64,000 nucleotides of DNA from the NCBI GenBank assembly GCA_964236465.1, contig CAXSBZ010000002.1, forward strand, positions 715 through 64,714. Direction: 5' to 3'. A model generated the notes under the pieces. That model searched no databases and was not told the DNA's origin. It saw only the letters and a list, made by a program, of their open reading frames with translations. How positions within the stretch are numbered: position 1 is the first letter of the stretch; each line of letters starts with the position of its first letter. The position numbers and the translations under genes were made by a program. Of this stretch, positions 1 through 64,000 are shown in pieces. This DNA is from an uncultured Sphingobacteriaceae bacterium (GTDB lineage: Bacteria; Bacteroidota; Bacteroidia; Sphingobacteriales; Sphingobacteriaceae).

Positions 1-2
1 TA

Positions 3-446
3 ATCAACCAATATATCAGAACGCCCGATAGCAGTTTTTCGCAAATGGGCTGGCATACGGATAGCCCGCGAGATATATTTTTAGGACAAAAAATTATGCC
101 GATGCTGAACGTAGGTATCCATTTGGATGATTGCCCGGCAGCAAACGGCGGCTTGCGCTTTTTGACCGGCACACATAAACAGGGAATTTTGAAACTGCTG
201 TTTGCCAAAAAATATTTTGTGGACAACAATGAAGACCCGCGCGAAACAGGTTTGGATATCCAAGCCGGCGACTTAACTATCCATGATGGCAGGCTTTGGC
301 ACCGCGTACAGCAATCACCTTTTACCGGGCTGAAAAGCAAGCGGCGCGTGATGTACATCCCGATCATTACCGGCAAATCTATCCTCAAACATGAGCACAG
401 CAAAACGCCTTTTTACCATCATTTTATTTCTAAAGTAAAATTTTAA
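3..446 (+). CDS. phytanoyl-CoA dioxygenase (PhyH) family Fe(II)/2OG oxygenase, 5'-truncated by window edge
   Basis: Frame 3 is open from nt 3 to the stop at 446, so the gene starts upstream of the window. WHTD (His-x-Asp), GGLRFLTGTH and a distal His (LWHRV) fit the PhyH family. Confidence 0.7.
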   Translation: MNQYIRTPDSSFSQMGWHTDSPRDIFLGQKIMPMLNVGIHLDDCPAANGGLRFLTGTHKQGILKLLFAKKYFVDNNEDPRETGLDIQAGDLTIHDGRLWHRVQQSPFTGLKSKRRVMYIPIITGKSILKHEHSKTPFYHHFISKVKF

Positions 447-464
447 TATTTGATCTTCATACAG

Positions 465-491
465 ATGGCTGGCTTTAAACCAGCCATTTTT
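465..491 (+). terminator. putative intrinsic terminator
   Basis: 8-bp stem ATGGCTGG/CCAGCCAT with a 7-nt loop, followed by TTTTT, 19 nt after the PhyH stop. Confidence 0.55.
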
Positions 492-504
492 AATTTTATA
501 CAAA

Positions 505-1278
505 ATGGCTTACGCATTAATCACCGGTGCCAGCAAAGGTATCGGCAAAGCAATTGCAACAGAACTTGCTTCGCGCAAAATAGATGTGCTGCTGGTAGCC
601 CGTTCTGCCGAAAAGTTGCAGCAACTTGCTGATGAACTCGGCAAAAAGTATGGCATAAAAACAGCATTCCTTGCCCAGGATCTATCCGCAGAGAACGCAG
701 CACAAGAGGTTTTTAACTGGTGCCAAAAAGAAAACTTCAGCATAAACATTTTAGTAAATAATGCCGGCTATGGTTTAAGCGGAAAATTTGACAAGTACAA
801 ATTAGAAGAAAACCTAAACATGCTGCAATTGAATATGATGGTTCCGGTTGCATTGACGCAACTGTTTTTACCACAACTATTAGCTCAACCCAAAGCTTAT
901 ATCCTGAATACAGCCAGCTCTGCGGCTTACCAATCGGTACCTGGTTTGGCTTTGTATGCTGCTTCCAAAGCTTTTTTGCTGAGTTTTAGCCGTAGTTTGC
1001 ACCAGGAATTAAAAAATAAAAATGTTTCGGTTACCTGCCTTTCTCCCGGTGCTACGGATACTGATTTTGTAGTTCGTGCGCAAATCGGCCCGAAAGGTTT
1101 AAAAGCTGCTAATCAGGTTAATATGACGCCCGAAGCAGTGGCGAAAATTGCCGTAAAAGCAATGTTGCGCGGCAAAGCAGAAATAATTGCCGGCACGATA
1201 AATAAACTGGGCGCATTTGTGAGCTGGCTGCTGCCCAAAACTATTGTGGAGCGTACGGCAATGAAAATCTATCAGTAG
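505..1278 (+). CDS. SDR family oxidoreductase (classical short-chain dehydrogenase)
   Basis: 257 aa with TGASKGIG (TGxxxGxG), NNAG and YAASK (YxxxK) motifs. Confidence 0.9.
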   Translation: MAYALITGASKGIGKAIATELASRKIDVLLVARSAEKLQQLADELGKKYGIKTAFLAQDLSAENAAQEVFNWCQKENFSINILVNNAGYGLSGKFDKYKLEENLNMLQLNMMVPVALTQLFLPQLLAQPKAYILNTASSAAYQSVPGLALYAASKAFLLSFSRSLHQELKNKNVSVTCLSPGATDTDFVVRAQIGPKGLKAANQVNMTPEAVAKIAVKAMLRGKAEIIAGTINKLGAFVSWLLPKTIVERTAMKIYQ

Positions 1279-1343
1279 CCGGTTCAATTTTTTTGTAGAA
1301 TGCTTCTTTTATCGTACATTTTTCAGAAACAAGTTTTGGCTTG

Positions 1344-1958
1344 ATGCGTTCTCCTCAAACACAAATTAAACTTGTTTTTATGAGCCAATATGAAAACGGT
1401 ATTTTAGATCAAAACGATGATCTGCATACAACATCTAATCAAAATAAAATAGTTTGGGATGGCGGAACTTACAGCAATAAGCCAACTACAACAGCTGATG
1501 TAGCCAAAAACGATGATATTGAACATGGGGATCATGGCAGCACAACTATGTCTCCAACCAATGATTTGCCCCGAGAAGCAGATGAAAGCAGCAGTTTTGA
1601 TACTGATGATGACGAAGATTTTGACGATACTGTTGGAGAAGACAATCTGGACGATGAAGACGGTTTTAATGCCAACAGCGATGACCCAACAGAAAGCGAG
1701 CTGACCAAAACCTGGATCGGCAATGAAAAAACAGTGCACGAAGCGGGTGCAAAAGGCATGGAAGGCGAACCAATGGGCGGACAAAATTTCGGCGTAAGCG
1801 AACTGGAACAAAAAAATAACCGGGATGCCAGCGATAGCGAGCATCATAGCTTAGGTTTAGGCAACTCTGCTTTGAACCAGCCAAGTGAAGAGATTTCCAA
1901 TCCACCGGAAATTGAACAAGGCGGAGAGCATCCTGATCGCAAGAAAATGGATGATTAA
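1344..1958 (+). CDS. hypothetical highly acidic low-complexity protein
   Basis: About 200-aa ORF, very Asp/Glu-rich (DDDEDFDD, EDNLDDEDG), with no recognisable domain. The start is ambiguous (TTG 1341, ATG 1344, ATG 1380). Confidence 0.5.
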   Translation: MRSPQTQIKLVFMSQYENGILDQNDDLHTTSNQNKIVWDGGTYSNKPTTTADVAKNDDIEHGDHGSTTMSPTNDLPREADESSSFDTDDDEDFDDTVGEDNLDDEDGFNANSDDPTESELTKTWIGNEKTVHEAGAKGMEGEPMGGQNFGVSELEQKNNRDASDSEHHSLGLGNSALNQPSEEISNPPEIEQGGEHPDRKKMDD

Positions 1959-1998
1959 ACGATAAATCGGTTTTAAAAAAATTACAAATGTAAAAAGA

Positions 1999-2027
1999 GC
2001 AATGCAGTAAATGGCATTGCCTTTTTT
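1999..2027 (+). terminator. putative intrinsic terminator
   Basis: GCAATGC-N8-GCATTGC hairpin followed by a T-run, 40 nt after the stop at 1958. Confidence 0.5.
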
Positions 2028-2092
2028 GTTAATACCTCAGCCCAGCCCTCTCCCAAAAAGAAAAAGCAGTACTGTGTAAAATAAAAATCCGG

Positions 2093-2569
2093 TTAGTTTT
2101 CCCAATTATCCAACAACCGCCGGATCAACACAATCTGGCCGGTATGATAACTTAAATGATCAATAATCAAAATTGCTTCCCGCAGTAAATTTTGCCCGTC
2201 GCCATGGGCAAAAGGTTCTAAAAGATCGTTGTTTTCATCTGTAATTAAGTTTGTAAAAGCAGCAAGACTTTTATTAATTTCTGCCAGTGTGTTTTCCCAT
2301 TCCTGCGCGTTTGCAGGCGCAGTTTCTGCTGGCCAATATGCTTTCGGCCAATCCAGCGGTTTGTAATTTTTATTTTGCGAAAAATCAAGGATATCTTGTT
2401 GGGTAATTCGCAAATGTTCTACCAATTGCCAGATGGTGTAAGGCAGATGCGACAATTTGATACTTGTGCTTTTGATGTCTAACCCTTCCAAAGCTGTTTC
2501 CAAATCAGCATGGGCATTGCTTTTTTGGAGCAGTTGGGATAGGTTTTGTTTGAATGATTGTATATTCAT
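2093..2569 (-). CDS. DinB-family (four-helix bundle, DinB_2-like) protein
   Basis: About 158 aa starting at MNIQSF. His-containing motifs (WQLVEHL, IDHLSYHTGQI) are typical of the DinB/YfiT superfamily. I prefer the ATG at 2569 over the upstream ORF-track start, which reads through the repeat. Confidence 0.7.
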   Translation of the reverse strand: MNIQSFKQNLSQLLQKSNAHADLETALEGLDIKSTSIKLSHLPYTIWQLVEHLRITQQDILDFSQNKNYKPLDWPKAYWPAETAPANAQEWENTLAEINKSLAAFTNLITDENNDLLEPFAHGDGQNLLREAILIIDHLSYHTGQIVLIRRLLDNWEN

Positions 2570-2637
2570 GATGCTTCTTTTATCAAGATAAAATTGGAGT
2601 CTCAATTTAAAAAACTAAATTTCTGTTTCTTTTTCGC

Positions 2638-3555
2638 TTAAAATAAGGATAATGGTTTCGGGATAAATTGCGGCCGTTTCAAATCCAAACCCAATTCCTG
2701 ATTAATTTTGCTGATAAAATAATCTGCCAGTTTAGCCTCGCCTGCCGTTTGCTGCAAGTGCACAAACAGAAATAAAGATTGTAAACCCTGCTGCTGCCAG
2801 ATTTTAATTCGTTTTACCCAGGCATCTGCACGCTGATGATTGATAGTCGGATGCAAGGCATTCCCAACAAAACGAATAAAAGCAGCTGGCACAGGCAAGT
2901 GCATGTGCGCCGCATCGCGCCTGCCGGCAACATCGGAAATTACCGCGCCAATGTTCAAATTTCGCAGCATAGCAAAAACTTTTTCCCGGATTTGTGCATC
3001 CGAAAACCAGCGTTCGTGCCGCAATTCTACAAAAACCGGAACGTCCTGCGGCAATTGCGCCAGGTATGTTTCCAGTTCTGCAAACCGTTCCGGGCTGAAG
3101 TGATCGCCCAACTGCAAAAAAAGCGGACCCAGTTTCTCGCCAAAAGCCAGCACATTTTCATAAAAAATGGTTGTCAGTTCCTGTACACTGTACAAAGATG
3201 GTGCATGGCTGATCTGCTTCGGAAACTTTGGACAGAATAAAAAATCCGGGTTTACGGCTACTCTTTCCTTCCATTTGGTTAGCGTTTCTGCCGGATAAAG
3301 CTGATAAAATGTAGCATTCAGTTCCATCAAACTAAACTGCCGTGCATAAGCTTCCCAAAACTTGCTGTCTTTGGTGCCTTCGGGATAAATTTCGCCCACC
3401 CAATCTTTCGTTCCCCAAGTAACGCAACCGACGTGGACTTTTAATTTTTGCGGAGCAGGATTGTTTTTTAAAGTTGCCTGGTTAAAATCCGGTTCGACCG
3501 GTAAACTAAAATCAATTAAAGATATTTCGTGCGGCTGTACTTTTCCAAATTCCAT
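2638..3555 (-). CDS. DUF72 (UPF0759) domain-containing protein
   Basis: 305 aa. VHVGCVTWGTKDW and LMELNATFYQLYP resemble conserved DUF72 blocks. Confidence 0.75.
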   Translation of the reverse strand: MEFGKVQPHEISLIDFSLPVEPDFNQATLKNNPAPQKLKVHVGCVTWGTKDWVGEIYPEGTKDSKFWEAYARQFSLMELNATFYQLYPAETLTKWKERVAVNPDFLFCPKFPKQISHAPSLYSVQELTTIFYENVLAFGEKLGPLFLQLGDHFSPERFAELETYLAQLPQDVPVFVELRHERWFSDAQIREKVFAMLRNLNIGAVISDVAGRRDAAHMHLPVPAAFIRFVGNALHPTINHQRADAWVKRIKIWQQQGLQSLFLFVHLQQTAGEAKLADYFISKINQELGLDLKRPQFIPKPLSLF

Positions 3556-3639
3556 TGCTTAAAATAAATAATGCTTCTTTTATCGGGTATTTTTTAGGGA
3601 AGTTATAGGTCTTACCATACGAAAAAAGCTTAAAAAAAT

Positions 3640-3942
3640 TCAGGCTGAATACTTGAGTTTATTACGCTCTATGTATAAATCGTAATCCGTTTGTAAAGCC
3701 ATCCAAAATTCGGCTGCGATGCCTAATTCTGCTTCCAATTTTAAAGCAACATTAGCAGTAATATTACGCTTACTTTTTACAATATCCCCAAAATGGCCCG
3801 GATACATGCCAATTTTCATGGCAAATGCAGATTTTGCTATTTTCCTGGCTGCTAATTCATCTTTCAAAATTTCACCGGGGTGCAATTCAATATCCAAAAT
3901 AATTTCATTGCCTTTTTGATCTAATATTTTGTCGTTGTACAT
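3640..3942 (-). CDS. higA: HigA-type antitoxin (XRE-family HTH)
   Basis: 100 aa with an HTH region (AKSAFAMKIGMYPGHFGDIVKSKRNIT). It lies 1 nt downstream of the HigB-like ORF, in the toxin-first order typical of higBA. Confidence 0.8.
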   Translation of the reverse strand: MYNDKILDQKGNEIILDIELHPGEILKDELAARKIAKSAFAMKIGMYPGHFGDIVKSKRNITANVALKLEAELGIAAEFWMALQTDYDLYIERNKLKYSA

Positions 3943-3943
3943 G

Positions 3944-4261
3944 TTACTGATAGTGATTGGTTAAATCTTCTACAACAATTATTTCTGATACGGTAATCTC
4001 ATTCTGCTCAATCAAAAAAATGAGCCGGTAATGATAATCAACCCTTACCGAATATTTTCCTTTCAATTTGCCTTTTAATGCTTCAAAATTCAAACTGTTT
4101 AAAAAGTGTAAACTCTTTGTATCAGGCATTCTTTGTAAAATCTTTAAAGTTTTTTTAAACTTTATAATTACGTTTTTATCAAATTTAGGCTTGCCTTTTA
4201 TATTTTCATCTTTAGCTAAACTTTCTAAATAATTGTCGCTAAACCTGATTGTCATATGCAA
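3944..4261 (-). CDS. higB: HigB/RelE-like toxin (plasmid maintenance system killer family)
   Basis: About 104 aa. GKYSVRVDYHYRLIF followed by IEDLTNHY-like C-terminus fits the HigB-type RelE fold. AT-rich. Confidence 0.7.
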   Translation of the reverse strand: MHMTIRFSDNYLESLAKDENIKGKPKFDKNVIIKFKKTLKILQRMPDTKSLHFLNSLNFEALKGKLKGKYSVRVDYHYRLIFLIEQNEITVSEIIVVEDLTNHYQ

Positions 4262-4333
4262 ATGTAGTTACAAAAAATGTATTACACATTATTTGTATTT
4301 TATATTGATAAAAGAAGCATTGCACATTGAAGA

Positions 4334-4406
4334 AGATTTCTCCCTTCGGTCGAAATGACAAAGTTCAAACCCTTTTGATGATATGCCGAAACAAGTTCTG
4401 CATGAC
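4334..4406. repeat. composite of two hairpin repeat families (AGATTTCTCCCTTCGGTCGAAATGACA and GATATGCCGAAACAAGTTCTGCATGACA)
   Basis: Related copies at 19889-19978, 42492-42580 and 58301-58415 (family 2) and at 42389-42415 and 42452-42478 (family 3). Confidence 0.8.
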
Positions 4407-4415
4407 AATTGAACC

Positions 4416-6107
4416 TTATTTCCAATCCAGTTTTAGCAGTTCAACCGCCTGCCGTTCCAAGTTGATATTTATTTTTAATTGTCCATTTACCACAACCATT
4501 TCCTGCGGATTCCCGGCGGTTTGCAGCATCCCGGCTTTTTCCAGTTCTGCAATTTGTGCCGTTGTTGGTTGCTGCGGCGATCCCATTTTTTTCCAAAGAT
4601 TGTAAGAATTGCTATGGTTTTGATCGATCAAAAACCGCGAAACCTGAACCGTTTTTGCAGACAAATTATTTAAGTTGATGCTAATTGGCGATGCTGCTTC
4701 ATGCAAGTCATCATCATGATAATTCCACACCATCACGGCAGCTGTATTTTTATCTTTGGAAGCCAGCGCGCCAATATCCGTTCCGTTTCTGATGCTCGAA
4801 TCGCGTACTGTTTTTAGGGGGTAAAAATTGCTGCCGATGACTTCCACCCGCATTCCGCTCATCTTGCCAAACATCCGGAAAACATTTAAAACCGGTTTGT
4901 CCACACCATTCGTCGCCAGATCGCGGAAACCGTAAAACCAGGGCTGATCTTCAAACTCAAACGACCAGGAAACCGCACCTTTAAAGTTCACGCCGTACTG
5001 ATCGGCCAGCAAATATTCCCTCGCAAAAGAAGCAGCGGTATAACTGGAAAACATTGTGCCGTTGCGGTAAGCGTTTTCCGGGTTGGTTTGCATCCCGCAG
5101 GCCGCGCAGCCTTCCGGGTCAGATTCGCCGATGATGACAGGCAAATTTTGTGTCTGCGGATAGGATTTGACAATTTTAAAACCGGCCTCAATATCGCGCA
5201 GCTGCGTGCCCATGTTCATCCGCACCACGCCGTTGATCAGTTTGGGCGATCCTTTGACATGAAATAAAACGGCATCCAGCGGCGAACCAATTTTGCCGGT
5301 TACATAATTGGTATCCGAAATACAATGCTGCAAAAAGCCGCGCAAAAAATTCGTTCCGCCTGCGCCGCCTGTTCCGGCCACGTTGCAGCCACCGATTTTG
5401 GCCGTTGGCAAAGCGCGTTTTAAACCGTCGGCAGCGTAATCATACAGCTTATAAAACTCCGGCACGGTGCCTTTCCAATAATCGCCGTTGGGCTCGTTCC
5501 AAACTTCCCAATACCAGCTTTCTACCTCTTTTTGCCCGTACCTTTTCACACAATGTTTTGTCCATTCGTACACCAGATTGCCCCATTTTTGGTAATCTTT
5601 TGGCGGATAAGCCCAGCCGGTAATAATTTCTTTGTATGGATGGCCGGGCTGCCAGTGATGCCGGTACGGCTCGGGATGCGTGGACAAAGCTTCGGGCATA
5701 AACCCCATTTGCGCCAACGGTTTGATGCCGCGTTTGATGTATGCATCAAAAATCCGGTCCACAATCCTGAAGTCATAAACCGGTTTTCCGTTTTTGTCTT
5801 CGGTATAAATGTTGGTCGAACCCCATTTTAGCGCAGCCGTTCCGTCGCCGGAAGTCATTAAATTATGCGCTCGGAAGTAGACAGGATTTTTGCTCAGCGA
5901 GCCTAATTCTGAAAGCAGTTTTTGCCCGTCTTTCATGTAAGCGTAGTTGGGTTCATCGGCACCAAACCACGACCAGATCGGCCGCATCGGCGCAATTTCT
6001 TTGTTAAAATTTACTTCCAAAGAAGCCGGTGCACTTTGCGATTTTACCCCGATAAAAGAAGCAAACAGCAAAGCCAGGCAGCAAAGTTTTTTTACAGGTT
6101 CCTTCAT
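4416..6107 (-). CDS. secreted clan GH-A glycoside hydrolase, GH39-like (beta-xylosidase-like)
   Basis: 563 aa with a signal peptide (CCLALLFASFIGVKSQS). The WYWEVWNEPN catalytic acid/base block is typical of GH39/clan A. Confidence 0.65.
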   Translation of the reverse strand: MKEPVKKLCCLALLFASFIGVKSQSAPASLEVNFNKEIAPMRPIWSWFGADEPNYAYMKDGQKLLSELGSLSKNPVYFRAHNLMTSGDGTAALKWGSTNIYTEDKNGKPVYDFRIVDRIFDAYIKRGIKPLAQMGFMPEALSTHPEPYRHHWQPGHPYKEIITGWAYPPKDYQKWGNLVYEWTKHCVKRYGQKEVESWYWEVWNEPNGDYWKGTVPEFYKLYDYAADGLKRALPTAKIGGCNVAGTGGAGGTNFLRGFLQHCISDTNYVTGKIGSPLDAVLFHVKGSPKLINGVVRMNMGTQLRDIEAGFKIVKSYPQTQNLPVIIGESDPEGCAACGMQTNPENAYRNGTMFSSYTAASFAREYLLADQYGVNFKGAVSWSFEFEDQPWFYGFRDLATNGVDKPVLNVFRMFGKMSGMRVEVIGSNFYPLKTVRDSSIRNGTDIGALASKDKNTAAVMVWNYHDDDLHEAASPISINLNNLSAKTVQVSRFLIDQNHSNSYNLWKKMGSPQQPTTAQIAELEKAGMLQTAGNPQEMVVVNGQLKININLERQAVELLKLDWK

Positions 6108-6465
6108 TTTCGTTGAATTAGGTTTTAGCTATTTCGATTTTTTTATGTTGAAAATACTTCGACGCAAAATTGCACAATGTTTTGCTTCGTTGCCGGTTTT
6201 GTTCAATTTATACCCATGCAGCAGCCTTAACCATAGCGGGTTTTAGTTAATTATTTTTTAGGCTGAAGCTGCTCTCGGACCTTATCTGCAATAATACTTC
6301 CGATTATATAGCTTTCTGATTGTGAATAAAATATACTGTTTTTATCACCCTAAAATCGAAATGTAATATTTGCCTGCCCGATTTGTGAACGGGGAAAATT
6401 ATCAGCATAACTTGATTTGGCAAAACACGTACAACCTTGTTTAGCCTTTTTTAAGCCGGTAACGA

Positions 6466-9400
6466 ATGGAGAAATTTTACGATAAGCTGCAAAAAGTATT
6501 TTTCCTGATCACGTTTTTTACGTTGATTTCTACCTCGTTAAAAGCCCAAACCTTAACGCTTAGTGCTCTTGATGCCGGGCCTTATACGCCGGGTTCTAGC
6601 ATTGCGGTGCCATTCAGCATCAACACCAGCGGTGGCTGCATCAACTCAGACAATGTTTTTAAATTGTATATTTCCTCTGTTCCCGGCGGTACACCAGATA
6701 CCGAAATTGGCAGTTATACCGGGTTTTATGCAGCTTTTTTAAACGGCACGATCCCGACAGGGCTGGCAGCCGGAAGCTATAACCTGGCCGTTAAATCATC
6801 TGATCCGGTGGCAACTTCTACCCTTGCCACGATCAATGTGGTTGCCGGTGCAGCAGTGCAAGCCGCAATTGACGGATCGAGCATCAACAGCAATAACCCA
6901 GCAATTTTTGGTAATTGTTCGGGCACCAACCAGGCTTATGATTTCATCAATTCTTCTACTTCGGGAACTGTTGTTACTGCTAATTTCCACAATGAATACA
7001 GTCAGGCTGATGAAGGGACATTCCCGCTGAACCCAAGCAAATCTTTCAATGCTGCCTATGCCAATTACACGATTCTGGTAAAAGCCACGATCAATGGCAC
7101 TGAAGCAACAAAAGCTTATCAACTGATTAACAATAAGTTGAATACAAGTTTTGGAACAACCGGCACCAATACCGTTTGCCTAAACAACGGCATGGGGCAA
7201 TTGAGCTACACGGTTGATTATACTTCGCCAAATGGTATCCAGTACAATTATCCCGGCAATTTCTATATTGTGGATTGGGGCGATGGCAGCCCGCAAAGTA
7301 TTTACACGCTATGCGAAATTAAAAACCTGGGCGGTGTGCTTTCACACAGTTATACACAAAGTTCCTGCGGCAGCACGAGCGGCAACCAAGCAAATAGTTT
7401 TCAGGTAAATGCCCAGGTGAGCAGCCGGATCTGCGGTACGCTTGGTTCGCCGATTACCAGTTATGCCAAAGTAGTGCGGCCGCCAACCAATGGCTTTACC
7501 GCCCCGCTAAGTGCCTGTTTGAATGAACCGGTTACTTTCAACAATACTTCTGATCCGGGCCAGGATGCTTCCAGTGCCAATTGCGTAAACAACAATGCCA
7601 AATATTCCTGGTATATTGACGGGCAGCTGGTTGCGGTAAACCGCCCGGCTGGTGCTTCTTTTACCTATACTTTTACCACACCGGGAAACCATACCATCAA
7701 ACTGGTTTTGCAATCGCAGAGCGGCAGTGTTTGCAGTGCCGCAGATGTAACCAAAACTATATGCGTGCTGGCCAAACCGCAGCCAGCTTTTACGGTTGAT
7801 GCAGCCACAATCTGCAGCAACGGGATTGTTACGACAACGGATGCCTCGGTTATTGATAATTCCTGCGCCAACATCCCGCAAAACAATGCTTATACCTGGA
7901 GCGTAACCGGGCCGGCAGCTACCAGTTTTATCAACAATACAACGCCGCAAAGCCACAGCCCGCAGATTCAGTTTTTTTCGCCGGGCGTTTACACGCTTAC
8001 TTTATCTATTGGTACAGAAAGCTGCGGAAGTGTGAGCACCTCGCAAACCATCACCGTAAATACTACGCCAACGGTTGCCTTATCGCCAAATAAGGATTAC
8101 TGCGGAACCAATCAGACGCTTACTTTCGCCAACAATTCCGGTGCCACACAAGTTATTTTTACGGGTACAACAACGGACCAGGCCAACACTTACAGCTGGA
8201 CGGTAAGCCCGCCGAGCGGCGGCAATTACAGTTTTGTAAACGGAACGAGTGACAGTTCTAAATATCCGCAGATATTATTTTCAAGTTTCGGCGTTTACAC
8301 CATCACGGCTACGCAAACCAATAATTGCGGTACGGCAAGTGCATCGCAACAACTTAATTTTAAGCAATCACCCAATATCAGTGCCGGTCCGGATCAAACT
8401 ATTTGTCCGGCTGACGTGGTACAGCTGGCCGGAACGATTACCGGGCCTGCGCCGCAAAGTTTCCAATGGGTGGGCGGAAACGGAATTTTTTCGCCGAATA
8501 ATACTACGCTGAATGCCATTTATACCCCAACGAATGCGGAGGTTAATGCCGGACAAGTTAAGCTGACTTTAACCGTGCAAACCGGTAATCCGATGCCTTG
8601 CGATCAGCTTTCGGATGAAATAATTATTACGATCAACCCAAGAAATGCGGTTACCAGTTCATCAGCCAAAAGTATTTGTACAGGCAACAGTGTGGCTTAT
8701 CATCCGACGGCACAGCAAACCGGCAGCACTTTTACCTGGACTTCTACCGTAACCAACGGCAGCATCAGCGGAAACAGCACCAGTGGTTCGGGAGATATCA
8801 ATGATGCGCTGACGGATAATGATCCGCAGAATAACGGAACGGTAACTTATACGATAACGCCGGTGAGCAACGGTTGCCCGGGCACTTCTTTCCAATTGAC
8901 GGTAACCGTTACGCCGCGACCAATCATCACCGTAAACTCAACTACCAACACCATTTGCAGCGGACAAGGCGCAGGCATTACTTTTACTTCCAATTTAAGC
9001 GGAACAACCTTTAAATGGACAACTACCGCCACGTCAAATGTTTATGGCAATAACAGCCAGACGGCGGGCAATTTTACCGGCATAAACGAAGTATTGACCA
9101 ATACTTCGGCTACTGCTTCCGGCACGGTTACTTATAGCATTACGCCGATCAGTACTTCCGGTTGCGAAGGCACGCCGGTTACCGTTACCATTACCGTACA
9201 GCCTTTGCCGGTGCAAGCCAATGCAGGCCCGGACCAGCAGATTTGCAGTGCTTCAACAACAACATTAAGCGGAAATTTGCCGGGCGTTTCTACCGGATTA
9301 TGGACTTTGAGATCGGGGCAGTCCGGTGTAACTTTTACAGATGCCACGCAATACAATACCACTGTAAACGGATTGCAGCCAGGCGTAAATTATACTTTCC

Positions 9401-12400
9401 GCTGGACGATTACCGGTGCGGCGCAATGTACGCTAACGTTTGATGAGGTTACGATTAATAATTTATCTCCACTGACGAACAACATCAGTTTTGGTGCACC
9501 GGCGGTTTGCTATGGTCAAACGGTTACGATTATCGGCGATCAGCCAGCCGGCGGAACCGGCACTTACGTTTACAGCTGGCAGAGCAGTACGGATAACGTC
9601 AACTGGACAACCATCAGCGGGCAAAGCGGCCGCGATTATACTTTTACCGGCACGCAAAGTATCTCGATCAAACGGATTATAACTTCCGGGCCTTGCAGCA
9701 GCATGAGTTCGCCGATCAGCATCACTGTGCAACCGGCAATCAGCAATAATACAATCACAGCCAATCAAACCATTTGCTACAACACGGCACCAGCACAATT
9801 AATCGGAAGTACGCCAAGCGGTGCGGATAACAATTACACTTATCAATGGCAAAGCAGCACGGATAATGGTGCCAACTGGTTCGCTATCAGCAGTAGTAAT
9901 ACACAAAATTATCAGCCGGTAGCGTTAACGGCAACTACGCAATTCCGCCGTGTAGTTACCTCGGCATTATGCAGCGGCGCGCAGCAAAATAGCAGCAACT
10001 CGGTTACGATCACGGTTAATTTGCAGAACACCAACATGCTGACGAGTGCTTCCAACCTGGTTATCTGTACCGGCACCACTTTGAATTATCAGCCAACGGC
10101 GCAGCAAAGCAATACTGTTTTTACATGGGTTTCTTCGGCAACAGCCAACATCAGCGGCAATTCGGCCAGCGGAACCGGGAATATTACCGACCAGCTGGTT
10201 AATTCCGACCCGAACAGCAACGGTACCGTAACTTATACCATCACCCCAAACAACAATGGTTGCCCTGGTGCTTCTTTTACCCTTACCATTTTGGTTACGC
10301 CAATCCCGCGGGTTATCATCACCCATAGCGGCGGACAGATTTGCAGCGGAAGCCCAACCGGCATCACTTTTACCACCAATGTTCCGGGTGTTTTGCTGAA
10401 ATGGACTTTTGATCGGGTAGCAGGAATTTATGGGGCCAATGACCAGTATCCGGTAATTGCTACCCGGATTGACGATGTATTACAAAGCAGCCTGACTGTT
10501 CCTGCAACGATTATTTATCATATCACACCTGTCAGCCCCGGCGGCTGCGAAGGGCCGACCGTAGTTGCCAGGGTAACCGTATTGCCGCAACCAGTGCAGG
10601 CCAACGCCGGTACCGATGCACAGCTTTGTAATGCTGTTAATTATACTTTAAACGGAAATAACCCTGCTCCTTCCACTGGCAAATGGACGGTTATTTCTGG
10701 CCAGACAGGTATTGTTTTTGCAGATGAGACCCAAAACAACACACTGGTAAGTGGTTTGCAGCCCGGCCAGAATTACACTTTCCGCTGGACAATTACCAGC
10801 ACCGGCGGTTGCGCAACTTCTGCGGATGATGTAACGGTTTCCAATTTATCAGAACTGACAAACACAATCAGCTTTAATAGTCCGGCGGTTTGCTACGGCC
10901 AAACGGTTACGATTTCCGGCGATCAGCCAACCGGCGGAACGGGCAGCTTTGTTTATAGCTGGGAAAGCAGTGCCGATGGTAATAACTGGACAACAATCAG
11001 CGGACAAAACAGTCGTTTTTACACTTTTACGGCTACGCAAAATGTTTATTTAAGGCGGATCGTTACTTCCGGGCCTTGTACCAAAATTAGCAACGTGATC
11101 CAGCTTTTGGTGCAGCCGCCGATTGCTAATAATGTGATTGCTGCGGATCAAACCATCTGCTACAACAATACACCGGTTTTATTATCTGGAAGTACACCAA
11201 CCGGTGGCGACGGCAATTTCATTTATCAATGGCAGCAAAGCAACGATAACGGTGCCGGCTGGAACACCATTAGCGGCGCAAATGCCATCAATTATCAGCC
11301 GGTTGCGCTGATGATGACCACGCAATTTCGCCGTGTGGTAACTACCGGATTGTGTACCGGCGATCAGCAAAACACCAGCAACTTGGTTACCATAACCGTT
11401 ACGCCGCAAAATACCAACACCGTAACCAGTGCCAACAGCGTGGCTATTTGTACCGGCACCTCGGTGGCTTATCATCCAACGGCGCAAGCGGCCGGTACTG
11501 TTTTTACATGGGTTTCTTCAGCGTCGGCTTCCGTCAGCGGAAATACTGCTAATGGTTCCGGCGATATTAATGATGTATTGACAAATTCAAACCCAACGGC
11601 CAACGGAACGGTAACTTATACCATCACCCCGATCAATAATAACTGCCCTGGTGCGCCATTTACGCTACTTGTAAATGTTACGCCGCGGCCGGTTCTCAGC
11701 GTAAATACTACAGCCAACACGATTTGCAGCGGCCAACCAGCCGGAATTACTTTCAGTTCCAATTTAAGCGGAACTACTTTTAAATGGACCAGCAATGCTT
11801 CAGCAGGGATTTATGGTAATAACAGCCAGGCACCGGCAATTTTTGCTAGCCGGATCGATGACGTGCTCAGCAACACTTCTGCCACAACCGCCGGAACTGT
11901 AACTTATGCGATCACGCCAATTGGCCCATCCGGTTGTGAAGGTACGCCAGTAACCGTTAACATTACCGTTCAGCCGCAAGCTGTACAGGCCAATGCCGGG
12001 CCGGACGAGCAGGTTTGCAGTGCCGCCAGCTATATTTTAAAGGGAAATAATCCCGGAGTTGCTGCCGGCAGATGGACCATCACTTCCGGCCAAACGGTTG
12101 CTTTTGCTGATCCAAGCCAATACAATACGACCGTAAACGGTTTACTGCCAGGGCAACAATATACTTTCCGCTGGACGATCACCGGCGCGGCGCAATGTAC
12201 GGCCACTTCGGATGATGTGGTGATTACAGATTTGCAAAGCGTAACCAACAACATCAGTTTTGTAGGCCCGGTTTGCTACGGCCAAACGGTAACCATCAGC
12301 GGCGATCAGGCTGCCGGCGGAACCGGAAGCTTCGTTTATGCCTGGGAAATTAGTACGGATAATAGTTCCTGGATGATAGTTAATGGCCAAACCAGTCGCA

Positions 12401-15400
12401 ATTACACGTTCACCGGGACACAAAATATTTATGTGCGCCGCACGGTTACTTCCGGGCCTTGTACCCAAGTGAGTCAGCCGGTTTTGGTGATGGTGCAGCC
12501 AGCCATCAGCAACAATTCGGTTTCTGCGGATCAGGTGATTTGCTACAATGATCTTCCTTCAGTTTTAACCGGAAGTACGCCTGCCGGTGCCGATGGAAAC
12601 TTTATTTACCAATGGCAGCAAAGCACAGATGGCGGCTCGGCTTGGGCCAATATCAACGGTGCAAACGGGATTAATTATCAACCCAATGCTTTAACCGCAA
12701 CCACGCAATTCCGCCGGATCATCACTTCCGCACTTTGTACCGGTTTACAGCAAAGCATCAGCAATACGGTGATTATCAGCGTAACGCCTCAAAATACCAA
12801 CACCGTAACCAGCGATGCCAGCCGCATTATTTGTACCGGCACTACTTTCAGCTATCATCCAACGGCACAGCAAGACAATACTGTTTTTACATGGGTTTCT
12901 TCGGCAACAGCCAACATCAGCGGAAACTCGGCCAGCGGTTCGGGCGACATCAGCGAAGTGCTGACCAATTCTGACCCGAACAACAACGGCACAGTTACCT
13001 ATACCATCACTCCAATCAATAATAATTGCCCGGGAAATCCTTTTAAGCTAACCGTTACCGTTACACCAATTCCACGCGTAACTATCACCCATGATGGCAA
13101 CCGCATTTGCAGCGGTAACCCAACCGGCATTACTTTTACCACCAATAATCCGGATGTTTTGTTGAAGTGGACGTTTGATCGTGTGCAGGGAATTCATGGT
13201 GCAAACGATCAATATCCGGTTAAGGCCACGCGGATTGATGATATTTTGAGTTCTGAATTAACAACGGAAGCCACCATCATTTACCACATCACGCCGAGTA
13301 GTCCGGGTGGCTGCGAAGGCCCGACCATGGATGCCAAGGTTACCGTTTTGCCGCAAGCTGTTCAAGCAAATGCCGGGCCGGACGAGCAAATTTGCAGTAG
13401 CAATAATTACACTTTTAAAGGAAATGAACCTGCTCCTTCTACCGGCAACTGGACACTGACTTCCGGCCAGTTGGGTATCGGTTTTGCAGATGCCAGCAAA
13501 TACAACACCACCGCAAATGGCTTGCAGCCGGGCCAGACTTATACTTTCCGCTGGACGATCAGCAGTCCGGGAAATTGCAGTTCTACTTCGGATGATGTGG
13601 TGATTGCCGATTTGAAAGCTATTACCAACAACATCAGTTTTGCCAGTCCGGCGGTTTGCTACGGACAAACGATCACGATAACCGGCAACCAGCCAAGCGG
13701 TGGAACCGGAAGCTTCGTTTATGCCTGGGAAATTAGTATGGATAATAGCAATTGGACAATAGTTAATGGACAAACCAATCCGTCTTATTCCTTCACCGGA
13801 ACCCAAAATGTTTATGTGCGTCGGGTGGTTACTTCCGGGCCTTGTACCAGCATCAGCCAGCCGGTTTTCATCACCGTACAGCAGCCGATCAGCAACAATA
13901 CCATTGCTGCCGATCAGCAGGTTTGCTACAACAGCGCGCCAAATTTAATGACCGGAAGTGCACCTGCCGGAGCCGACAGCCGCTACACTTACCAATGGCA
14001 AAGCAGCACGGATAACGGTGCCACCTGGACAAATATTTCCGGTGCGATTTTGCAGGATTATCAGGCTGCTCAACTAACCGTTTCTACCTCGTATCGCCGC
14101 GTAGTAAGTTCGGCTTTATGTACCGGCCCGCAGCAAAGCCTCAGCAACACCATCAAAATGACGGTGAACCCGCTGCCGGTTGCCGCTTATACTTTTACCA
14201 AAGACTTGGCCTGTATCCCTTTTGCCATCACTGCGGATAATATCAAAGCAACCGCTTCGGATGCCAATAGTGTTTATGCCTGGTATGCAGACGGAACCTT
14301 GATCGGCACCGGCCTCGCTTTCCCTGGTTACACCATCAATACAGATGATGCACACGTGGGAATTAAATTGGTAGCCACCAGCAAATACGGTTGCCCGGAT
14401 GCTGTTTTTACCCATGTTTTTTCTACGATAAAAGAAGTATCGGCTGGTTTCAGCCAAAACCAAACTAAAGGCTGCGGCCCGCTCACGGTTACTTTCAGCA
14501 ATACTTCCAGCCCGCAAAACCTGGCCACGTATTCCTGGAACTTTGGCAACGGAAGCACTTCAACCCAAGCCAATCCCGGCCCGATAACGTATTTGGCACG
14601 TGCGGATGGTAAAGACACCACCTATACCATCACGCTGAAAGCCATGACCACTTGCGGCATCCGCACGGCAACTTCAACCGTAACTGTTCGCCCAAAACCA
14701 ACTTCCATTTTCACGCCTGACAGAACGACGGGTTGCTCTCCGCTGACGGTTAATTTCAACAACACCTCTCCCGGAACCGGCAACACTTATACTTATGATT
14801 TTGGTGATGGCACAACGCAGGTTACGCAGGATAATCAACCGGTAAACCATACGTACATCGCCCCAAACAACAAAGTTTTCACGGTGAAAATGACGGCGCA
14901 AAACGAATGCGGCATCAGCACAACATCCTACAAAATCAGCATTTCGCCAAATACGGTTTTGCCGCAAATGATTGTGGACGGCGATCAGAAAGCGGGTTGC
15001 GCGCCCTGGACGGTCCAGTTTCATAACAACACCAAAGGCGGCACTTATTTTACGTATGATTTTGGCGATGGCACCACGCTGTCTTCCGTAAATGCGCCGG
15101 AAGTGGTGAGCCATACTTTCCTGAAAGACGGTATTTTCAACGTAAAAATGACGGCTACGAATGGTTGTTCCGATACTTCGGCTTATCAATCCATTACCGT
15201 TTATCCGCAGCCGGTGGTTGGTTTTGTGGCCGATGTACGAAGCGGTTGTACGCAGCTGACGGTCAACTTTACCAATAAAACCGCCGGCAACAACACGTAT
15301 TTGTGGGATTTTGGTGATGGCAGCACTTCAGTTTCAGCTAATCCGACACATACTTTCCAATCCCGGAGCACGCCGTACACCATCAGCCTGATTGCTAAAA

Positions 15401-16035
15401 ACCTGCTGGGCTGCCCGGATACTTTGGTGATGAAAAACTATATTTCGGTTACTGTTCCGCCGAAAGCAGCGTTCCGGGTCAACCCGGATAGTGTGATTGT
15501 GTATCCGCATTACAGTTTCTCATTCAAAGACCAAAGCACCAACAACCCGATTTTATGGAAATGGAGTTTTGGCGATGGTAGCAATTCCTCCAAACAAAAC
15601 CCGGAACACACTTACCGCGATACCGGTTTTTATAAAGTGAAATTGGTGGTTTATAACTTGCAGGGCTGCGCGGATTCTATCACGCATATTGTACAAATTA
15701 CAGGCGTGCCGGGGCAGCTTTTTGTGCCGAATGCCTTTATGCCGGGCAGCAAGTTTGAAGAACTGCGGACGTTTAAAGTAAAAGGATCAGGCATTAAAAC
15801 CTGGCGGATGCGCGTGTTTAACAAATGGGGACAAGTGATTTGGGAAAGCACCAAATTAACCGCCCGCGGCGAACCGGCCGAAGGCTGGGACGGGATGATG
15901 GGCGGCGCACCGGCACCGCAAGGCGTGTACGTTTGGCAGGTGGAAGCCAAGTACCTGAACGGCGGCGACTGGGAAGGCATGAGCTATAACGGCAGCGCGC
16001 CAAGTAGAACGGGCGTGATCCATTTGATCCAGTAA
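6466..16035 (+). CDS. giant T9SS-secreted cell-surface adhesin-like protein (PKD repeats, T9SS type B sorting domain)
   Basis: 3189-aa ORF with an N-terminal signal peptide. It has four ~461-aa super-repeats. Five to six PKD-type repeats carry W/YxFGDG(S/T) motifs (aa ~2690-3040). The C-terminal ~90 aa (VPNAFMPGS...GVYVWQV...GVIHLIQ) resembles the gliding-motility/CHU_C type B sorting domain. Confidence 0.9.
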   Translation: MEKFYDKLQKVFFLITFFTLISTSLKAQTLTLSALDAGPYTPGSSIAVPFSINTSGGCINSDNVFKLYISSVPGGTPDTEIGSYTGFYAAFLNGTIPTGLAAGSYNLAVKSSDPVATSTLATINVVAGAAVQAAIDGSSINSNNPAIFGNCSGTNQAYDFINSSTSGTVVTANFHNEYSQADEGTFPLNPSKSFNAAYANYTILVKATINGTEATKAYQLINNKLNTSFGTTGTNTVCLNNGMGQLSYTVDYTSPNGIQYNYPGNFYIVDWGDGSPQSIYTLCEIKNLGGVLSHSYTQSSCGSTSGNQANSFQVNAQVSSRICGTLGSPITSYAKVVRPPTNGFTAPLSACLNEPVTFNNTSDPGQDASSANCVNNNAKYSWYIDGQLVAVNRPAGASFTYTFTTPGNHTIKLVLQSQSGSVCSAADVTKTICVLAKPQPAFTVDAATICSNGIVTTTDASVIDNSCANIPQNNAYTWSVTGPAATSFINNTTPQSHSPQIQFFSPGVYTLTLSIGTESCGSVSTSQTITVNTTPTVALSPNKDYCGTNQTLTFANNSGATQVIFTGTTTDQANTYSWTVSPPSGGNYSFVNGTSDSSKYPQILFSSFGVYTITATQTNNCGTASASQQLNFKQSPNISAGPDQTICPADVVQLAGTITGPAPQSFQWVGGNGIFSPNNTTLNAIYTPTNAEVNAGQVKLTLTVQTGNPMPCDQLSDEIIITINPRNAVTSSSAKSICTGNSVAYHPTAQQTGSTFTWTSTVTNGSISGNSTSGSGDINDALTDNDPQNNGTVTYTITPVSNGCPGTSFQLTVTVTPRPIITVNSTTNTICSGQGAGITFTSNLSGTTFKWTTTATSNVYGNNSQTAGNFTGINEVLTNTSATASGTVTYSITPISTSGCEGTPVTVTITVQPLPVQANAGPDQQICSASTTTLSGNLPGVSTGLWTLRSGQSGVTFTDATQYNTTVNGLQPGVNYTFRWTITGAAQCTLTFDEVTINNLSPLTNNISFGAPAVCYGQTVTIIGDQPAGGTGTYVYSWQSSTDNVNWTTISGQSGRDYTFTGTQSISIKRIITSGPCSSMSSPISITVQPAISNNTITANQTICYNTAPAQLIGSTPSGADNNYTYQWQSSTDNGANWFAISSSNTQNYQPVALTATTQFRRVVTSALCSGAQQNSSNSVTITVNLQNTNMLTSASNLVICTGTTLNYQPTAQQSNTVFTWVSSATANISGNSASGTGNITDQLVNSDPNSNGTVTYTITPNNNGCPGASFTLTILVTPIPRVIITHSGGQICSGSPTGITFTTNVPGVLLKWTFDRVAGIYGANDQYPVIATRIDDVLQSSLTVPATIIYHITPVSPGGCEGPTVVARVTVLPQPVQANAGTDAQLCNAVNYTLNGNNPAPSTGKWTVISGQTGIVFADETQNNTLVSGLQPGQNYTFRWTITSTGGCATSADDVTVSNLSELTNTISFNSPAVCYGQTVTISGDQPTGGTGSFVYSWESSADGNNWTTISGQNSRFYTFTATQNVYLRRIVTSGPCTKISNVIQLLVQPPIANNVIAADQTICYNNTPVLLSGSTPTGGDGNFIYQWQQSNDNGAGWNTISGANAINYQPVALMMTTQFRRVVTTGLCTGDQQNTSNLVTITVTPQNTNTVTSANSVAICTGTSVAYHPTAQAAGTVFTWVSSASASVSGNTANGSGDINDVLTNSNPTANGTVTYTITPINNNCPGAPFTLLVNVTPRPVLSVNTTANTICSGQPAGITFSSNLSGTTFKWTSNASAGIYGNNSQAPAIFASRIDDVLSNTSATTAGTVTYAITPIGPSGCEGTPVTVNITVQPQAVQANAGPDEQVCSAASYILKGNNPGVAAGRWTITSGQTVAFADPSQYNTTVNGLLPGQQYTFRWTITGAAQCTATSDDVVITDLQSVTNNISFVGPVCYGQTVTISGDQAAGGTGSFVYAWEISTDNSSWMIVNGQTSRNYTFTGTQNIYVRRTVTSGPCTQVSQPVLVMVQPAISNNSVSADQVICYNDLPSVLTGSTPAGADGNFIYQWQQSTDGGSAWANINGANGINYQPNALTATTQFRRIITSALCTGLQQSISNTVIISVTPQNTNTVTSDASRIICTGTTFSYHPTAQQDNTVFTWVSSATANISGNSASGSGDISEVLTNSDPNNNGTVTYTITPINNNCPGNPFKLTVTVTPIPRVTITHDGNRICSGNPTGITFTTNNPDVLLKWTFDRVQGIHGANDQYPVKATRIDDILSSELTTEATIIYHITPSSPGGCEGPTMDAKVTVLPQAVQANAGPDEQICSSNNYTFKGNEPAPSTGNWTLTSGQLGIGFADASKYNTTANGLQPGQTYTFRWTISSPGNCSSTSDDVVIADLKAITNNISFASPAVCYGQTITITGNQPSGGTGSFVYAWEISMDNSNWTIVNGQTNPSYSFTGTQNVYVRRVVTSGPCTSISQPVFITVQQPISNNTIAADQQVCYNSAPNLMTGSAPAGADSRYTYQWQSSTDNGATWTNISGAILQDYQAAQLTVSTSYRRVVSSALCTGPQQSLSNTIKMTVNPLPVAAYTFTKDLACIPFAITADNIKATASDANSVYAWYADGTLIGTGLAFPGYTINTDDAHVGIKLVATSKYGCPDAVFTHVFSTIKEVSAGFSQNQTKGCGPLTVTFSNTSSPQNLATYSWNFGNGSTSTQANPGPITYLARADGKDTTYTITLKAMTTCGIRTATSTVTVRPKPTSIFTPDRTTGCSPLTVNFNNTSPGTGNTYTYDFGDGTTQVTQDNQPVNHTYIAPNNKVFTVKMTAQNECGISTTSYKISISPNTVLPQMIVDGDQKAGCAPWTVQFHNNTKGGTYFTYDFGDGTTLSSVNAPEVVSHTFLKDGIFNVKMTATNGCSDTSAYQSITVYPQPVVGFVADVRSGCTQLTVNFTNKTAGNNTYLWDFGDGSTSVSANPTHTFQSRSTPYTISLIAKNLLGCPDTLVMKNYISVTVPPKAAFRVNPDSVIVYPHYSFSFKDQSTNNPILWKWSFGDGSNSSKQNPEHTYRDTGFYKVKLVVYNLQGCADSITHIVQITGVPGQLFVPNAFMPGSKFEELRTFKVKGSGIKTWRMRVFNKWGQVIWESTKLTARGEPAEGWDGMMGGAPAPQGVYVWQVEAKYLNGGDWEGMSYNGSAPSRTGVIHLIQ
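8638..14169 (+). repeat. four tandem copies of a ~1383-bp coding repeat inside the adhesin gene
   Basis: Unit starts at about 8638, 10021, 11404 and 12787, ending at about 14169. The CAAAATACCAACACCGTAACC block at 11407 and 12790 is exactly 1383 nt apart. Units 2 and 4 share long identical stretches (for example 10123 and 12889). Confidence 0.85.
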
Positions 16036-16053
16036 TTTGGGTTTGGGTTTTTA

Positions 16054-16102
16054 GGTTGATAAAAGAAGCATTGATTTTAATTGGATGCTTCTTTTATCAA
16101 CC
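16054..16102. repeat. palindromic doublet of the family-1 repeat (GGTTGATAAAAGAAGCAT-N13-ATGCTTCTTTTATCAACC)
   Basis: Perfect 18-bp inverted arms, 19 nt downstream of the adhesin stop, followed by a T-run. Could act as a terminator. Confidence 0.9.
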
Positions 16103-16221
16103 TTTTTTTGTAAAAAATATAATTAGAAAGTTCAATAGGATTAGAAATCCTTAGCTCAAAGGACGGGGTTACAAACCCCGACCAGTGGAGAACGATGCCG
16201 ACAGAAGGTTGATGAAAAATA

Positions 16222-16264
16222 GGTTGATAAAAGAAGTATAGCTGTAATACTTCTTTTATCAACC
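16222..16264. repeat. second palindromic doublet of the family-1 repeat (GGTTGATAAAAGAAGTAT-N7-ATACTTCTTTTATCAACC)
   Basis: Perfect 18-bp inverted arms. It differs from the 16054 doublet by a paired C>T / G>A change in both arms. Confidence 0.9.
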
Positions 16265-16283
16265 TAAAATACTAAATTTGATC

Positions 16284-16496
16284 ATGAGCACATTGGTAGT
16301 ACACCTTGAATCGGAAGCACAGGAAAAAGCGGTGAAAGCAGTTTTAGAAGCCTTGCAAATCAATTTTGAACAGGAAATGGATGAAACTGAATATTTGATG
16401 TCTTCGCCTGCAATGGTTGCCAGGATAGAACAAAGCGAAAAAGATATCCAAGCTGGCAAAGGTGTTAAAGTTGATCCAAACAACTTGTGGAAGTAA
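16284..16496 (+). CDS. putative antitoxin partner of the YoeB-like toxin (non-Phd type)
   Basis: 70-aa acidic ORF overlapping the start of the downstream YoeB-like gene by 10 nt. No family recognised by eye. Confidence 0.55.
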   Translation: MSTLVVHLESEAQEKAVKAVLEALQINFEQEMDETEYLMSSPAMVARIEQSEKDIQAGKGVKVDPNNLWK

Positions 16497-16750
16497 TATT
16501 TTCTCCCCAAGCCATGGAGGATTTAGAATACTGGAAAAAATCAGGTAATAAAATCATTCAGAAAAAAATACAGCAATTGATTGAATCTATCCAAGAAACA
16601 CCGTTTGAAGGAATTGGAAAACCTGAAGGATTAAAGCACAAATTTTCAGGTAGCTGGAGTAGAAGAATTAACCATGAACATCGTTTGATCTATAAGTTAG
16701 AGAATCGAAAAATTATCATTATCGCTTTACGTTATCATTATTTAAGTTGA
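16487..16750 (+). CDS. yoeB: Txe/YoeB family type II toxin
   Basis: 87 aa with a GTG start. EDLEYWKKSG, PFEGIGKPEGLK, WSRRINHEHRLIY and RYHY are characteristic YoeB blocks. Confidence 0.85.
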   Translation: MEVIFSPQAMEDLEYWKKSGNKIIQKKIQQLIESIQETPFEGIGKPEGLKHKFSGSWSRRINHEHRLIYKLENRKIIIIALRYHYLS

Positions 16751-16815
16751 TAAAGAAACTGGATTTCATTACCATACTTCTTTTATCAACCTTTTTTCAG
16801 TAACCAATCAAACAA

Positions 16816-17244
16816 TTACAACCCACACTTCCCCAAATCCAAACTCACCTTTTCTAAACCATAAACACCCTGATTATTGCCAAAAGAATTGGTGATATAA
16901 GTAATCACTTCTGCAATTTCAATCGGTGCCAATTGGGCTTGCGCAGGCATTTTACCATTGTAAAACTTCCCGTTTACCACAATCAAACCCTGCTGTCCGT
17001 TTTGGATGATGCAGGCCAGTTTACTTTTATTTTTGCTGAGGTAATCTGCCTTTTGCAAACTTGGGATTAAGCTGCCCAAACCTTCGCCATTTTCGGCATG
17101 GCAGTTTTGACATTGGTTTTGATAAATACTTTTTCCAATGGTATAATAATGCTGGTATTCAATTTCAGATTCACTTTGACAGGAAAAAAACACCGATAAA
17201 AACAGCATCACACCAATTGCAAAACAAACCGAAATCAGTTTCAT
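16816..17244 (-). CDS. c-type cytochrome (monohaem)
   Basis: 142 aa with a signal peptide, a CQNCH (CxxCH) haem-binding motif and a distal Met (GKMPA). Overlaps the SCO gene by 4 nt. Confidence 0.8.
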   Translation of the reverse strand: MKLISVCFAIGVMLFLSVFFSCQSESEIEYQHYYTIGKSIYQNQCQNCHAENGEGLGSLIPSLQKADYLSKNKSKLACIIQNGQQGLIVVNGKFYNGKMPAQAQLAPIEIAEVITYITNSFGNNQGVYGLEKVSLDLGKCGL

Positions 17245-17888
17245 GTTTTCGGGTTTTCTTCATCCATCAGCACCTTTACATCCACAATCAACTGGTCAAC
17301 CTGCTTTTTGTCCGTACCGTCATAAGCACCGCGCACCCGGCCTTTTTTATCCACCAAAACCAGCCAGCCCTGGTGCACAAAACCGCCTGCCGCCTGCTTA
17401 TCTTCGGAAACAGAAACCAGATAGTTTTTCTCCGCCAACTGATAAACATCTTCCTTTTTCCCCAGCAAAAAATACCACTGATCCGGTTTTGCACCCAGCT
17501 TCTCCGCATAAGTTTTTAAAACCGGGATCGTGTCATGCCGCGGATCTATTGTAAAAGAAACCAGTTTAAAATCTGCTTTTCCCGCATAAGCTTTAGCAAC
17601 TGTAAGCATATTGCGCTGCATCGTTGGGCAAATGGACGGACAAGACGTAAAGAAAAAATCAGCCACATAAATTTTGCCGTCCAGGTTTTTTTCGGTGATG
17701 GTTTGCCGTTCCTGATCCACAAAACTAAAAGGCGGAATCGTAGCGTAAACGGTATCCGTAACTTGCTTACCGTCAACCGTTTTAGTGATCGGTTGCCGGT
17801 CTCCATAAACGGGCAATACTTTGGTTTGATTATTTTTGCAAGCTGTAAAAGCCAGCAAAGCCAGCATTGGCCAGATCAGTTTTTTCAT
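17241..17888 (-). CDS. SCO1/SenC family copper chaperone (thioredoxin fold)
   Basis: 215 aa with a lipoprotein-like signal (LAFTAC), a CPSICP (CxxxC) motif and a downstream conserved His. Confidence 0.85.
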   Translation of the reverse strand: MKKLIWPMLALLAFTACKNNQTKVLPVYGDRQPITKTVDGKQVTDTVYATIPPFSFVDQERQTITEKNLDGKIYVADFFFTSCPSICPTMQRNMLTVAKAYAGKADFKLVSFTIDPRHDTIPVLKTYAEKLGAKPDQWYFLLGKKEDVYQLAEKNYLVSVSEDKQAAGGFVHQGWLVLVDKKGRVRGAYDGTDKKQVDQLIVDVKVLMDEENPKT

Positions 17889-18325
17889 TTCATTTTATAT
17901 TTTAGCAAGTATTGGTTTGATGATTGGACAACAGCATTATACTGCGCATTGATTTGCGCCACTTGTTTTTTTTGCTGCTCCAAATATTGCATAATTTCCT
18001 CATGCGGTTTCCCGCCGAAATCCGGGTTATAATTGTGCATCCAATCACTCATTTTATCATCAGCTTTCAAAATTTCAGTGCTCAGATTGCGCATCGTTTT
18101 GTTTTCTGCGGAAGTATCCAAACTTGGATATGCTGTTTTTACACTATCTTTTTTCAGTATCAGTGTATCCATTTTCATTTTATTTTGTATCGCCGTTTCT
18201 CCCGCAGCCATCACTTTTTCATGCAAATCCATCACCTGGCTTTCCAAAGTTTTTTCTTCTTTTTTATTGTCTTTACAAGCTGCAAGAATCATGAGTAAAA
18301 TTATAACCGGCAGTTTATTTTTCAT
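17885..18325 (-). CDS. hypothetical lipoprotein
   Basis: 146 aa with a lipobox-like ILAAC. The 4-nt overlap with the SCO gene suggests one operon. Confidence 0.55.
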   Translation of the reverse strand: MKNKLPVIILLMILAACKDNKKEEKTLESQVMDLHEKVMAAGETAIQNKMKMDTLILKKDSVKTAYPSLDTSAENKTMRNLSTEILKADDKMSDWMHNYNPDFGGKPHEEIMQYLEQQKKQVAQINAQYNAVVQSSNQYLLKYKMK

Positions 18326-18848
18326 TTTTATTCTTTACAATTTTAATTACTTTTAAATCAAATCTATTCCAAAAATTCAGACGAGTTTCCGGCTTGTCTT
18401 TTACAGTTTCTGGATATATCAAGCAAGTATATTTGATACTGTTTTTACCGGTATAAATTGTGTCTGTACTTTTATTTTTCAATTTGTGTATTACTTTGAT
18501 TACAGTTGAAATCAAAACGTAGAAACCAATATATAAAATCAGTTTTTCATATTGAAAAATTATAAGTTATGGTTGAACAATTTTTATCCTATTAAAAGAA
18601 GTATCGCTGCTGACATATTTTTGATTCAATCTATAACAAACACGTATAACAGGCTGAAATTGACCAATCTTGCCGCAGTAAACAACAAAAAAGAAGCACG
18701 CACTGCAACCCATTGGCGCAAAGGTAAGCGGCGAGGCTTTAGTTTTAGGTCTGCCTTAAAACATTTTAACTTTATATTTCTATCCTTAATAAAATGTATT
18801 TTCGGATTTTAGCTGATCTTATTCGTTCAAAAATCGTAAACACGCTGC

Positions 18849-19598
18849 ATGTTCTTCCTTTTATCCAAATTATTGATCTACTTTTTGTATCCGTTTTCCT
18901 GGGTGTTCGTGCTGATGCTCGTTGCTTTCTTTATCAAAAACAAAAAATACCGCCGCCGTTCTTTTACGGCAGCAATGGTGCTACTGATCATTTTTTCCAA
19001 TCCTTTTCTTTTAAATCAATTTGCCAAACATTGGGACGTTGCAACTAATCTTTCAAAAACAACAAAACCATATAGTTGTGCTTTGATTTTGGGTGGATAT
19101 ATTTCTGAAGATGAACACAAGAATGGTTACCTAAACTGGGCTGCGGATCGTTTTATACAAGGCATTAAACTGAAAGAAACCGGACAAGTAACGCATCTGC
19201 TTTTTACCGGTGGCAATGCAAGTTTAACACCTGATGGTTTTGCAGAAAGCAATTGGATCAGTGCAGAATTGCAAGCTTTTCATTTTCAGGATAGTACACT
19301 TTTGTTTGAAAAACGTTCCCGCAATACGATAGAAAACATCCAATTTTCAAAGCTGATTTTAACATCCAAACATTTGTCGCCGCCTTACTTGTTGGTCACT
19401 TCAGCTTTCCACATGCGCCGGGCTTTGCTGATTTGTAAAAAAGCAGGCTTAAAAGTAGTTCCTTATCCTTGCAATTTTTTTGCTGGTAAAGGAAGCATTT
19501 CTGTTGATAATTTTATTCCTTCTGCCGAAATGCTTTCCAATTGGAATATTTATTTAAAGGAAATTGTTGGTTATATAGTTACTTTTTTTAAAAGATAG
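18849..19598 (+). CDS. YdcF/ElyC-like DUF218 family protein
   Basis: 249 aa with an N-terminal TM segment. ALILGG, FTGG and LVTSAFHMRRA blocks are typical of DUF218. Confidence 0.75.
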   Translation: MFFLLSKLLIYFLYPFSWVFVLMLVAFFIKNKKYRRRSFTAAMVLLIIFSNPFLLNQFAKHWDVATNLSKTTKPYSCALILGGYISEDEHKNGYLNWAADRFIQGIKLKETGQVTHLLFTGGNASLTPDGFAESNWISAELQAFHFQDSTLLFEKRSRNTIENIQFSKLILTSKHLSPPYLLVTSAFHMRRALLICKKAGLKVVPYPCNFFAGKGSISVDNFIPSAEMLSNWNIYLKEIVGYIVTFFKR

Positions 19599-19888
19599 TA
19601 TAATGAAAATGTGTTGTAAAGTTTGATCCATTTCCGCAATGTTGTGAATCAGAAAAAAGCAAAATTGTATATTACTTTTCCGGGCCATCAATTTGCATCT
19701 TACAAAATCAATCTAATCCAAATCAAACAAGTTCAGCAAAAATTAAAAAACAATCATTTTGTATTAATTTCAACGCCGGAAGAATTTATGATGCCGGATA
19801 GTTTGATATTTGATAAGCCATATTACCTCACAAAAAAAGGTGTGGATCTGCTTACCGGACTTTTAATTAGAGATTTGAAAATTATAGT

Positions 19889-19978
19889 TGTCATTTTCGA
19901 CCGAAGGATGAAATTTTCATTTAAGCGATATATCTTGCAATATTTAATGAAGATTTCTCCCTTCGGGTCGAAATGACA
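19889..19978. repeat. family-2 inverted-repeat pair (GTCATTTTCGACCGAAGGATGAAATTTT ... AGATTTCTCCCTTCGGGTCGAAATGACA)
   Basis: Two ~27-nt arms in inverted orientation separated by ~34 nt. Same family as 4334, 42492/42555 and 58301/58390. Confidence 0.85.
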
Positions 19979-19992
19979 AAACCAGATTTCAG

Positions 19993-20016
19993 ATGCTTCT
20001 TTTATCTACCTAAAAT
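19993..20016 (+). repeat. family-1 repeat, full 24-nt form ATGCTTCTTTTATCTACCTAAAAT
   Basis: Exact 14-mer core plus the N4-CTAAAAT tail. It abuts the stop codon of the S53 peptidase gene at 20017. Confidence 0.9.
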
Positions 20017-21567
20017 TTAAGGCAATTTGGATAATACGCCCCAACCGGTGCAGGCATCCCAGCCTTTTCTGGCGGCATAACCGGTTTTGGTTTTGGTAGT
20101 TTTGTTATCGCCATCGGTAATATCCCGGCACAAACCCGGCGTAGCATACAATATTGGGTTGATAAAACCCGCAACCGCTCCTTTTTGCTGATTGATGAGC
20201 GCGAGCAAACCGGCCATCAGCGGTGCCACGGCGCTTGTGCCGCCAAATACAAGCTGCTGCCCATCTACCAAAACCTTGTAACCAGTGCTTGGATCGGCAT
20301 CCGCAGCCACATCCGGCACGCCCCGGCCTTTAAATTTAGTATTTAACGAAGCCGGCACATTTGCATTTGTCTGATAATCAGGAATGGGGAAGAAATCACT
20401 TACGCCGCCGCCCGTTGCCGAATCGCTAGCTGCGTGCCAAACGGTTTCGGAAGTGATTGCGCCGCTGCCATCCGTCAGCAATTTGGTGCCGCCGCAAGCC
20501 AGCGCGTACGGACTGGAAGACGGAAAATCCACATGTACTTTACCATCCGTTACGCCATCGCTGGAACCATTATCACCGGCAGCCACACAAATGGTAACGC
20601 CCAGCAAAGCTGCCGCCTTAAAAGCTTCATTGAAATTGGTTAATGCCTGCTGCGTCCAGTTTGCCTCCGCAGAACCCCAGCTGATAGAAATTACAGCAGG
20701 TTTGTTGGTGGTATCATGCACCGCTTGAGTGATGGCGTCCAGGAAACCCTGATCGGTATTTGGCGCAAAATAAACCACAATTTTAGCTTCCGGTGCCACA
20801 GCCCCCGCTACTTCAATATCCAGTAAAATTTCGCCGTCTGCACTGTTTGCCGTAGTTGGCGCGTTTTTGCCACCATCAATTGATACTGCTTTTACCACCG
20901 GTTTTTTGATGCCCAAACCTTTAAAATAGTTGGTCACATCAGCCGTTTTGTAGCCGCCGCCCAGTTCAATAATCCCGATACACTGGCCTTTTCCGGTTAC
21001 GCCGGTTGGGAAACCGTAAATTTTGGCCAGCTGATCGGCGGTGTAAGATACTGAAGCTGCATGACTTACAATTTTGGTATCCGGTTTGTAAACCTGAAAC
21101 ATGGGCCGCGCAGCCTGGCGTTCATCAAAACCAAAAATACCGGTGATGATATCTTTCAGGCTTTCGGGAACGTGGATTTCGCCGGTACGAACCCGGAAAG
21201 CCATTCCTGTTTCGCTTTTTGTTTCATGCAGATCAACGCCGAAAGCTTCCTCAAAATCGCTGATCTTTCCTTTCAAAACAACACTCCTTCGCGCTGAATC
21301 CACAGCAACCGTAGTCAGCTGATGATCGTGCGCATAAGCTTCCACCGCATCAGAATCCGCTTGCGAAGCACCAAATTCTTTTTCATAATCTTCGCGGCTG
21401 ATGCGTTCTCCGGCAGCCAATGCTTCATCCAAAGGTTTTTTCCTACGGATTTGGACCGTTACTTCTATAAACGTTTCCGGATTAACTTTTGTAAGTGTTG
21501 CGGAAGCCGGAGCCACGCGGCTGCTTCCTGTCAAAACCACTTTTTTCTGTGTTTTCATGCGGGTCAA
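20017..21567 (-). CDS. S53 family serine peptidase (sedolisin/kumamolisin-like) with pro-domain
   Basis: 516 aa. The N-terminal region resembles the pro-kumamolisin activation domain. ISISWG and GGTSAVAPLMAGL (catalytic Ser block) are present. Confidence 0.8.
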   Translation of the reverse strand: MTRMKTQKKVVLTGSSRVAPASATLTKVNPETFIEVTVQIRRKKPLDEALAAGERISREDYEKEFGASQADSDAVEAYAHDHQLTTVAVDSARRSVVLKGKISDFEEAFGVDLHETKSETGMAFRVRTGEIHVPESLKDIITGIFGFDERQAARPMFQVYKPDTKIVSHAASVSYTADQLAKIYGFPTGVTGKGQCIGIIELGGGYKTADVTNYFKGLGIKKPVVKAVSIDGGKNAPTTANSADGEILLDIEVAGAVAPEAKIVVYFAPNTDQGFLDAITQAVHDTTNKPAVISISWGSAEANWTQQALTNFNEAFKAAALLGVTICVAAGDNGSSDGVTDGKVHVDFPSSSPYALACGGTKLLTDGSGAITSETVWHAASDSATGGGVSDFFPIPDYQTNANVPASLNTKFKGRGVPDVAADADPSTGYKVLVDGQQLVFGGTSAVAPLMAGLLALINQQKGAVAGFINPILYATPGLCRDITDGDNKTTKTKTGYAARKGWDACTGWGVLSKLP

Positions 21568-21723
21568 TTTTTTTTAAAGATAAAGATTAAATTTAATTTT
21601 TACTAAAAAAATTAGCAAATTATTTTTTGTCATGCTGATTTTAAGCCGATAAAAACAGCATCTGCATAAAGCTATTTTTGAACGTAATTTTTGATTATTC
21701 CTGTATCTGCAATAAAATTAATT

Positions 21724-21782
21724 AAAAAAGAAAGCCGGATTTCCGCAGAACACAAATAAATACTTGTTCTGGAAAATCCGGC
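21724..21782 (-). terminator. putative intrinsic terminator of the DUF4142 gene
   Basis: Long imperfect hairpin GCCGGATTTCCGCAGAAC...GTTCTGGAAAATCCGGC, followed on the minus strand by TTTCTTTTTT. Confidence 0.5.
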
Positions 21783-21830
21783 CTGTGATAATTTAAGCGG
21801 ATACTGTTTTTATCGACCTAAAATTGGCGA

Positions 21831-22430
21831 CTACATTTTATCATTCTGCGCTGTATTTTTTTTGTTGAGGGAAGCGTTTAGAGTTTCCGCAGCGGATAAG
21901 TGCATTTTTAAAGTTGGCAAAGTTTTTACCGCAAAAGCTTTCAAAGCAGGATCTTTTAAAGTGGTGCTGGCTTTTTCAAAATCGGCCACATCTTTTTTGT
22001 GTGCGGCCACCATAATATCCATAAATTTCAAATCAAAACCGGCACTGTTTTTCAGGCTCATCGAATCCACGCGGTCCTGCATTTCTTTGCCCAAAGCTGG
22101 TGGCACGGCCAGTTTTTTACCATTGGCGATGCTTTTCAGTTCCGTATCTGCTTTTTGATGGTCTTTCACCATCATCGCCCCATATTCTTTTACTTTTTGG
22201 TTCAAGGCGTTGCGCTCTGCCAGCTGGCCCATTTGTACTTCCAGCATTCCGCCTTGCGTGGCATCGTTTACAAAACCGGCATCAGGCGTACTTACCTGCA
22301 AAATATCAGTGGTTTTGGTGGTATCAGCCAGGGCAACTTTTTGTGCGGCTTCTTTTTTGGCATCACTTTGTCCGCAGGAAACCACGAACAAGGAAGCAGC
22401 AATCAACAGGTAATGGTTGTATTTTTTCAT
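21831..22430 (-). CDS. DUF4142 domain-containing lipoprotein
   Basis: 199 aa with a lipobox (VVSCG). Two ferritin-like-fold repeats carry GGMLEVQMGQLA and MMVKDHQKA blocks typical of DUF4142. Confidence 0.75.
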   Translation of the reverse strand: MKKYNHYLLIAASLFVVSCGQSDAKKEAAQKVALADTTKTTDILQVSTPDAGFVNDATQGGMLEVQMGQLAERNALNQKVKEYGAMMVKDHQKADTELKSIANGKKLAVPPALGKEMQDRVDSMSLKNSAGFDLKFMDIMVAAHKKDVADFEKASTTLKDPALKAFAVKTLPTLKMHLSAAETLNASLNKKNTAQNDKM

Positions 22431-22490
22431 AACGTTTTTTATCGGATTAAAAACTTATTAACTCCGTGGAAAATGAATTGTTTTGGAAAG

Positions 22491-22578
22491 AAGGCTTTCA
22501 GCAATCAGCTTTCAGTCGTCAGCTAATTGCAAGTGCAAATGCCTGAAAGCTGAAGGCTGATTGCCGACAGCTAAAAGC
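22491..22578. repeat. family-4 inverted repeat (..CAGCAATCAGCTTTCAG.. / ..CTGAAGGCTGATTGCCG..)
   Basis: Imperfect inverted arms immediately upstream of rnpB. A related single arm lies at 50002-50028 (AAGGCTTTTAGCGATCAGCTGTCAGCT). Confidence 0.6.
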
Positions 22579-22596
22579 TTATTGCTATCTTCGCCC

Positions 22597-22981
22597 CAAG
22601 CAAAACGTTCTGCCGCTCCGCAAGGTTTTCCTTTCGGGGAGGAAAGTCCGGGCAGCGTAGGGCATCCTGCTTCCTAACGGGAAGGCGCCATCGCCGGATG
22701 GGCGACAGCAAGTGCCACAGAAAATAAACCGCCCGGAGTAATTTGGGTAAGGGTGAAAACGTGCGGTAAGAGCGCACGGCCTGGCATGGCAACATGCCTT
22801 GCGGTAAACCTCAGGAGCTGAAAGGCCAAATAGGTTCCGGCAACCGCAGGAAGCGGCCCGCTTTCGTTGCCACGCAACGCCGGAACGGGTAGGCTGATGG
22901 AGGTGATGGGCGATCATCACCCAAGATAAATGGCAGAAACCCGGGCAACCGGGCACAGAACCCGGCTTACAGGTTTGCTAT
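22597..22981 (+). ncRNA. rnpB: RNase P RNA, bacterial type A
   Basis: GGAGGAAAGTCCGGGC at about 22638, GTGCCACAGAAA, and ACAGAACCCGGCTTAC at about 22955. 5' AGCAAA and 3' TTTGCT can pair as P1. Ends are approximate (+/-5 nt). Confidence 0.9.
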
Positions 22982-22997
22982 TCGGTTTTTTTTATTT

Positions 22998-23035
22998 AAA
23001 CCCTTTTCCGATAAGCGGAGAAGGGTTTGTCTTTT
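22998..23035 (+). terminator. putative terminator after rnpB
   Basis: AAACCCTTTTCC-N7-GGAGAAGGGTTT hairpin (one mismatch) followed by GTCTTTT. Confidence 0.5.
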
Positions 23036-23096
23036 CGAGGGCAAAACCTATCTTAGCAGCAAAAATCACCATACTCCTTTTAAGCAATAAAAATTA

Positions 23097-24479
23097 ATGT
23101 CGAAAATTCTGATTATAGATGATGAGCGTGCTATACGAAGTACCCTGCGGGAGATTTTGGAGTACGAAGATTATCAGGTAGATGATGCCGATAACGGTGC
23201 CGAGGGATTGAGCCTGATTAAAAGAGGAAGCTATGATTTGGTGCTTTGCGACATCAAAATGAACCGTATGGACGGCTTGGAGGTGCTGACCGATAGTTTG
23301 ACGTATAAACCTGATCTGCCTTTCATCATGATTTCGGGGCACGGAACGGTAGAAACGGCAGTGGAAGCGAGCCGGAAAGGTGCGTTTGATTTCATCAGCA
23401 AACCACCGGATTTGAACCGCTTGCTGATTACGGTTCGCAACGCTTTAGACCGCGGCTCGCTGGTTTCTGAAACCAAAGTTTTAAAGAAAAAAGCGTCTAA
23501 AACGCGTGAAATTTTGGGCGAATCACAAGCCATTGGAAAAATTAAAGAAACGATAGATCGCGTGGCACCAACGGAAGCACGCGTGCTGGTAACCGGTGCT
23601 AACGGAAGTGGAAAAGAATTAGTGGCACGCTGGCTGCACGAAAAATCCCACCGTGCCAATGCTGCTTTAATCGAGGTAAATTGTGCCGCTATCCCTTCAG
23701 AACTAATTGAAAGTGAATTGTTTGGCCATGAAAAAGGTTCTTTCACTTCCGCAGTAAAACAACGCATCGGCAAGTTTGAATCTGCCAGCGGCGGCACTTT
23801 ATTTTTGGATGAGATTGGCGATATGAGCCTTTCTGCCCAAGCCAAAGTGCTGCGTGCTTTGCAAGAAAATAAGATTGCCCGCGTAGGCGGCGAAAAGGAA
23901 ATTGATGTGGATGTGCGCGTGATTGCGGCCACTAACAAAGATTTGCAAAAAGAGATTGAAGCCGGCAATTTCCGGATGGATTTGTACCACAGGCTGAGCG
24001 TGATCCTGATCCACGTGCCGCCGCTTTGTGATCGCCGCGACGATATTCCGCTGCTGACGAAAAGTTTTTTGGAAGAGATTTGTACCGATTACGGAATGCC
24101 GGTAAAAAAAATATCCGAAGCCGGAATGGAAGCCTTGAAAGCATTGCCCTGGAGCGGTAATATCCGCGAGCTGCGCAACATGATTGAGCGGCTGATTATT
24201 TTGAGCGATAAAATAATTACGGACGCCGATGTGAAAGCTTTTGCCAATCCCACTGCGGCGGTTGCAATACTTACAGAAATAGCTGACAACCATCAGCCAG
24301 ACTTTGATAATTTTAAAAATTTCCAGGAATACAAGGATTTTGCAGAGCGCGAATACATCAAATTTAAGCTCGAAAAAAACGGCTGGAACGTATCCAAAAC
24401 TGCGGACGACATCGACATCCAACGCAGCCACTTGTATAGCAAAATTGAAAAGTTTGGATTGAAGCGCGGCGAAAATTAG
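23097..24479 (+). CDS. sigma-54-dependent response regulator (NtrC family: REC + AAA+ + Fis-type HTH)
   Basis: 460 aa. REC domain (DDERAIR...LVLCDIKM), Walker A GANGSGKE, Walker B LFLDEIGD, ELFGHEKGSFTSA (a GAFTGA variant) and a C-terminal HTH (NVSKTADDIDIQRSHLYSKIEKFGL). Confidence 0.9.
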   Translation: MSKILIIDDERAIRSTLREILEYEDYQVDDADNGAEGLSLIKRGSYDLVLCDIKMNRMDGLEVLTDSLTYKPDLPFIMISGHGTVETAVEASRKGAFDFISKPPDLNRLLITVRNALDRGSLVSETKVLKKKASKTREILGESQAIGKIKETIDRVAPTEARVLVTGANGSGKELVARWLHEKSHRANAALIEVNCAAIPSELIESELFGHEKGSFTSAVKQRIGKFESASGGTLFLDEIGDMSLSAQAKVLRALQENKIARVGGEKEIDVDVRVIAATNKDLQKEIEAGNFRMDLYHRLSVILIHVPPLCDRRDDIPLLTKSFLEEICTDYGMPVKKISEAGMEALKALPWSGNIRELRNMIERLIILSDKIITDADVKAFANPTAAVAILTEIADNHQPDFDNFKNFQEYKDFAEREYIKFKLEKNGWNVSKTADDIDIQRSHLYSKIEKFGLKRGEN

Positions 24480-24540
24480 ATCGAATTAAATGCTTCTTTT
24501 ATGCCCTAATTTTCAAAATCAAACAAAATATTAAACATCA

Positions 24541-24576
24541 AAAAAGCCGTTTTACTTGCAAGTAAAACGGCTTTTT
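24541..24576. terminator. bidirectional intrinsic terminator between convergent genes
   Basis: AGCCGTTTTACTTGCAAGTAAAACGGCT perfect hairpin flanked by an A-run and a T-run. Confidence 0.65.
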
Positions 24577-24593
24577 AATTGAACTGAACTTGG

Positions 24594-25043
24594 CTAAACT
24601 TCTTTCAAAAATTCTTTGGAACAAAAGCCTTCAACACCCTCATCAGTTTTGATATAATACCAATCATTGTACATCTTTTTGATCAGTTGCACGGTTGAAT
24701 TGTGTGCTGCTTTTCCGGCAATACTAAAATCAGTTCCCGGCCCGATACGGATATTTAAGTTGGAATCTTGCGTGGCAACTTGCATCTTAATATCCTGATC
24801 TGTCAAATCTTCAACCTCCAGCAAATTGATCACAGCAGTTACGCCTGGTGCTGCTTTCAAAGCAGCTTCAGCTTTGTCGGCATCTTCAGAACCGGAAACT
24901 TGGCCCGAAATAGTCAGCGTTCCGTTTGTGTTAGAAACTTTTAAATCCGGTATTGTAATGCCTGCATTTTGCAAGATTGTTGTATAATCATTCACCTGTT
25001 GCTGATTTACAACAGCTTTGTTTACTTCATCAAATAATCCCAT
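24594..25043 (-). CDS. BON domain plus SH3b-like domain protein
   Basis: 149 aa. The GTLTISGQV...AEAALKAAPGVTAVINLLEV pattern is BON-like. The C-terminal NIRIGPGTDF...WYYIKTD...GFC pattern is bacterial SH3-like. Confidence 0.6.
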   Translation of the reverse strand: MGLFDEVNKAVVNQQQVNDYTTILQNAGITIPDLKVSNTNGTLTISGQVSGSEDADKAEAALKAAPGVTAVINLLEVEDLTDQDIKMQVATQDSNLNIRIGPGTDFSIAGKAAHNSTVQLIKKMYNDWYYIKTDEGVEGFCSKEFLKEV

Positions 25044-25055
25044 TTTGTTTATTGT

Positions 25056-25442
25056 TTAATTGTTAGTTGTAGTTGTACAAGTTAGCGTATTGCCGCTATT
25101 TTTCAACACTAATTTTGTATCCGATAGATCATCAATTGTATAAACTTGATTGGTTTTTCCGGCTGAGGATATGGTTGACAAATTTTTGTTGTCTTTATCC
25201 AAAGTATAAGTTCCCTGATCCACACCAATCCCGCCGGCCATATTGTAATGTCCGTCGGTAGTAAAAATCAGTTGCGAACCGTTTAGCATTTTTGTTTTGA
25301 GTGTATCAGGCAATCTTACAGCCGTTTTAATATCGCTTACCTGCCACGTTTTGGCCAATAGTTTGTTTGCATTTTGTTTGCAAGCAATCAGTAGCAAACT
25401 AAATAGGATGATTGCAGCAAAGCTTTGTTTAATTTTTTTCAT
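25056..25442 (-). CDS. hypothetical lipoprotein (lipocalin-like size)
   Basis: Start chosen at MKKIKQSFAAIILFSLLLIAC (lipobox). No recognisable family. Confidence 0.5.
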   Translation of the reverse strand: MKKIKQSFAAIILFSLLLIACKQNANKLLAKTWQVSDIKTAVRLPDTLKTKMLNGSQLIFTTDGHYNMAGGIGVDQGTYTLDKDNKNLSTISSAGKTNQVYTIDDLSDTKLVLKNSGNTLTCTTTTNN

Positions 25443-25677
25443 GTTAAAGATATTAAGTTTCAAAACAAACGTGATTGGCCTGCCCTTGTTTGGAAAAACC
25501 TTGGGCACAATATAAACCATTGAAGATCAATATTTTTTAAAATTATTATTTAACCGGAGAAAAAATCAAAAACCGGATGCTTCTTTTAACACATAAAAAT
25601 CAGGATGATGAAATTTTATGTTGAAAATTTTTAGCTTTATCCGCTACTGAAATACAAATTTAAAAAAACCTTATTTT

Positions 25678-26034
25678 ATGTTTATGCACTTTATTATTGA
25701 ATTATTGGTGAATGCGGGCATGATCCTTTTGCTGTCGCATTTTTTGCCAACCATCATCATCCGCAATTTCGGAACCGCTATTTTGGTTGCTTTGGTCATT
25801 GGTTTGCTCAATGCCACTATCGGTGCCATCATCCGCTTTCCTTTAAATATTCTTACACTTGGCTTGCTATCTTTTGTCATCCGGTTAGTGGTTACGGCAA
25901 TTGTGGTTAAGATAGCGGACATTATATTCAGCGGTTTTGAAATTAAAGGTTTTACGCCAGCCTTAATTTTAGCTTTTGCTTTGGCTATTGATGGCAGCTT
26001 TTTATCTTTTGCTTTGCAGCACCAGGTTAGATAA
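25678..26034 (+). CDS. phage-holin-4_2 / YvlD-like small membrane protein
   Basis: 118 aa with four predicted TM helices. The sequence pattern resembles the widespread YvlD family. There is no phage context. Confidence 0.6.
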   Translation: MFMHFIIELLVNAGMILLLSHFLPTIIIRNFGTAILVALVIGLLNATIGAIIRFPLNILTLGLLSFVIRLVVTAIVVKIADIIFSGFEIKGFTPALILAFALAIDGSFLSFALQHQVR

Positions 26035-26142
26035 TTGCTGATGATTGATCCTTATATCTGCTAAAATCATTTTTTGATCTATAAAGATAAAACACATATT
26101 TAATCCTGCTTGTAGTATCTTTTTAAATCAACTATAAATAAA

Positions 26143-26544
26143 ATGGATCTAAATTTAGAACAGGCAGAAGCGGTATCAACGGCTGCCAAACAAAAAGCAA
26201 AAGAAATTGGCGTACCCATGAACATTGCCATTGTGGATGGCGGTGCCAATTTAAAAGCCTTCCACCGCATGGATAATGCCTGGCTAGGTTCAGCAGATAT
26301 TTCGATCAAGAAAGCCAAAACAGCCCGTTTTTTTGATATGGAATCCGGTGCCATCGGCCAGCTTTCGCAACCCGGCGGTCCGTTGTATCAAATTGAAGTA
26401 TCTAATGGCGGCTTAATTTCTTTTCCCGGCGGCATCCCGATTAAAAACAGCAACGGCGAAATCGTGGGTGCCATTGGTGTTTCCGGCGGATCAGTGGAGC
26501 AAGACCGTGAAGTGGCGCAAGCTGGCGTGGCGGCTTTTAAGTAA
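26143..26544 (+). CDS. GlcG/HbpS-like haem-binding protein (DUF336)
   Basis: 133 aa with [29 protein letters not shown] and [13 protein letters not shown] blocks. Confidence 0.8.
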
Positions 26545-26587
26545 GATTTTAGTACGATAAAAGAAGCATTATGCAATATTGATAATT

Positions 26588-26617
26588 AAGCCGGAGGTTT
26601 TCTTCCGGCTTTTTTTG
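26588..26617 (+). terminator. putative intrinsic terminator
   Basis: AGCCGGA..TCCGGCT hairpin followed by TTTTTT. It is flanked by family-1 repeat copies at 26546-26569 and 26628-26652. Confidence 0.6.
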
Positions 26618-26752
26618 TGAAAGATGAATGCTTCTTTTATGGGGGTAAAAAAAGCATAGCTTAAAAACAGACAAGCTTATCTTATCAATTTAAAACATCC
26701 TCCTAATTTAATACAGATTGATTTGTTAGCTTGCATTAAATTTCAAATCATT

Positions 26753-27787
26753 ATGAAACAATTTAAAAAAGTTTTGGCATTGGCTTGCATCATTAATGCA
26801 ACGTTAGTTCGGCCTTTTCCTGCTTCGGCACAGCAAAAAACCGGTTTCCATGTACTTAAAGATATTAAAATTGCAAGTCCGGGCGGTTGGGATTACATCA
26901 CTGTTGATGGTGCCGACAAAAAAATATATGCCTCGCATGGCACACAAGTTAATATTTTAAGTACCGCTGGCGATTCTATCGGCGTGATCAGCAATACCAA
27001 CGGTGTGCATGGCATTGCGCTGGCCAAACCTTTTGGCAAGGGTTATACCAGCAATGGCCGGGACAATAGTTGCACTGCTTTCGATTTAAAAACCAATAAA
27101 ACTTTAACAACTATACCTGTCGGCACAAACCCGGATGCTATTTTTTATGACAGTTTCTCTAAAAAAGTATATACTTTTAATGGCCGCAGCCAGGATGCAA
27201 CGGTGATTGACCCGGCTACGGATAAAGTTGTGGCCACGATACCGCTGGGCGCCAAACCGGAAACCGGCGTATCGGACGGGAAAGGCAAAATATTTGTGAA
27301 TGCAGAAACCACCAACGAAATGGTGGTGATTGATGCAAATACCTACAAAGTTTTAAACCGTTACAAAATTGAAGGCGGCGAAGAACCAACCGGATTGGAT
27401 ATTGACCGTGCTACCGGCCGTTTGTTTATTGGCTGCGGCGGCAACAAAACGATGGTGGTAATGGACGCTGCAAATGGTAAAAACTTAGCCCATTTTCCGA
27501 TTGGAAATTGCGATGGCGTAGCGTTTGACCCGCAATTGAAACAAGCTTATTGTTCTAACGGCAATGGCACGATGTCGGTAATTAAAGAAGTGAACGCCGA
27601 TCAGTTTGTATTTGTAGAAGACGTGCCAACCGAACTGGGTGCGCGCACGATCGGCATTGATTTGACAACCCATCATTTGTTTTTGCCAACAGCACAAATG
27701 GAAGCCGTGGCACCAACTGCCGAAAATGCACATCCAAGGCCAAAAATGATCCCCGGAACTTTCCATGTGGTGGAAGTTGGAAAGTAA
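26753..27787 (+). CDS. YncE/YVTN-type beta-propeller repeat protein, secreted
   Basis: Start at MKQFKKVLALACI (signal peptide). Repeated blocks of about 40 aa (for example 'V.VID..T.KV...I.') are typical of YVTN propellers. Confidence 0.65.
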   Translation: MKQFKKVLALACIINATLVRPFPASAQQKTGFHVLKDIKIASPGGWDYITVDGADKKIYASHGTQVNILSTAGDSIGVISNTNGVHGIALAKPFGKGYTSNGRDNSCTAFDLKTNKTLTTIPVGTNPDAIFYDSFSKKVYTFNGRSQDATVIDPATDKVVATIPLGAKPETGVSDGKGKIFVNAETTNEMVVIDANTYKVLNRYKIEGGEEPTGLDIDRATGRLFIGCGGNKTMVVMDAANGKNLAHFPIGNCDGVAFDPQLKQAYCSNGNGTMSVIKEVNADQFVFVEDVPTELGARTIGIDLTTHHLFLPTAQMEAVAPTAENAHPRPKMIPGTFHVVEVGK

Positions 27788-27811
27788 ATGCTTCTTTTAT
27801 CGGGTAAAAAT
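27788..27811 (+). repeat. family-1 repeat ATGCTTCTTTTATCGGGTAAAAAT
   Basis: Exact 14-mer core starting immediately after the TAA stop at 27785-27787. Confidence 0.9.
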
Positions 27812-27818
27812 TGGTATT

Positions 27819-27847
27819 GAAGCCGGGAATGTTTTTCCGGCTTTTTT
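27819..27847 (+). terminator. putative intrinsic terminator
   Basis: AAGCCGGGAA-N5-TTTCCGGCTT hairpin followed by TTTTT. Confidence 0.6.
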
Positions 27848-27963
27848 GTAAGGAAATTTTTTAGGTTTAGAAATTTTATAGTAGTGTTAAATTTACTGCT
27901 TGTTAAATTGATATGTTAGCTAATTACTTCTATAGTAAAACAACTATTTGGTAGATTTGAAGA

Positions 27964-28881
27964 ATGATTGAACTAAACGTAGCTAAATATAAATCTGATT
28001 TTAAAAGGAAGCTTGATAACTTTGCGGATGAGTTAGGAAAATATGTATCCAGCGAAAATGGAGATTGGTCTATAAAAGGTTTTATTGATGTCTATAAAAA
28101 TATTTACACTATTTCTTCGGATACCAAAATTGTTTCTAAAATTCTTGAAATACATATTTTTCCACAGATTTTACATTTTGCCGAAACAATTGGCTACAAA
28201 ATTATTTTAGCTGAAAAACAAAATTGGTATCCAGACTTAACTTTTGTAAACAAAGATTTTGAAAAAATAAAATTTGCGTTAGATATTAAAACAACTTTTA
28301 GAAGGAACAATAAAACTGCAGGTTTTACTTTAGGCAGTCATGGTGGTTACTTTAAGGAGCGTGATAAAGACAAGAATATTCAATTTCCTTACTCAAAGTA
28401 TTCAGGGCACTTTTGCTTAGGCATCATTTATACAAGAACTGATTTTACAAACCATTTTCCAGATACAGAAATTTTCCAAGTTCAGGAGCTACAGGAAGAA
28501 TATGAAAGCCATCCTGATAGAATAGGAGAACGAAAAGTAACTACAGTAGATAACCTTCAATCAATAACATCGGTAATTAAAGAATTTGACTTTTTTGCTG
28601 CTGAAAAATGGAAAATTGCGAGCGATAGTCAAGGTTCTGGGAACACTGCAAATATTGGCTCAATAATCGATATTGATGATTTAAGAAATGAAAATGGAAT
28701 ATTTAGTAAATTAGGAGAAGAATGGTTTGATGAATACTGGATCAATTACGGAACTGTAACAATGCTAAAAGACGGTAAACATGTTAAAATAACTAAACTT
28801 AAAGATTTTTTAGAATTTAAAGGTAGGCAAGACCTTTGGGAAAGTATAGTAAGAAGAACAATAAAAAAAGAAATAAAATGA
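27964..28881 (+). CDS. EcoRV-family type II restriction endonuclease
   Basis: 305 aa. Blocks match my recollection of R.EcoRV. SSDTKIVSKILEIHIF matches GSDTKVLSTIFELF. WYPDLTF and FALDIKTTF match HYPDFTL and IAIDIKTTY (the catalytic D...D-x-K). EKWKIASDSQGSGNTANIGSI matches DKWVIAGDLAGSGNTTNIGSI. WFDEYWINY matches FLDYWRNY. The region is AT-rich. Confidence 0.8.
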   Translation: MIELNVAKYKSDFKRKLDNFADELGKYVSSENGDWSIKGFIDVYKNIYTISSDTKIVSKILEIHIFPQILHFAETIGYKIILAEKQNWYPDLTFVNKDFEKIKFALDIKTTFRRNNKTAGFTLGSHGGYFKERDKDKNIQFPYSKYSGHFCLGIIYTRTDFTNHFPDTEIFQVQELQEEYESHPDRIGERKVTTVDNLQSITSVIKEFDFFAAEKWKIASDSQGSGNTANIGSIIDIDDLRNENGIFSKLGEEWFDEYWINYGTVTMLKDGKHVKITKLKDFLEFKGRQDLWESIVRRTIKKEIK

Positions 28882-29798
28882 AAATTATAGTTCCACCAAT
28901 AAAAAGTCAAGGAATTAAGACCAAACTTGTTCCTTGGATTATGGAACTTGCACCTAAAACAAATGGAAGATGGATAGAGCCATTTTTAGGAACGGGTGTT
29001 GTTGCTTTTAATTCAGGATATAAGAAGGCAATTTTAAATGATACCAACCCTCACATAATCAATTTTTACAAAGGTGTTCAAGAAAAAGTAATTACAGCTC
29101 CTTTAATAAAAAATTATCTTGAATCTGAAGGTGAACTATTAAGGAAAGCAGAAAATAATGGATACGAACATTATTTAAAAGTAAGATCTCGTTTTAATAC
29201 TGAATTTTCACCTTACGATTTTATCTTTCTTTCAAGAGCAGGTTTTAATGGTATGATGCGATTTGGCAAAAAAGGAAATTGGAATATACCTTTTTGTAAA
29301 AAACCTGATCGTTTTGCTAAAGCTTATGTTACTAAAATCACAAATCAGGTTTTAACAGTTTCACAAATTATAAAACCAGAATCAGATTGGCTTTTTTACA
29401 ATAAATCATTTGCAGATATTATTCCACTTGCAACAGCAGACGATATAATTTATTGTGATCCGCCTTATTACGGACGTTACGTTGATTATTTCAATGGTTG
29501 GACTGAAAAGGATGAAGAACTTTTATTCCAACTACTAAGTAATACTAAGGCAAAATTTATTCTTTCTACTTGGCATCACAATGATTGGAGAGAAAATGAA
29601 ATGGTTGAAAAGTATTGGAACAAGTTTAACGTGGTTACAAAAGACCATTTCTACCATTCCGGCGGTAATATTGAAAATAGGAAAACAGTAGTTGAAGCAC
29701 TTGTGTGTAATTTTAATATAGACAATATACAGCAGCACAACCACGAACTGTTTAAAAATCCTAAAACCGAACAATTAGCATTAGAATTATCTACTTAA
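28878..29798 (+). CDS. Dam/M.EcoRV-family N6-adenine DNA methyltransferase (D12 class)
   Basis: The start ATG at 28878 overlaps the R-gene stop as ATGA. The N-terminus is VPPIKSQGIKTKLVP, as in M.EcoRV. EPFLGTGVV is the SAM-binding FxGxG-like block, and IIYCDPPYYGR is the DPPY catalytic motif. Confidence 0.85.
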   Translation: MKIIVPPIKSQGIKTKLVPWIMELAPKTNGRWIEPFLGTGVVAFNSGYKKAILNDTNPHIINFYKGVQEKVITAPLIKNYLESEGELLRKAENNGYEHYLKVRSRFNTEFSPYDFIFLSRAGFNGMMRFGKKGNWNIPFCKKPDRFAKAYVTKITNQVLTVSQIIKPESDWLFYNKSFADIIPLATADDIIYCDPPYYGRYVDYFNGWTEKDEELLFQLLSNTKAKFILSTWHHNDWRENEMVEKYWNKFNVVTKDHFYHSGGNIENRKTVVEALVCNFNIDNIQQHNHELFKNPKTEQLALELST

Positions 29799-29884
29799 CA
29801 ATTAGTATTAATAGTTTAAGTTGTAATAGCTAAATCGTACTACTCCAAATTTTAGTAAACTAACCAAATTAGCTTCAAACCAAC

Positions 29885-30763
29885 ATGAAACAACTAACAA
29901 ACCTCCTAATATCCGCCCTTTTCCTCCTAATAACCACCTCCTTCCAACTACCAAAAGAATGGACAAACCTACTGGATAAAAACCTATCGAAATGGCAGAA
30001 TTACGAAAGTTACCGCCATAAACTGGGTTACAAAGGCCAGGTTCCGGTGGATGAGAACGGCAAACCGGTTCCGCCAATTGGGTACAATAAAAACGAAGCG
30101 AATGTTTTTTCGGTGGTAATGCAAAATGGCGAACCGGTACTGCATATCAGCGGCGAAATTTACGGCTGCATTTACACCAAGCAAGATTTTGAAAACTACG
30201 ATTTCAAGCTGAAAGTGAAATGGGGAAACAAGAAATGGGTGCCACGGTTGGATCAACCCTGGGATTCGGGTATTTTATACAATTCGCAAGGCGCGGCAGG
30301 TGTGGATTACTGGCATTCGTGGATGCTGAGCCAGGAGTTTCAGGTTTCTTCGCATGAGGATGGGAACAGCATGGGCGATTACTGGTGCATTGCTAACTCG
30401 CAGGCTGATGTTCATGTTGATTTTTCTTCCAAAAAAGACTCGCTCAAATTCAATCCCAAAGGTGTAAAAATAACGACTGGCAACGGTTATCATTTTATAC
30501 AAGCCAGCGGCAATTATGAAAGTCCGCAAGGCGAATGGACGGAGTTGGAGCTGATTAGTTTTGGCGGTAAAAGTTTGCACATTGTAAACGGACATGTGGT
30601 GATGGCCATTTCCAATTCCAGCTATAAAGAGGGCGATCAGCGGAAACCTTTAACACATGGCAAAATCCAATTGCAAAGCGAAGCTGCGGAGTTGTTTTAT
30701 AAAGATATTATGATCCAAAACATAACTGCAATTCCGGTGAAATATACGGCTTATTTTGAGTGA
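29885..30763 (+). CDS. DUF1080 (3-keto-disaccharide hydrolase-like) domain protein, secreted
   Basis: 292 aa with a signal peptide. W..Y..., NSGILY-like and HGKIQLQSEAAELFYKDIMIQ blocks are typical of the DUF1080 C-terminus. Confidence 0.75.
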   Translation: MKQLTNLLISALFLLITTSFQLPKEWTNLLDKNLSKWQNYESYRHKLGYKGQVPVDENGKPVPPIGYNKNEANVFSVVMQNGEPVLHISGEIYGCIYTKQDFENYDFKLKVKWGNKKWVPRLDQPWDSGILYNSQGAAGVDYWHSWMLSQEFQVSSHEDGNSMGDYWCIANSQADVHVDFSSKKDSLKFNPKGVKITTGNGYHFIQASGNYESPQGEWTELELISFGGKSLHIVNGHVVMAISNSSYKEGDQRKPLTHGKIQLQSEAAELFYKDIMIQNITAIPVKYTAYFE

Positions 30764-30800
30764 AAATTGGAAAGCTTAATGCTTCTTTTATCAGCTGAAA

Positions 30801-31076
30801 TTATACATCGTAATGAAACCTGCATTGTATAATCGAACATTTTTGATCCTGACTTTTAGTGCCGGAAATTTGATAAACTAAACGATGTTCGCCCGTTATC
30901 CTTCTCGACCAAAACCCTTTTAAACTAAATTTTAAGGGTTCTGGTTTTCCTAAACCTTTGAATGGTGTTTGTTTGATCGATCTAATTAATTCTCTGATTT
31001 TATCTGCTGTTACATGATCATTTTCCAACCAATATTCAAAATCCTTCCAACCATTCGGCGTGAATTCAGTATTCAT
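30801..31076 (-). CDS. yoeB: Txe/YoeB family type II toxin (second copy)
   Basis: 91 aa with [32 protein letters not shown] and RFHY. Overlaps the upstream antitoxin gene by 4 nt. Confidence 0.85.
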
Positions 31077-31348
31077 TGAGCAACTGCATCTTTATCTTCA
31101 AAAGAATAAGGTATCGTGTTTCCTGATCGAAGCTGATTGATAGATTCCTCCAAATGCTTTCGGTTAGCAGCGGTGGATAATAAATGTGCCGTTTCATTTA
31201 AAGCATTATATTCTTTGATAGAAATGATAACGACTGCATCATCTTCGTCATTATTTCTTGGCACAATCAAAACATCTTGTGATTTGCTTACGCCATCAAA
31301 ATAAGTTTTCATTTTTGTTCGTAATGAGGATATAGTTATTGCTTTCAT
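31073..31348 (-). CDS. yefM: Phd/YefM family antitoxin
   Basis: 91 aa with [32 protein letters not shown] and N-terminal blocks typical of YefM. Confidence 0.8.
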
Positions 31349-31454
31349 TATTATTGTACAATTTGAAGTACAAGCAAATGTACAAAATTAAACGGCTTAA
31401 CTTAAATACTTCTTTTATCGCCCTAAATTTGTTATTTAAAACAAGCAAATGCAA

Positions 31455-32375
31455 CTATTCTTGATTTGGTAATTGTTCCAATTTTTCCACAACCTGTTCG
31501 CAAATTTCATGGGTAAACAAAGCATCACGGGCAGAAATTTGAGTTGGTTTATTGTCCGCAACTGCTTGCAAAAAATCATCTGTCATTTGTTCAAAACCAC
31601 GTTTGTGCAAAGTTGATTCCCAATCGTTTGTTCCAAGTTTGATGGTGTTTTTATTTTCTTCAGAGATCAAATCCGAAACATTGTAAACGGTTTTCTTTTG
31701 TGTGGCCGTCATCACTTCCAATTTTTCTTCAGTTGTAGCCGTATCTCGGTTCATAATTCCGATGGCAACTGCACCGGAATGTGATACAAACTGGATAACC
31801 AACTGATGCAACCTAATACCTTTTTTGATGCCGTTGACAATCAAATTTTCAATCGGATACGGAAACAAGTAACGCAAAGTATCTACCACATGGATAAAAT
31901 CTTCAACCACAAAACGACGTACCAAATCAGGCAAACTTTTACGGTTTTTTTGCATGATAATCAATGTCGGATTTTCCAACTTTAACTGCTGATAAACCGG
32001 CGCGTATCTTCGGTTAAAACCAACCATCAGCAACAAATTGCGTGCTTCGGCCAGTTCCACCAATTGCTTGGATTCAGCATAAATCATTGAAATTGGTTTA
32101 TCCACAAAAACTGCAATGTTGGCTTCTAAAAGCTGTTTTACAATTTCAAAATGTGCTTCGGTTGCGGCGTTTACAAATGCTGCTTTGATGCCGCTTGCAA
32201 TTAAATCTGCCAAGGTTTTGTGCTGATTTGGCAACCGATATTGATCACCTAACTCTTGCAAACGCTTTTCGTTTCTTGAACATAAATGAAACTCGAAACC
32301 GGCCTTGCTGCTCAAGACCGGCAGATACGCTTTTGCGGCAATATCGCCCAAACCAATAATTCCAATTTTAATCAT
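31455..32375 (-). CDS. Gfo/Idh/MocA family oxidoreductase
   Basis: 306 aa. N-terminal Rossmann motif IKIGIIGLGDIAAKAYLP and the EKP-like block VDKPIS. Confidence 0.8.
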   Translation of the reverse strand: MIKIGIIGLGDIAAKAYLPVLSSKAGFEFHLCSRNEKRLQELGDQYRLPNQHKTLADLIASGIKAAFVNAATEAHFEIVKQLLEANIAVFVDKPISMIYAESKQLVELAEARNLLLMVGFNRRYAPVYQQLKLENPTLIIMQKNRKSLPDLVRRFVVEDFIHVVDTLRYLFPYPIENLIVNGIKKGIRLHQLVIQFVSHSGAVAIGIMNRDTATTEEKLEVMTATQKKTVYNVSDLISEENKNTIKLGTNDWESTLHKRGFEQMTDDFLQAVADNKPTQISARDALFTHEICEQVVEKLEQLPNQE

Positions 32376-32507
32376 GAGTTGTTGTGGATAAACTGTGGGT
32401 TAAGCAACAATTTTTAGGCGATAAAAGAAGCATGAATTCATTTTTTTTCAAAATAAATCTTTCCACAATTGATTCGTTTTACTAAAAATATTAGCATATT
32501 TGATTCT

Positions 32508-33800
32508 ATGAACCAAAACTCCATCAAAGTACAAACCGAGCCGCGCGTGCTTTTTGTTGATATGAACAGCTTTTTTGCCCGTTGCGAGCAGCAGGACAAT
32601 TACTGGCTGCGCGGCCGGCCGGTTGGTGTTTGCGTTTATACCGGCAAATACGGTTTCGCGATTGCGCTTTCAGTGGAGGCCAAAAGGATGGGCGTGAAAA
32701 CCGGGATGCGGCTGAACGAAGCTATGAAAATTTGCCCGGAACTGATCCCGGTAGAAAGCCATCCGGAGCGTTACCGGCAATATCATACCAAAATCATCAA
32801 TATTTTGAAGCGTTATTGCCCGGAAGTGATCCCGAAAAGTATTGATGAAGCGATTGTGAACCTTACCAATTACAAAATGGTTTATCCGGATACTGTTTTT
32901 ATCGCCCAAAAAATCAAGGAAGATATTAAGCGCGAAGTGGGCGATTGGCTGACGTGTTCTATCGGCATTGCGCCCAATGCTTTTTTGGCCAAGTTGGGTT
33001 CTGATATCGGTGGTTTTGATGGTTTACAGCTGATTACGACACAGAATATTGATGAAAAACTGGCAGCGTTGAAACTATCTGACCTGCCCGGGATCGGCAA
33101 AAATATGGCTTACCGGCTGGAGCGTGCCGGGATTATCACGCCGCTGCAAATGCGCTACACGGCACCGGAACGGTTGAAAGCGATTTTTAAAAGTATTGAA
33201 GGCGTGTACTGGCATTATCGGTTGAACTTTATTGAAACCGGGATGGCCGTAACGGATTACAAAGGGATGCAGGCGATGCGACAAATTTCTGCCGATAAAA
33301 GAAGCAACCCGGAATATATTGAGCAGTTGTTTCTGACGCTTTGCACCACGCTGGAACGGCGGATGGTGCACCACAATTTTTATTGTAAAAACGTGGCTTT
33401 CGTAGTGAAATACACGGATGAAACATATTGGCAAGATGGTTTTTCGATCACCAACCCAATCCAGGATGCCATTAGTTTGATGCGGATGATCAAAATACGG
33501 GTTAAAAAATTCGAAGAAACCACGCAATCGGCACCGGTTTTGAACAATAAGATTAGTGGTTTGCGCGTGATGGTAACTGATTTTGTGAACAACGGAAAAA
33601 TGCTGTACAGCTTGTTTGAAGATGTAAACCGCGGCGAAACGGCACGCAAAACGATGTATGCCATCCAGCAAAAGTTTGGGGCTGATAAATTGCGCCGCGC
33701 CGTAGAAATTACGGAGGGTAAAGTGGTTGCAGATGTTATTGGTTTCGGCTGTGTGAAGGATTTGACGGAACTGGATTATATAATGCCTGGCGAAAGTTGA
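32508..33800 (+). CDS. Y-family DNA polymerase (Pol IV/UmuC-like)
   Basis: The ATG at 32508 is preferred over the TTG at 32469. VLFVDMNSFFARCEQ (catalytic Asp), SIDEAIV and a helix-hairpin-helix LSDLPGIGKNMAYRLERAGI. Confidence 0.8.
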   Translation: MNQNSIKVQTEPRVLFVDMNSFFARCEQQDNYWLRGRPVGVCVYTGKYGFAIALSVEAKRMGVKTGMRLNEAMKICPELIPVESHPERYRQYHTKIINILKRYCPEVIPKSIDEAIVNLTNYKMVYPDTVFIAQKIKEDIKREVGDWLTCSIGIAPNAFLAKLGSDIGGFDGLQLITTQNIDEKLAALKLSDLPGIGKNMAYRLERAGIITPLQMRYTAPERLKAIFKSIEGVYWHYRLNFIETGMAVTDYKGMQAMRQISADKRSNPEYIEQLFLTLCTTLERRMVHHNFYCKNVAFVVKYTDETYWQDGFSITNPIQDAISLMRMIKIRVKKFEETTQSAPVLNNKISGLRVMVTDFVNNGKMLYSLFEDVNRGETARKTMYAIQQKFGADKLRRAVEITEGKVVADVIGFGCVKDLTELDYIMPGES

Positions 33801-33804
33801 TTTT

Positions 33805-36306
33805 TTATCCGGCAACTTTTTGCGGATATTGATAATTTAACTGTTTACCAACCGCCCGAATAGCACTGTAAGAAACGTCATCGCCCAAAGCAGTTTTAAC
33901 TTCAGTTGAGTTTTCTGGTTGATTTTTGCTGAAGTAATCTTGAATTTTATTGATCGTTTCCTGCGGAAAAATCTGCGTGATTTCCAGTTCATCCAATTCT
34001 ACAAAACATAATAAATGATTTTCAATTGTTCCGATTGTAAGCGAACGTTCAGCAGCAATTTCAGCAATAGTTTTTCCGGATTTAAACAGATTAAACGAAA
34101 GCTGTTTTGTATCAGTTTTTACATTTGGCTTTGCAACTTTTTCAGAAATAAAGTCAGTATTAAAAGGCGTTCTTGCAATGTTTTTGTTTTTACAATAAGC
34201 GTTGATATAAGCTAAAATTTCTTCACCATATTGTTCTACTTTGCTCTTGCCAATACCTTTTATCATTTCCAATTCTACTAAAGTGGAAGGTAATTTTTCA
34301 ACCAAATTGTCTAAAACTTTTTGATGCAAAATAACATAGGCTGGCATATTTTTTTCTTCCGCCAACCGATTTCTCCAGCTGCGTAAGGCGTTAAATAAAT
34401 CAGGGAAATTATATTTTTCGAGATCAGATTCTGGTTTAGACGATTGCGTAGAAGTATTATTTTTCTCCGCAGAAACCACGCTAAAATCAATGGCAGCATT
34501 AGCTTTATTTTGAAGATAAGCCAGTGCCACAAAACCATTTGCGGATGCTTCTTTTATCACCTGAAATTTGATGATTGCTTCCTGTTTTAAACCGTTTAAT
34601 GCAGCCAGAACCACTTTTCGGATGGCTTTGTTATCCGTTTCTACAGCCAGATTTTGGAGTGGTAAAAGAAGCATCGGCTCCAGTTTGGAAACGAAATAAG
34701 TGCTTGCTTTTTTAATTCGCTCCTGCAAAACTTCGTGGTTTTCGGGCAGATGTGGTTGCTGTACTAATTGATTTAATTCATGCTGAAATTTATCTGCAAC
34801 AGCATAAATCTGTTTTTCTGCATCCGCTTTAATTTGATGCAAGGTTTCTGCAAACTTTCCGACCAGCAAATGATCATATTCTTCAGCAACCTTTAACAAC
34901 GCAAAGAACTTGTATTTAATCGGATTGAAATCAAAAAGTTCCAGCAGTAAAACCTGCTGAAATGTTTTCTTAGCTTCGGCCAGGCTGTTTTCCGTCGGCG
35001 CGTTGCGTTCACTTTCGATGGTATAAGTGGCCACCGTTTGATCGGTAATCACACTTTTACTTTTCAGCGGCGAACTTAAAACCATGCCTTCCAGCGTTTT
35101 ACACCGGCTTAAAGCCACATAAACCTGGCCGTGCGTAAAGGCATCTTCGGCATCAATAATGGCTTTTTCAAACGTCAAACCCTGGCTTTTATGGATCGTA
35201 ATTGCCCAGGCCAGCCGCAACGGATATTGCGTAAAACTGCCAACCGTATTTTCATCCACTTCTTTTGTTGAGGCATTCAAAGCGTATTTGATGTTTTGCC
35301 AAACCATCGGCCCAACGCCAATTTCATCCTCGTCGGCAGCGCATTTCACATAAATCACTTCATCTACAATCCGCACAACTTTGCCAATTTTACCATTGTA
35401 AAAAAGCTTGTCGCGCGAGCTGTCGTTCTTCACAAACATAACCTGTGCGCCAATTTTCAGCTCTAAATCAAAAACTGTCGGATACGCATACTCCGGAAAA
35501 TCACCCTGAATAACCGCTTTAAAATGGTGCGATGCTTCTTTTATCGCTGTTAATTTCTGCTCGTTCAGCCGTTGCGCACTGTTGTTGTGCGTGGTTAAAG
35601 TGATGTAGCCGTCCGCTTCATCCGGTTTAAAATCAGGGACAAAACGCCGGTTCAAATCCTCCAAAACCTGCTGCGTAATCCGGTTTTCGCGGATGGCATT
35701 TAAAAGGTCGATAAAAGAAGCATCGGCCTGCCGGTAAATATGTTTCAGTTCGATGTTGACCAGCGGCGTTTGTTTCAGCGCACGGCTGCTAAAAAAATAT
35801 AGGGTATCGTAGTACGGTTTGAGCAATTGCCATTCCTCGTTTTTTGCCACGGGCGAGAGCTGGTGCAGATCGCCAATCATCAGCAACTGCACGCCGCCGA
35901 AAGGTTTGCTACGGTTGCGGTAACGGCGCAGCACCTCGTCCATCGCATCCAAAATATCGGCGCGCACCATGCTAATCTCGTCGATCACCAACAGGTCCAA
36001 ACTTTTGATCAGGTTGATCTTTTCGCGGTTAAATTGCTTTTTAAATTGTGCATTTCGGTCAATGTTTTCCTGATTTGGAATGTACGGCCCAAACGGCAAT
36101 TGGAACAGCGAATGGATAGTTACACCGCCTGCATTGATAGCTGCCACGCCTGTTGGTGCCACCACCGCCATCCGTTTGTGCGAAGTTTTTTTGAGTTGAT
36201 GCAGAAAAGTGGTTTTGCCCGTGCCCGCTTTTCCCGTCAAAAAAATATTGCGGTTGGTATGCTGTACAAAGTTGTTGGCGAGATCAAGTTGCGGGTTTTG
36301 CTGCAT
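33805..36306 (-). CDS. PIF1/RecD-family SF1 helicase with C-terminal HRDC and HTH domains
   Basis: 833 aa. Walker A GKAGTGKTT, Walker B LVIDEISMV, ITIHKSQG, an HRDC-like segment (LFNALRSWRNRLAEEKNMPAYVILHQKVL...IKGIGKSKVEQYG) and an HTH (KTIAEIAAERSLTIGTIENHL). Confidence 0.8.
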   Translation of the reverse strand: MQQNPQLDLANNFVQHTNRNIFLTGKAGTGKTTFLHQLKKTSHKRMAVVAPTGVAAINAGGVTIHSLFQLPFGPYIPNQENIDRNAQFKKQFNREKINLIKSLDLLVIDEISMVRADILDAMDEVLRRYRNRSKPFGGVQLLMIGDLHQLSPVAKNEEWQLLKPYYDTLYFFSSRALKQTPLVNIELKHIYRQADASFIDLLNAIRENRITQQVLEDLNRRFVPDFKPDEADGYITLTTHNNSAQRLNEQKLTAIKEASHHFKAVIQGDFPEYAYPTVFDLELKIGAQVMFVKNDSSRDKLFYNGKIGKVVRIVDEVIYVKCAADEDEIGVGPMVWQNIKYALNASTKEVDENTVGSFTQYPLRLAWAITIHKSQGLTFEKAIIDAEDAFTHGQVYVALSRCKTLEGMVLSSPLKSKSVITDQTVATYTIESERNAPTENSLAEAKKTFQQVLLLELFDFNPIKYKFFALLKVAEEYDHLLVGKFAETLHQIKADAEKQIYAVADKFQHELNQLVQQPHLPENHEVLQERIKKASTYFVSKLEPMLLLPLQNLAVETDNKAIRKVVLAALNGLKQEAIIKFQVIKEASANGFVALAYLQNKANAAIDFSVVSAEKNNTSTQSSKPESDLEKYNFPDLFNALRSWRNRLAEEKNMPAYVILHQKVLDNLVEKLPSTLVELEMIKGIGKSKVEQYGEEILAYINAYCKNKNIARTPFNTDFISEKVAKPNVKTDTKQLSFNLFKSGKTIAEIAAERSLTIGTIENHLLCFVELDELEITQIFPQETINKIQDYFSKNQPENSTEVKTALGDDVSYSAIRAVGKQLNYQYPQKVAG

Positions 36307-36378
36307 AGAACAATGATAAGAAATTTAGCATTGATTTTAAAAGATAAATTTATTTCTTTTGAAGAAATAGAAGTGATG

Positions 36379-36948
36379 TTAATTTATTACTTTTTCAAGA
36401 TCAATTATAAACTCATTAAAGTATTTACAATTAGTTTTTAAAATATTAAAATTTAACAAATCAAAAATTTCTGCATTGTGTGTTTCAGAATATTGCTTCA
36501 CAGATTTTCTGGTTGCTTTAATTAATACCTCTTTGGGTTCAAAGATTTTCATAGGATCAGAAACTTTAGGAATAGAGCAGCCATAATAGTTGTTGAAGGC
36601 TTCAATATCAGCAAAAATCAAAGCCTCAATTTCAAAAATATGAAGTAAGAAAATACCTTTCTTATCAACAATATTATTGGAATAATTAAATGTTTCCTGA
36701 CGTTTTAATTTTGCACCACGATCTGTTTCCAAAGCATCCAGATCACGAATAAATATAATTAAGTCAGGATTTTGAGTTTCATATTCAATACGAAGAATTC
36801 TCCTGAACAACTTTCTATTATCCAGCATACTGCCGTTAATATCTTTTAAAAGCGTTACAAAACTAAGGTTTTGATAATTCTTGGATAAAAGGTTTTTAAT
36901 CGCATTAGTATCATTTGGAGCTTCTCCTACCAGGCCAACTATAATCAT
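36379..36948 (-). CDS. DUF4276-like (predicted Toprim/OLD-type nuclease) protein
   Basis: 189 aa. The N-terminal IIVGLVGEAPND (conserved Glu) and IIFIRDLDALETD (DxD) fit a Toprim-like pattern. It starts 1 nt after the ATPase stop. Very AT-rich. Confidence 0.65.
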   Translation of the reverse strand: MIIVGLVGEAPNDTNAIKNLLSKNYQNLSFVTLLKDINGSMLDNRKLFRRILRIEYETQNPDLIIFIRDLDALETDRGAKLKRQETFNYSNNIVDKKGIFLLHIFEIEALIFADIEAFNNYYGCSIPKVSDPMKIFEPKEVLIKATRKSVKQYSETHNAEIFDLLNFNILKTNCKYFNEFIIDLEKVIN

Positions 36949-36949
36949 A

Positions 36950-38164
36950 TTAATCTGCTGGTTCTAAATCAGAGTGAACCCAGTAATCGCTTAAAAAACC
37001 TTCATCCTGCATATACATCTGGCCTTTTTTAATTTGCCTTTCAGTAAGGTGATTTAATTGTGTTCCTAAATGCTGATCATAATTGCAGATGATAATCCGA
37101 TCCAGTTCATCAGCATCTAAAATATTTAAAACTTGCGGTGAATGTGTTGTTAAAATGATTTGCTTTTCTCTGGATTGCTCTTTTATGAAAAGCATTAACT
37201 TGTGTAGTTGGTGTGGATGAATGCCAAGTTCGGGTTCTTCGAAAAGAATAATTCTTTTTCGCCTTTCTGAAACAGAATTTTCTCGGTTAGAATTAAATAA
37301 CATTATGTCAGAAAGATCATAACTTGTTATTTCAGAAATGATATAGAATAAACGCTTTGTTCCATCTGATAAATTATCATATGGAACCCATTCACTATTT
37401 ATATTAAATTCCAAGTAAAGATTTTTAATATCTATTCTTTTGTTTTCGTTACTAAAGTATAAATTAAAATTTGGGCTAATGCGAATTTTTTTTATATCAG
37501 TATAATCAGCTAATAGCATAGATACATTTACAAGAAATTCATCAATATCTAAAACGTGTTTTTCTATTTCTTTAATATCCAATTCATCTTTTTTAGATAG
37601 TTGACTAATTATTTTAAAATATATTGAAAATGAAAACAAACTTTCTCCCTTAAAGGTTGATATTTGAGGTCTAAAGCCATTAAATGTATAGGAAATAGAA
37701 GTAGGTGTATCAACAATTTCTTGTTCAATTGGTATTCCAAACTTGAGGAAGTAGGGCTTATAGTTCAACCTCCATCTTATTATATCTAAAATTGGATCAT
37801 TAACACTTGTAAATTCTTCTTCTTTTTCACCTAAAACAATTAATTTGATAATAGGATTATTTCTTTTTTTGAAATCTTGAACCTCTAATAAATCTCTTTC
37901 ATTTTCTTCAATTATGAATTTGTGTTCTTTTTCATCCACAAGTAAGATTTCAGCTTTATAAGAGTTTAAATTCTCGAAGTCAAAGTTAAGTACGTTAGCT
38001 AAGAACTTAAGAAAGTTAGTTTTGCCAGAACCGTTTTGACCAATAATAATATTTAGTCCCGATCGAAAATTAGTCTGAGTATCAATAATAGATTTGTAAT
38101 TCTGTAACCTAACCTCTTTTAAAAATACTTCAGCATCCTGATTTGCTTTTTTAGCTTCATTCAT
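36950..38164 (-). CDS. ABC/AAA_15-AAA_21-type ATPase (OLD/AriA/AbiLi-like)
   Basis: ATG at 38164. Walker A GQNGSGKT, an ABC-signature-like LSDGTKRLF, Walker B IILFEEPELGIHP and H-loop ILTTHSP, with a long insert between the Walker motifs. Very AT-rich. Confidence 0.8.
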   Translation of the reverse strand: MNEAKKANQDAEVFLKEVRLQNYKSIIDTQTNFRSGLNIIIGQNGSGKTNFLKFLANVLNFDFENLNSYKAEILLVDEKEHKFIIEENERDLLEVQDFKKRNNPIIKLIVLGEKEEEFTSVNDPILDIIRWRLNYKPYFLKFGIPIEQEIVDTPTSISYTFNGFRPQISTFKGESLFSFSIYFKIISQLSKKDELDIKEIEKHVLDIDEFLVNVSMLLADYTDIKKIRISPNFNLYFSNENKRIDIKNLYLEFNINSEWVPYDNLSDGTKRLFYIISEITSYDLSDIMLFNSNRENSVSERRKRIILFEEPELGIHPHQLHKLMLFIKEQSREKQIILTTHSPQVLNILDADELDRIIICNYDQHLGTQLNHLTERQIKKGQMYMQDEGFLSDYWVHSDLEPAD

Positions 38165-38197
38165 AACAATCAAAAATACGATTTAGCTTTATAATCA

Positions 38198-39085
38198 CTA
38201 AACATATTTCTTCAACGCACTCTTCACCTGCCCCAAATAGCCCGTTCCAAACAAATTCAAATACAGCAACAACGGATATAAATTCCACAAATCCACACGT
38301 TGCTGCCAGCCTTGTTGCAAGGAAAATCCTTCTTGGTAAGCTTGATAAAAATCAGCACTGAAACCACCAAAAAGATGTGTCATGGCCAAATCAAACTCGC
38401 GGAAACCGAAACTTACAGCCGGATCAATTAAATAAGGCTGTCCTTCACTGCTGATTAAATAATTGCCGCCCCATAAATCGCCGTGAATCAAGGCTGGTTT
38501 CTCTTCCTCAAAAAACCCGCCCAGCTTTTGGTATAATTTCTCAAAATCCGACACCAATTTTAGGTCAATAAAAGAAGCATCGAAAGCTAATTTCACCATC
38601 GGTTTCAAGCGTTCTTCTACAAAAAACGATTTCCAAGTTTGATGTTTTTGGTTCGATTGCGGCAAAGAACCCATGTAATTATCCTTTTCAAAACCGAAAT
38701 TCGGAGCAGTATTTTGGTGTAGTTGCGCCAATTGCAAACCTAATACTTGCATGGAAGCAGCTGTTTTTGTTCCGGTTTCGATGTATTCCATCAGCAAAAA
38801 ACTGTTGTAACCAATATGCCCGGTTGCAATTACTTCCGGCACCGCAACCGTTTTTGTTTTTCGGATCGCTTCCAAACCTTCCGCTTCCAATTCAAACATC
38901 TTCGGAAACTGCTGTGCATTGTTCAGCTTTAAAATGAAAAAACCTACAGCGGTTTGCAAACGATAAACTTCATTGATGCTGCCGCCCGAAACTTCGGTAA
39001 TTTCATGAATGCTGCTTTTACCGCCTAAGTTTTCGTGTAAAACCTGTTCCAGTTCAATCTTAAATTCTGCTGTAAAACTTTTCAT
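38198..39085 (-). CDS. fructosamine kinase family protein
   Basis: 295 aa. The [10 protein letters not shown] nucleotide-binding region and [10 protein letters not shown] catalytic loop are typical of the FN3K/YniA family. Confidence 0.8.
38557..38580 (-). repeat. full 24-nt family-1 repeat embedded in frame inside the fructosamine kinase CDS
   Basis: The plus strand reads ATTTTAGGTCAATAAAAGAAGCAT. In gene orientation it is GAT GCT TCT TTT ATT GAC CTA AAA T, translated D-A-S-F-I-D-L-K. Confidence 0.85.
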
Positions 39086-39141
39086 TTTTCTACGTTAAAA
39101 ACCCGTCAAAATAATACCCAAGAATTACGCCTTCAAAACGC

Positions 39142-39149
39142 TATTTTTG
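39142..39149 (+). promoter_or_regulatory. possible Bacteroidota -7 promoter box (TATTTTTG = TAnnTTTG)
   Basis: Matches the TAnnTTTG consensus 8 nt upstream of the lepA ATG. No clear -33 TTG is visible. Confidence 0.3.
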
Positions 39150-39157
39150 CGGTTCAA

Positions 39158-40945
39158 ATGAAGCACATCCGCAATTTCTGTATCATCGCACACATCGATC
39201 ATGGTAAAAGTACCCTGGCCGATCGGCTGCTCGAATATACCAACACTGTTTCTAAACGGGAATCGCAGGCCCAATTGCTGGACGATATGGACTTGGAACG
39301 CGAACGTGGAATCACCATCAAAAGCCACGCCATCCAAATGGATTACGTGCTGGACGGTCAGCCTTATGTTTTAAACCTGATTGATACGCCCGGCCACGTT
39401 GATTTTTCGTACGAAGTTTCCCGTTCCATTGCTGCCTGCGAAGGTGCGCTGCTGATTGTTGACGCTTCGCAGGGCATCCAAGCGCAAACGATTTCCAACT
39501 TGTATCTGGCTTTGGAAAACGACCTGGAAATTATTCCGGTTTTAAATAAAATGGATTTGCCGGGCGCGATGCCGGAAGAAGTGAAAGACCAGATTGTAGA
39601 TTTGATTGGTTGCAAACGTGAAGATATTTTGGCTGCTTCGGGCAAAACCGGTTTAGGTGTGCTTGAGATTTTGAAAGCTATTATTGATCGCGTTCCGGCT
39701 CCGGTTGGCGATCCTGACGCGCCTTTGCAAGCGTTGATTTTCGACTCGGTTTACAATTCTTTCCGCGGTATTATTGCTTATTACAAAGTGGTAAACGGCG
39801 AAATCCGAAAAAATACCAAAGTAAAATTTATGGCTACCGGCAAAGAATATATTGCTGATGAAGTTGGAACTTTAAAGCTCACCCAACTGCCAAAAGATGT
39901 GATCAAAACCGGCGATGTCGGCTACATTATTTCGGGCATAAAAGAAGCACGCGAAGTTAAAGTTGGTGATACGATTACGTTGATTGAACGTCCGGCAGCC
40001 ATCGGCATCCAGGGTTTTGAAGAAGTAAAGCCCATGGTTTTTGCCGGAATTTATCCGGTAGATACCGACGAATATGAAGAACTTCGCGAAAGCATGGCCA
40101 AGTTGCAGCTGAACGATGCTTCGCTGGTTTTTGAGCCGGAATCTTCTGCGGCTTTGGGTTTCGGTTTCCGTTGCGGTTTTCTGGGGATGCTGCACATGGA
40201 AATCATCCAGGAACGTTTGGAGCGAGAGTTCGATATGACCGTGATTACCACCGTTCCCAATGTTTCTTATTTGGCTTTTACCACCAGAGGCGAAGAATTA
40301 CAAGTTCATAACCCTTCTGATTTACCTGATCCGAGCAAGCTGGATTTTGTGGAAGAGCCTTATATCAAAGCAAATATCATTACCAAATCAGAATTTGTTG
40401 GCCCGGTAATGTCGCTTTGTATCCAAAAACGCGGTACAATTGTCAATCAATCTTATTTGACGGCTGACCGTGTAGAACTGATTTTTGAATTGCCAATGGG
40501 CGAAATTGTATTTGATTTTTACGATAAACTCAAAACGATTTCCAAAGGTTATGCTTCTTTTGATTACACACAAATCGGTTACCGCCAGTCGGATTTGGTG
40601 CGATTAGATATCCGCTTAAACGGCGAACCGGTTGATGCTTTGTCTTCTTTGATCCACCGCAGCAATTCTTACGATTTTGGTAAGAAAATCTGCGAAAAAC
40701 TGAAAGAATTGATTCCGCGCCAGCAGTTTGAAATTATTGTTCAGGCTTCCATCGGTGCCAAAATCATCGCCCGCGAAACCGTAAAAGCTTTGCGTAAAGA
40801 TGTAACGGCGAAATGTTATGGCGGCGATATTTCGCGTAAACGGAAGTTGCTGGAAAAACAGAAAAAAGGTAAAAAACGAATGCGCCAGGTGGGTAATGTG
40901 GAAATCCCGCAATCGGCGTTTATGGCGGTGCTGAAATTAGATTGA
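39158..40945 (+). CDS. lepA: translation elongation factor 4
   Basis: 595 aa. [28 protein letters not shown] and NKMD GTPase motifs, plus the characteristic LepA C-terminal domain. Confidence 0.95.
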
Positions 40946-41034
40946 TAAAAGAAGTAACAAGTATTTAGTATTTGGTATCAAGATGTCTGAATGCTGCCTT
41001 GCTACTAAATATTTGCTACTAAATACTCCTTAAA

Positions 41035-41916
41035 ATGCAAATCCTCGACGGCAAATACGTTTCCGAAAAACTCAAAATAGAAATCGCGCAGGAAGCTGCC
41101 GAACTTTTGGCAAAAACTGGCCGCAAACCACATTTGGTAGCGGTTTTAGTTGGACACGATGGCGGCAGCGAAACTTACGTGGCCAGCAAAATGCGCAACT
41201 GTGAAAAAGTAGGTTTCCAATCTTCTTTAGTTCGTTACGAAGATGATGTATCCGAAGAAGAATTATTGCAAAAAGTAGCCGAACTAAATGCTGATGCCGG
41301 CATAGACGGAATCATTGTGCAATTGCCTTTACCTAAACATATCGACCCAGAAAAAGTAACCGAAAAAACTGATCACCGCAAAGATGTGGATGGTTTTCAT
41401 CCGTTAAATCTGGGAAGAATGCAGCGCAATCTGCCATCTTTTATTCCGGCAACGCCTTACGGAATCATGATGCTATTGGAGGAATACGGCATCGAAACTT
41501 CCGGCAAACATTGTGTGGTGGTTGGCCGAAGCAATATTGTGGGTTCGCCGATGAGTATTTTGATGGCGCGAAATGCCAGTCCCGGCAATTGCACAGTTAC
41601 GATGTGCCACAGCCGCACGCCGGATATTAAAAAGTTTACGTTAGATGCTGATATTTTGATCGTTGCCATCGGCAAAAAGAATTTTATCACCGCTGATATG
41701 GTGAAAGACGGCGTCGTTGTGATTGACGTAGGCATGAACCGTGAAACTTCAACCCAAACCAAATCCGGTTATAAACTTTTTGGTGATGTTGATTTTGAAA
41801 ACGTGGCGCCAAAAGCTTCGTGGATCACGCCGGTTCCTGGCGGCGTTGGTTTGATGACAATTATCGGTTTGTTGAAAAATACATTGGCTTCGGCACGAAA
41901 AGAAATCTATCCTTGA
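41035..41916 (+). CDS. folD: bifunctional methylenetetrahydrofolate dehydrogenase/methenyl-THF cyclohydrolase
   Basis: 293 aa with [33 protein letters not shown] and TPVPGGVG blocks. Confidence 0.95.
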
Positions 41917-41925
41917 TGAACTTTT

Positions 41926-42324
41926 ATGAATAAAATACCTTTGCTTGTTAGTTTAATAAGTTTGCATTTAACTAACTCTTATGGTCAATTTATAGAAAAG
42001 AACAAATCATTTTCCAATAATTATTCGAAGATTGAAAAGCATATCATTGACATAATTGCAAATTTGCCAGAGGTTAGAAAAAGATCTTATTACGTAAAAA
42101 GTCAGACAAAAAACAAAAGACATATTCGGATAGTAATTTGGCAAAAACCAACGATAGAACATAAATATTATTGGGTAAAAGTTATGGAGGATAATGGTAT
42201 GAGTTATTATACCCACTTCAATTTTTTTATTTACCCAAAAAACTTTTCAATTAAATATTTTGATACTTCAAATGATACAGAGTTAACTCTTGAAAATTGG
42301 CGTAAATCGTCAAACTATAAATAA
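41926..42324 (+). CDS. hypothetical secreted protein (orphan, AT-rich)
   Basis: 132-aa ORF with an N-terminal hydrophobic segment. No recognisable family. It is followed by a repeat cluster. Confidence 0.4.
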   Translation: MNKIPLLVSLISLHLTNSYGQFIEKNKSFSNNYSKIEKHIIDIIANLPEVRKRSYYVKSQTKNKRHIRIVIWQKPTIEHKYYWVKVMEDNGMSYYTHFNFFIYPKNFSIKYFDTSNDTELTLENWRKSSNYK

Positions 42325-42388
42325 GACTTTTAGTAAAGAAATCTATCCTTAAAAATAGGTGGTAAAAGAAGCATCGTTTTTTGCCCAT

Positions 42389-42580
42389 TGTCATGCCGAA
42401 CTTGTTTCGGTATCTTACTATAAAAGTTCTTAATTTGCCTAAGTAATTTTGAAACAAGTTCAGAATGACAAATTTTGCGTTGTCATTTCGACCGTAGGGA
42501 GAAATCCTATTTCAACTATAAAAGTTTCTTTTTCGCTTCGATGAAGATCTCTCCCTACGGTCGGGATGACAGAAAAGCTG
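42389..42580. repeat. cluster of hairpin repeats: two family-3 units (42389-42415, 42452-42478) and a family-2 inverted pair (42492-42517, 42555-42580)
   Basis: TGTCATGCCGAACTTGTTTCGGTATC and GAAACAAGTTCAGAATGACA belong to family 3. GTCATTTCGACCGTAGGGAGAAATCC and AGATCTCTCCCTACGGTCGGGATGAC belong to family 2. Confidence 0.8.
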
Positions 42581-42609
42581 GATCACAACAAAAGCGAGTC
42601 AATAAAAAA

Positions 42610-42939
42610 TCAAAACAAATGCCACCGCTTTTTCACTTGCACATAAATCCCGTCTTGGCGCATTTCCACCGGAAAAACATCAATATAATCACCTTGTCCG
42701 GCTGCGCCTTTTCCGGTTTCTAGATTGTATTGATAACGGTGTAGCGGACAAATAATTTGTCCGTTTTCGCACCAGCCGCCAGCCAGTTCGCCTCCAGCGT
42801 GCGGACATTTTGAAGAAACTGCATATAGTTCTCCTTCAAAACCAACTAAACAAATATTTTGGTTTCCGACTTTGATTTTTCGGATGAATGCTTCTTTTAC
42901 CGGTATATTTTCGGCAACTTTTATCCATTCCAACATCAA
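42610..42939 (-). CDS. Rieske [2Fe-2S] domain protein (NirD-like size)
   Basis: 109 aa. CPHAGG and CPLHRYQY form the CxH...CxxH Rieske ligand pattern. Confidence 0.8.
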   Translation of the reverse strand: MMLEWIKVAENIPVKEAFIRKIKVGNQNICLVGFEGELYAVSSKCPHAGGELAGGWCENGQIICPLHRYQYNLETGKGAAGQGDYIDVFPVEMRQDGIYVQVKKRWHLF

Positions 42940-43703
42940 TATTCTACTTTTAAATTCAGCAGCTGCGGCGTTTTTACGATTTCCTCCAAAGTGCTGTTCA
43001 AAGTCAGCTGCTTTTTGTCCGGAGAAAGTTTTGCACGTACATTTCCGGCCTTTTTTACCGGCCGCGGAAAACGCATTGTTATGCTGTAAGGCATTTCAAT
43101 CAGTGCAGCTTTTGCCATATTAAACATGGCTTCGTTTTGCTTAAAATATTTCCTGAACTTCACCGTATCCACTTTTCGGGTAAAATGCTTGCTGCCGATG
43201 TCGTAATTAAAATAATCTTCGTTGATGCCTAAGCCTCCACTGCTTGCTCCGGTTTGCATTACCTGAGGTTCGCTGATTAACTGTCCGATTTTTTGCTGCT
43301 GCGCAATGTTGGAAATATGCGTTAAAAAATATTTTACTTCCTTGGCGCTCTTGGCTTCGTACTGCACATTAACCAGCATCTGGTTATTTTTTAGGTTCAT
43401 TTTCAGGTGCAGCAGTGTAGCACGGGACAAATCAGTCTGGTCATTACTTAGTTTTTTTCGTTCGGCTTCTGTTAAATCACTATAAAAATTAATAGCTGTA
43501 TCCTTCTGCATCAAATACGAGGGTGTTTGCTTTACCGAATCCGGCAGCAAGTTGGAAAGCACAGAAACCGCCTTGCCCAAATTAAAACGGTAATCGATTT
43601 TGCAGGCACCATTTTTCTGAAAAACGTAATGCTCCTCCACGTTCATACACGAAAAAAGTAGTGATAAAAGAAGCATCAACATTCCAAAGTAAAGTTTCTT
43701 CAT
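42936..43703 (-). CDS. hypothetical lipoprotein
   Basis: Start at MKKLYFGMLMLLLSLLFSC (lipobox). No recognisable family. Overlaps the Rieske gene by 4 nt. Confidence 0.5.
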   Translation of the reverse strand: MKKLYFGMLMLLLSLLFSCMNVEEHYVFQKNGACKIDYRFNLGKAVSVLSNLLPDSVKQTPSYLMQKDTAINFYSDLTEAERKKLSNDQTDLSRATLLHLKMNLKNNQMLVNVQYEAKSAKEVKYFLTHISNIAQQQKIGQLISEPQVMQTGASSGGLGINEDYFNYDIGSKHFTRKVDTVKFRKYFKQNEAMFNMAKAALIEMPYSITMRFPRPVKKAGNVRAKLSPDKKQLTLNSTLEEIVKTPQLLNLKVEY

Positions 43704-43848
43704 GCAAGTTGTTTTTGGGGGTAATGATACAAATATGCAGTATTTATTAAACTGAATGTCAGGAAATTTAATCGCCAAAAACCAATACAAGCTGAATGTT
43801 TATATTTGCGACTTGGAACTGACATTCGCACAACCGGCAACCGATACG

Positions 43849-44442
43849 ATGCTTCCTTTAATGGAAGAATTTTATACCATTCAGGGTGAAGGGTTTAACA
43901 CTGGCAAGGCTGCCTATTTTATCCGTTTGGGCGGATGCGATGTGGGCTGCCCCTGGTGTGATGTAAAAGAAAGCTGGGATGCCAATCAGCATCCGCTAAC
44001 TTCTGCGGATACAATTGTGGACAATGCCGGAAAATATCCCGCAAAAGCAGTTGTAATTACCGGTGGCGAACCGTTGATTTATAACCTGGATTATCTGACT
44101 TCGGAACTGAAAAAAGAAGGGATCAAAACTTTTATTGAAACTTCCGGCGCGTACCCGATTTCCGGTTTTTGGGATTGGATTTGTCTTTCCCCCAAAAAAT
44201 TTAAACCGCCAACGCCTTCTGTTTTGGCTGCTGCGGATGAACTGAAAGTGATCGTTTTTAACCAATCCGATTTTAAATGGGCCGAAGAACACGCGGCTTT
44301 GGTTTCTCCTGCTTGCAAATTATACCTGCAACCGGAATGGTCCAAAGCTTCTATCGTTACGCCGATGATTGTGGATTATGTGATGCAAAACCCAAAATGG
44401 GAAGTTTCCTTGCAAACGCATAAATATTTGAACATTCCGTAA
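43849..44442 (+). CDS. queE: 7-carboxy-7-deazaguanine synthase (radical SAM)
   Basis: Start at MLPLMEEFYTIQGEG. GGCDVGCPWCD is the CxxxCxxC cluster. At 197 aa it matches Bacteroidota QueE in length. Confidence 0.85.
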   Translation: MLPLMEEFYTIQGEGFNTGKAAYFIRLGGCDVGCPWCDVKESWDANQHPLTSADTIVDNAGKYPAKAVVITGGEPLIYNLDYLTSELKKEGIKTFIETSGAYPISGFWDWICLSPKKFKPPTPSVLAAADELKVIVFNQSDFKWAEEHAALVSPACKLYLQPEWSKASIVTPMIVDYVMQNPKWEVSLQTHKYLNIP

Positions 44443-44478
44443 AGAAATCTCTAACTTGGTTTCGTATAAACCCTTGTG

Positions 44479-46371
44479 ATGCGAAAACTGTGGATGCTTC
44501 TTTTATGCCTTAATTTTTCTGCTTTTGCCCAAAAGCAATTTTCAACCAATAACAAAGAAGCGATTAAATTTTATGCCCTGGCCAATGAAAGTATTAATTA
44601 CCAACAATACGATCAGGCCATTGCGCAATTAAACCAGGCGATTGCAGCGGATGAACAGTTTGCAGAAGCGCACAACCAGCTGGGCAATGTGTATCGGTAC
44701 AAACACCGGAATGCCGAAGCTTTTACAGAATTTACGCGGACGATTGCCCTCAACCCAAACTATAACCACGCGGTTTATTTAAATTTAGGTGATGTGGATT
44801 TGATGCTTGGCAAATATGCGGAAGCGAAAACTGTGTTGCAGCAATATCTGGCTTTCAATGAAATTTTGCCGAAAGATCGAGCCAATGCACAAAAGCTTTT
44901 GGTAGATTGTGATTTCAGTTTACAGGCAGTTCAGCATCCGGTTGATTTTAAGCCTGTTAACTTAGGAAATGCCGTTAATTCTTCTGCGGATGAATACTTG
45001 CCAAACGTTACCGCGGATGAAAGTACGCTGATTTTTACCCGAAAAATTGGCAGTAATGAAGATTTTTACATCAGCAAAAAAATCAATGGGCAATGGGGAA
45101 ACGCTGTTGGTTTGAGCAATAAGATCAATACGCCAGAATTTAATGAAGGTGCGCAATCGCTTACGCAAGATGGTCAATATCTGTTTTTTACGGGTTGCAA
45201 CCGGCCGGATGGGCGCGGCCGCTGCGACATATTTTTATCCCATAAAAACAGTACTGACTGGGATAAACCGTTTAACCTGGGCGAACCGATCAATACGCCG
45301 GGCTGGGAATCCCAGCCTTCAATCAGTGCCGATGGGCGGACGTTGTATTTTGTGAGTTTGCGCAAAGGCGGTTATGGCGGATATGACATTTGGAAATCGC
45401 ATCTAACGGACAAAGGCTGGGCTGAACCGGAAAATTTGGGTCCAAATATCAACACACCTTACGATGAACAGTCGCCATTTATCCATCCTGACGATCAAAC
45501 GCTGTATTTTAACTCTAACGGCTGGCCGGGTTTGGGTGGAAAAGATTTGTTTTTGAGCCGGAAAGACAAGGATGGCAAATGGCAAAAACCTGAAAACTTA
45601 GGTTATCCGATCAATACAGGAGGTGATGAAAATGGTTTAACACTTACTGCCAATGGTAGTTATGCTTTCTTCTCTTCCAACAATTTGAAAGGTGCCGGCG
45701 GCTATGATATTTACACGTTTGAGCTGCCCGAAAAGCTGCGTCCAACTGTGGTAACTTATGTAAAAGGCACGGTAAAAGATGCACGCAGCAAACAGGCGAT
45801 TGATGCCGATGTGCAGATTGTAGATTTGAAAACCAACCAGCTCATTTTTCAAAATGTGAATGCGCTGAACCAGGGAAATTTTTTGGCTACGCTGCCAACC
45901 GGCAAAGATTATGGGTTGAATATTTCCAGGCCGGGCTACTTGTTTTATTCTGAAAACTTCTCGCTGAGCGGCCAAAATGCTGGAAAGCCGTTTGTGATTG
46001 ATGTGGCTTTGCAGGCGATTGAAGCCGGTAAAAAATCGGTGTTGCGGAATATTTTTTTCGATACCAATAAATTTACGCTGAAGTCGGAATCAAAATCTGA
46101 ACTGGAAAAACTGATTGCTTTTTTAAACCTCAACCCAAAAGTAACGATCGAAATTTCCGGTTTTACTGATAATGTGGGCGATGCAAAATCGAACCAAATT
46201 TTGTCGGAAAATCGTGCAAAAGCAGTTTATCAGTATTTAATTACCAATAAAGTTTTGCCGGCAAAGCTGACTTTTAAAGGTTATGGCGCGATGCAGTTTA
46301 TCGCCCCAAATACAACTGAAGAAGGCCGTAGCAGAAATAGAAGAACGGAATTTAAAATTGTTTCTTTTTAG
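44479..46371 (+). CDS. OmpA-family outer-membrane/peptidoglycan-associated protein with TPR and TolB-like (PD40) repeats
   Basis: About 630 aa with a signal peptide, TPR-like N-terminus and repeated PD40-type blocks (E..P.IS.DG..LYF). The C-terminal OmpA motif is FDTNKF...NRAKAV...RRTEF. Confidence 0.85.
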   Translation: MRKLWMLLLCLNFSAFAQKQFSTNNKEAIKFYALANESINYQQYDQAIAQLNQAIAADEQFAEAHNQLGNVYRYKHRNAEAFTEFTRTIALNPNYNHAVYLNLGDVDLMLGKYAEAKTVLQQYLAFNEILPKDRANAQKLLVDCDFSLQAVQHPVDFKPVNLGNAVNSSADEYLPNVTADESTLIFTRKIGSNEDFYISKKINGQWGNAVGLSNKINTPEFNEGAQSLTQDGQYLFFTGCNRPDGRGRCDIFLSHKNSTDWDKPFNLGEPINTPGWESQPSISADGRTLYFVSLRKGGYGGYDIWKSHLTDKGWAEPENLGPNINTPYDEQSPFIHPDDQTLYFNSNGWPGLGGKDLFLSRKDKDGKWQKPENLGYPINTGGDENGLTLTANGSYAFFSSNNLKGAGGYDIYTFELPEKLRPTVVTYVKGTVKDARSKQAIDADVQIVDLKTNQLIFQNVNALNQGNFLATLPTGKDYGLNISRPGYLFYSENFSLSGQNAGKPFVIDVALQAIEAGKKSVLRNIFFDTNKFTLKSESKSELEKLIAFLNLNPKVTIEISGFTDNVGDAKSNQILSENRAKAVYQYLITNKVLPAKLTFKGYGAMQFIAPNTTEEGRSRNRRTEFKIVSF

Positions 46372-46468
46372 GGGAAATTAAAGCCGATGCTTCTTTTACA
46401 GGTGTTTTTTCAGTACGATTTTATATGGGTAAAAGAAGCATTTGCACTTATTTAAAGTCCAACTGCAA

Positions 46469-46492
46469 ATGCTTCTTTTATCGGCCTAATTT
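46469..46492 (+). repeat. family-1 repeat ATGCTTCTTTTATCGGCCTAATTT overlapping the recQ stop codon
   Basis: Exact 14-mer core. The CTA at 46486-46488 is the reverse complement of the recQ TAG stop. Two more copies lie at 46387-46400 and 46417-46441. Confidence 0.9.
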
Positions 46493-48678
46493 CCTAATTC
46501 AGACATAAATTTGATGCGCATCAGTTGCAATTCTTCATGCGTGTAATCATCAGAACCTAATTCTTTCAAAGCAGCATCAATAGAATCTGCTTCTGCGGAA
46601 CGGAAATAATCAAAAACTTCTTCCTGCCGGTCTTCATCAATCACATCATCAATATAATAACTTAGATTGAGCTTGGTGCCTGAATTGACGATAGATTCGA
46701 TTTCGCGCAAAATATCTTCGTAAGACAAGCCTTTGGACGAAGCAATATCTTCCAGCGCAATATGCCGGTCTATATTTTGGATAATGGAAACTTTGATGGC
46801 AGATTTATTGGCGGCACTTTTGATCACCAAATCAACCGGGCGGTCAATGTCGTTTTCTTCCACATACTTTTTGATCATCTCGATAAAAGGCGCGCCAAAT
46901 TTTAAAGCTTTACCGGAACCAACGCCTGAAATCTGCTTCATTTCTTCCATATTGATCGGATAATGCAAACACATTTCTTCTAAAGATGGCTCGGAAAAAA
47001 TGACGAAAGGCGGCAGTTTTTTTTGCTTGGCAACTTTTTTGCACAAATCCTTTAGCATCTGCAAAAGCTGTGTATCCAAAACGCCGGAACCTTGCGGTGT
47101 GTCATCTTCCCCGTCATCATCCGTTGCGCCCATTGGCCGGTTCAAAACCCATTTCAGTTCGTAAGGGTCTGTCAGGTAAGCTTTTCCATCATCTGTCAAT
47201 CGCAGCAAACCATAATAATCAATGTCTTTTGCCAGGAAATTGTTGAGCAAAGCCTGGCGCATCAAAGATTTCCAAAGGTTTTCGCCTTCTTCGATGCCAG
47301 AACCAAATTCGGGCAGCAAATGATGTTCGTAATTATGGATTTGCGGATTATCAACACCCATTAAAACACTGATGATGTGAAAATCATCAAACTTTTCGCC
47401 CAATTTTACAATCAGGTTCAACGCTTTTTGCAGAGGTGCTTCTACACTAAAAAATTCTTTTTGTGCGCGGCAATTATCGCACATGTTATGGCAATCCTTG
47501 GAATCAAAGTTTTCGCCAAAATAATGCAGGATTTGCTTGCGCCTGCAAACTGCAGATTCTGCATAATCGATCACTTCTTTTAATATTTGTGTACCGATTT
47601 CACGTTCGGCAACTGGCTTGTCTTTCATAAACTTTTGCAGTTTATCAATGTCTTTTTCAGAATAAAAAGACAAGCAAATGCCCTCGCCGCCATCGCGGCC
47701 GGCACGGCCAGTTTCCTGATAGTAGCCTTCCATACTTTTCGGCACATCGTGGTGGATTACATAGCGCACATCCGGTTTGTCGATGCCCATTCCAAAAGCA
47801 ATCGTGGCTACGATCACATCCACATCTTCCATCAAAAATTTGTCCTGCGTATCAGCACGAACTTTCGGATCCAAACCAGCATGGTAAGGCAAAGCTTTTA
47901 TGCCGTTCAGGTTCAAAGCTTCGGCTACTTCTTCTACTTTTTTACGGCTGAGGCAATAGATGATACCGGATTTTCCTTGATGCTGCTTTACAAATCGAAC
48001 AATTTCTTTGATCACGTTTCGCTTGGCGCGCACTTCATAATACAAATTGGTACGGTTGAAAGATGATTTGTACAGCAGCGCATTGTTCATCTGCAAGTTT
48101 TTCTGAATATCCTGCTGAACCTTGGGTGTTGCCGTTGCTGTTAAAGCAATGATGGGGATATTATCACCAATGTTGCTAATCACTTGGCGGATTTTGCGGT
48201 ATTCCGGCCGAAAATCATGTCCCCATTCCGAGATGCAATGCGCTTCATCTACTGAAACAAAAGAAATCTTGATCAACTGCAAAAACTCAATATTTTCTTG
48301 TTTGGTCAAGGATTCCGGTGCCACGTAAAGCAACTTGGTTTTGCCGGAAACTACGTCTTCTTTTACCTTCGCAATTTCTGTTTTGTTGAGTGAGGAGTTG
48401 AGGAAATGCGCAATGCTATCTGTCCCCCCAAAAGCGCGCAGCTGGTCAACCTGGTTTTTCATTAGTGCGATCAGCGGGGAAATCACAATTGCTGTCCCTT
48501 CACTCATCAGCGCGGGCAACTGATAGCACATGGATTTGCCGCCACCGGTTGGCATAATTACAAACGTATCTTTGTCTGCCAGTATGTTTTCTATGATTAC
48601 TTCCTGATCGCCTTTGAAATTGTTAAAACCGAAAAAGTTTTGTAAATTATCAAACAGCGATTGCTTTGTCTCTGTCAT
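46486..48678 (-). CDS. recQ: ATP-dependent DNA helicase RecQ
   Basis: 730 aa. TGGGKS Walker A, DEAH box (VDEAHCISEWGHDFR), a zinc-binding Cys cluster (CRRK...CDNC) and a C-terminal HRDC. Confidence 0.95.
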   Translation of the reverse strand: MTETKQSLFDNLQNFFGFNNFKGDQEVIIENILADKDTFVIMPTGGGKSMCYQLPALMSEGTAIVISPLIALMKNQVDQLRAFGGTDSIAHFLNSSLNKTEIAKVKEDVVSGKTKLLYVAPESLTKQENIEFLQLIKISFVSVDEAHCISEWGHDFRPEYRKIRQVISNIGDNIPIIALTATATPKVQQDIQKNLQMNNALLYKSSFNRTNLYYEVRAKRNVIKEIVRFVKQHQGKSGIIYCLSRKKVEEVAEALNLNGIKALPYHAGLDPKVRADTQDKFLMEDVDVIVATIAFGMGIDKPDVRYVIHHDVPKSMEGYYQETGRAGRDGGEGICLSFYSEKDIDKLQKFMKDKPVAEREIGTQILKEVIDYAESAVCRRKQILHYFGENFDSKDCHNMCDNCRAQKEFFSVEAPLQKALNLIVKLGEKFDDFHIISVLMGVDNPQIHNYEHHLLPEFGSGIEEGENLWKSLMRQALLNNFLAKDIDYYGLLRLTDDGKAYLTDPYELKWVLNRPMGATDDDGEDDTPQGSGVLDTQLLQMLKDLCKKVAKQKKLPPFVIFSEPSLEEMCLHYPINMEEMKQISGVGSGKALKFGAPFIEMIKKYVEENDIDRPVDLVIKSAANKSAIKVSIIQNIDRHIALEDIASSKGLSYEDILREIESIVNSGTKLNLSYYIDDVIDEDRQEEVFDYFRSAEADSIDAALKELGSDDYTHEELQLMRIKFMSELGN

Positions 48679-48914
48679 TATCTCCTTTAATATTATTTAT
48701 TTATTAACTTTCAATTTAAAACAAATTAATTGAAAGAAAAATCGTATGCGAATTTAACTTTTTTGCCCGATAAAAACAGTACCCGGACAAAACTTCTACT
48801 TAAAAATAAGGAATAAATTTTTGATCTGCGTATGAAGGGTTTTGAATAAAACATTTGTAATTAATATATTTTTCACATCTTCACCTCATAAATATTGATC
48901 GTAACTAAACTAAT

Positions 48915-50000
48915 ATGAATAAGAATTATTATGCCATTATCATGGCAGGAGGCATCGGCAGCCGTTTCTGGCCCATCAGCAGGACTTCTTATCCCAAACA
49001 ATTTATCGATATTTTAGGAACTGGTAAAACACTGATCCAAAGCACTTACGACCGGTTTTTGAAGATTTGCCCGAAGGAAAATATTTATGTGGTAACCAAC
49101 GATATTTATATTGAACTGGTAAAAACACAGTTGCCAAACATGGAATACAGCCAAATTTTGGGCGAACCCGTGATGCGGAATACGGCACCCTGCGTGGCTT
49201 ACGGCTGTTTCAAAATTATGAACGGAAATGCAGATGCGGTCATTACCGTTGCACCTTCCGATCATTTAATTTTGGACGAGGCCAGTTTTATAAGCACCAT
49301 CAACCAATCTTTAGAAACGGCGCAGGCACATCAATGCCTGATCACGCTGGGCATCAAACCATCACGGCCGGATACAGGTTATGGCTACATCCAATATACT
49401 GAGGATGTGATTGATAACTCTTTTTACAAGGTAAAAACCTTTACCGAAAAACCAACTTTTGAAATTGCCGCAACCTTTATCCAAAGCGGAGATTTTTTGT
49501 GGAATGCCGGAATTTTTGTGTGGACAGCCAAATCTATCAATCAGGCTTACAAACAATACCTGCCGGAAATGCACGAGATTTTTGAAGAAGCTAACTCTGT
49601 TTATAATACTGATGCCGAAAAAGCTTATGTTTCGCAAGTTTACCAGCAATGCACCAACATTTCGATCGATTACGGTATTATGGAAAAAGCCGATAATGTT
49701 TATGTGATCCCGTCGGAATTTGGCTGGTCTGATCTGGGCACCTGGGCTTCCATTTATCAACTGGCAGAAAAAGACAGCGAAGGCAATGCCGCTATCCCAT
49801 CAGATAAGGTAATCCTTTATGAATCAAATAATTGCATGGTCAATGTGCCGGAAGAAAAGCTGGTTATTATCCAGGGTTTGAATGATTATATTGTGGTTGA
49901 AGCCAATAATACTTTGCTGATTTGCCCCCGCAGCCAGGAACAAAACGTGAAAAAAGTGGTGGCGGATGTGAAGCAAAAATTCGGGACGGTTTATATTTAG
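48915..50000 (+). CDS. mannose-1-phosphate guanylyltransferase
   Basis: 361 aa. The MAGGIGSRFWPISR nucleotidyltransferase motif and overall blocks are typical of GDP-mannose pyrophosphorylase. Confidence 0.8.
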   Translation: MNKNYYAIIMAGGIGSRFWPISRTSYPKQFIDILGTGKTLIQSTYDRFLKICPKENIYVVTNDIYIELVKTQLPNMEYSQILGEPVMRNTAPCVAYGCFKIMNGNADAVITVAPSDHLILDEASFISTINQSLETAQAHQCLITLGIKPSRPDTGYGYIQYTEDVIDNSFYKVKTFTEKPTFEIAATFIQSGDFLWNAGIFVWTAKSINQAYKQYLPEMHEIFEEANSVYNTDAEKAYVSQVYQQCTNISIDYGIMEKADNVYVIPSEFGWSDLGTWASIYQLAEKDSEGNAAIPSDKVILYESNNCMVNVPEEKLVIIQGLNDYIVVEANNTLLICPRSQEQNVKKVVADVKQKFGTVYI

Positions 50001-50044
50001 GAAGGCTTTTAGCGATCAGCTGTCAGCTCAAACCTATCGCTTAC

Positions 50045-50091
50045 GTTTTAGGGTGATAAAAGAAGCATCAGCTGATACTTCTTTTATCAGC
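50045..50091. repeat. palindromic doublet of the family-1 repeat centred on CAGCTG
   Basis: GATAAAAGAAGCATCAGCTGATACTTCTTTTATC, preceded by GTTTTAGGGT (tail of the 24-nt form). Lies between convergent genes. Confidence 0.85.
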
Positions 50092-50138
50092 TCTTTTTTT
50101 TCGGTTGCATTCTATTGCCGAAAACTGATTGTTAACAG

Positions 50139-50909
50139 CTATGAACTAACAGCTATTCGCTGCCGGATCGCTTCGTACAAAATCACACCGGTAGAAACCG
50201 AAACGTTCAGCGATTCTATCTTTCCAAACATTGGGATTTTAGCCAGATGATCAGCAATCCGGATCAGTTCATTTCCAATTCCGTCTTCTTCCGAACCCAT
50301 AATGATAGCTGTCGGAACGGTATAATCCGGTTTGTAAATGTCTTCCGAAGTTTTTTCGGTACAGCAAACCAGCTGCAAACCAGAAGCTTGCAAAAACTGC
50401 ACGGTTTGCAACAGGTTTTGATGCCGGCAAACCGGAATTTGATAAAGCGCGCCAGCAGAAGTTTTGATCGCATCCGCATTGATTTGTGCAGAACCTTTTG
50501 CCGGGATCACAATAGCTTGTACGCCAGCACATTCGGCCGTCCGCGCAATGGCACCCATATTGCGCACATCGGTAATGCTGTCCAGCACCAAAATCAACGG
50601 CACTTGTCCCCTTTCGTAAATCTGCGGAATCAAATCTTCAATTTTTTGATAAGTAATTTCAGAAATTACAGCGATAATCCCCTGGTGGTTTTTAGTTGTG
50701 ATCCGGTTTAGTTTTTCTACCGGAACCTGCTGCGGTGTAATCTGATATTCGTTTAAAACAGTTTTTAATTCATGGAATAATTCTCCGCCCAAACCACGCT
50801 GCATATATAATGCTTCGATTTCTTTCCCGGAACGGATCGCTTCCATTACGGCACGAATCCCAAAAACCATCTGGCTGCTTTCCTTTTTAAATTGCGGACG
50901 GTACATCAT
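50139..50909 (-). CDS. rlmB: TrmH/SpoU-family 23S rRNA (guanosine-2'-O)-methyltransferase RlmB-like
   Basis: 256 aa with an N-terminal SpoU substrate-binding region and C-terminal SPOUT motifs (LDSITDVRNMGAIARTA, IIMGSEEDGI, IPMFGKIESLNVSV). Confidence 0.8.
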   Translation of the reverse strand: MMYRPQFKKESSQMVFGIRAVMEAIRSGKEIEALYMQRGLGGELFHELKTVLNEYQITPQQVPVEKLNRITTKNHQGIIAVISEITYQKIEDLIPQIYERGQVPLILVLDSITDVRNMGAIARTAECAGVQAIVIPAKGSAQINADAIKTSAGALYQIPVCRHQNLLQTVQFLQASGLQLVCCTEKTSEDIYKPDYTVPTAIIMGSEEDGIGNELIRIADHLAKIPMFGKIESLNVSVSTGVILYEAIRQRIAVSS

Positions 50910-50968
50910 TTTTTTATTTGGCTGCGAAAGTAATGATAAATTAAGCCACCTGCTGGTTGCAAATCCGC

Positions 50969-50991
50969 AATGCTTCTTTTATCAACCTAAA
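50969..50991 (+). repeat. family-1 repeat ATGCTTCTTTTATCAACCTAAAT
   Basis: Exact 14-mer core. Its 3' end abuts the first DnaA box at 50991. Confidence 0.9.
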
Positions 50992-51170
50992 TTATCCACA
51001 TTCAAAAACGTTATCCACACAATTGTAAGTAGTTGATCTTCAAGTAACAATATTAATTACTAACAGGTTATCAACAGAGATTGTGGAGAAACGGACTAAT
51101 AAAAATCAAGTTGAAATTATAACCAACTCAAAATCAGTATCAGTAGGAATTGTTAAACAGAATGTGGACT
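50991..51170. promoter_or_regulatory. cluster of DnaA-box-like 9-mers upstream of dnaB
   Basis: Perfect TTATCCACA at 50991-50999 and 51010-51018. TTATCAACA at 51067-51075 has 1 mismatch. TGTGGAGAA at 51081-51089 (reverse complement TTCTCCACA) has 1 mismatch. TGTGGACTA at 51162-51170 has 2 mismatches. Confidence 0.5.
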
Positions 51171-51213
51171 ACCAAAAAATGCAAAGCGCTCAAATTTGCT
51201 TAATTTTGATGTT

Positions 51214-52776
51214 ATGAGTTCAGAAGACGAAAATATTTCAGGCAAAAGCACTTACAATCAAGACCGGCGTAGCAAATTTACCAATCCGACTTTGGGCGGA
51301 AATTTGGGTAAATTACAACCGCAGGCCACCGATTTGGAGGAAGCGGTTTTGGGTGCGCTGATGCTGGAAAAAGATGCTTTGTCTTCTGTGATCGATATTT
51401 TGAAACCGGAAGTTTTTTATCGCGACAGCCACCAAAAGATTTTTATGGCGATAAAAACACTATTTGAAAAAACTTCGCCGGTTGATATTCTGACCGTTAC
51501 GGCACAGCTTCGGCAGCAAGGCGATCTGGAAATGATTGGAGGTGCGTATTATATCACCGAACTAACAAACCGTGTGGCTTCGGCAGCGAATATTGAGTTC
51601 CATTCGCGGATCATTATCCAAAAATTTTTACAGCGGGAACTGATCCGTATTTCTACCGAGGTGATCTCCCAAGCTTATGAAGATACGACCGATGTTTTGG
51701 ATCTTTTAGATAAAGCTGAAAAAAACCTGTTCGATATTGCCCAAAACAACCTCCGCAGAGATTCGCGCAAAATGGACGACCTGATGCACGAAACGCTGAA
51801 GGAAATGGAGCTTTTGAAAAATAAAAAAGATGGCTTGACAGGCGTTGCTTCCGGTTTCACAGATTTGGACCGGATGACTTCCGGCTGGCAAAAATCTGAT
51901 TTGGTGATTATTGCTGCGCGGCCGGCAATGGGGAAAACCGCTTTTGTGTTGAGCTGCGCGCGCAATGCAGCGGTTGATTTTAACCGTCCGGTGGTGGTGT
52001 TTTCTTTGGAGATGTCGTCGATTCAATTGGTTAATCGTTTGGTTTCGGGTGAGACGCATATCGAACAGGAAAAAATCAGAAAAGGCAATTTGGAAGATTG
52101 GGAATGGCAGCAAATCCACTCTAAAATTGGCCGTTTGGAGCAGGCACCGTTGATTATTGATGATACGCCGGCCCTGAATATTTTTGAATTCAGGGCAAAA
52201 TGCAGAAGACTGAAATCACAGCATGATATTCAATTGATCATTATCGATTATTTACAATTGATGCAGGGAAAAGGCGAAGGCAAAGGCGGCGGCAACCGTG
52301 AGCAGGAAATTGGTAGTATTTCTCGGGCATTAAAATCTGTTGCCAAAGAGCTGAATGTTCCGGTGATTGCATTATCGCAATTGAGCCGTGCGGTAGAGAA
52401 CCGTCCCGGCGGATCAAAACGGCCGATGCTGTCGGATTTGCGAGAATCCGGTTCGATTGAGCAGGATGCGGATATGGTTTTGTTTTTATATCGGCCTGAA
52501 TATTACGGACTGGAGTTCGATGAAGATAATAACCCAACGCAAGGTGTGGGCGAAATCATCATCGCCAAGCACCGGAATGGTGAAACGGGAAGAGTCAGGT
52601 TGAAATTTGTAGGAAAATATGTGAAGTTTACGGATTTGGATGATAATTCAAGCGATTTTGCGCCAAGTGCTTCTGCCGGTTTAACGCCTTCCAAAGAGTT
52701 TGAAAAACCGAATAACTTCATCATAAAGCCTTCCCGGATGAATGATCAGGATTCGGAAGATGAAGTTCCCTTTTAG
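51214..52776 (+). CDS. dnaB: replicative DNA helicase
   Basis: ATG at 51214 (the ORF-track start at 51196 is TTG). PQATDLEEAVLGALM N-terminal domain, Walker A ARPAMGKTAF, Walker B IIDYLQLM and RESGSIEQDAD. Confidence 0.95.
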   Translation: MSSEDENISGKSTYNQDRRSKFTNPTLGGNLGKLQPQATDLEEAVLGALMLEKDALSSVIDILKPEVFYRDSHQKIFMAIKTLFEKTSPVDILTVTAQLRQQGDLEMIGGAYYITELTNRVASAANIEFHSRIIIQKFLQRELIRISTEVISQAYEDTTDVLDLLDKAEKNLFDIAQNNLRRDSRKMDDLMHETLKEMELLKNKKDGLTGVASGFTDLDRMTSGWQKSDLVIIAARPAMGKTAFVLSCARNAAVDFNRPVVVFSLEMSSIQLVNRLVSGETHIEQEKIRKGNLEDWEWQQIHSKIGRLEQAPLIIDDTPALNIFEFRAKCRRLKSQHDIQLIIIDYLQLMQGKGEGKGGGNREQEIGSISRALKSVAKELNVPVIALSQLSRAVENRPGGSKRPMLSDLRESGSIEQDADMVLFLYRPEYYGLEFDEDNNPTQGVGEIIIAKHRNGETGRVRLKFVGKYVKFTDLDDNSSDFAPSASAGLTPSKEFEKPNNFIIKPSRMNDQDSEDEVPF

Positions 52777-52812
52777 TTAGAAGTTGTTTAAATTTTATTC
52801 AGGATTTTTTCG

Positions 52813-52836
52813 ATGCTTCTTTTATCGACCTAAAAT
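52813..52836 (+). repeat. family-1 repeat, consensus form ATGCTTCTTTTATCGACCTAAAAT
   Basis: Exact core plus tail. A reverse copy lies at 52886-52909. Confidence 0.9.
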
Positions 52837-52939
52837 CTGAAAGTTTATTGTCCTTTTTCTTTAATTGTATTGATTACAAAATCAAGATTTACAGGCATAA
52901 AAGAAGCATCCTATTTTCTAAACAAAATTGAACAGACGC

Positions 52940-54139
52940 TTAGAAAACCACGCTCAGCAAAACGCCCAGCAAAATTACAAATGGTGTTTTTATCGGGGTA
53001 AAATTGAGCAACAAAAAAGTGCCGAACATCAAGCCAAGACTTTTATAATCAGCCAAAAAAGGTTCTGCCAGAAACAAAAATGCGGCAACCATAAAGCCAA
53101 CCGCAACGGCATTTATCCCGCTCAAAGAATTGCGGATGCGGCTGATTTTTTTAAGATCGTCCCAAAACGGTACGATGAACAAAATCAAAATCAGGCCCGG
53201 CAGATTGATGCCCAACATCGAAATAAAACTTCCCCAGATTTGTCCGCTGATGCCGTAACCACGGTTAGCCAGCGTTAAGCCGCCGATAAAAGAAGTAAAA
53301 GCAAATGTTGGCCCCGGCAAAATCTGCTGCAAAGCGTAGCCCGACAAAAATTCGGAATTGCTGAGGTAATGTTTCATCTCCACAAACTCGGTAAACATCA
53401 GCGGGACCAAAACCTGGCCGCCGCCAAAAATCAAAATCCCGTTACGATAAAAATTTTCAAACAAACGAACCGGCAAACTAAAGGGAGAAGTTTGGTTAAT
53501 GATCGCGCCCAAAGCAGCAAAAAACAACAGGATGCCAATAAAATAAGTTACTTTCCGCTGGTTGATATTGGCGAAAAGTTTTACGCGGAGTGCATCTTCC
53601 TCAGCTTTGGCTTCAAAAGCGGAAGTAATGATGCCGCCCATCATGATTAAAATCGGGAAAGCATACGCACTGCGCAAAATCAATGTAGCTGCCATGGCTG
53701 ATAATCCCAGCAGAAAACATAGTTCAGAATTTAAAAACTTTCGCCCAAAACTATAAGCCGCATAAGCTACTACGCCAACCGTAACCGGCTGCACGTAGCG
53801 GAAAGCGTGGGTAAACATGCCTTTTTCAACAAACATTTTATAGGAGATGGCAGCGATGCACATCATCATTGCTGATGGAATTACCCAAATGAAAAAGGTA
53901 ATCAAGGCCAAACCTAAACCGCCTGTTTTCCAGGCAATTCCAACTAAAGTTTGCGTGGATGACGGACCAGGAAGCACTTGCGAAAGCGCGTTCAGCTCCA
54001 TCAGTTCTTCTTCGGAAATGTAACGCCGCTTTTCTACAAATTCCCGTAATAAATAAGCCAAATGCGCTTGCGGGCCGCCAAAAGCAGTCAACGTGTAGAA
54101 AAACACATCGCGCAAAAACAAAATATGTCGCTTATTCAA
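52940..54139 (-). CDS. chrA: chromate transporter (CHR family, two-domain)
   Basis: 399 aa and polytopic. It has two CHR-type halves (FGGPQAHLAY..., LIFGGGQVLVPLM...). Confidence 0.8.
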   Translation of the reverse strand: MNKRHILFLRDVFFYTLTAFGGPQAHLAYLLREFVEKRRYISEEELMELNALSQVLPGPSSTQTLVGIAWKTGGLGLALITFFIWVIPSAMMMCIAAISYKMFVEKGMFTHAFRYVQPVTVGVVAYAAYSFGRKFLNSELCFLLGLSAMAATLILRSAYAFPILIMMGGIITSAFEAKAEEDALRVKLFANINQRKVTYFIGILLFFAALGAIINQTSPFSLPVRLFENFYRNGILIFGGGQVLVPLMFTEFVEMKHYLSNSEFLSGYALQQILPGPTFAFTSFIGGLTLANRGYGISGQIWGSFISMLGINLPGLILILFIVPFWDDLKKISRIRNSLSGINAVAVGFMVAAFLFLAEPFLADYKSLGLMFGTFLLLNFTPIKTPFVILLGVLLSVVF

Positions 54140-54151
54140 AACGGCTGTTTT

Positions 54152-54493
54152 TTAGTCATCTTCGTATTCGTCTTTCCAGCCGGTAAGTTCTTGATGCACA
54201 GCCTGCAACTCAGAAAAAGCATGGTTATCATTGGCTTGGCGGGCAACGGCCATCCCTTTTTCATAGGTAAAAACAGCATCGGGTTTTCGGTTCAAAGCCT
54301 CGTACAATTTCCCCAAATGGTAATAGGTGCCCACATAAGCCGGATGATTATTCACCAGATCTTCATAAAACTGCAAAGCTTTTGCTGTGTCATTCAAACG
54401 GAGATATTCAGTAGCGAGCGCATATTTGAGAAATTCATCTCCCGGCTCATCATTAAAAAACGCTAAAAGCTTGTCCAATCGGGTTTGCTGCAT
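54152..54493 (-). CDS. tetratricopeptide repeat protein
   Basis: 113 aa with two or three TPR-like helical hairpins (ALQFYEDLV..HPAYVGTYYHLGKLYEAL). Confidence 0.65.
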   Translation of the reverse strand: MQQTRLDKLLAFFNDEPGDEFLKYALATEYLRLNDTAKALQFYEDLVNNHPAYVGTYYHLGKLYEALNRKPDAVFTYEKGMAVARQANDNHAFSELQAVHQELTGWKDEYEDD

Positions 54494-54537
54494 CTTAAAC
54501 AGGGTAATTTTTTTAATTTTGCAAAAATAATACTTAT

Positions 54538-55263
54538 ATGAACGTCCTGGTTTGCATCAGCGTGGTGCCAGACACTACGGCAAAAATAACTTTTACGGCT
54601 AATAACACGCAATTTAATACAAATGGTGTACAATTTATCCTGAACCCATATGATGAAATTGCGCTTTCGCGGGCGATAGATTTGGGTGGAAAAGTTACGG
54701 TTATCCATGTTGGTGCGGCTGGTTCCGAAGCTGTGATCCGAAAAACACTGGCGATTGGTGCAACGGACGCGCTTCGGATCAATGCCGAACCGACAGACGC
54801 TTATTTTGTGGCCTATCAAATTGCGGAATACGTGAAATCAAATCCCTTTGATCTGATTTTGATGGGCATGGAATCCATTGATTACAACGGTGCAAAAGTA
54901 GCGGCGATGCTGGGCGAGTTTTTAAATCTGCCTTCGGTTTCGGTAGCGAAAAAAATTGATATTGATGGAAATATAATTTTAGTCGAACGGGAAATTGAAG
55001 GTGGAAAAGAAGTATTAAGCATTCCGATGCCAGCCATCATCGGCACGGCAGAAGGTGTGGCCGAATGGAAAATACCAAATATGCGCGGAACGATGGCTGC
55101 CCGGACGAAACCGATACAGGTTTTGGAAGCAGTTTTGGTTGATCCGTTTGCCAGAATAATCAGTTTTGAAACACCGGAACCACGCGGAAAAGTGAAATTG
55201 ATTTCCGCAGAAAACACAGCTGATTTGGTAGCAAATTTGCACGAAGAAGCCCGGGTTATTTAA
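54538..55263 (+). CDS. etfB: electron transfer flavoprotein subunit beta
   Basis: 241 aa with MNVLVCISVVPDTT, NPYDEIALSRA and a typical EtfB layout, directly upstream of etfA. Confidence 0.9.
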   Translation: MNVLVCISVVPDTTAKITFTANNTQFNTNGVQFILNPYDEIALSRAIDLGGKVTVIHVGAAGSEAVIRKTLAIGATDALRINAEPTDAYFVAYQIAEYVKSNPFDLILMGMESIDYNGAKVAAMLGEFLNLPSVSVAKKIDIDGNIILVEREIEGGKEVLSIPMPAIIGTAEGVAEWKIPNMRGTMAARTKPIQVLEAVLVDPFARIISFETPEPRGKVKLISAENTADLVANLHEEARVI

Positions 55264-55291
55264 AAATCTTAAAATTAGCAATACTGTTTTT

Positions 55292-56272
55292 ATGCCTGTT
55301 TTAATTTATGCGGAAAATACGAAAGGCCGGTTTAAAAAAGCCGTGTTGGAAACTGTTTGTTATGCCAAAGCGGTTGCAGATCAACTCAATACAACCGTGA
55401 TTGCTTTATCGATTGGTGAGGTTTTGCAGGAGGAACTGAAGAAGCTCGGAAATTATGGCATAAAAAGAGTATTGAACGTTTCCGGTCAGCAAAAAACTTT
55501 GATCAATCAGGCTTACGCTTCGATTATTGCTGAGGTTGCTGAAAAGGAAAATACAGATGTGGTTATCCTTTCCAACTCCTTGTCTGGCAGAGGTTTAGTT
55601 GCACGGATTGCTGTAAAGCTGCAAGCCGGACTGGCGGATGGTGCGACAGATCTGCCGGAAACAGCAAATGGAAAATTCATCATCAAAAAAACCGCTTTTT
55701 CGGGTCGAGTCGCCGCTGTGGTGGAACTGACTTCAGTCAAAAAAGTGATTTCCCTCAACTCAAATGTTTTCAAACTCATTGAAAATAAAGCAGTTGTCGA
55801 GGTGGAAGATTTTATGCCGATAAAAGAAGCATCAAATTTTAACATCTTGGTGAAAGATATTTTACAGTCAACCGAAAAAGTTTCTTTACCGGATGCTGAA
55901 ATTATTGTCTCGGCAGGAAAAGGTTTAAAAGGGCCGGAAAACTGGAAAATGGTGGAAGATCTGGCCGAGGCATTGGATGCAGCAGTTGCCTGCACCAAAC
56001 CGGTTTCCGATGCCGGCTGGCGGCCGCACGAGGAGCATGTTGGGCAAACCGGAATTTCTGTGAGCCCGAATTTGTATATCGCTATTGGTATTTCGGGTGC
56101 CATCCAGCATTTGGCCGGTGTGAGTGCTTCAAAAGTGATCGTAGTGATCAACAAAGATCCGGAAGCACCGTTTTTCAAAGTGGCCGATTACGGTATTGTA
56201 GGCGATGCGTTTGAGATCGTACCAAAATTAACAGAAGCTATAAAAAATTATAAAGCACTGGCTTTAAGCTAA
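55292..56272 (+). CDS. etfA: electron transfer flavoprotein subunit alpha
   Basis: 326 aa. The C-terminal FAD-binding block is VGQTGISVSPNLYIAIGISGAIQHLAG. Confidence 0.9.
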   Translation: MPVLIYAENTKGRFKKAVLETVCYAKAVADQLNTTVIALSIGEVLQEELKKLGNYGIKRVLNVSGQQKTLINQAYASIIAEVAEKENTDVVILSNSLSGRGLVARIAVKLQAGLADGATDLPETANGKFIIKKTAFSGRVAAVVELTSVKKVISLNSNVFKLIENKAVVEVEDFMPIKEASNFNILVKDILQSTEKVSLPDAEIIVSAGKGLKGPENWKMVEDLAEALDAAVACTKPVSDAGWRPHEEHVGQTGISVSPNLYIAIGISGAIQHLAGVSASKVIVVINKDPEAPFFKVADYGIVGDAFEIVPKLTEAIKNYKALALS

Positions 56273-56295
56273 TTAGAATTGTGATGGGCAATAAC

Positions 56296-56898
56296 ATGCA
56301 AAAAATAAAACTGGATATTGTGGGCTTGTCCTACAGCCAAACTCAATCGGGCGCGTATGCACTGGTTTTGGGCGAGATCAGCGGCCGCAGGCGATTGCCA
56401 ATTGTGATTGGCAGTTTTGAAGCGCAAGCCATCGCTATAGAAATTGAAAAGATGACGCCAAGCCGGCCGCTCACGCATGATTTATTTAAAACTTTTGCCC
56501 AAGCTTTCCACATTACCATTCAGGAAGTGATTATTTACAACTTGATCGACGGGATTTTTTATGCTAAGCTGATCTGCTCCGACGGCAAAAAAACGATGGA
56601 AATTGATGCCCGTACTTCCGATGGCATTGCGATGGCTGTCCGTTTTAATTGCCCGATATTTACTTACGAATTTATTCTATCTTCTGCCGGGATTGTGATT
56701 GAAGGGAACGATTTTGTGTATCTCGAAAACATCAACGCTGATCCGCAGGATGAAAAAAACATTGCAGCCGTGGCCAAAGGCTATACTTCTTTTAGCCTAG
56801 AAGAATTGGAAACGAAACTGAAAGAAGCACTTTCTGAGGAATCTTACGAAAAAGCTGCCAAAATCCGCGACGAGCTGACGAGGCGCAAATCCTCCTGA
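56296..56898 (+). CDS. bifunctional nuclease family protein (DUF151) with C-terminal UVR motif
   Basis: Start at MQKIKLDIVGLS. RRLPIVIGSFEAQAI and RPLTHDL blocks, plus C-terminal EESYEKAAKIRDEL (UvrB/C-type). Confidence 0.8.
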   Translation: MQKIKLDIVGLSYSQTQSGAYALVLGEISGRRRLPIVIGSFEAQAIAIEIEKMTPSRPLTHDLFKTFAQAFHITIQEVIIYNLIDGIFYAKLICSDGKKTMEIDARTSDGIAMAVRFNCPIFTYEFILSSAGIVIEGNDFVYLENINADPQDEKNIAAVAKGYTSFSLEELETKLKEALSEESYEKAAKIRDELTRRKSS

Positions 56899-56978
56899 TA
56901 TTTGTCCACATTTTTCTGTAATCCCCGATCTAAACCTTAATTTTCAGCTTTTAATTTTGCAGCTGAATTAATTAACGT

Positions 56979-58256
56979 ATGGAAAGATTTACCGGACTAA
57001 TAGGAATTGTGTTGATTTTTGCAATTGCTTTTTTATTATCCAACAACAGAAAAGCGATTAATTATCGGGTAGTGCTGTCGGGTTTGGCCATTCAGCTTCT
57101 TTTAGCACTGTTTATTTTAAAAACGCCGGTTGGCAAGCATACTTTTTCCTGGCTGGGCGAAAAGGTTTCCAAACTTCTTGATTTTTCTCATGCCGGGGCG
57201 ATTTTTGTTTTCGGCCCGCTGACGGATCGTTTGTTTTTGAACAAAGCTTTCGGCACCAATGTGAACACCATTTTCTTTTTCAGCATCATTCCAACCATCA
57301 TTTTTGTAGCTGTTTTAGTGAGCGTGGCTTACCATTTGGGCATTATGCAACGGATCGTAAAAGGGGTTGCTATTGTGGTTTATAAATTGATGGGCGTTTC
57401 CGGAGCCGAAGCTTTGTCCAACGTGGCCAGCACATTTGTGGGTCAGGTGGAAGCGCAGATTATGATCAAACCATTTTTGAAAGGCATGACCATGTCGGAA
57501 TTACTGGCTTCCATGGCTGGCAGTATGGCTTGCATTGCGGGCGGCGTGATGGCGGTTTATATTTCTTTTGGAGTTCCTGCGGAGTATTTGCTGGCGGCCA
57601 GCATCATGGCAGCACCCGGTGCATTGGTCATTTCCAAGATCGTTTGGCCGGAAACGGAAATTTCTGAAACCAAAGGAAAAGTTTCGCTGGATATTAAAAA
57701 AGTAGATGCCAATTTGGTAGATGCCATTTCGCACGGTGCCAGCGACGGTTTGAAAGTTGGATTAAACGTAATTGCGATGCTAATTGGTTTTATCGCGATC
57801 ATTGCTTTGGTAGATTATCTGTTGGGTAAAGTTGGTTTTTTTATGGGTAATAACCTGCACGCCAGTTTGAATTTTATCGGTATCGATCTAAAAACATTGA
57901 GTTTAAAGCAGATTTTGGGTGCTTTATTCTCTGTTTTCGCCTGGGCGATGGGTGTTCCGGGAAAAGATGTACGCACTGTTGGCTCGTTGATGGGTACAAA
58001 AATGGTGCTGAATGAGTTTGTGGCTTACCTCGACCTAATTAAAATTAAAGCAGCTTTAACACCAAAAGCATTGGTAATTGCCAGTTTTGCACTTTGTGGA
58101 TTTGCCAATTTCAGTTCTATTGCGATACAAGTTGGCGGCATTGGAGAACTTGCCCCCGAACGCCGCCATGATTTAGCAAAACTTGGAATAAGAGCTTTGA
58201 TCTGCGGAACTTTAGCTTCTTATTTATCAGCCACCATTGCCGGTATTTTAATGTAG
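56979..58256 (+). CDS. nupC: NupC/CNT family nucleoside transporter
   Basis: 425 aa and polytopic, with conserved CNT blocks (FVFGPL, GTKMVLNEFVAY, LCGFANFSSIAIQVGG). Confidence 0.85.
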   Translation: MERFTGLIGIVLIFAIAFLLSNNRKAINYRVVLSGLAIQLLLALFILKTPVGKHTFSWLGEKVSKLLDFSHAGAIFVFGPLTDRLFLNKAFGTNVNTIFFFSIIPTIIFVAVLVSVAYHLGIMQRIVKGVAIVVYKLMGVSGAEALSNVASTFVGQVEAQIMIKPFLKGMTMSELLASMAGSMACIAGGVMAVYISFGVPAEYLLAASIMAAPGALVISKIVWPETEISETKGKVSLDIKKVDANLVDAISHGASDGLKVGLNVIAMLIGFIAIIALVDYLLGKVGFFMGNNLHASLNFIGIDLKTLSLKQILGALFSVFAWAMGVPGKDVRTVGSLMGTKMVLNEFVAYLDLIKIKAALTPKALVIASFALCGFANFSSIAIQVGGIGELAPERRHDLAKLGIRALICGTLASYLSATIAGILM

Positions 58257-58300
58257 ATTTTTGTGTGATAAAAGAAGCATTGAGTATCTTAATGCACGTT

Positions 58301-58415
58301 GTCATTTCGACCCAAAGGGAGAAATCTTTATTATACTGATTGGCTTGAATGCTTTTTTTAACGCCTAAAAAATGGTTTTTGTTGAAAGAAGATTTCTCCT
58401 ATCGTCGAGATGACA
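58301..58415. repeat. family-2 inverted-repeat pair (GTCATTTCGACCCAAAGGGAGAAATCT ... AGATTTCTCCTATCGTCGAGATGACA)
   Basis: Arms at 58301-58327 and 58390-58415. A degenerate family-1 copy (58349-58373) lies in the spacer, and family-1 copies flank the pair at 58267-58280 and 58451-58473. Confidence 0.8.
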
Positions 58416-58485
58416 GCACACGAGTTACACAAAAAAGCCTTCGTTTCCAAAAGCTTCTTTTATCACCTAAAATTTATAACCGAAA

Positions 58486-59772
58486 TTATCGTGCTTGCAT
58501 TTCCACATAATCCCGTTCTGTGGCACCCACATAAACCTGACGCGGCCGGCCGATTGGTTCTTTGTTCACTTTCATTTCTTTCCACTGCGCAATCCAGCCC
58601 GGCAATCTACCCAAAGCAAATAAAACGGTAAACATCTCTGTTGGGAAACCCAAGGCGCGGTAAATAATCCCGGAATAAAAATCCACATTCGGATACAATT
58701 TACGCTGCACAAAATATTCATCTTTTAAAGCGGCTTCTTCCAGTTGCTTGGCTATTTCCAAAACCGGATCATTCACGCCCAATCTTTCTAAAACATCATC
58801 ACATGCTTTTTTAATGATCTTGGCACGCGGATCAAAGTTTTTGTAAACCCGGTGGCCGAAACCCATTAACCGGAAAGGATCATTTTTATCTTTTGCCTTG
58901 GCGATCCATTTTTGTGTATCGCCGCCGTCATTTTTGATTTGTTCCAGCATTTCAATCACCGCCTGATTGGCACCACCGTGAAGCGGCCCCCACAAAGCAG
59001 AAATCCCGGCAGAAATAGAAGCGTACAAATTGCAATCCGAAGAACCCACAATCCGAACGGTTGAAGTAGAACAGTTTTGCTCATGATCGGCGTGCAGGAT
59101 CAGCAGCTTGTTCATCACATCTACCAAAACCGGATCAACTGCAACTTCTTCCGTACGCTGCCCAAAAGTCATGTGCAGGAAATTGCTTACATAATCATAT
59201 TTGTTCTGCGGATAAATGATCGGATGGCCAAAAGATTTTTTATAAATCCAGGAAACGATCGTACTCATTTTAGCCAGCATTTTGATGATGGTGAGATTGA
59301 TTTCCGCTTCCGTTTGATTGTTGTTTAAAGATTCGGGGTAAAAAGCCGACAGCGAGCAAATCAATGATCCCAGCTGGCCCATCGGATGGGAATGGCTCGG
59401 AAAGCCATCAAAAAACTTTTTCATATCCTCATGAACCAATGTGTGATGACTCACTTCGGTTTGGAAATCAATTAGTTGCTGTTCGGTTGGCAGTTCGCCA
59501 TAAATCAGCAAAAAAGCAACCTCCATAAAGCTTGATTTTTCGGCCAGCTGCTCGATAGAATAACCTCTGTAACGCAGGATGCCCAGCTCGCCATCCAAAA
59601 AAGTAATGGCACTTTTGGTGGCACCGGTATTTTTGTAGCCGGTATCCAAAGTGATGTAACCGGTAAGATCACGCAATTTGGCAATATCAACCGCTTTTTC
59701 ATTTTCCGTCCCTGTAATTACGGGCAAATCATAAGTATTTTCCGCGAGCTTTATTTGTGCTGTTTCTGGCAT
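58486..59772 (-). CDS. gltA: citrate synthase (type II)
   Basis: 428 aa with LHADHEQNCSTST, GPLHGGAN and MGFGHRVYK catalytic blocks. Confidence 0.95.
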   Translation of the reverse strand: MPETAQIKLAENTYDLPVITGTENEKAVDIAKLRDLTGYITLDTGYKNTGATKSAITFLDGELGILRYRGYSIEQLAEKSSFMEVAFLLIYGELPTEQQLIDFQTEVSHHTLVHEDMKKFFDGFPSHSHPMGQLGSLICSLSAFYPESLNNNQTEAEINLTIIKMLAKMSTIVSWIYKKSFGHPIIYPQNKYDYVSNFLHMTFGQRTEEVAVDPVLVDVMNKLLILHADHEQNCSTSTVRIVGSSDCNLYASISAGISALWGPLHGGANQAVIEMLEQIKNDGGDTQKWIAKAKDKNDPFRLMGFGHRVYKNFDPRAKIIKKACDDVLERLGVNDPVLEIAKQLEEAALKDEYFVQRKLYPNVDFYSGIIYRALGFPTEMFTVLFALGRLPGWIAQWKEMKVNKEPIGRPRQVYVGATERDYVEMQAR

Positions 59773-59872
59773 GGAGATATTGGTTAAAGCTCAAAAGTAA
59801 ATAAATCCGGCTAATTTGAGGTTTACGTTTGGATATAATTGTAAAATTCAGGTTTCAAGATCAATTTGAAAA

Positions 59873-60916
59873 TCAGGCCAATATTTCATAAACGGTTGCC
59901 GGCAGGGCTTTGTTTTTCAGCGTAACCTGCCCTATTTTTTGTATGGTAAAAGAAGCATTGGCCTGCTGATAAACTTGTTCGTTTACCAAAATCTGGCTGG
60001 GTTTGGCGGCAGATTGCAGGCGTTGTGCGGTGTTGACCGAATCGCCGATAACAGTATAATCCAGCCTTTTGAGCGAAATCGAACCGATATTACCGGAAAC
60101 CATTTCGCCGGAATTGATGCCGATAGAAATTTTAGGCTGAAAAATTTTGTTTCCTGCGGAGATTTCTGGCACCGTGCCCAATTGCGCTTTTACGGCCAAT
60201 GCCGATTGAATAGCACGTTGCAAATGATTTTCGCCTTTAAAAACAGCCATCACTGCATCGCCGATAAATTTATCTACGTGCCCTTGCTGCGCAATAATTT
60301 CTTTCACAATCTGATCAAACAAGCTATTTAACAAATGCACCACCGTGTTTGCCGGAACCTGTTCTGTAATCGAGGTAAACTCACATACATCCACAAACAT
60401 GATGGTAGCTTCGATCACTTCATTTTTCATCAGGTTGCTTTCAAATTCCTTGTGCGTCATAAAGTTGAGTACATTTTCATCCACATACATTTTCAGGATG
60501 TCGTTTTCCTTAATGGCTTTCAACGTTTCCTGCAACTGCCGTACATGCCGGATAGTTTTTTCCATCGTAAGGTCGAGATCTTCAAAATCCACCGGCTTCA
60601 CCACAAAATCAAATGCACCGCGGTTCATGGCCGTGCGGATGTTTTGCATATCGCCGTAAGCAGAAACCACTACCGCTTTCAGCATCGGGTTGGCTTCCGG
60701 CAGCCGGCTCAAAAGTGTCAGGCCGTCCATCACCGGCATATTAATGTCAGACAAAATAATGTCCAGATCAGGATGTTCCTTTACTTTTTGCAGTGCTTCT
60801 TCTCCGTTTCGGGCGAAAATAAATTCGTACAGATTGTCCCTGATTTTGCGGCGAAACTTCTGCTTCACCAGCAGTTCCAAATCCGGTTCATCATCCACCA
60901 CTAAAATCTTTGCCAT
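59873..60916 (-). CDS. response regulator fused to a class III adenylate/guanylate cyclase domain
   Basis: 347 aa. REC domain (ILVVDDEPD...ILSDINMP). The cyclase blocks are [39 protein letters not shown] and [14 protein letters not shown]. The start overlaps the upstream RR stop (TAATG). Confidence 0.85.
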
Positions 60917-61296
60917 TACGCCATATAAGTTTTAAGTTTTTCTTTCAATTGAATAAAATTAACCGGCTTGGTCAAAAAATCGTTCGCACCGTTTTGCATC
61001 GCCTGGTTGTAGTTTTCATCATCACCATAAGCCGTAATCATCATCACATACGGCGGTGCAGCAAGATGTTCCTGCCTGATTTCTTTCAGCAAATCTAATC
61101 CGCTCATGCCAGGCATATTGATGTCTGACAGGATCAATACAATTTCCGAATCATGCTGATGCAAATAATCTAAAGCTTCTTCTCCGGATTGTGCAAAGCT
61201 AAACTCGATTTCTCCGTTTTTGATTTCTTTGCGAAAACGTTGTATAAAAAGTGGTTGTACATCTGCCTCGTCATCAACTACCAATACTTTCATCAT
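60916..61296 (-). CDS. single-domain response regulator (CheY-like)
   Basis: 126 aa with [22 protein letters not shown] and TKPV motifs. Confidence 0.85.
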
Positions 61297-61341
61297 TTAT
61301 TTCAATTTGATTAAAAAGAGTATGTGAATATTACCAATACA

Positions 61342-61803
61342 TTACAGTAATTGCTGAAAAAGGTACTGGTCATCGTAAGCTACTTGATATTTTTTTAAAA
61401 AATTTTGGTACTCATCTTTAAAGGTTTGCTTTTTATGGTGTTCTTCCTGGTTTTGGATATATTTATACATAGCATCTACGCTGGACTGACTATAAGAGAA
61501 CACGCCGTAACCTTCCTGCCACTCAAATCTTTCTGGTGTTAGTGCATGGTCATTTATGTATTTGGATGATTTGGCTTTTACCGTCTTTATTAATTCGGAA
61601 ACTGAGACAACAGGTTTCAAACCTAAAAAGCAATGTACATGGTCTTCCATTCCGTTTACTATAATTGTTTTGCATTTTGTTTCGTTAATTAAATTGCCAA
61701 TAACAGCATATAGTTGATGTTTCCATTCTTGTTGAATTACTGCCTGTCGGTACTTTACTGCAAAAACTACCTGGAGGTAAATTTGATGATAGGTATTGGC
61801 CAT
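61342..61803 (-). CDS. IS200/IS605-like Y1 (HUH) transposase, REP-associated tyrosine transposase (RAYT)-like
   Basis: 153 aa. HQIYLQVVFAVKYR N-terminus, HUH motif DHVHCFLG and a C-terminal YKYIQNQEEHH tyrosine block. There is no tnpB partner. AT-rich. Confidence 0.75.
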   Translation of the reverse strand: MANTYHQIYLQVVFAVKYRQAVIQQEWKHQLYAVIGNLINETKCKTIIVNGMEDHVHCFLGLKPVVSVSELIKTVKAKSSKYINDHALTPERFEWQEGYGVFSYSQSSVDAMYKYIQNQEEHHKKQTFKDEYQNFLKKYQVAYDDQYLFQQLL

Positions 61804-61820
61804 GTTTAAACTTTTCTTCT

Positions 61821-61937
61821 CAACGGGTTAAAACCCGTTGCTACAATATTGGTCGAGGCTACGCCTCTTTTATGAACAAGGTTTTAAACAGAGCCGTAAG
61901 CTCGGAACATCTTGTAGCGATGGGTTTTAACCCGTTG
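61821..61937. repeat. REPIN-like inverted doublet next to the RAYT gene
   Basis: CAACGGGTTAAAACCCGTTGCTACAA (61821-61846, itself a 9-bp hairpin) and TTGTAGCGATGGGTTTTAACCCGTTG (61912-61937) are inverted copies with 2 differences. The small hairpins GAGGCTACGCCTC and GAGCCGTAAGCTC lie between them. Confidence 0.65.
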
Positions 61938-61952
61938 TATTAAATATAATTA

Positions 61953-63299
61953 TTAAATTTTTAAAGGTAAGTTAATCAAAAACTCTGAACCTTCACCTAC
62001 TTCACTCTCCACCTCCAGCTTCCCGCCGTGCCCTTTTACCACAATATCATAGCTCAAACTCAAGCCCAAACCTGTTCCTTCGCCGGTTGGTTTTGTGGTG
62101 AAAAATGGCTGCAAAATTTTGTCCTTTACAGCTTCCGGTATTCCCGTTCCGTTGTCCTTTACTTTGATTACCAAAAAAGTATCGGTAAAAGAAGTATCGA
62201 CCATAACTTCCGGTTTGTAATCGGTTCCGGCTGTTTTTTGCTTTTGTTGCACAGCATAAAAAGCGTTGTTAAAAAGGTTTAATAAAACCCTGCCAATATC
62301 CTGCGGAATGATACTGATTTTAGGCAAATTTTCCTGAAAATGCGTGGTCAAAGCAGCGTTAAACGATTTGTCTTTTGCACGCAAACCGTGGTAGCTCAGC
62401 CGCAAATATTCATCTGCCAAAACGTTCAAATCTGTCAACTGCCGCTCGCCGCTGTTGTTGCGCGAATGTTGGAGCATGCCTTTTACAATACCATCGGCGC
62501 GCTTGCCGTGGTGGCGTATTTTTTCTAAATTTTGCTTGATGTCTGTTGCAATCGCCGATGCTTCTTTTACATCACCTTTTTCCATTTCTTCTTCCATCTC
62601 GTCCAATAGTTCAATGCTGACTTCAGAAAAATTATTCACAAAGTTCAACGGGTTTTGAATTTCGTGCGCAATTCCCGCGGTTAGTTCGCCCAGTGAAGCT
62701 AACTTTTCGGATTGGATCAACTGATCTTGTGTCGTCCGTAATTCTGCCAAAGCGTGCTGCAGTTCATCTTTTTGATTGAGCAATTCCGCCGTTCTTTCCC
62801 GCACCAAAACTTCCAGTTCTACTTTACGCTCGGCAATGGCTTTATTTTGCAATTCTTCCAGCCGCCGCTCTTCCAGTTCTTTTTTCCTGACTTTTTCCTG
62901 CCGGTTGGAAATAAACCAGGTTGCAAAAACCCAAATAAAAGCCAGCAACTTCGCTGTTTCAAAATAGTTGTGCCATTTTTGATACAGCTCATTATCAAAC
63001 AATATTAAAAGATTTTTCAATATAGAAACTGCAATATAAGGCAGCACGCTATAAGCAAGATTACGAACCTGTTGCAAAGTTTTTTCTTGATAAACGAGAT
63101 AGATTATTGCAAGTAAAGAAATGTCCCATATCCATTCTGTTACAATCTTATACTCATCTGCCACAATAAAAAAAACCAGCAGCACAATGTTAACTATAAA
63201 CGCAGTTTTTGCCCAGTGGTCCCATTCCGTCGGATGTGAAACTTTTTTTAAATTATTTCGGATAGCACGAATCAGGAAAAAAACAAATAAAAATTGCAC
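61953..63299 (-). CDS. membrane-bound sensor histidine kinase
   Basis: 448 aa with four or five N-terminal TM helices, a coiled-coil, the H-box LTAGIAHEIQNPLN, N-box NLFNNAFYA, G1 DNGTGI and G2 GTGLGL. Confidence 0.85.
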   Translation of the reverse strand: MQFLFVFFLIRAIRNNLKKVSHPTEWDHWAKTAFIVNIVLLVFFIVADEYKIVTEWIWDISLLAIIYLVYQEKTLQQVRNLAYSVLPYIAVSILKNLLILFDNELYQKWHNYFETAKLLAFIWVFATWFISNRQEKVRKKELEERRLEELQNKAIAERKVELEVLVRERTAELLNQKDELQHALAELRTTQDQLIQSEKLASLGELTAGIAHEIQNPLNFVNNFSEVSIELLDEMEEEMEKGDVKEASAIATDIKQNLEKIRHHGKRADGIVKGMLQHSRNNSGERQLTDLNVLADEYLRLSYHGLRAKDKSFNAALTTHFQENLPKISIIPQDIGRVLLNLFNNAFYAVQQKQKTAGTDYKPEVMVDTSFTDTFLVIKVKDNGTGIPEAVKDKILQPFFTTKPTGEGTGLGLSLSYDIVVKGHGGKLEVESEVGEGSEFLINLPLKI

Positions 63300-63327
63300 G
63301 GTAACAATTATTTGAGGTTGAAAAATA

Positions 63328-63357
63328 ATACTGTTTTTATGCCGGTAAAAACAGTAT
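63328..63357. repeat. palindrome of the diverged family-1 subtype (ATACTGTTTTTA-TGCCGG-TAAAAACAGTAT)
   Basis: 12-bp perfect inverted arms. Same subtype as 6333-6356, 21801-21824 and 55281-55305. Confidence 0.8.
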
Positions 63358-63490
63358 CGGCAATATAATAAAGATCGGCTGAAAGGTTTTATGTAACATC
63401 AAAAACGCTGAAAAAATACACCATTTTCCTGCTAATGATTTTGATTTTGTGTATCAAAACAATTCTATACAAAAAAGAATTGTTATTTGT

Positions 63491-63498
63491 ACATTTGC
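63491..63498 (+). promoter_or_regulatory. possible Bacteroidota -7 promoter box (TACATTTG = TAnnTTTG)
   Basis: Consensus match 26 nt upstream of the queA ATG. No well-spaced -33 TTG is seen. Confidence 0.3.
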
Positions 63499-63524
63499 GC
63501 CCTGAAATTTATTACGTTAAAGCA

Positions 63525-64000
63525 TGAAATTATCTCAATTTAAGTTCAACCTGCCGGAATCATTAATTGCACATTCTCCATCAGAAAAACGGGACGAAGC
63601 CCGGTTGATGGTGCTGCACAAAGATTCGGGCAAAATTGAGCATAAAATTTTTAAAGATGTTTTGGATTATTACGATGATAAAGACGTGATGATCCTGAAC
63701 AACACCAAAGTTTTTCCGGCCCGTTTGTATGGCAACAAAGAAAAAACGGGTGCTACCATCGAGGTTTTTTTGCTGCGCGAACTAAACAAAGAGCTTCGTT
63801 TGTGGGATGTTTTGGTTGATCCGGCCCGAAAAATTCGTGTGGGCAACAAGCTTTATTTTGGTGATGATGATTTGTTGATTGCCGAAGTGGTGGACAATAC
63901 GACTTCGCGCGGCCGTACCATCCGGTTTTTATTTGACGGAACGGACGAAGAATTCAGAAAAAATGTAGAGATTTTGGGCGAAACTCCGCTTCCGAAATAC
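63525..64000 (+). CDS. queA: S-adenosylmethionine:tRNA ribosyltransferase-isomerase, 3'-truncated by window edge
   Basis: Not in the ORF track because there is no stop inside the window. The translation [31 protein letters not shown]...[10 protein letters not shown]...GETPLPKY matches the conserved QueA N-terminal half. Confidence 0.9.

Follow-up and report, generated by a model that had tools for sequence, protein, structure and literature searches.

A 64-kb stretch of Sphingobacteriaceae DNA (hereafter, the window) is studded with a single 14-nt word, ATGCTTCTTTTATC, which had been proposed to resemble a DNA uptake sequence. We asked how such a word is distributed, how its copies arise and are kept, and whether it behaves as an uptake sequence or as a mobile repeat.

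The word is the core of a ~26-nt asymmetric unit

The window contains 21 exact copies of ATGCTTCTTTTATC, 12 on the plus and 9 on the minus strand, while 100 dinucleotide-preserving shuffles of the window gave none (expected = 0). When up to two mismatches are allowed, 57 copies are found compared to 1.16 expected. These counts agree with the original prediction, whose coordinates needed a single correction (50969 to 50970) and whose 19 near-copies were all recovered, each with one mismatch. As it had also stated, no strand polarity is visible along the window.

ATGCTTCTTTTATC is the core part of a unit of the form R-ATGCTTCTTTTAYC-RNCC-TAAAATT, in which a near-invariant core, ATGCTTCTTTTAYC, is followed by ~4 variable bases and then by the A/T tract TAAAATT. 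Conservation does not extend beyond these ~26 nt. A logo built from 468 copies upheld the longer consensus proposed earlier, together with its TTTTA-N6-TAAAA dyad, but corrected its spacing from N4 to ATC-N3-CTAAAAT. Variant copies exist at the positions given for a supposed diverged subtype; however, they comprise four sequences belonging to one degenerate family, AT[GA]CT[TG][CT]TTTTA[TC]C, and a separate subtype was rejected. When permitted variants are counted, there is roughly one core per 0.85 kb; the 11-nt core numbers 78 in the 64-kb window, and the core family 892 across 764 kb of related loci. Individual copies are listed in Table 1.

Table 1. Word copies, composite pairs and the transposase gene in the window (mismatches relative to ATGCTTCTTTTATC)
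Position	Strand	Feature	Context and conservation
1300..1313	+	Exact, intergenic	21 nt past stop of ORF 505-1278
2571..2584	+	Exact	Antisense to ORF 2093-2605(-), at its 5' end or immediately upstream
3571..3584	+	Exact, intergenic	15 nt upstream of start, ORF 2638-3555(-)
4307..4320	-	Exact, intergenic	Adjoins different small repeat at 4330-4361
6051..6064	-	1 mismatch	Signal peptide of GH39 ORF (FASFI)
6333..6346	+	Variant ATACTGTTTTTATC, ACCCTAAAAT tail	Intergenic
14427..14440	-	1 mismatch	PKD/T9SS ORF
16045..16110	+	Composite hairpin, 20 bp, two copies and T-run	Terminator-like; -30.5 kcal/mol, z -7.9; conserved in species CAXTKQ (L137), loop diverged there
16058..16071	-	Exact, left arm of head-to-head pair	After 3189-aa PKD/T9SS gene
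16085..16098	+	Exact, right arm of same pair	Then TTTTTTT
16220..16266	-	Composite head-to-head pair, ATACTTCTTTTATC copies 16226-, 16247+	20-bp stem, minus-strand T-run, z -9.9
16774..16787	+	1 mismatch, intergenic	T-run tail
19993..20006	+	Exact, full tail (TACCTAAAAT)	Flanked by convergent genes; L223 and L224 retain it
21648..21661	-	Variant ATGCTGTTTTTATC, intergenic	Three species keep word
21801..21814	+	Variant ATACTGTTTTTATC, GACCTAAAAT tail	Intergenic
24490..24503	+	1 mismatch	10 nt past sigma-54 activator gene stop; kept in JBGCVY (L127), L223, L224
25577..25590	+	1 mismatch	Between divergent genes
26556..26569	-	Exact	Antisense to ORF 26143-26544, 11 nt beyond its stop
26628..26657	+	Compact tail-to-tail hairpin ATGCTTCTTTTA-TGGGGG-TAAAAAAAGCAT	Absent from corresponding site in L223, L224
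27788..27801	+	Exact	Directly abuts stop codon of ORF 26723-27787
30779..30792	+	Exact	Between convergent genes
31406..31419	+	1 mismatch	Intergenic
32420..32433	-	Exact	Between divergent genes; three species all with word, L223 as variant ATGCTGTTTTTATC
32890..32903	+	Variant ATACTGTTTTTATC	DinB ORF; three species identical
33294..33307	-	1 mismatch	DinB/IMS polymerase ORF; three species identical
34545..34558	+	Exact	PIF1-like helicase ORF, antisense, IKEAS at ~aa 583; L224 carries substitutions
34661..34674	-	1 mismatch	PIF1-like helicase ORF, sense, MLLLP at ~aa 545; three species keep word
35532..35545	+	Exact	PIF1-like helicase ORF, antisense, IKEAS at ~aa 254; window-specific, arose via several substitutions, no indel
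35710..35723	-	Exact	PIF1-like helicase ORF, sense, ASFI at ~aa 195; ATACTTCTTTTATC in relatives, encoding TSFI
38567..38580	-	1 mismatch, full tail (GACCTAAAAT)	Fructosamine-kinase ORF; common to window and L223
42361..42374	-	1 mismatch, intergenic	Kept in L223, L224
42888..42901	+	1 mismatch	Close to start of ORF 42610-42939(-)
43663..43676	-	Exact	Lipoprotein-type signal peptide (MLLLS); three species keep word
44494..44507	+	1 mismatch	N-terminal signal region, TPR/OmpA ORF (MLLLC)
46387..46482		Three-copy cluster (46387+, 46428-, 46469+)	Between convergent genes; nested hairpins on folding
48769	-	Variant GTACTGTTTTTATC	
50055..50088		Head-to-head pair (50055- exact, 50075+ 1 mismatch), then T8	After ORF 48915-50000; terminator-like, z -4.9
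50970..50983	+	Exact	SpoU methylase and DnaB genes diverge on either side; M. arboris matches 14/14 despite diverged flanks
52813..52909		Tail-to-tail pair (52813+ exact, 52896- 1 mismatch)	69-nt spacing; convergent genes on both sides; M. arboris lacks this segment
55281		Variant ATACTGTTTTTATG	
55819..55832	-	Exact	ETF-alpha ORF, antisense, IKEAS
58267..58280	-	Exact	10 nt past stop of nucleoside-transporter ORF
58451..58464	+	1 mismatch, intergenic	21 nt from citrate synthase stop
59945..59958	-	1 mismatch	Response-regulator/cyclase ORF (ASFT)
61342-61803		Y1 transposase gene, only one in window	Pfam Y1_Tnp
63328..63359	+	Compact hairpin, GT variant (ATACTGTTTTTATG copy), ATACTGTTTTTA-TGCCGG-TAAAAACAGTAT	z -4.1

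The word is genome-wide and restricted to one clade

A 23-mer scan returned at least 99 stretches, and all matches listed came from one Mucilaginibacter/Sphingobacteriaceae group. Every one of the 11 genomes identifiable among the matches listed carried 1.0–1.4 cores per kb, so that the word is genome-wide rather than regional; at least 12 species of the Mucilaginibacter-like clade bear it at this density. Loci retrieved via a protein were not chosen for the word, and the density measured there is therefore unbiased. Such loci held 25–28 cores per 22.5 kb within the clade, compared to 1–3 in three outgroup Sphingobacteriaceae: the word is common to related species, while the outgroups are nearly empty. 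A scan of 2.9 million viral contigs gave no match to the word. The word-bearing group consists of soil and lichen bacteria.

Copies in genes arise by substitution and are conserved at the DNA level

Intergenic density of copies is ~16-fold higher, with a maximum between convergent genes, and 31% of copies with at most one mismatch lie inside ORFs. For the window, where about 16 ORF copies had been claimed, the recount depends on the threshold: 14 of 41 at one mismatch or fewer, 24 of 57 at two or fewer. Five reading frames are in use in ORFs, all stop-free, and the TAA-containing frame never occurs. Coding copies are collinear with their homologues and differ from them by substitutions, with no indels, indicating that they arose by substitution rather than insertion. 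Between species, third-codon-position identity was 0.897 in the core versus 0.627 in the flanks (p = 6e-28), while first and second positions gave 0.93 versus 0.89. ORF copies are maintained at synonymous sites and are conserved as DNA. Across alignments of orthologous DNA, the word is retained with at most one mismatch for 81 of 122 copies, where ~13% would be expected at the 77% identity of the flanks.

Genes with at least two internal copies include those for a PIF1-like helicase (in three species), RecG and a ComEA-like HhH protein, which is reminiscent of the bias towards genome-maintenance genes reported for DUS. Known DUS are reported to be depleted in recently acquired DNA. In contrast, window-specific segments here showed no depletion, with 6 cores in 6 kb compared to 1.25 per kb elsewhere (p = 0.83).

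Inverted pairs form hairpins

Among single copies lying no more than 40 nt from a stop codon, neither orientation relative to transcription is favoured (63 sense versus 67 antisense). Pairs of copies within 40 nt of each other are inverted in 86 cases and direct in 9. Inverted pairs fold into strong hairpins, and a T-run is present in 30 of 48 head-to-head pairs, whereas lone units show no folding (z -0.1, -0.5). In paired copies the spacer bases, variable elsewhere, usually complement each other. In addition, the hairpin at 63328 and its orthologue in CAZZVO (L131), ATGCTTCTTTTA-TCGCCC-TAAAAAAAGCAT, differ in both arms, which must have changed together. Complementary spacers and this joint switch at one orthologous site point to selection on hairpin structure. 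The terminator-like pairs resemble the inverted repeats of DUS and USS, which likewise sit in terminators (10.1101/2025.10.24.684340).

Several of these properties would be expected equally of a REP/REPIN family mobilised by a RAYT, namely the ~16-fold intergenic enrichment, the head-to-head and tail-to-tail dimers, and the concerted change of arms with complementary spacers. However, the single unit forms no stem-loop and lacks a GTAG or CGTC tag. The gene at 61342-61803, originally called a RAYT, does encode a Y1 transposase, but it scored 28 bits with the RAYT model (cut-off 80) and 79 bits with the NCBIfam IS200/IS605-type model (cut-off 55), and we rejected its assignment as a RAYT. Moreover, it is not flanked by units and has its own, different palindromes. 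These observations weaken the REP explanation.

The word as a candidate uptake signal

The checks proposed earlier bore out most of the features that mark an uptake sequence at the sequence level. Since several properties of the word are equally REP-like, we regard the uptake reading as partly supported: a well-supported hypothesis, not a result. We consider it possible, falling just short of an even chance, that the word is a DUS/USS-like uptake or self-recognition word whose pairs were co-opted as terminator stems.

According to this uptake hypothesis, the word would be a clade-specific double-stranded-DNA recognition signal read by part of the apparatus that imports DNA during natural transformation. 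The reader would be an uptake receptor and the bacteria would be competent. Word-bearing fragments would be taken up and recombined more often, so that mutations creating or improving the word would be over-transmitted and present copies retained, by molecular drive rather than selection. The word would then build up where it is tolerated: just past stop codons or across them, in the gaps separating convergent genes, and, in stop-free reading frames, in signal peptides and variable protein segments. Inverted copies, which form long hairpins, many with a T-run, may have been co-opted as intrinsic terminator stems.

A literature search on Mucilaginibacter and natural competence yielded nothing relevant, and no receptor candidate for the word was found. 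The sole competence-type gene seen was that of a ComEA-like protein, in M. arboris, and genes of this type are common among bacteria that are not competent. In information content the word exceeds both known DUS (12 nt) and the USS core (9 nt), and its ~16-fold intergenic enrichment is stronger than that of USS. It resembles the 'self' tags by which Neisseria and Haemophilus choose DNA for uptake, and a word of this type has not yet been described in Bacteroidota. Within that phylum, Riemerella columbina, for which no motif was identified, provides a precedent in preferring self DNA (PMC7965970).

Abundance and structure of the word

The 14-mer ATGCTTCTTTTATC (the word) occurs as 21 exact copies in the window, 12 on the forward and 9 on the reverse strand, and not once in dinucleotide-preserving shuffles. 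This is the count reached in the original prediction, whose coordinates stood for every exact copy but one, which lies at 50970 rather than 50969; all 19 near copies that it had placed were likewise present. When up to two mismatches were allowed, the window held 57 copies against 1.16 expected: the 21 exact ones, 20 that differ at one position and 16 that differ at two. Across the window and the related loci, the cumulative number of copies at zero, one and two mismatches was 259, 497 and 720. Over the same classes the number of possible sequence variants climbs from 1 to 42 and 819 while copy number per class drops, which means that perfect copies are actively kept or were recently made.

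A logo built from 468 aligned copies (window and related genomes) revealed an asymmetric unit of about 26 nt, in which R-ATGCTTCTTTTAYC is followed by four weakly constrained bases (RNCC) and then by TAAAATT. No conservation was seen in this logo beyond the unit on either side, and no longer repeat of the window includes the word, which therefore does not form the end of some larger element. The core varies at three positions, position 3 being G or A and positions 6-7 TC or GT, and the family can be written AT[GA]CT[TG][CT]TTTTA[TC]C. Copies that had been set apart as a diverged subtype belong to this family and do not form a class of their own. Counted with its permitted variants, the 11-nt core has 78 copies in the window and 892 in the 764 kb of related loci, or roughly one per 0.85 kb; about 3% of the DNA is covered by the 26-nt word. 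Compared with polar words such as Chi and KOPS, whose strand bias tracks replication, the word is much longer (14-26 nt), and its 12 forward and 9 reverse exact copies show no switch along the window, in agreement with the lack of obvious strand polarity noted at the outset.

Distribution among related genomes

We scanned the GTDB species-representative genomes with ATGCTTCTTTTATCNNCCTAAAA, a pattern with 21 specified bases for which we estimate about 0.3 chance matches. At least 99 stretches matched, and all those listed came from a single group. The matches listed included Mucilaginibacter arboris HMF7410, several Mucilaginibacter and Sphingobacteriaceae metagenome-assembled genomes (MAGs) and three MAGs labelled Janthinobacterium lividum; the window's own genome was not among them, and the closest locus retrieved there has about 84% DNA identity to the window. 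At least 12 species carry the word. Core density in the clade genomes sampled was 1.0-1.4 cores per kb in each, loci not selected for the word included, and genome-wide totals of the word were extrapolated from the sampled loci.

The clade can be recognised by the window's PIF1-like helicase, to which relatives have 71-87% protein identity and the next homologues no more than 59%. Loci fetched by means of this protein are unselected for the word. Two clade members obtained in this way had 28 and 25 cores per 22.5 kb, compared with 3 in Rubrolithibacter, 1 in a Pedobacter and 1 in a metagenomic outgroup. The scan, the unselected loci and the low outgroup counts thus answer the question, posed in the original prediction, of whether related genomes carry the word: it is genome-wide, clade-wide and clade-specific. 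Species-specific dialects were ruled out by the same mix of variants in all genomes. In viral contigs, a 23-mer search gave no matches and the bare 14-mer gave single chance matches only.

The three public MAGs labelled Janthinobacterium lividum (JBPBQN01, JBPBPL01 and JBPBQV01; loci L122, L124, L129, L133 and others) have a GC content of 37-41% and abundant copies of the word, and their loci are orthologues of Mucilaginibacter ones. The label is almost certainly wrong and the MAGs belong to Sphingobacteriaceae; the word is diagnostic enough to have revealed them.

Position relative to genes

Gene-position statistics were taken from 873 kb of DNA, 88% of it coding, with seed copies excluded. 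Copies with at most one mismatch were located in ORFs in 31% of cases, and density was about 16-fold higher in intergenic (2.5 per kb) than in coding DNA (0.16 per kb). Among intergenic regions, density was 5.9 per kb between convergent genes, 2.5 per kb between tandem genes and 1.5 per kb between divergent genes. Single copies within 40 nt past a stop codon were oriented sense to that gene in 63 cases and antisense in 67; those within 80 nt upstream of a start showed a mild bias, with 31 sense and 57 antisense (p = 0.007). Many copies abut or overlap stop codons, as had been described, and some provide the stop, either via TAA in GATAAAAG or via TA followed by ATGC. The presence of copies inside ORFs in several frames was also confirmed: five of the six frames are used, and the frame that reads TAA never is. 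The encoded peptides (ASFI, MLLLS, IKEAS and DKRS) often lie in signal peptides or variable segments.

A scan for sigma-70-type promoters gave 52 hits compared with 47.6 in shuffles, which is no excess. We rejected a promoter role because density peaks between convergent genes and orientation is unbiased. The tail of the word loosely resembles the Bacteroidetes -7 box, TAnnTTTG, and does so only where it has three A's. Compared by eye with consensus sequences, the word fits neither an IHF-like site nor a sigma-54 promoter.

Genes with two or more internal copies were those for the PIF1-like helicase (in three species), RecG and the ComEA-like tandem-HhH protein of M. arboris, the others being metabolic. 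In this small sample, the list is suggestive of the bias towards genome-maintenance genes that has been reported for the DNA uptake sequences (DUS) of Neisseriaceae (10.1101/2025.10.24.684340).

Origin by substitution and conservation at the DNA level

Four copies of the word, three exact and one near, lie in the helicase gene, and an alignment of 17 proteins shows each of these sites to be collinear with clade members as well as outgroups. The sole length difference nearby is a single-residue gap at the aa-583 site, which sets the whole clade against the outgroups and therefore does not represent an insertion of eight residues. Residues encoded by the word fall at variable positions, such as AIKEAS in the window against EIKQPV and QLKVVT in relatives. 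Substitutions were also seen in a three-species syntenic DNA alignment, where the exact copy at 35532 stands base for base against non-word sequence in both relatives and, at 35710, the relatives carry a one-mismatch form. To the question of substitution or insertion, which had been left as a check, the helicase ORF thus gives an answer, its copies having arisen by substitution without indels.

In 87 coding site/orthologue comparisons, third-codon-position identity was 0.897 within the 11-nt core, against 0.627 over the flanking 90 nt on either side in the same ORFs (p = 6e-28), while first and second positions barely differed (0.93 in the core, 0.89 in the flanks). This high third-position identity inside the core shows that it is the DNA sequence of the word that is maintained, whatever the protein. 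In alignable orthologous DNA, 81 of 122 copies were kept within one mismatch, where a flank identity of about 77% predicts about 13%; the copy at 50970 is identical at 14 of 14 positions in M. arboris amid diverged flanks. A three-way alignment placed 13 of 49 sites in all three species, the others being present in two or species-specific in indel-rich DNA. Occasionally, orthologous sites have switched from TC to GT variants or the reverse. Three presence/absence sites were inspected, and none showed a clean insertion with a target-site duplication, although divergence of the intergenic DNA left all three ambiguous. Whether or not it serves uptake, the word constrains synonymous sites across at least 12 species. 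This is a strong DNA-level signal, to be considered in gene calling, terminator prediction and binning.

Inverted pairs and hairpins

Pairs of copies within 40 nt are mostly inverted, 48 being head-to-head and 38 tail-to-tail, versus 9 direct. The preferred arrangements are a compact hairpin with a 12-bp stem and a 6-nt loop, two full units that overlap in their A/T tails, pairs with a core gap of 0 that make a perfect palindrome of some 46 nt, and head-to-head pairs with loops of 12-18 nt; overall, core gaps of inverted pairs vary between 0, 3, 6, 12-20 and 34 nt. The spacer bases of paired units are usually complementary between the arms, and the pair at 63328 has GT-variant arms on both sides in the window, where the orthologue has two arms of the TC/TT type. 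Fold z-scores were -5 to -10 for pairs and -0.1 and -0.5 for single units. A T-run borders one side of 30 of the 48 head-to-head pairs, which gives them a terminator-like look, and 13 of the 48 have A-tails on both sides, so that neither transcript has a U-run. The pair behind the gene for a 3189-aa PKD/T9SS protein is kept in another species with a diverged loop. Inverted pairs just downstream of genes had been reported from the sequence, and 86 close inverted pairs were found here; from their predicted folds and T-runs, such pairs appear to take part in terminators.

The word might act primarily in RNA, as a terminator stem or a stabiliser of mRNA 3' ends, with the single and coding copies as by-products. 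The very strong folding of the pairs is consistent with this, as are the T-runs, the persistence of some pairs across species with diverged loops, the density maximum between convergent genes and the G-U-compatible changes in the arms. However, 852 of about 1020 cores are unpaired and have no fold, singles behind stop codons lie in either orientation, and the pairs with A-tails on both sides offer no U-run. Copies in ORFs and between divergent genes are also conserved, and ordinary GC-rich terminators without the word are present in the same window. We therefore regard a primary role in RNA as highly improbable.

Comparison with REP elements and the Y1 transposase

REPs are defined by a GTAG (or CGTC) tag, and in REP families head-to-head and tail-to-tail dimers outnumber head-to-tail ones; intragenic REPs are insertions, and REPs in replication and repair genes have been reported (PMC3733652). 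The word resembles these elements in being short, very abundant and densest downstream of genes and between convergent genes, in the predominance of head-to-head and tail-to-tail dimers (48 + 38 versus 9 direct), in copies that provide stop codons and in long vertical inheritance. In contrast to REPs, each of which is an imperfect palindrome, its single unit is asymmetric and folds no better than shuffles, and compact hairpins are only a minority form. Its logo contains neither a GTAG nor a CGTC tag. The 31% of copies in ORFs are collinear with homologues and represent substitutions, not insertions, with constrained synonymous sites.

The gene at 61342-61803 had been named as a RAYT, and this assignment did not hold: its protein scores 28 bits against the RAYT model, below the cut-off of 80, and is of IS200 type by NCBIfam. 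The palindromes that flank it lack the word, are absent elsewhere in the window and are rare in related loci. This is the window's only Y1 transposase, and the word was not seen to flank it. The gene is kept at the equal locus in a related genome (CAZZVO, locus L131) and may therefore be domesticated.

If the word were a REP-like or miniature mobile hairpin element, its full form would comprise an inverted pair of copies, arranged as the compact 30-nt hairpin or as a longer head-to-head or tail-to-tail form. A transposase (Y1 or other) elsewhere in the genome would copy it, and singles would be decayed or half elements. Such an element would explain the strong intergenic preference, foremost between convergent genes, the excess of inverted over head-to-tail dimers, the complementary spacers with both arms switched at 63328, and the copies present in one species only, in indel-rich intergenic DNA; the Y1 gene in the window and the reported REPs in replication and repair genes also fit. 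Yet the single unit, which lacks a stem-loop, is the commonest and best-conserved form, and its tail has the consensus TAAAATT and is not a decayed second arm. The tag is missing, the many pair spacings correspond to no single architecture, ORF copies arose by substitution with no added residues, and synonymous sites within the word are conserved across species. With the Y1 gene of the window associated with other, GTAG-tagged palindromes and scoring below the RAYT cut-off, and no clean insertion with a target-site duplication seen, we consider a mobile hairpin decidedly unlikely. Nor does the word fit a MITE, in which terminal inverted repeats enclose a conserved interior and target-site duplications are present: nothing is conserved outside the 26-nt unit, pair spacing varies, and the presence/absence sites inspected showed no target-site duplication.

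Comparison with uptake sequences and other genomic words

To our knowledge, uptake sequences have been described in just two families, both of them proteobacterial. Like the DUS of Neisseriaceae (AT-GCCGTCTGAA and dialects), the word is one specific sequence present about once per kb on both strands, common to related species and kept at orthologous sites. ORF copies lie in stop-free frames, intergenic enrichment is strong, inverted pairs would form terminator hairpins, and DNA-maintenance genes seem to carry extra copies. The word differs from DUS in belonging to Bacteroidota rather than Proteobacteria, in its unrelated sequence, in being longer and bipartite (14-nt core, spacer and A/T tract, about 26 nt) and in having several variants per genome instead of one dialect per species; among the loci examined, no ComP-type receptor or type IV pilus was identified. 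The uptake signal sequences (USS) of Pasteurellaceae consist of an asymmetric core (AAGTGCGGT) with A/T-rich flanks and are mostly found in ORFs. The word shares with them an asymmetric core with an A/T-rich segment a few bases on, coding copies that arose by point substitution in permissive protein segments, and inverted pairs as putative terminators. In contrast to USS, its core is longer and more A/T-rich, and only about 31% of its copies lie in ORFs, with the roughly 16-fold higher intergenic density. HIP1 (GCGATCGC), the highly iterated palindrome of cyanobacteria, is a perfect 8-bp palindrome linked to methylation, is over-represented in coding and non-coding DNA of one lineage and arises by substitution. 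The word is likewise lineage-specific, over-represented in both kinds of DNA and arises by substitution, but is an asymmetric 26-nt unit.

The asymmetric unit, the origin by substitution, the synonymous constraint, the independence of orientation, the clade-wide occurrence and the terminator pairs together match DUS and USS, and four of the five REP characteristics tested were absent. On these sequence patterns, we tentatively favor the reading that the word is a DNA uptake or self-recognition signal, to which we give a little less than an even chance. An uptake step, a receptor and competence would then be predicted. Somewhat more doubtful, though possible, is that this bipartite word of about 26 bp represents the first sequence-specific DNA-uptake signal outside the Proteobacteria, read by a predicted receptor in Mucilaginibacter-like Bacteroidota. 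The sole competence-type gene among the loci examined encodes the ComEA-like tandem-HhH protein of M. arboris (TIGR00426, 67 bits, cut-off 53) and has a XerC/D-type integrase gene downstream; no candidate receptor for the word was found among these loci. In Riemerella columbina, another member of the Bacteroidota, self DNA is preferred and no motif was found (PMC7965970). Literature searches with the 14-mer itself returned one unrelated primer match, and searches on uptake sequences or competence in Bacteroidota or Mucilaginibacter returned nothing describing the word. Known DUS are reported to be scarcer in newly acquired DNA. The word is missing from the gene bodies of the low-GC AAA_21/DUF4276 pair, as from those of the EcoRV-type restriction-modification genes; window-specific segments, as defined by tblastx, are not depleted of it as a whole (p = 0.83).

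DNA-level conservation inside genes, independence of orientation, retention at orthologous sites and restriction to one clade would also be expected if the word were bound by an abundant protein that is specific to the clade and unrelated to uptake. Such a protein could be a nucleoid organiser, a roadblock or termination factor, or a self-DNA marker for repair or defence, and natural selection for genome-wide coverage would hold the copies. An asymmetric core with an A/T tract is typical of protein-DNA recognition with bending, and the concentration at gene ends and the mild antisense bias upstream of starts are in line with this explanation. We nevertheless consider it rather unlikely. Selection at each of about 5000 sites (an extrapolated number) would be a heavy load compared with molecular drive, and the varied core gaps are unlike a fixed dimer site. 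No nucleoid or regulatory protein is known to us whose specific site spans 14-26 bp and recurs thousands of times per genome, ORFs included; the genome-wide words of such density and length known to us are uptake sequences or mobile repeats.

Should the word indeed be an uptake signal, it would provide a third, independent case of an uptake sequence, in another phylum, implying that sequence-biased transformation evolves repeatedly, and there would be a new receptor to seek. A soil- and lichen-associated lineage would be naturally transformable and would exchange DNA preferentially within the clade. To flag as transformable a lineage not known as competent would be of use for Sphingobacteriaceae genetics, the more so as at least one member, M. 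arboris HMF7410, seems to be available in culture.

Other features of the window

In the window, an Rfam search at gathering score returned RNase P RNA alone, and a tRNA scan returned nothing. Because of the RNase P RNA, the overlapping 123-aa ORF at 22585-22956 on the reverse strand is spurious. A second repeat family has about 12 copies in 809 kb of related loci, and at four sites a distance of 12-25 nt separates it from a word copy's ATG end. Perfect DnaA-box-like sequences occur at four sites against 0.6 expected; two of them are in tandem just upstream of dnaB, beside the conserved word copy at 50970, and may mark a promoter under DnaA control or belong to an origin region.

Features of the window and of one related locus (L164, M. 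arboris WPIK01000004)
Feature	Position	Strand	Remarks
Second repeat family, TTGTCATTTCGACC-NNNN-GGGAGAAATCT	4330-4361, 19945-19979, 42480-42511, 42545-42570, 58299-58333		partly palindromic
Third small hairpin repeat, ATTGTCATGCCGAACTTGTTTCGGTATC	4359-4409, 42387-42437		directly beside second-family copies
3189-aa PKD-domain protein	6466-16035	+	CHU_C type IX secretion signal
RNase P RNA, bacterial class A	22597-22985	+	262 bits
GC-rich terminator	22997-23029		after RNase P RNA
EcoRV-like restriction endonuclease and D12-class N6-adenine methyltransferase	27964-29798		GC 0.34; gene bodies without the word
YoeB toxin/Phd-YefM antitoxin pair	30801-31348	-	in window-specific segment; word copies on either side, at 30779 and 31406
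DnaA-box-like TTATCCACA, perfect	32098-32106	+	
DnaA-box-like TTATCCACA, perfect	32383-32391	-	
DnaA-box-like TTATCCACA, perfect	50992-51000	+	
DnaA-box-like TTATCCACA, perfect	51011-51019	+	
AAA_21/AAA_15 ATPase and DUF4276 pair	36379-38173		GC 0.34
dnaB	51196-52776		
Y1 transposase gene	61342-61803		NCBIfam IS200/IS605, 79 bits, cut-off 55
Two inverted 51-nt arms flanking the Y1 gene	61821-61871, 61887-61937		one side only; GTAG-tagged GC-rich palindromes AACGGGTTAAAACCCGTT
ComEA-like protein, two HHH_3 domains	L164 2597-3517	-	two near word copies in N-terminal linker region

The restriction-modification stretch is absent from two syntenic relatives (L223 and L224) and is probably a recently acquired island. 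The AAA_21/AAA_15 and DUF4276 pair resembles a defence system. A similar pair lies by the helicase gene of L224, and L223 has an AAA_15 gene with a HicA toxin nearby, which points to a variable hotspot. In the gene for the 3189-aa PKD protein, a 1383-nt unit is repeated four to five times in tandem (about 8.7-14 kb), and the variant ATACTGTTTTTACA is found in three of these repeats, copied via domain duplication.

What the first reader, a model, noticed from the sequence alone, without database searches (positions are those of the whole stretch)
34545..35723. Three exact copies of the 14-mer inside one helicase ORF, and recurrent peptide readings (IKEAS, DASFID) across unrelated genes
In the minus-strand helicase gene, the copies at 34545 and 35532 are translated as I-K-E-A-S (QVIKEASANG and TAIKEASHHF). 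The oppositely oriented copy at 35710 is translated as D-A-S-F-I-D (RQADASFIDLL).

The same readings recur elsewhere:
- PIKEAS in etfA (55819).
- DVKEAS in the histidine kinase (62558).
- STIKEVS in the adhesin (14427).
- PVKEAF in the Rieske protein (42888).
- FDASFIDL in fructosamine kinase (38567).
- ANASFT in the cyclase (59945).
- VDTSFT in the kinase (62184).
- A further frame gives ADKRSN in the Y-family polymerase (33294).

Recurrence of one DNA word in different proteins and frames points to selection or spread at the DNA level that the proteins tolerate. USS copies in Haemophilus ORFs are documented to behave this way.
Basis: seen in the sequence. Interest (0 to 1): 0.65.

Follow-up and report, generated by a model that had tools for sequence, protein, structure and literature searches.

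The report
Uptake-sequence-like DNA word in Mucilaginibacter
The three 14-mers in the helicase gene belong to a DNA word of about 26 bases repeated roughly once per kilobase in a group of soil Bacteroidota, kept by selection on the DNA rather than the proteins, and it resembles the DNA uptake sequences known so far only from Haemophilus and Neisseria relatives.

Summary

The helicase copies are a small part of a larger pattern:
- The window holds 21 exact copies (0 expected) and 57 within two mismatches (1.2 expected).
- The full element is about 26 nt: R-ATRCTKYTTTTAYC-N5-WWWW-T.
- 15 of the 21 exact copies lie in the 10% of the window that is intergenic.
- Inverted pairs form strong hairpins and some are followed by U-runs. 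Single copies do not fold.

Selection acts on the DNA. Resampling synonymous codons predicts 0.06 exact coding copies, against 6 observed. Relatives keep identical rare codons at shared sites, while outgroups encode the same residues with other codons. No indels mark the sites.

The word family occurs at 0.85-1.07 copies per kb in six lineages of a Mucilaginibacter-like clade, with shifts in the commonest variant. It is absent from the nearest outgroups and from two low-GC islands in the window.

The best explanation is a DNA-uptake-sequence analogue in Bacteroidota (confidence about 0.45). Uptake itself is untested. Uptake sequences are described only in Pasteurellaceae and Neisseriaceae.

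The parts
33805..36306 (-). Helicase ORF (833 aa; PIF1-like, HRDC, HTH_40) holding three exact copies and one near copy
34545..34558 (+). Exact copy, antisense to the helicase gene, read V-I-K-E-A-S; shared by some relatives (L082 exact, L081 one mismatch)
35532..35545 (+). Exact copy, antisense, read A-I-K-E-A-S; variable loop; gained only in the window's lineage (11 of 18 nt differ from the majority of the five relatives shown; no indel)
35710..35723 (-). Exact copy, sense, read D-A-S-F-I; lies on the conserved D..FI.LLN; relatives carry the ATACTTC (TS) or ATACTGT (TV) variants at the same codons; the W-tract is encoded by CTT TTA AAT
34661..34674 (-). One-mismatch copy ATGCTTCTTTTACC, sense, read M-L-L-L-P; the codons ATG CTT CTT TTA CC are identical in all six word-bearing lineages
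33294..33307 (-). One-mismatch copy in the Y-family polymerase gene (D-K-R-S-N), conserved in L001 and L081-L084; a TGT-variant copy lies at 32890 in the same gene
38567..38580 (-). One-mismatch copy in fructosamine kinase (DASFI); exact in L081; the position is unconserved in PDB homologues
55819..55832 (-). Exact copy in etfA (PIKEAS), in the unconserved inter-domain stretch
2571..2584 (+). Exact copy near the 5' end of the DinB_2 ORF (DKRSI)
43663..43676 (-). Exact copy near the 5' end of ORF 42936-43790 (MLLLS, hydrophobic N-terminus); orthologous copies in L081, L082 and L084
1300..1313 (+). Exact intergenic copy, 21 nt after a stop codon
3571..3584 (+). Exact intergenic copy flanking the HigB-type toxin module
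4307..4320 (-). Exact intergenic copy on the other flank of the HigB-type module
16053..16103 (.). Head-to-head pair (exact copies at 16058- and 16085+), 19-nt perfect arms, 13-nt loop, followed by U7, 22 nt after the adhesin stop codon: terminator-like
   Evidence: (-30.5 kcal/mol, z -7.85)
16220..16266 (.). Head-to-head pair of ATACTTCTTTTATC copies, 20-nt perfect arms; terminator-like on the minus strand
   Evidence: (z -7.99)
19993..20006 (+). Exact copy between convergent genes (16 and 10 nt from the two stop codons)
26556..26569 (-). Exact copy 11 nt after a stop codon, upstream of a separate GC-rich terminator hairpin at 26588-26611
26628..26657 (.). Tail-to-tail pair of near copies (26628+, 26644-); weak fold
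27788..27801 (+). Exact copy starting directly after a stop codon; boundary of the word-free EcoRV restriction-modification island
30779..30792 (+). Exact copy 15 nt after a stop codon
32420..32433 (-). Exact copy in a divergent promoter region; the orthologous site is kept in all six lineages with different core variants (ATGCTTC, ATACTGT, ATGCTGT, GCGCTTC, ATACTTC)
46375..46482 (.). Three copies (46387+, 46428-, 46469+ exact) between convergent genes downstream of recQ; 46430-46480 forms a 20-nt-arm hairpin
50054..50089 (.). Head-to-head pair (50055- exact, 50075+ one mismatch) between convergent genes, followed by CUCU8: terminator-like on the plus strand
50970..50983 (+). Exact copy in the divergent region upstream of dnaB
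52813..52826 (+). Exact copy 36 nt after the dnaB stop codon; near copy at 52896-
58267..58280 (-). Exact copy 10 nt after a stop codon; two near copies at 58349 and 58451 in the same convergent spacer
63328..63357 (.). Tail-to-tail pair of the TGT variant (ATACTGTTTTTAYS), forming a 13-bp hairpin
   Evidence: z -4.1

Best explanation
What it is. The three helicase 14-mers are ordinary members of a genome-wide, clade-specific, non-palindromic DNA word of about 26 nt. It has a 14-nt core AT[G/A]CT[TC|GT]TTTTA[T/C]C, preceded by a purine. A 5-nt spacer (R-n-C-n-W) follows, then a four-base A/T-only tract (A-run about 64%, T-run about 25%) and a T.

Most likely function. It is the counterpart, in a Mucilaginibacter-like clade of Bacteroidota, of the DNA uptake sequences of Pasteurellaceae (USS) and Neisseriaceae (DUS). 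The proposed mechanism has four steps:
1. A surface component of a DNA-uptake machine binds double-stranded DNA carrying the word more readily. The A/T tract may help bending or melting.
2. Conspecific fragments are therefore taken up and recombined more often.
3. Over time, any mutation that improves a near-match is driven to spread, wherever the encoded protein or the intergenic function tolerates it.
4. Inverted pairs at gene ends have been co-opted as intrinsic terminators.

Shown here:
- hyperabundance
- the extended architecture
- constraint at the DNA level in coding sequence
- use of tolerant frames and positions
- origin by substitution rather than insertion
- enrichment in intergenic DNA and at 3' ends, with hairpin pairs
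- sharing across the clade with shifts in variant
- absence from outgroups and from two low-GC islands

Inferred only: uptake bias, a receptor, competence in these organisms, and the drive itself.
For: Abundance.
- 21 exact and 57 near copies in 64 kb, against 0 and 1.2 expected.
- Adding the 10 further TGT-variant copies (12 in all) gives 67 family copies, about 2.5% of the window at 24 nt each.
- The same density, 0.92 per kb, holds in 356 kb of independent metagenome contigs.
- Published uptake-sequence densities are similar: 1,471 per H. influenzae genome and 1,892 per N. meningitidis genome, and up to about 2% of a chromosome.

Architecture.
- In 177 copies chosen by the core alone, 171 have only A/T at positions 20-23, where 11% is expected by chance.
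- This core-plus-A/T-tract layout resembles the H. influenzae USS (my own knowledge of Mell et al. 2012, listed).

Orientation.
- Strand split is 37:30. This is compatible with 1:1 (p = 0.46) and rejects 3:1 (p = 0.0006).

Intergenic and terminator association.
- Density in intergenic DNA is 23 times (exact) and 11 times (family) the coding density.
- 9 of 10 convergent spacers are occupied, 9 of 22 tandem and 6 of 10 divergent.
- Pairs fold with z of -6 to -8, and two are followed by U-runs.
- In the wider set, 33 of 57 head-to-head pairs have a T-run on one side.
- This matches published uptake sequences, where about half lie in terminators.

Coding copies.
- They show constraint at the DNA level.
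- They sit in tolerant frames and at poorly conserved residues, as Findlay and Redfield found.

Foreign DNA.
- There are no copies in the GC 0.34 EcoRV restriction-modification island or in the AAA_21/DUF4276 module.
- This matches the published finding that genes lacking homologues also lack uptake sequences.

Clade distribution.
- Six lineages with 71-100% helicase identity carry the word at 0.85-1.07 copies per kb.
- The commonest variant shifts: in L084, ATACTTC is about as frequent as ATGCTTC.
- The 59% relative, Rubrolithibacter, Pedobacter and Dyadobacter have none.

Plausibility in the phylum.
- Riemerella columbina prefers its own DNA in competition assays, although no motif was found there.
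Against: - No experiment or gene links these organisms to natural competence. No paper connects Mucilaginibacter with transformation or uptake sequences.
- No receptor or competence gene was seen in the window.
- The intergenic bias is stronger than in H. influenzae. Here 29% of exact copies are in ORFs, against 65%, 49% and 34.5% in three published genomes.
- Only 64 kb plus short loci were examined. Orientation relative to the replichores and the contrast between core and accessory genes therefore rest on small samples.
- The island argument rests on two islands.
- Spacing is only marginally more even than random (CV 0.67 against 0.85, p about 0.055).
- Any functional protein-binding site under selection would produce the same frozen codons.
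Confidence: 0.45

Rival explanations
1. The word is a binding site for an abundant chromosomal protein unrelated to uptake. Examples would be a nucleoid-organising factor, a Chi-like signal that protects the cell's own DNA, or a self tag read by a defence or repair system. Each site would be kept by ordinary selection.
For: - Frozen synonymous codons and a site conserved for a long time at an orthologous intergenic position are what site-by-site selection predicts.
- The long asymmetric core plus an A/T tract suits a protein that bends DNA.
- Spacing is slightly more even than random.
Against: - Known sites of these kinds are much shorter or much rarer (my own knowledge: Chi 5-8 nt, KOPS 8 nt, matS, parS, NBS). 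Chi and KOPS are skewed by strand, whereas here the split is 37:30.
- This reading gives no reason for a 10- to 20-fold excess in intergenic DNA, for crowding at gene 3' ends, or for two or three copies in one spacer.
- The absence from low-GC islands fits slow accumulation better than a requirement of each locus.
Confidence: 0.23
2. The word is a self-propagating short repeat with no benefit to the cell. It would spread by biased repair or short-patch gene conversion, in the manner proposed for the cyanobacterial HIP1 octamer, for example through a sequence-specific nickase whose cuts are repaired from word-bearing templates.
For: - Copies arise without indels inside genes.
- The 35532 site differs from the majority of relatives at 11 of 18 nt, while the flanks are conserved. 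This looks like replacement of the whole stretch at once.
- Discrete co-varying variants (TTC and TGT) interconvert at one orthologous site.
Against: - No candidate enzyme lies in the window.
- HIP1-type words are short palindromes tied to methyltransferases (my own knowledge), whereas this word is long and asymmetric.
- The variable loop at 35532 differs in every lineage, so multiple point changes are not surprising.
- A purely selfish converter would not obviously avoid low-GC islands.
Confidence: 0.14
3. The word's primary role is in transcription termination or in the RNA 3' end. The coding copies would be by-products.
For: - 10 of the 14 clearly intergenic exact copies lie within 36 nt of a stop codon.
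- 9 of 10 convergent spacers are occupied.
- Pairs form strong hairpins, some followed by U-runs.
Against: - Single copies, which are the majority, do not fold better than shuffled sequence (z from -1.6 to +1.4).
- Both orientations occur after genes.
- Separate GC-rich terminators follow some copies, for example 26588-26611.
- 6 of 10 divergent promoter regions carry copies.
- This reading does not explain the 29 coding copies with frozen rare codons.
- 24 of 57 pairs have no T-run on either side.
Confidence: 0.08
4. The word is a REP/REPIN- or MITE-like mobile element, moved by a Y1 (IS200/RAYT-type) transposase such as the one encoded at 61342-61803.
For: - A 153-aa IS200-like Y1 transposase gene is present.
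- The word forms inverted doublets in intergenic DNA, as REPINs do.
Against: - The transposase gene is flanked by its own GTAG-plus-hairpin repeats (CAACGGGTTTTAACCCGTTG). These are unrelated to the word and found nowhere else in the window. Its two flanking spacers hold no copy of the word.
- The gene passes the NCBIfam IS200 model (79 bits, cut-off 55) and fails the RayT model (28 bits, cut-off 80).
- Single copies have no hairpin.
- 43% of family copies are inside genes, in frame and without indels, at positions aligned across lineages.
Confidence: 0.06
5. The recurrence is protein-level convergence or chance: common peptides that happen to be encoded the same way.
For: D..FI.LLN in the helicase is conserved at the protein level far outside the clade.
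Against: - Shuffles give 0 exact copies.
- With the proteins held fixed, synonymous resampling gives 0.057 against 6 observed.
- Outgroups use other codons for the shared residues.
- 15 of 21 exact copies are non-coding.
Confidence: 0.01

Closest known systems
Pasteurellaceae uptake signal sequence (USS; Hin type AAGTGCGGT, Apl type ACAAGCGGT, with A/T-rich flanking segments)
   Same: - Non-palindromic core followed at a fixed distance by an A/T-only tract.
- About one copy per kb, in both orientations.
- Coding copies sit in tolerant frames and at weakly conserved residues.
- Inverted pairs occur at gene ends.
- Shared by related species, with more than one type.
- Missing from foreign genes.

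   Different: - The sequence is unrelated and the core is longer (14 against 9 nt).
- The core itself is A/T-rich and strongly biased towards pyrimidines on one strand.
- The host is Bacteroidota rather than Gammaproteobacteria.
- The intergenic bias is much stronger (29% of exact copies in ORFs against 65% or 49%).
- Uptake bias and the predicted minor-pilin receptor (ComN) are untested here.
Neisseriaceae DNA uptake sequence (DUS, ATGCCGTCTGAA and its dialects)
   Same: - Hyperabundant word of 12-14 nt.
- Mostly intergenic (34.5% of N. meningitidis DUS are in ORFs).
- Frequent inverted pairs act as terminators.
- Dialect-like variation between related lineages.
- Depleted in recently acquired DNA.
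   Different: - There is no shared sequence beyond a chance ATGC start, and the conserved CTG core of DUS dialects (my own knowledge of Frye et al. 2013, listed) is absent.
- The present word has an A/T-tract extension.
- The ComP receptor and type IV pili were not examined.
- The phylum is different.
Cyanobacterial HIP1 (highly iterated palindrome GCGATCGC)
   Same: - Hyperabundant short word.
- Found inside genes in several frames.
- Spread by substitution.
- Specific to a clade.
- Function unresolved.
   Different: - HIP1 is an 8-nt perfect palindrome linked to DNA methyltransferases (my own knowledge).
- The present word is about 26 nt, asymmetric, concentrated in intergenic DNA, and has an A/T-tract extension.
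REP / REPIN elements and their RAYT transposases
   Same: - Short intergenic repeats, often as inverted doublets near gene ends.
- A Y1 transposase gene lies in the window.
   Different: - REPs are hairpin-forming and strictly extragenic, and they flank their RAYT gene.
- Here single copies do not fold, 43% of copies are in ORFs, and the Y1 gene has different flanking hairpins and fails the RayT model.
Chi and KOPS/AIMS-type polar chromosomal words
   Same: Over-represented oligomers that are tolerated inside genes.
   Different: - Those words are 5-8 nt, occur about once per 5-10 kb, and are strongly co-oriented with replication (my own knowledge).
- Here the word is 14-26 nt, occurs about once per kb, and is split 37:30 between strands.

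Membership tests
DNA uptake enhancing sequences (functional class: USS and DUS) | Hundreds to thousands of copies per genome, far above expectation | tested here: met
   - 21 exact and 67 family copies in 64 kb, against 0 and about 1 expected.
- 0.92 copies per kb over a further 356 kb.
- The whole-genome count is extrapolated, not measured.
DNA uptake enhancing sequences (functional class: USS and DUS) | Competent cells preferentially take up DNA carrying the word | not testable with these tools
   This needs uptake or transformation assays. No literature exists for this clade.
DNA uptake enhancing sequences (functional class: USS and DUS) | A cognate surface receptor (ComP in Neisseria; ComN predicted in Pasteurellaceae) | not tested
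   No pilin or competence gene was seen among the window's 56 or so genes. The rest of the genome was not available.
DNA uptake enhancing sequences (functional class: USS and DUS) | Both orientations; inverted pairs at gene ends that can act as terminators | tested here: met
   - Strand split 37:30.
- Pair hairpins with z of -6 to -8, two with U-runs.
- 33 of 57 pairs have a flanking T-run.
- Termination itself was not measured.
DNA uptake enhancing sequences (functional class: USS and DUS) | Coding copies restricted to tolerant frames and weakly conserved positions, and arising by substitution | tested here: met
   - Frame counts.
- No indels.
- Unconserved positions in EtfA and fructosamine kinase.
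- Codon-level excess.
DNA uptake enhancing sequences (functional class: USS and DUS) | Shared by related species with dialects; absent from outgroups | tested here: met
   Six lineages carry it and four outgroups lack it. The ATACTTC and TGT variants change in frequency between lineages.
DNA uptake enhancing sequences (functional class: USS and DUS) | Depleted in recently acquired DNA | tested here: inconclusive
   Two GC 0.34 islands of about 3 kb hold no copy. Two islands are too few, and other word-free gaps lie in the adhesin and recQ.
Neisseriaceae DUS | Sequence ATGCCGTCTGAA or a dialect with the conserved CTG core | tested here: not met
   The core is ATGCTTCTTTTATC. The dominant form has no CTG core. 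Only the minority TGT variant contains CTG.
Pasteurellaceae USS | Core AAGTGCGGT or ACAAGCGGT | tested here: not met
   The core is unrelated. Only the core-plus-A/T-tract layout is alike.
REP/REPIN-RAYT | Hairpin-forming extragenic repeat that flanks a RAYT gene | tested here: not met
   - Single copies do not fold.
- 29 of 67 copies are in ORFs.
- The Y1 gene scores 28 bits on the RayT model (cut-off 80), and its flanks lack the word.
HIP1-type iterated palindromes | Short perfect palindrome | tested here: not met
   The core is asymmetric and differs from its reverse complement.
Chi / KOPS polar words | Short (5-8 nt) and strongly skewed by strand | tested here: not met
   The word is 14-26 nt and split 37:30, which rejects a 3:1 skew (p = 0.0006). 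The position of the replichore is unknown, so this rests on the assumption that the window does not span the origin or terminus.

The most novel reading that the evidence does not exclude
This is a third, independently evolved DNA-uptake-sequence system and the first outside Proteobacteria. A clade of soil Sphingobacteriaceae (Mucilaginibacter-like) would take up conspecific DNA selectively by recognising a 26-nt word. The receptor would have to differ from the ComP and ComN minor pilins. Natural transformation would then be shaping the genomes of a common group of soil Bacteroidota.
Probability: 0.4. Interest if true: 0.88.

Novelty: new variant of a known kind. Interest (0 to 1): 0.72.

Why it matters
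Uptake sequences are the clearest genomic sign of self-preferring natural transformation. After more than 40 years they are known from only two proteobacterial families.

In Bacteroidota, competition assays show that Riemerella columbina prefers its own DNA, but a k-mer search there found only low-complexity A/T words. The word described here is a sharp, testable candidate. It has a defined 26-nt sequence, natural variants, and a cultured relative (Mucilaginibacter arboris HMF7410).

If uptake is confirmed, four things follow:
- It gives a third independent origin for studying how uptake bias and genomes co-evolve.
- It points to a new type of receptor.
- It provides a practical handle for genetic work in Sphingobacteriaceae, since adding the word to constructs should help transformation.
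- It provides a marker of recombining populations in soil metagenomes.

If uptake is not confirmed, a 26-nt word that fills about 2.5% of the DNA and overrides codon choice still needs a new explanation.

Tried and rejected
1. Genome-contig scan with the helicase alignment. Close relatives were then fetched one at a time with the look-up of encoding contigs. The look-up for M. arboris (P0016) found no record, so whether that cultured strain carries the word is unknown.

2. Viral-contig scan for the 14-mer. It gave 120 stretches, and every listed one had a single match, which is the level of chance background. It was limited by rows and gave no evidence about phages.

3. Rfam at gathering thresholds. 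Nothing overlaps the word. The only match is RNase P RNA.

4. Sigma-70-type promoter scan. Counts equal those of shuffled sequence. The word also does not resemble the Bacteroidota -33/-7 consensus (my own knowledge).

5. RNA folding of single copies. No structure beyond shuffles, so an RNA-element reading was dropped for single copies.

6. Link to a RAYT/REP system through the Y1 transposase at 61342-61803. Rejected because the flanking repeats are different and the RayT score is below the cut-off.

7. A bias towards genome-maintenance genes, suggested by three copies in a helicase. Not supported: recQ and dnaB have no internal copy, and the helicase excess is modest once near copies are counted.

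8. The '8-codon insertion' idea. Rejected, since there are no indels at the helicase sites.

9. Literature search for the word itself and for uptake sequences in Mucilaginibacter or Sphingobacteria. No prior description was found in the searchable library. Subscription journals are not covered.

10. Restriction sites. The window's EcoRV-type system recognises GATATC (my own knowledge of EcoRV), which is not part of the word.

Full report
**1. The observation**

The 14-mer is ATGCTTCTTTTATC. Exact copies lie at 34545(+), 35532(+) and 35710(-). All three are inside ORF 33805-36306(-), an 833-aa protein with PIF1-like, HRDC and HTH_40 domains. A fourth copy with one mismatch lies at 34661(-).

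The gene reads these four sites as VIKEAS, AIKEAS, DASFI and MLLLP.

The window holds 21 exact copies, where shuffles give none. It holds 57 copies within two mismatches, where shuffles give 1.16.

**2. Anatomy**

Aligning the copies shows that the word is longer than 14 nt. The layout is:
- a purine at position -1
- the core AT[G/A]CT[T/G][C/T]TTTTA[T/C]C
- a spacer R-n-C-n-W
- a four-base tract that is A/T-only in 171 of 177 copies chosen by the core alone (11% expected)
- a T

The tract is an A-run in about 64% of copies and a T-run in about 25%.

Positions 6 and 7 co-vary. TC is the main form and GT a minority form (ATRCTGTTTTTAYS, 12 copies in the window). Counting this variant, the window has 67 copies, which at 24 nt each is about 2.5% of its bases.

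No other hyperabundant word is present.

**3. Where the copies are**

Intergenic DNA makes up 9.85% of the window after removing spurious small ORFs and adding RNase P RNA. It holds 15 of 21 exact copies and 36 of 67 family copies. The densities per kb are:

| Copies | Intergenic | Coding | Ratio |
|---|---|---|---|
| Exact | 2.38 | 0.10 | 23 |
| Family | 5.7 | 0.50 | 11 |

Occupancy depends on the type of spacer:

| Spacer type | Occupied | Copies per kb |
|---|---|---|
| Convergent | 9 of 10 | 9.3 |
| Tandem | 9 of 22 | 5.8 |
| Divergent | 6 of 10 | 3.2 |

Ten of the 14 clearly intergenic exact copies lie within 36 nt of a stop codon, in either orientation. The strand split is 37:30.

Inverted pairs at 16053-16103, 16220-16266, 50054-50089 and 46430-46480 form hairpins with z-scores of -6 to -8, and two are followed by U-runs. 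Single copies do not fold better than shuffles. Separate GC-rich terminators exist next to some single copies.

**4. DNA-level constraint in genes**

Synonymous resampling. With the window's protein sequences held fixed and synonymous codons redrawn from the window's own usage, expected and observed copy numbers are:

| Mismatches allowed | Expected | Observed |
|---|---|---|
| 0 | 0.057 | 6 |
| 1 | 0.46 | 14 |
| 2 | 3.5 | 25 |

 The word requires rare codons: ATA 12%, CTT 10%, AGA 12%.

Frames. Use follows amino-acid tolerance:
- DASFI-type, 13 copies
- IKEAS-type, 8
- DKRS-type, 5
- MLLL-type, 4
- Cys-Phe-Phe-Tyr frame, none in credible genes
- the frame that contains TAA, none

Codon alignment of the helicase across six word-bearing lineages and three outgroups:
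- Site 35710. All word-bearing genomes use GAT-RCT-KYT-TTT-ATC-GAC-CTT-TTA-AAT. The AS, TS and TV residue pairs correspond exactly to the ATGCTTC, ATACTTC and ATACTGT variants. Outgroups encode the conserved F-I-x-L-L-N with other codons.
- Site 34661. ATG CTT CTT TTA CC is invariant in the clade, while neighbouring codons drift.
- Site 35532. This is a variable loop that differs in every lineage and matches the word only in the window. The closest protein homologue, P0002, reads IKEAT.
- None of these sites has an indel.

Other genes. The EtfA PIKEAS and fructosamine-kinase DASFID positions are unconserved in homologues with solved structures.

**5. Phylogenetic range**

The helicase's best named homologues are Mucilaginibacter proteins. 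One is M. arboris HMF7410, a cultured strain, at 76% identity.

| Source | Helicase identity | Copies per kb (two mismatches or fewer) |
|---|---|---|
| Window | 100% | 0.89 |
| L001 | 84% | 0.86 |
| L081 | 83% | 0.98 |
| L082 | 76% | 1.07 |
| L083 | 74% | 0.85 |
| L084 | 71% | 0.85 |

Many sites are orthologous between these lineages. In L084, ATACTTC is about as common as ATGCTTC.

One intergenic site, window 32420, is kept in all six lineages with five different core variants.

The closest outgroup (L085, 59%), Rubrolithibacter, Pedobacter glucosidilyticus and Dyadobacter have no such word and no other hyperabundant word.

A metagenome scan for perfect head-to-head pairs returned 46 stretches totalling 356 kb. 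Their overall density is 0.92 copies per kb.

**6. Foreign DNA**

The word-free stretches longer than 2.5 kb include two GC 0.34 islands:
- an EcoRV-type endonuclease with a D12 methyltransferase (27964-29798)
- an AAA_21/DUF4276 module (36379-38173)

This is suggestive but rests on two cases.

**7. Interpretation**

The features found here are:
- a long asymmetric core with a phased A/T tract
- about one copy per kb, neutral in orientation
- intergenic and terminator-pair enrichment
- coding copies in tolerant frames and at weakly conserved residues
- origin by substitution
- dialect-like variation across a clade
- absence from outgroups and from likely foreign DNA

This is the profile described for the uptake sequences of Pasteurellaceae and Neisseriaceae. 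Those remain the only two families in which such sequences are recognised.

In Bacteroidota, R. columbina prefers its own DNA, but no specific word was found there.

I therefore rank an uptake-sequence analogue first, at 0.45. Uptake, a receptor and competence are inferred, not shown.

**8. Rivals**

| Rival | Confidence | Main points |
|---|---|---|
| Chromosomal protein-binding or self-marking site | 0.23 | Explains the frozen codons. Does not explain the intergenic crowding, the multiple copies per spacer or the lack of strand skew. |
| Selfish repeat spread by conversion, HIP1-like | 0.14 | Fits the block-like change at 35532 and the discrete variants. No enzyme is known, and the word is not palindromic. 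|
| Terminator or RNA element as the primary role | 0.08 | Fits the pairs only. |
| REP/REPIN moved by the IS200-like Y1 transposase at 61342-61803 | 0.06 | That gene has its own unrelated GTAG-plus-hairpin flanks and fails the RayT model. |
| Protein convergence or chance | 0.01 | Refuted. |

**9. The helicase itself**

Three exact copies in 2.5 kb is unusual against the coding background (P about 0.002, a test chosen after the fact). Three points reduce its significance:
- One copy sits on a peptide that already fitted the word (D..FI.LLN).
- Counting near copies, the excess is about threefold (P about 0.04).
- recQ and dnaB in the same window have no internal copy.

I do not read it as evidence for a bias towards genome-maintenance genes.

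**10. Limits**

- Only 64 kb plus loci of 15-22 kb and 356 kb of metagenome stretches were analysed.
- Gene calls are ORF-based and checked with Pfam.
- The position of the replichore is unknown.
- The genome-contig scan was limited by rows.
- The searchable literature excludes most subscription journals.

Noticed in passing
window 22597-22985 (+): Bacterial RNase P RNA class A (262 bits, full length). The 123-aa ORF 22585-22956(-) on the opposite strand is therefore spurious. Upstream, at 22494-22571, lies a 38-nt imperfect inverted repeat.
   Followed up: partly
window 27964-29798 (+): An EcoRV-family restriction endonuclease (E 4e-104) followed by a D12-class N6-adenine methyltransferase. 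The segment has GC 0.34, holds no copy of the word, and is bounded by exact copies at 27788 and 30779. It looks like a recently inserted restriction-modification cassette.
   Followed up: partly
window 61342-61803 (-) with flanks 61821-61840 and 61918-61937: A 153-aa IS200-like Y1 transposase sits between a response-regulator gene and a histidine-kinase gene. Upstream are two copies of a GTAG/CTAC-adjacent palindrome (CAACGGGTTTTAACCCGTTG) that are found nowhere else in the window. It passes the IS200 model and fails the RayT model.
   Followed up: yes
window 42388-42571: Two further inverted-repeat elements unrelated to the word (TTGTCATGCCGAACTTGTTTC.. and TGTCATTTCGACCGTAGGGAGAAATC..) lie in a 285-bp convergent spacer. 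They may belong to a different family of REP-like repeats.
   Followed up: no
window 16036-16815: A 780-bp gene-poor, low-GC spacer after the adhesin gene carries five copies of the word, including two perfect 19-20-nt-arm hairpins 120 nt apart. Only short doubtful ORFs lie there.
   Followed up: partly
window 3640-4261 and 30801-31348: Toxin-antitoxin modules (HigB-like plus partner; YoeB/YefM) are each bracketed by copies of the word. The YoeB/YefM pair sits at a different position in L083, and a HicA module replaces the AAA_21/DUF4276 module in L081. Small cassettes therefore swap between word-flanked spacers.
   Followed up: partly
window 36379-38173 (-): An AAA_21/AAA_15 ATPase plus a DUF4276 protein, which looks like a defence module. 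It has GC 0.34 and no copy of the word. It is present at the same place in L082 and L084, absent from L083, and replaced in L081 by a differently placed AAA_15 ATPase gene and a HicA toxin pair.
   Followed up: partly
window 32420 / L001 6950 / L081 13878 / L082 13852 / L083 13852 / L084 13827: Positions 6-7 of the core co-vary (TC or GT, intermediates rare), and the two forms replace each other at one orthologous site. Why two discrete forms coexist is unexplained.
   Followed up: partly
window 35526-35549: The word at 35532 differs from the majority of the five relatives shown at 11 of 18 nt, while both flanks are conserved. This raises the possibility that the stretch was replaced as a block rather than by stepwise mutation.
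   Followed up: partly
L001 (JBPBPL010000014.1): This metagenome-assembled genome is labelled Janthinobacterium lividum. It encodes a helicase 84% identical to the window's, is syntenic with it, and carries the same word. The label looks wrong, and the contig is Sphingobacteriaceae-like.
   Followed up: partly
window 6466-16035 (+): A 3,189-aa protein made of PKD-like repeats with an fn3 domain, GC about 0.49-0.50, which is well above the window mean. It holds only five degenerate copies of the word and has two word-free stretches of 2.6 and 4.1 kb.
   Followed up: no
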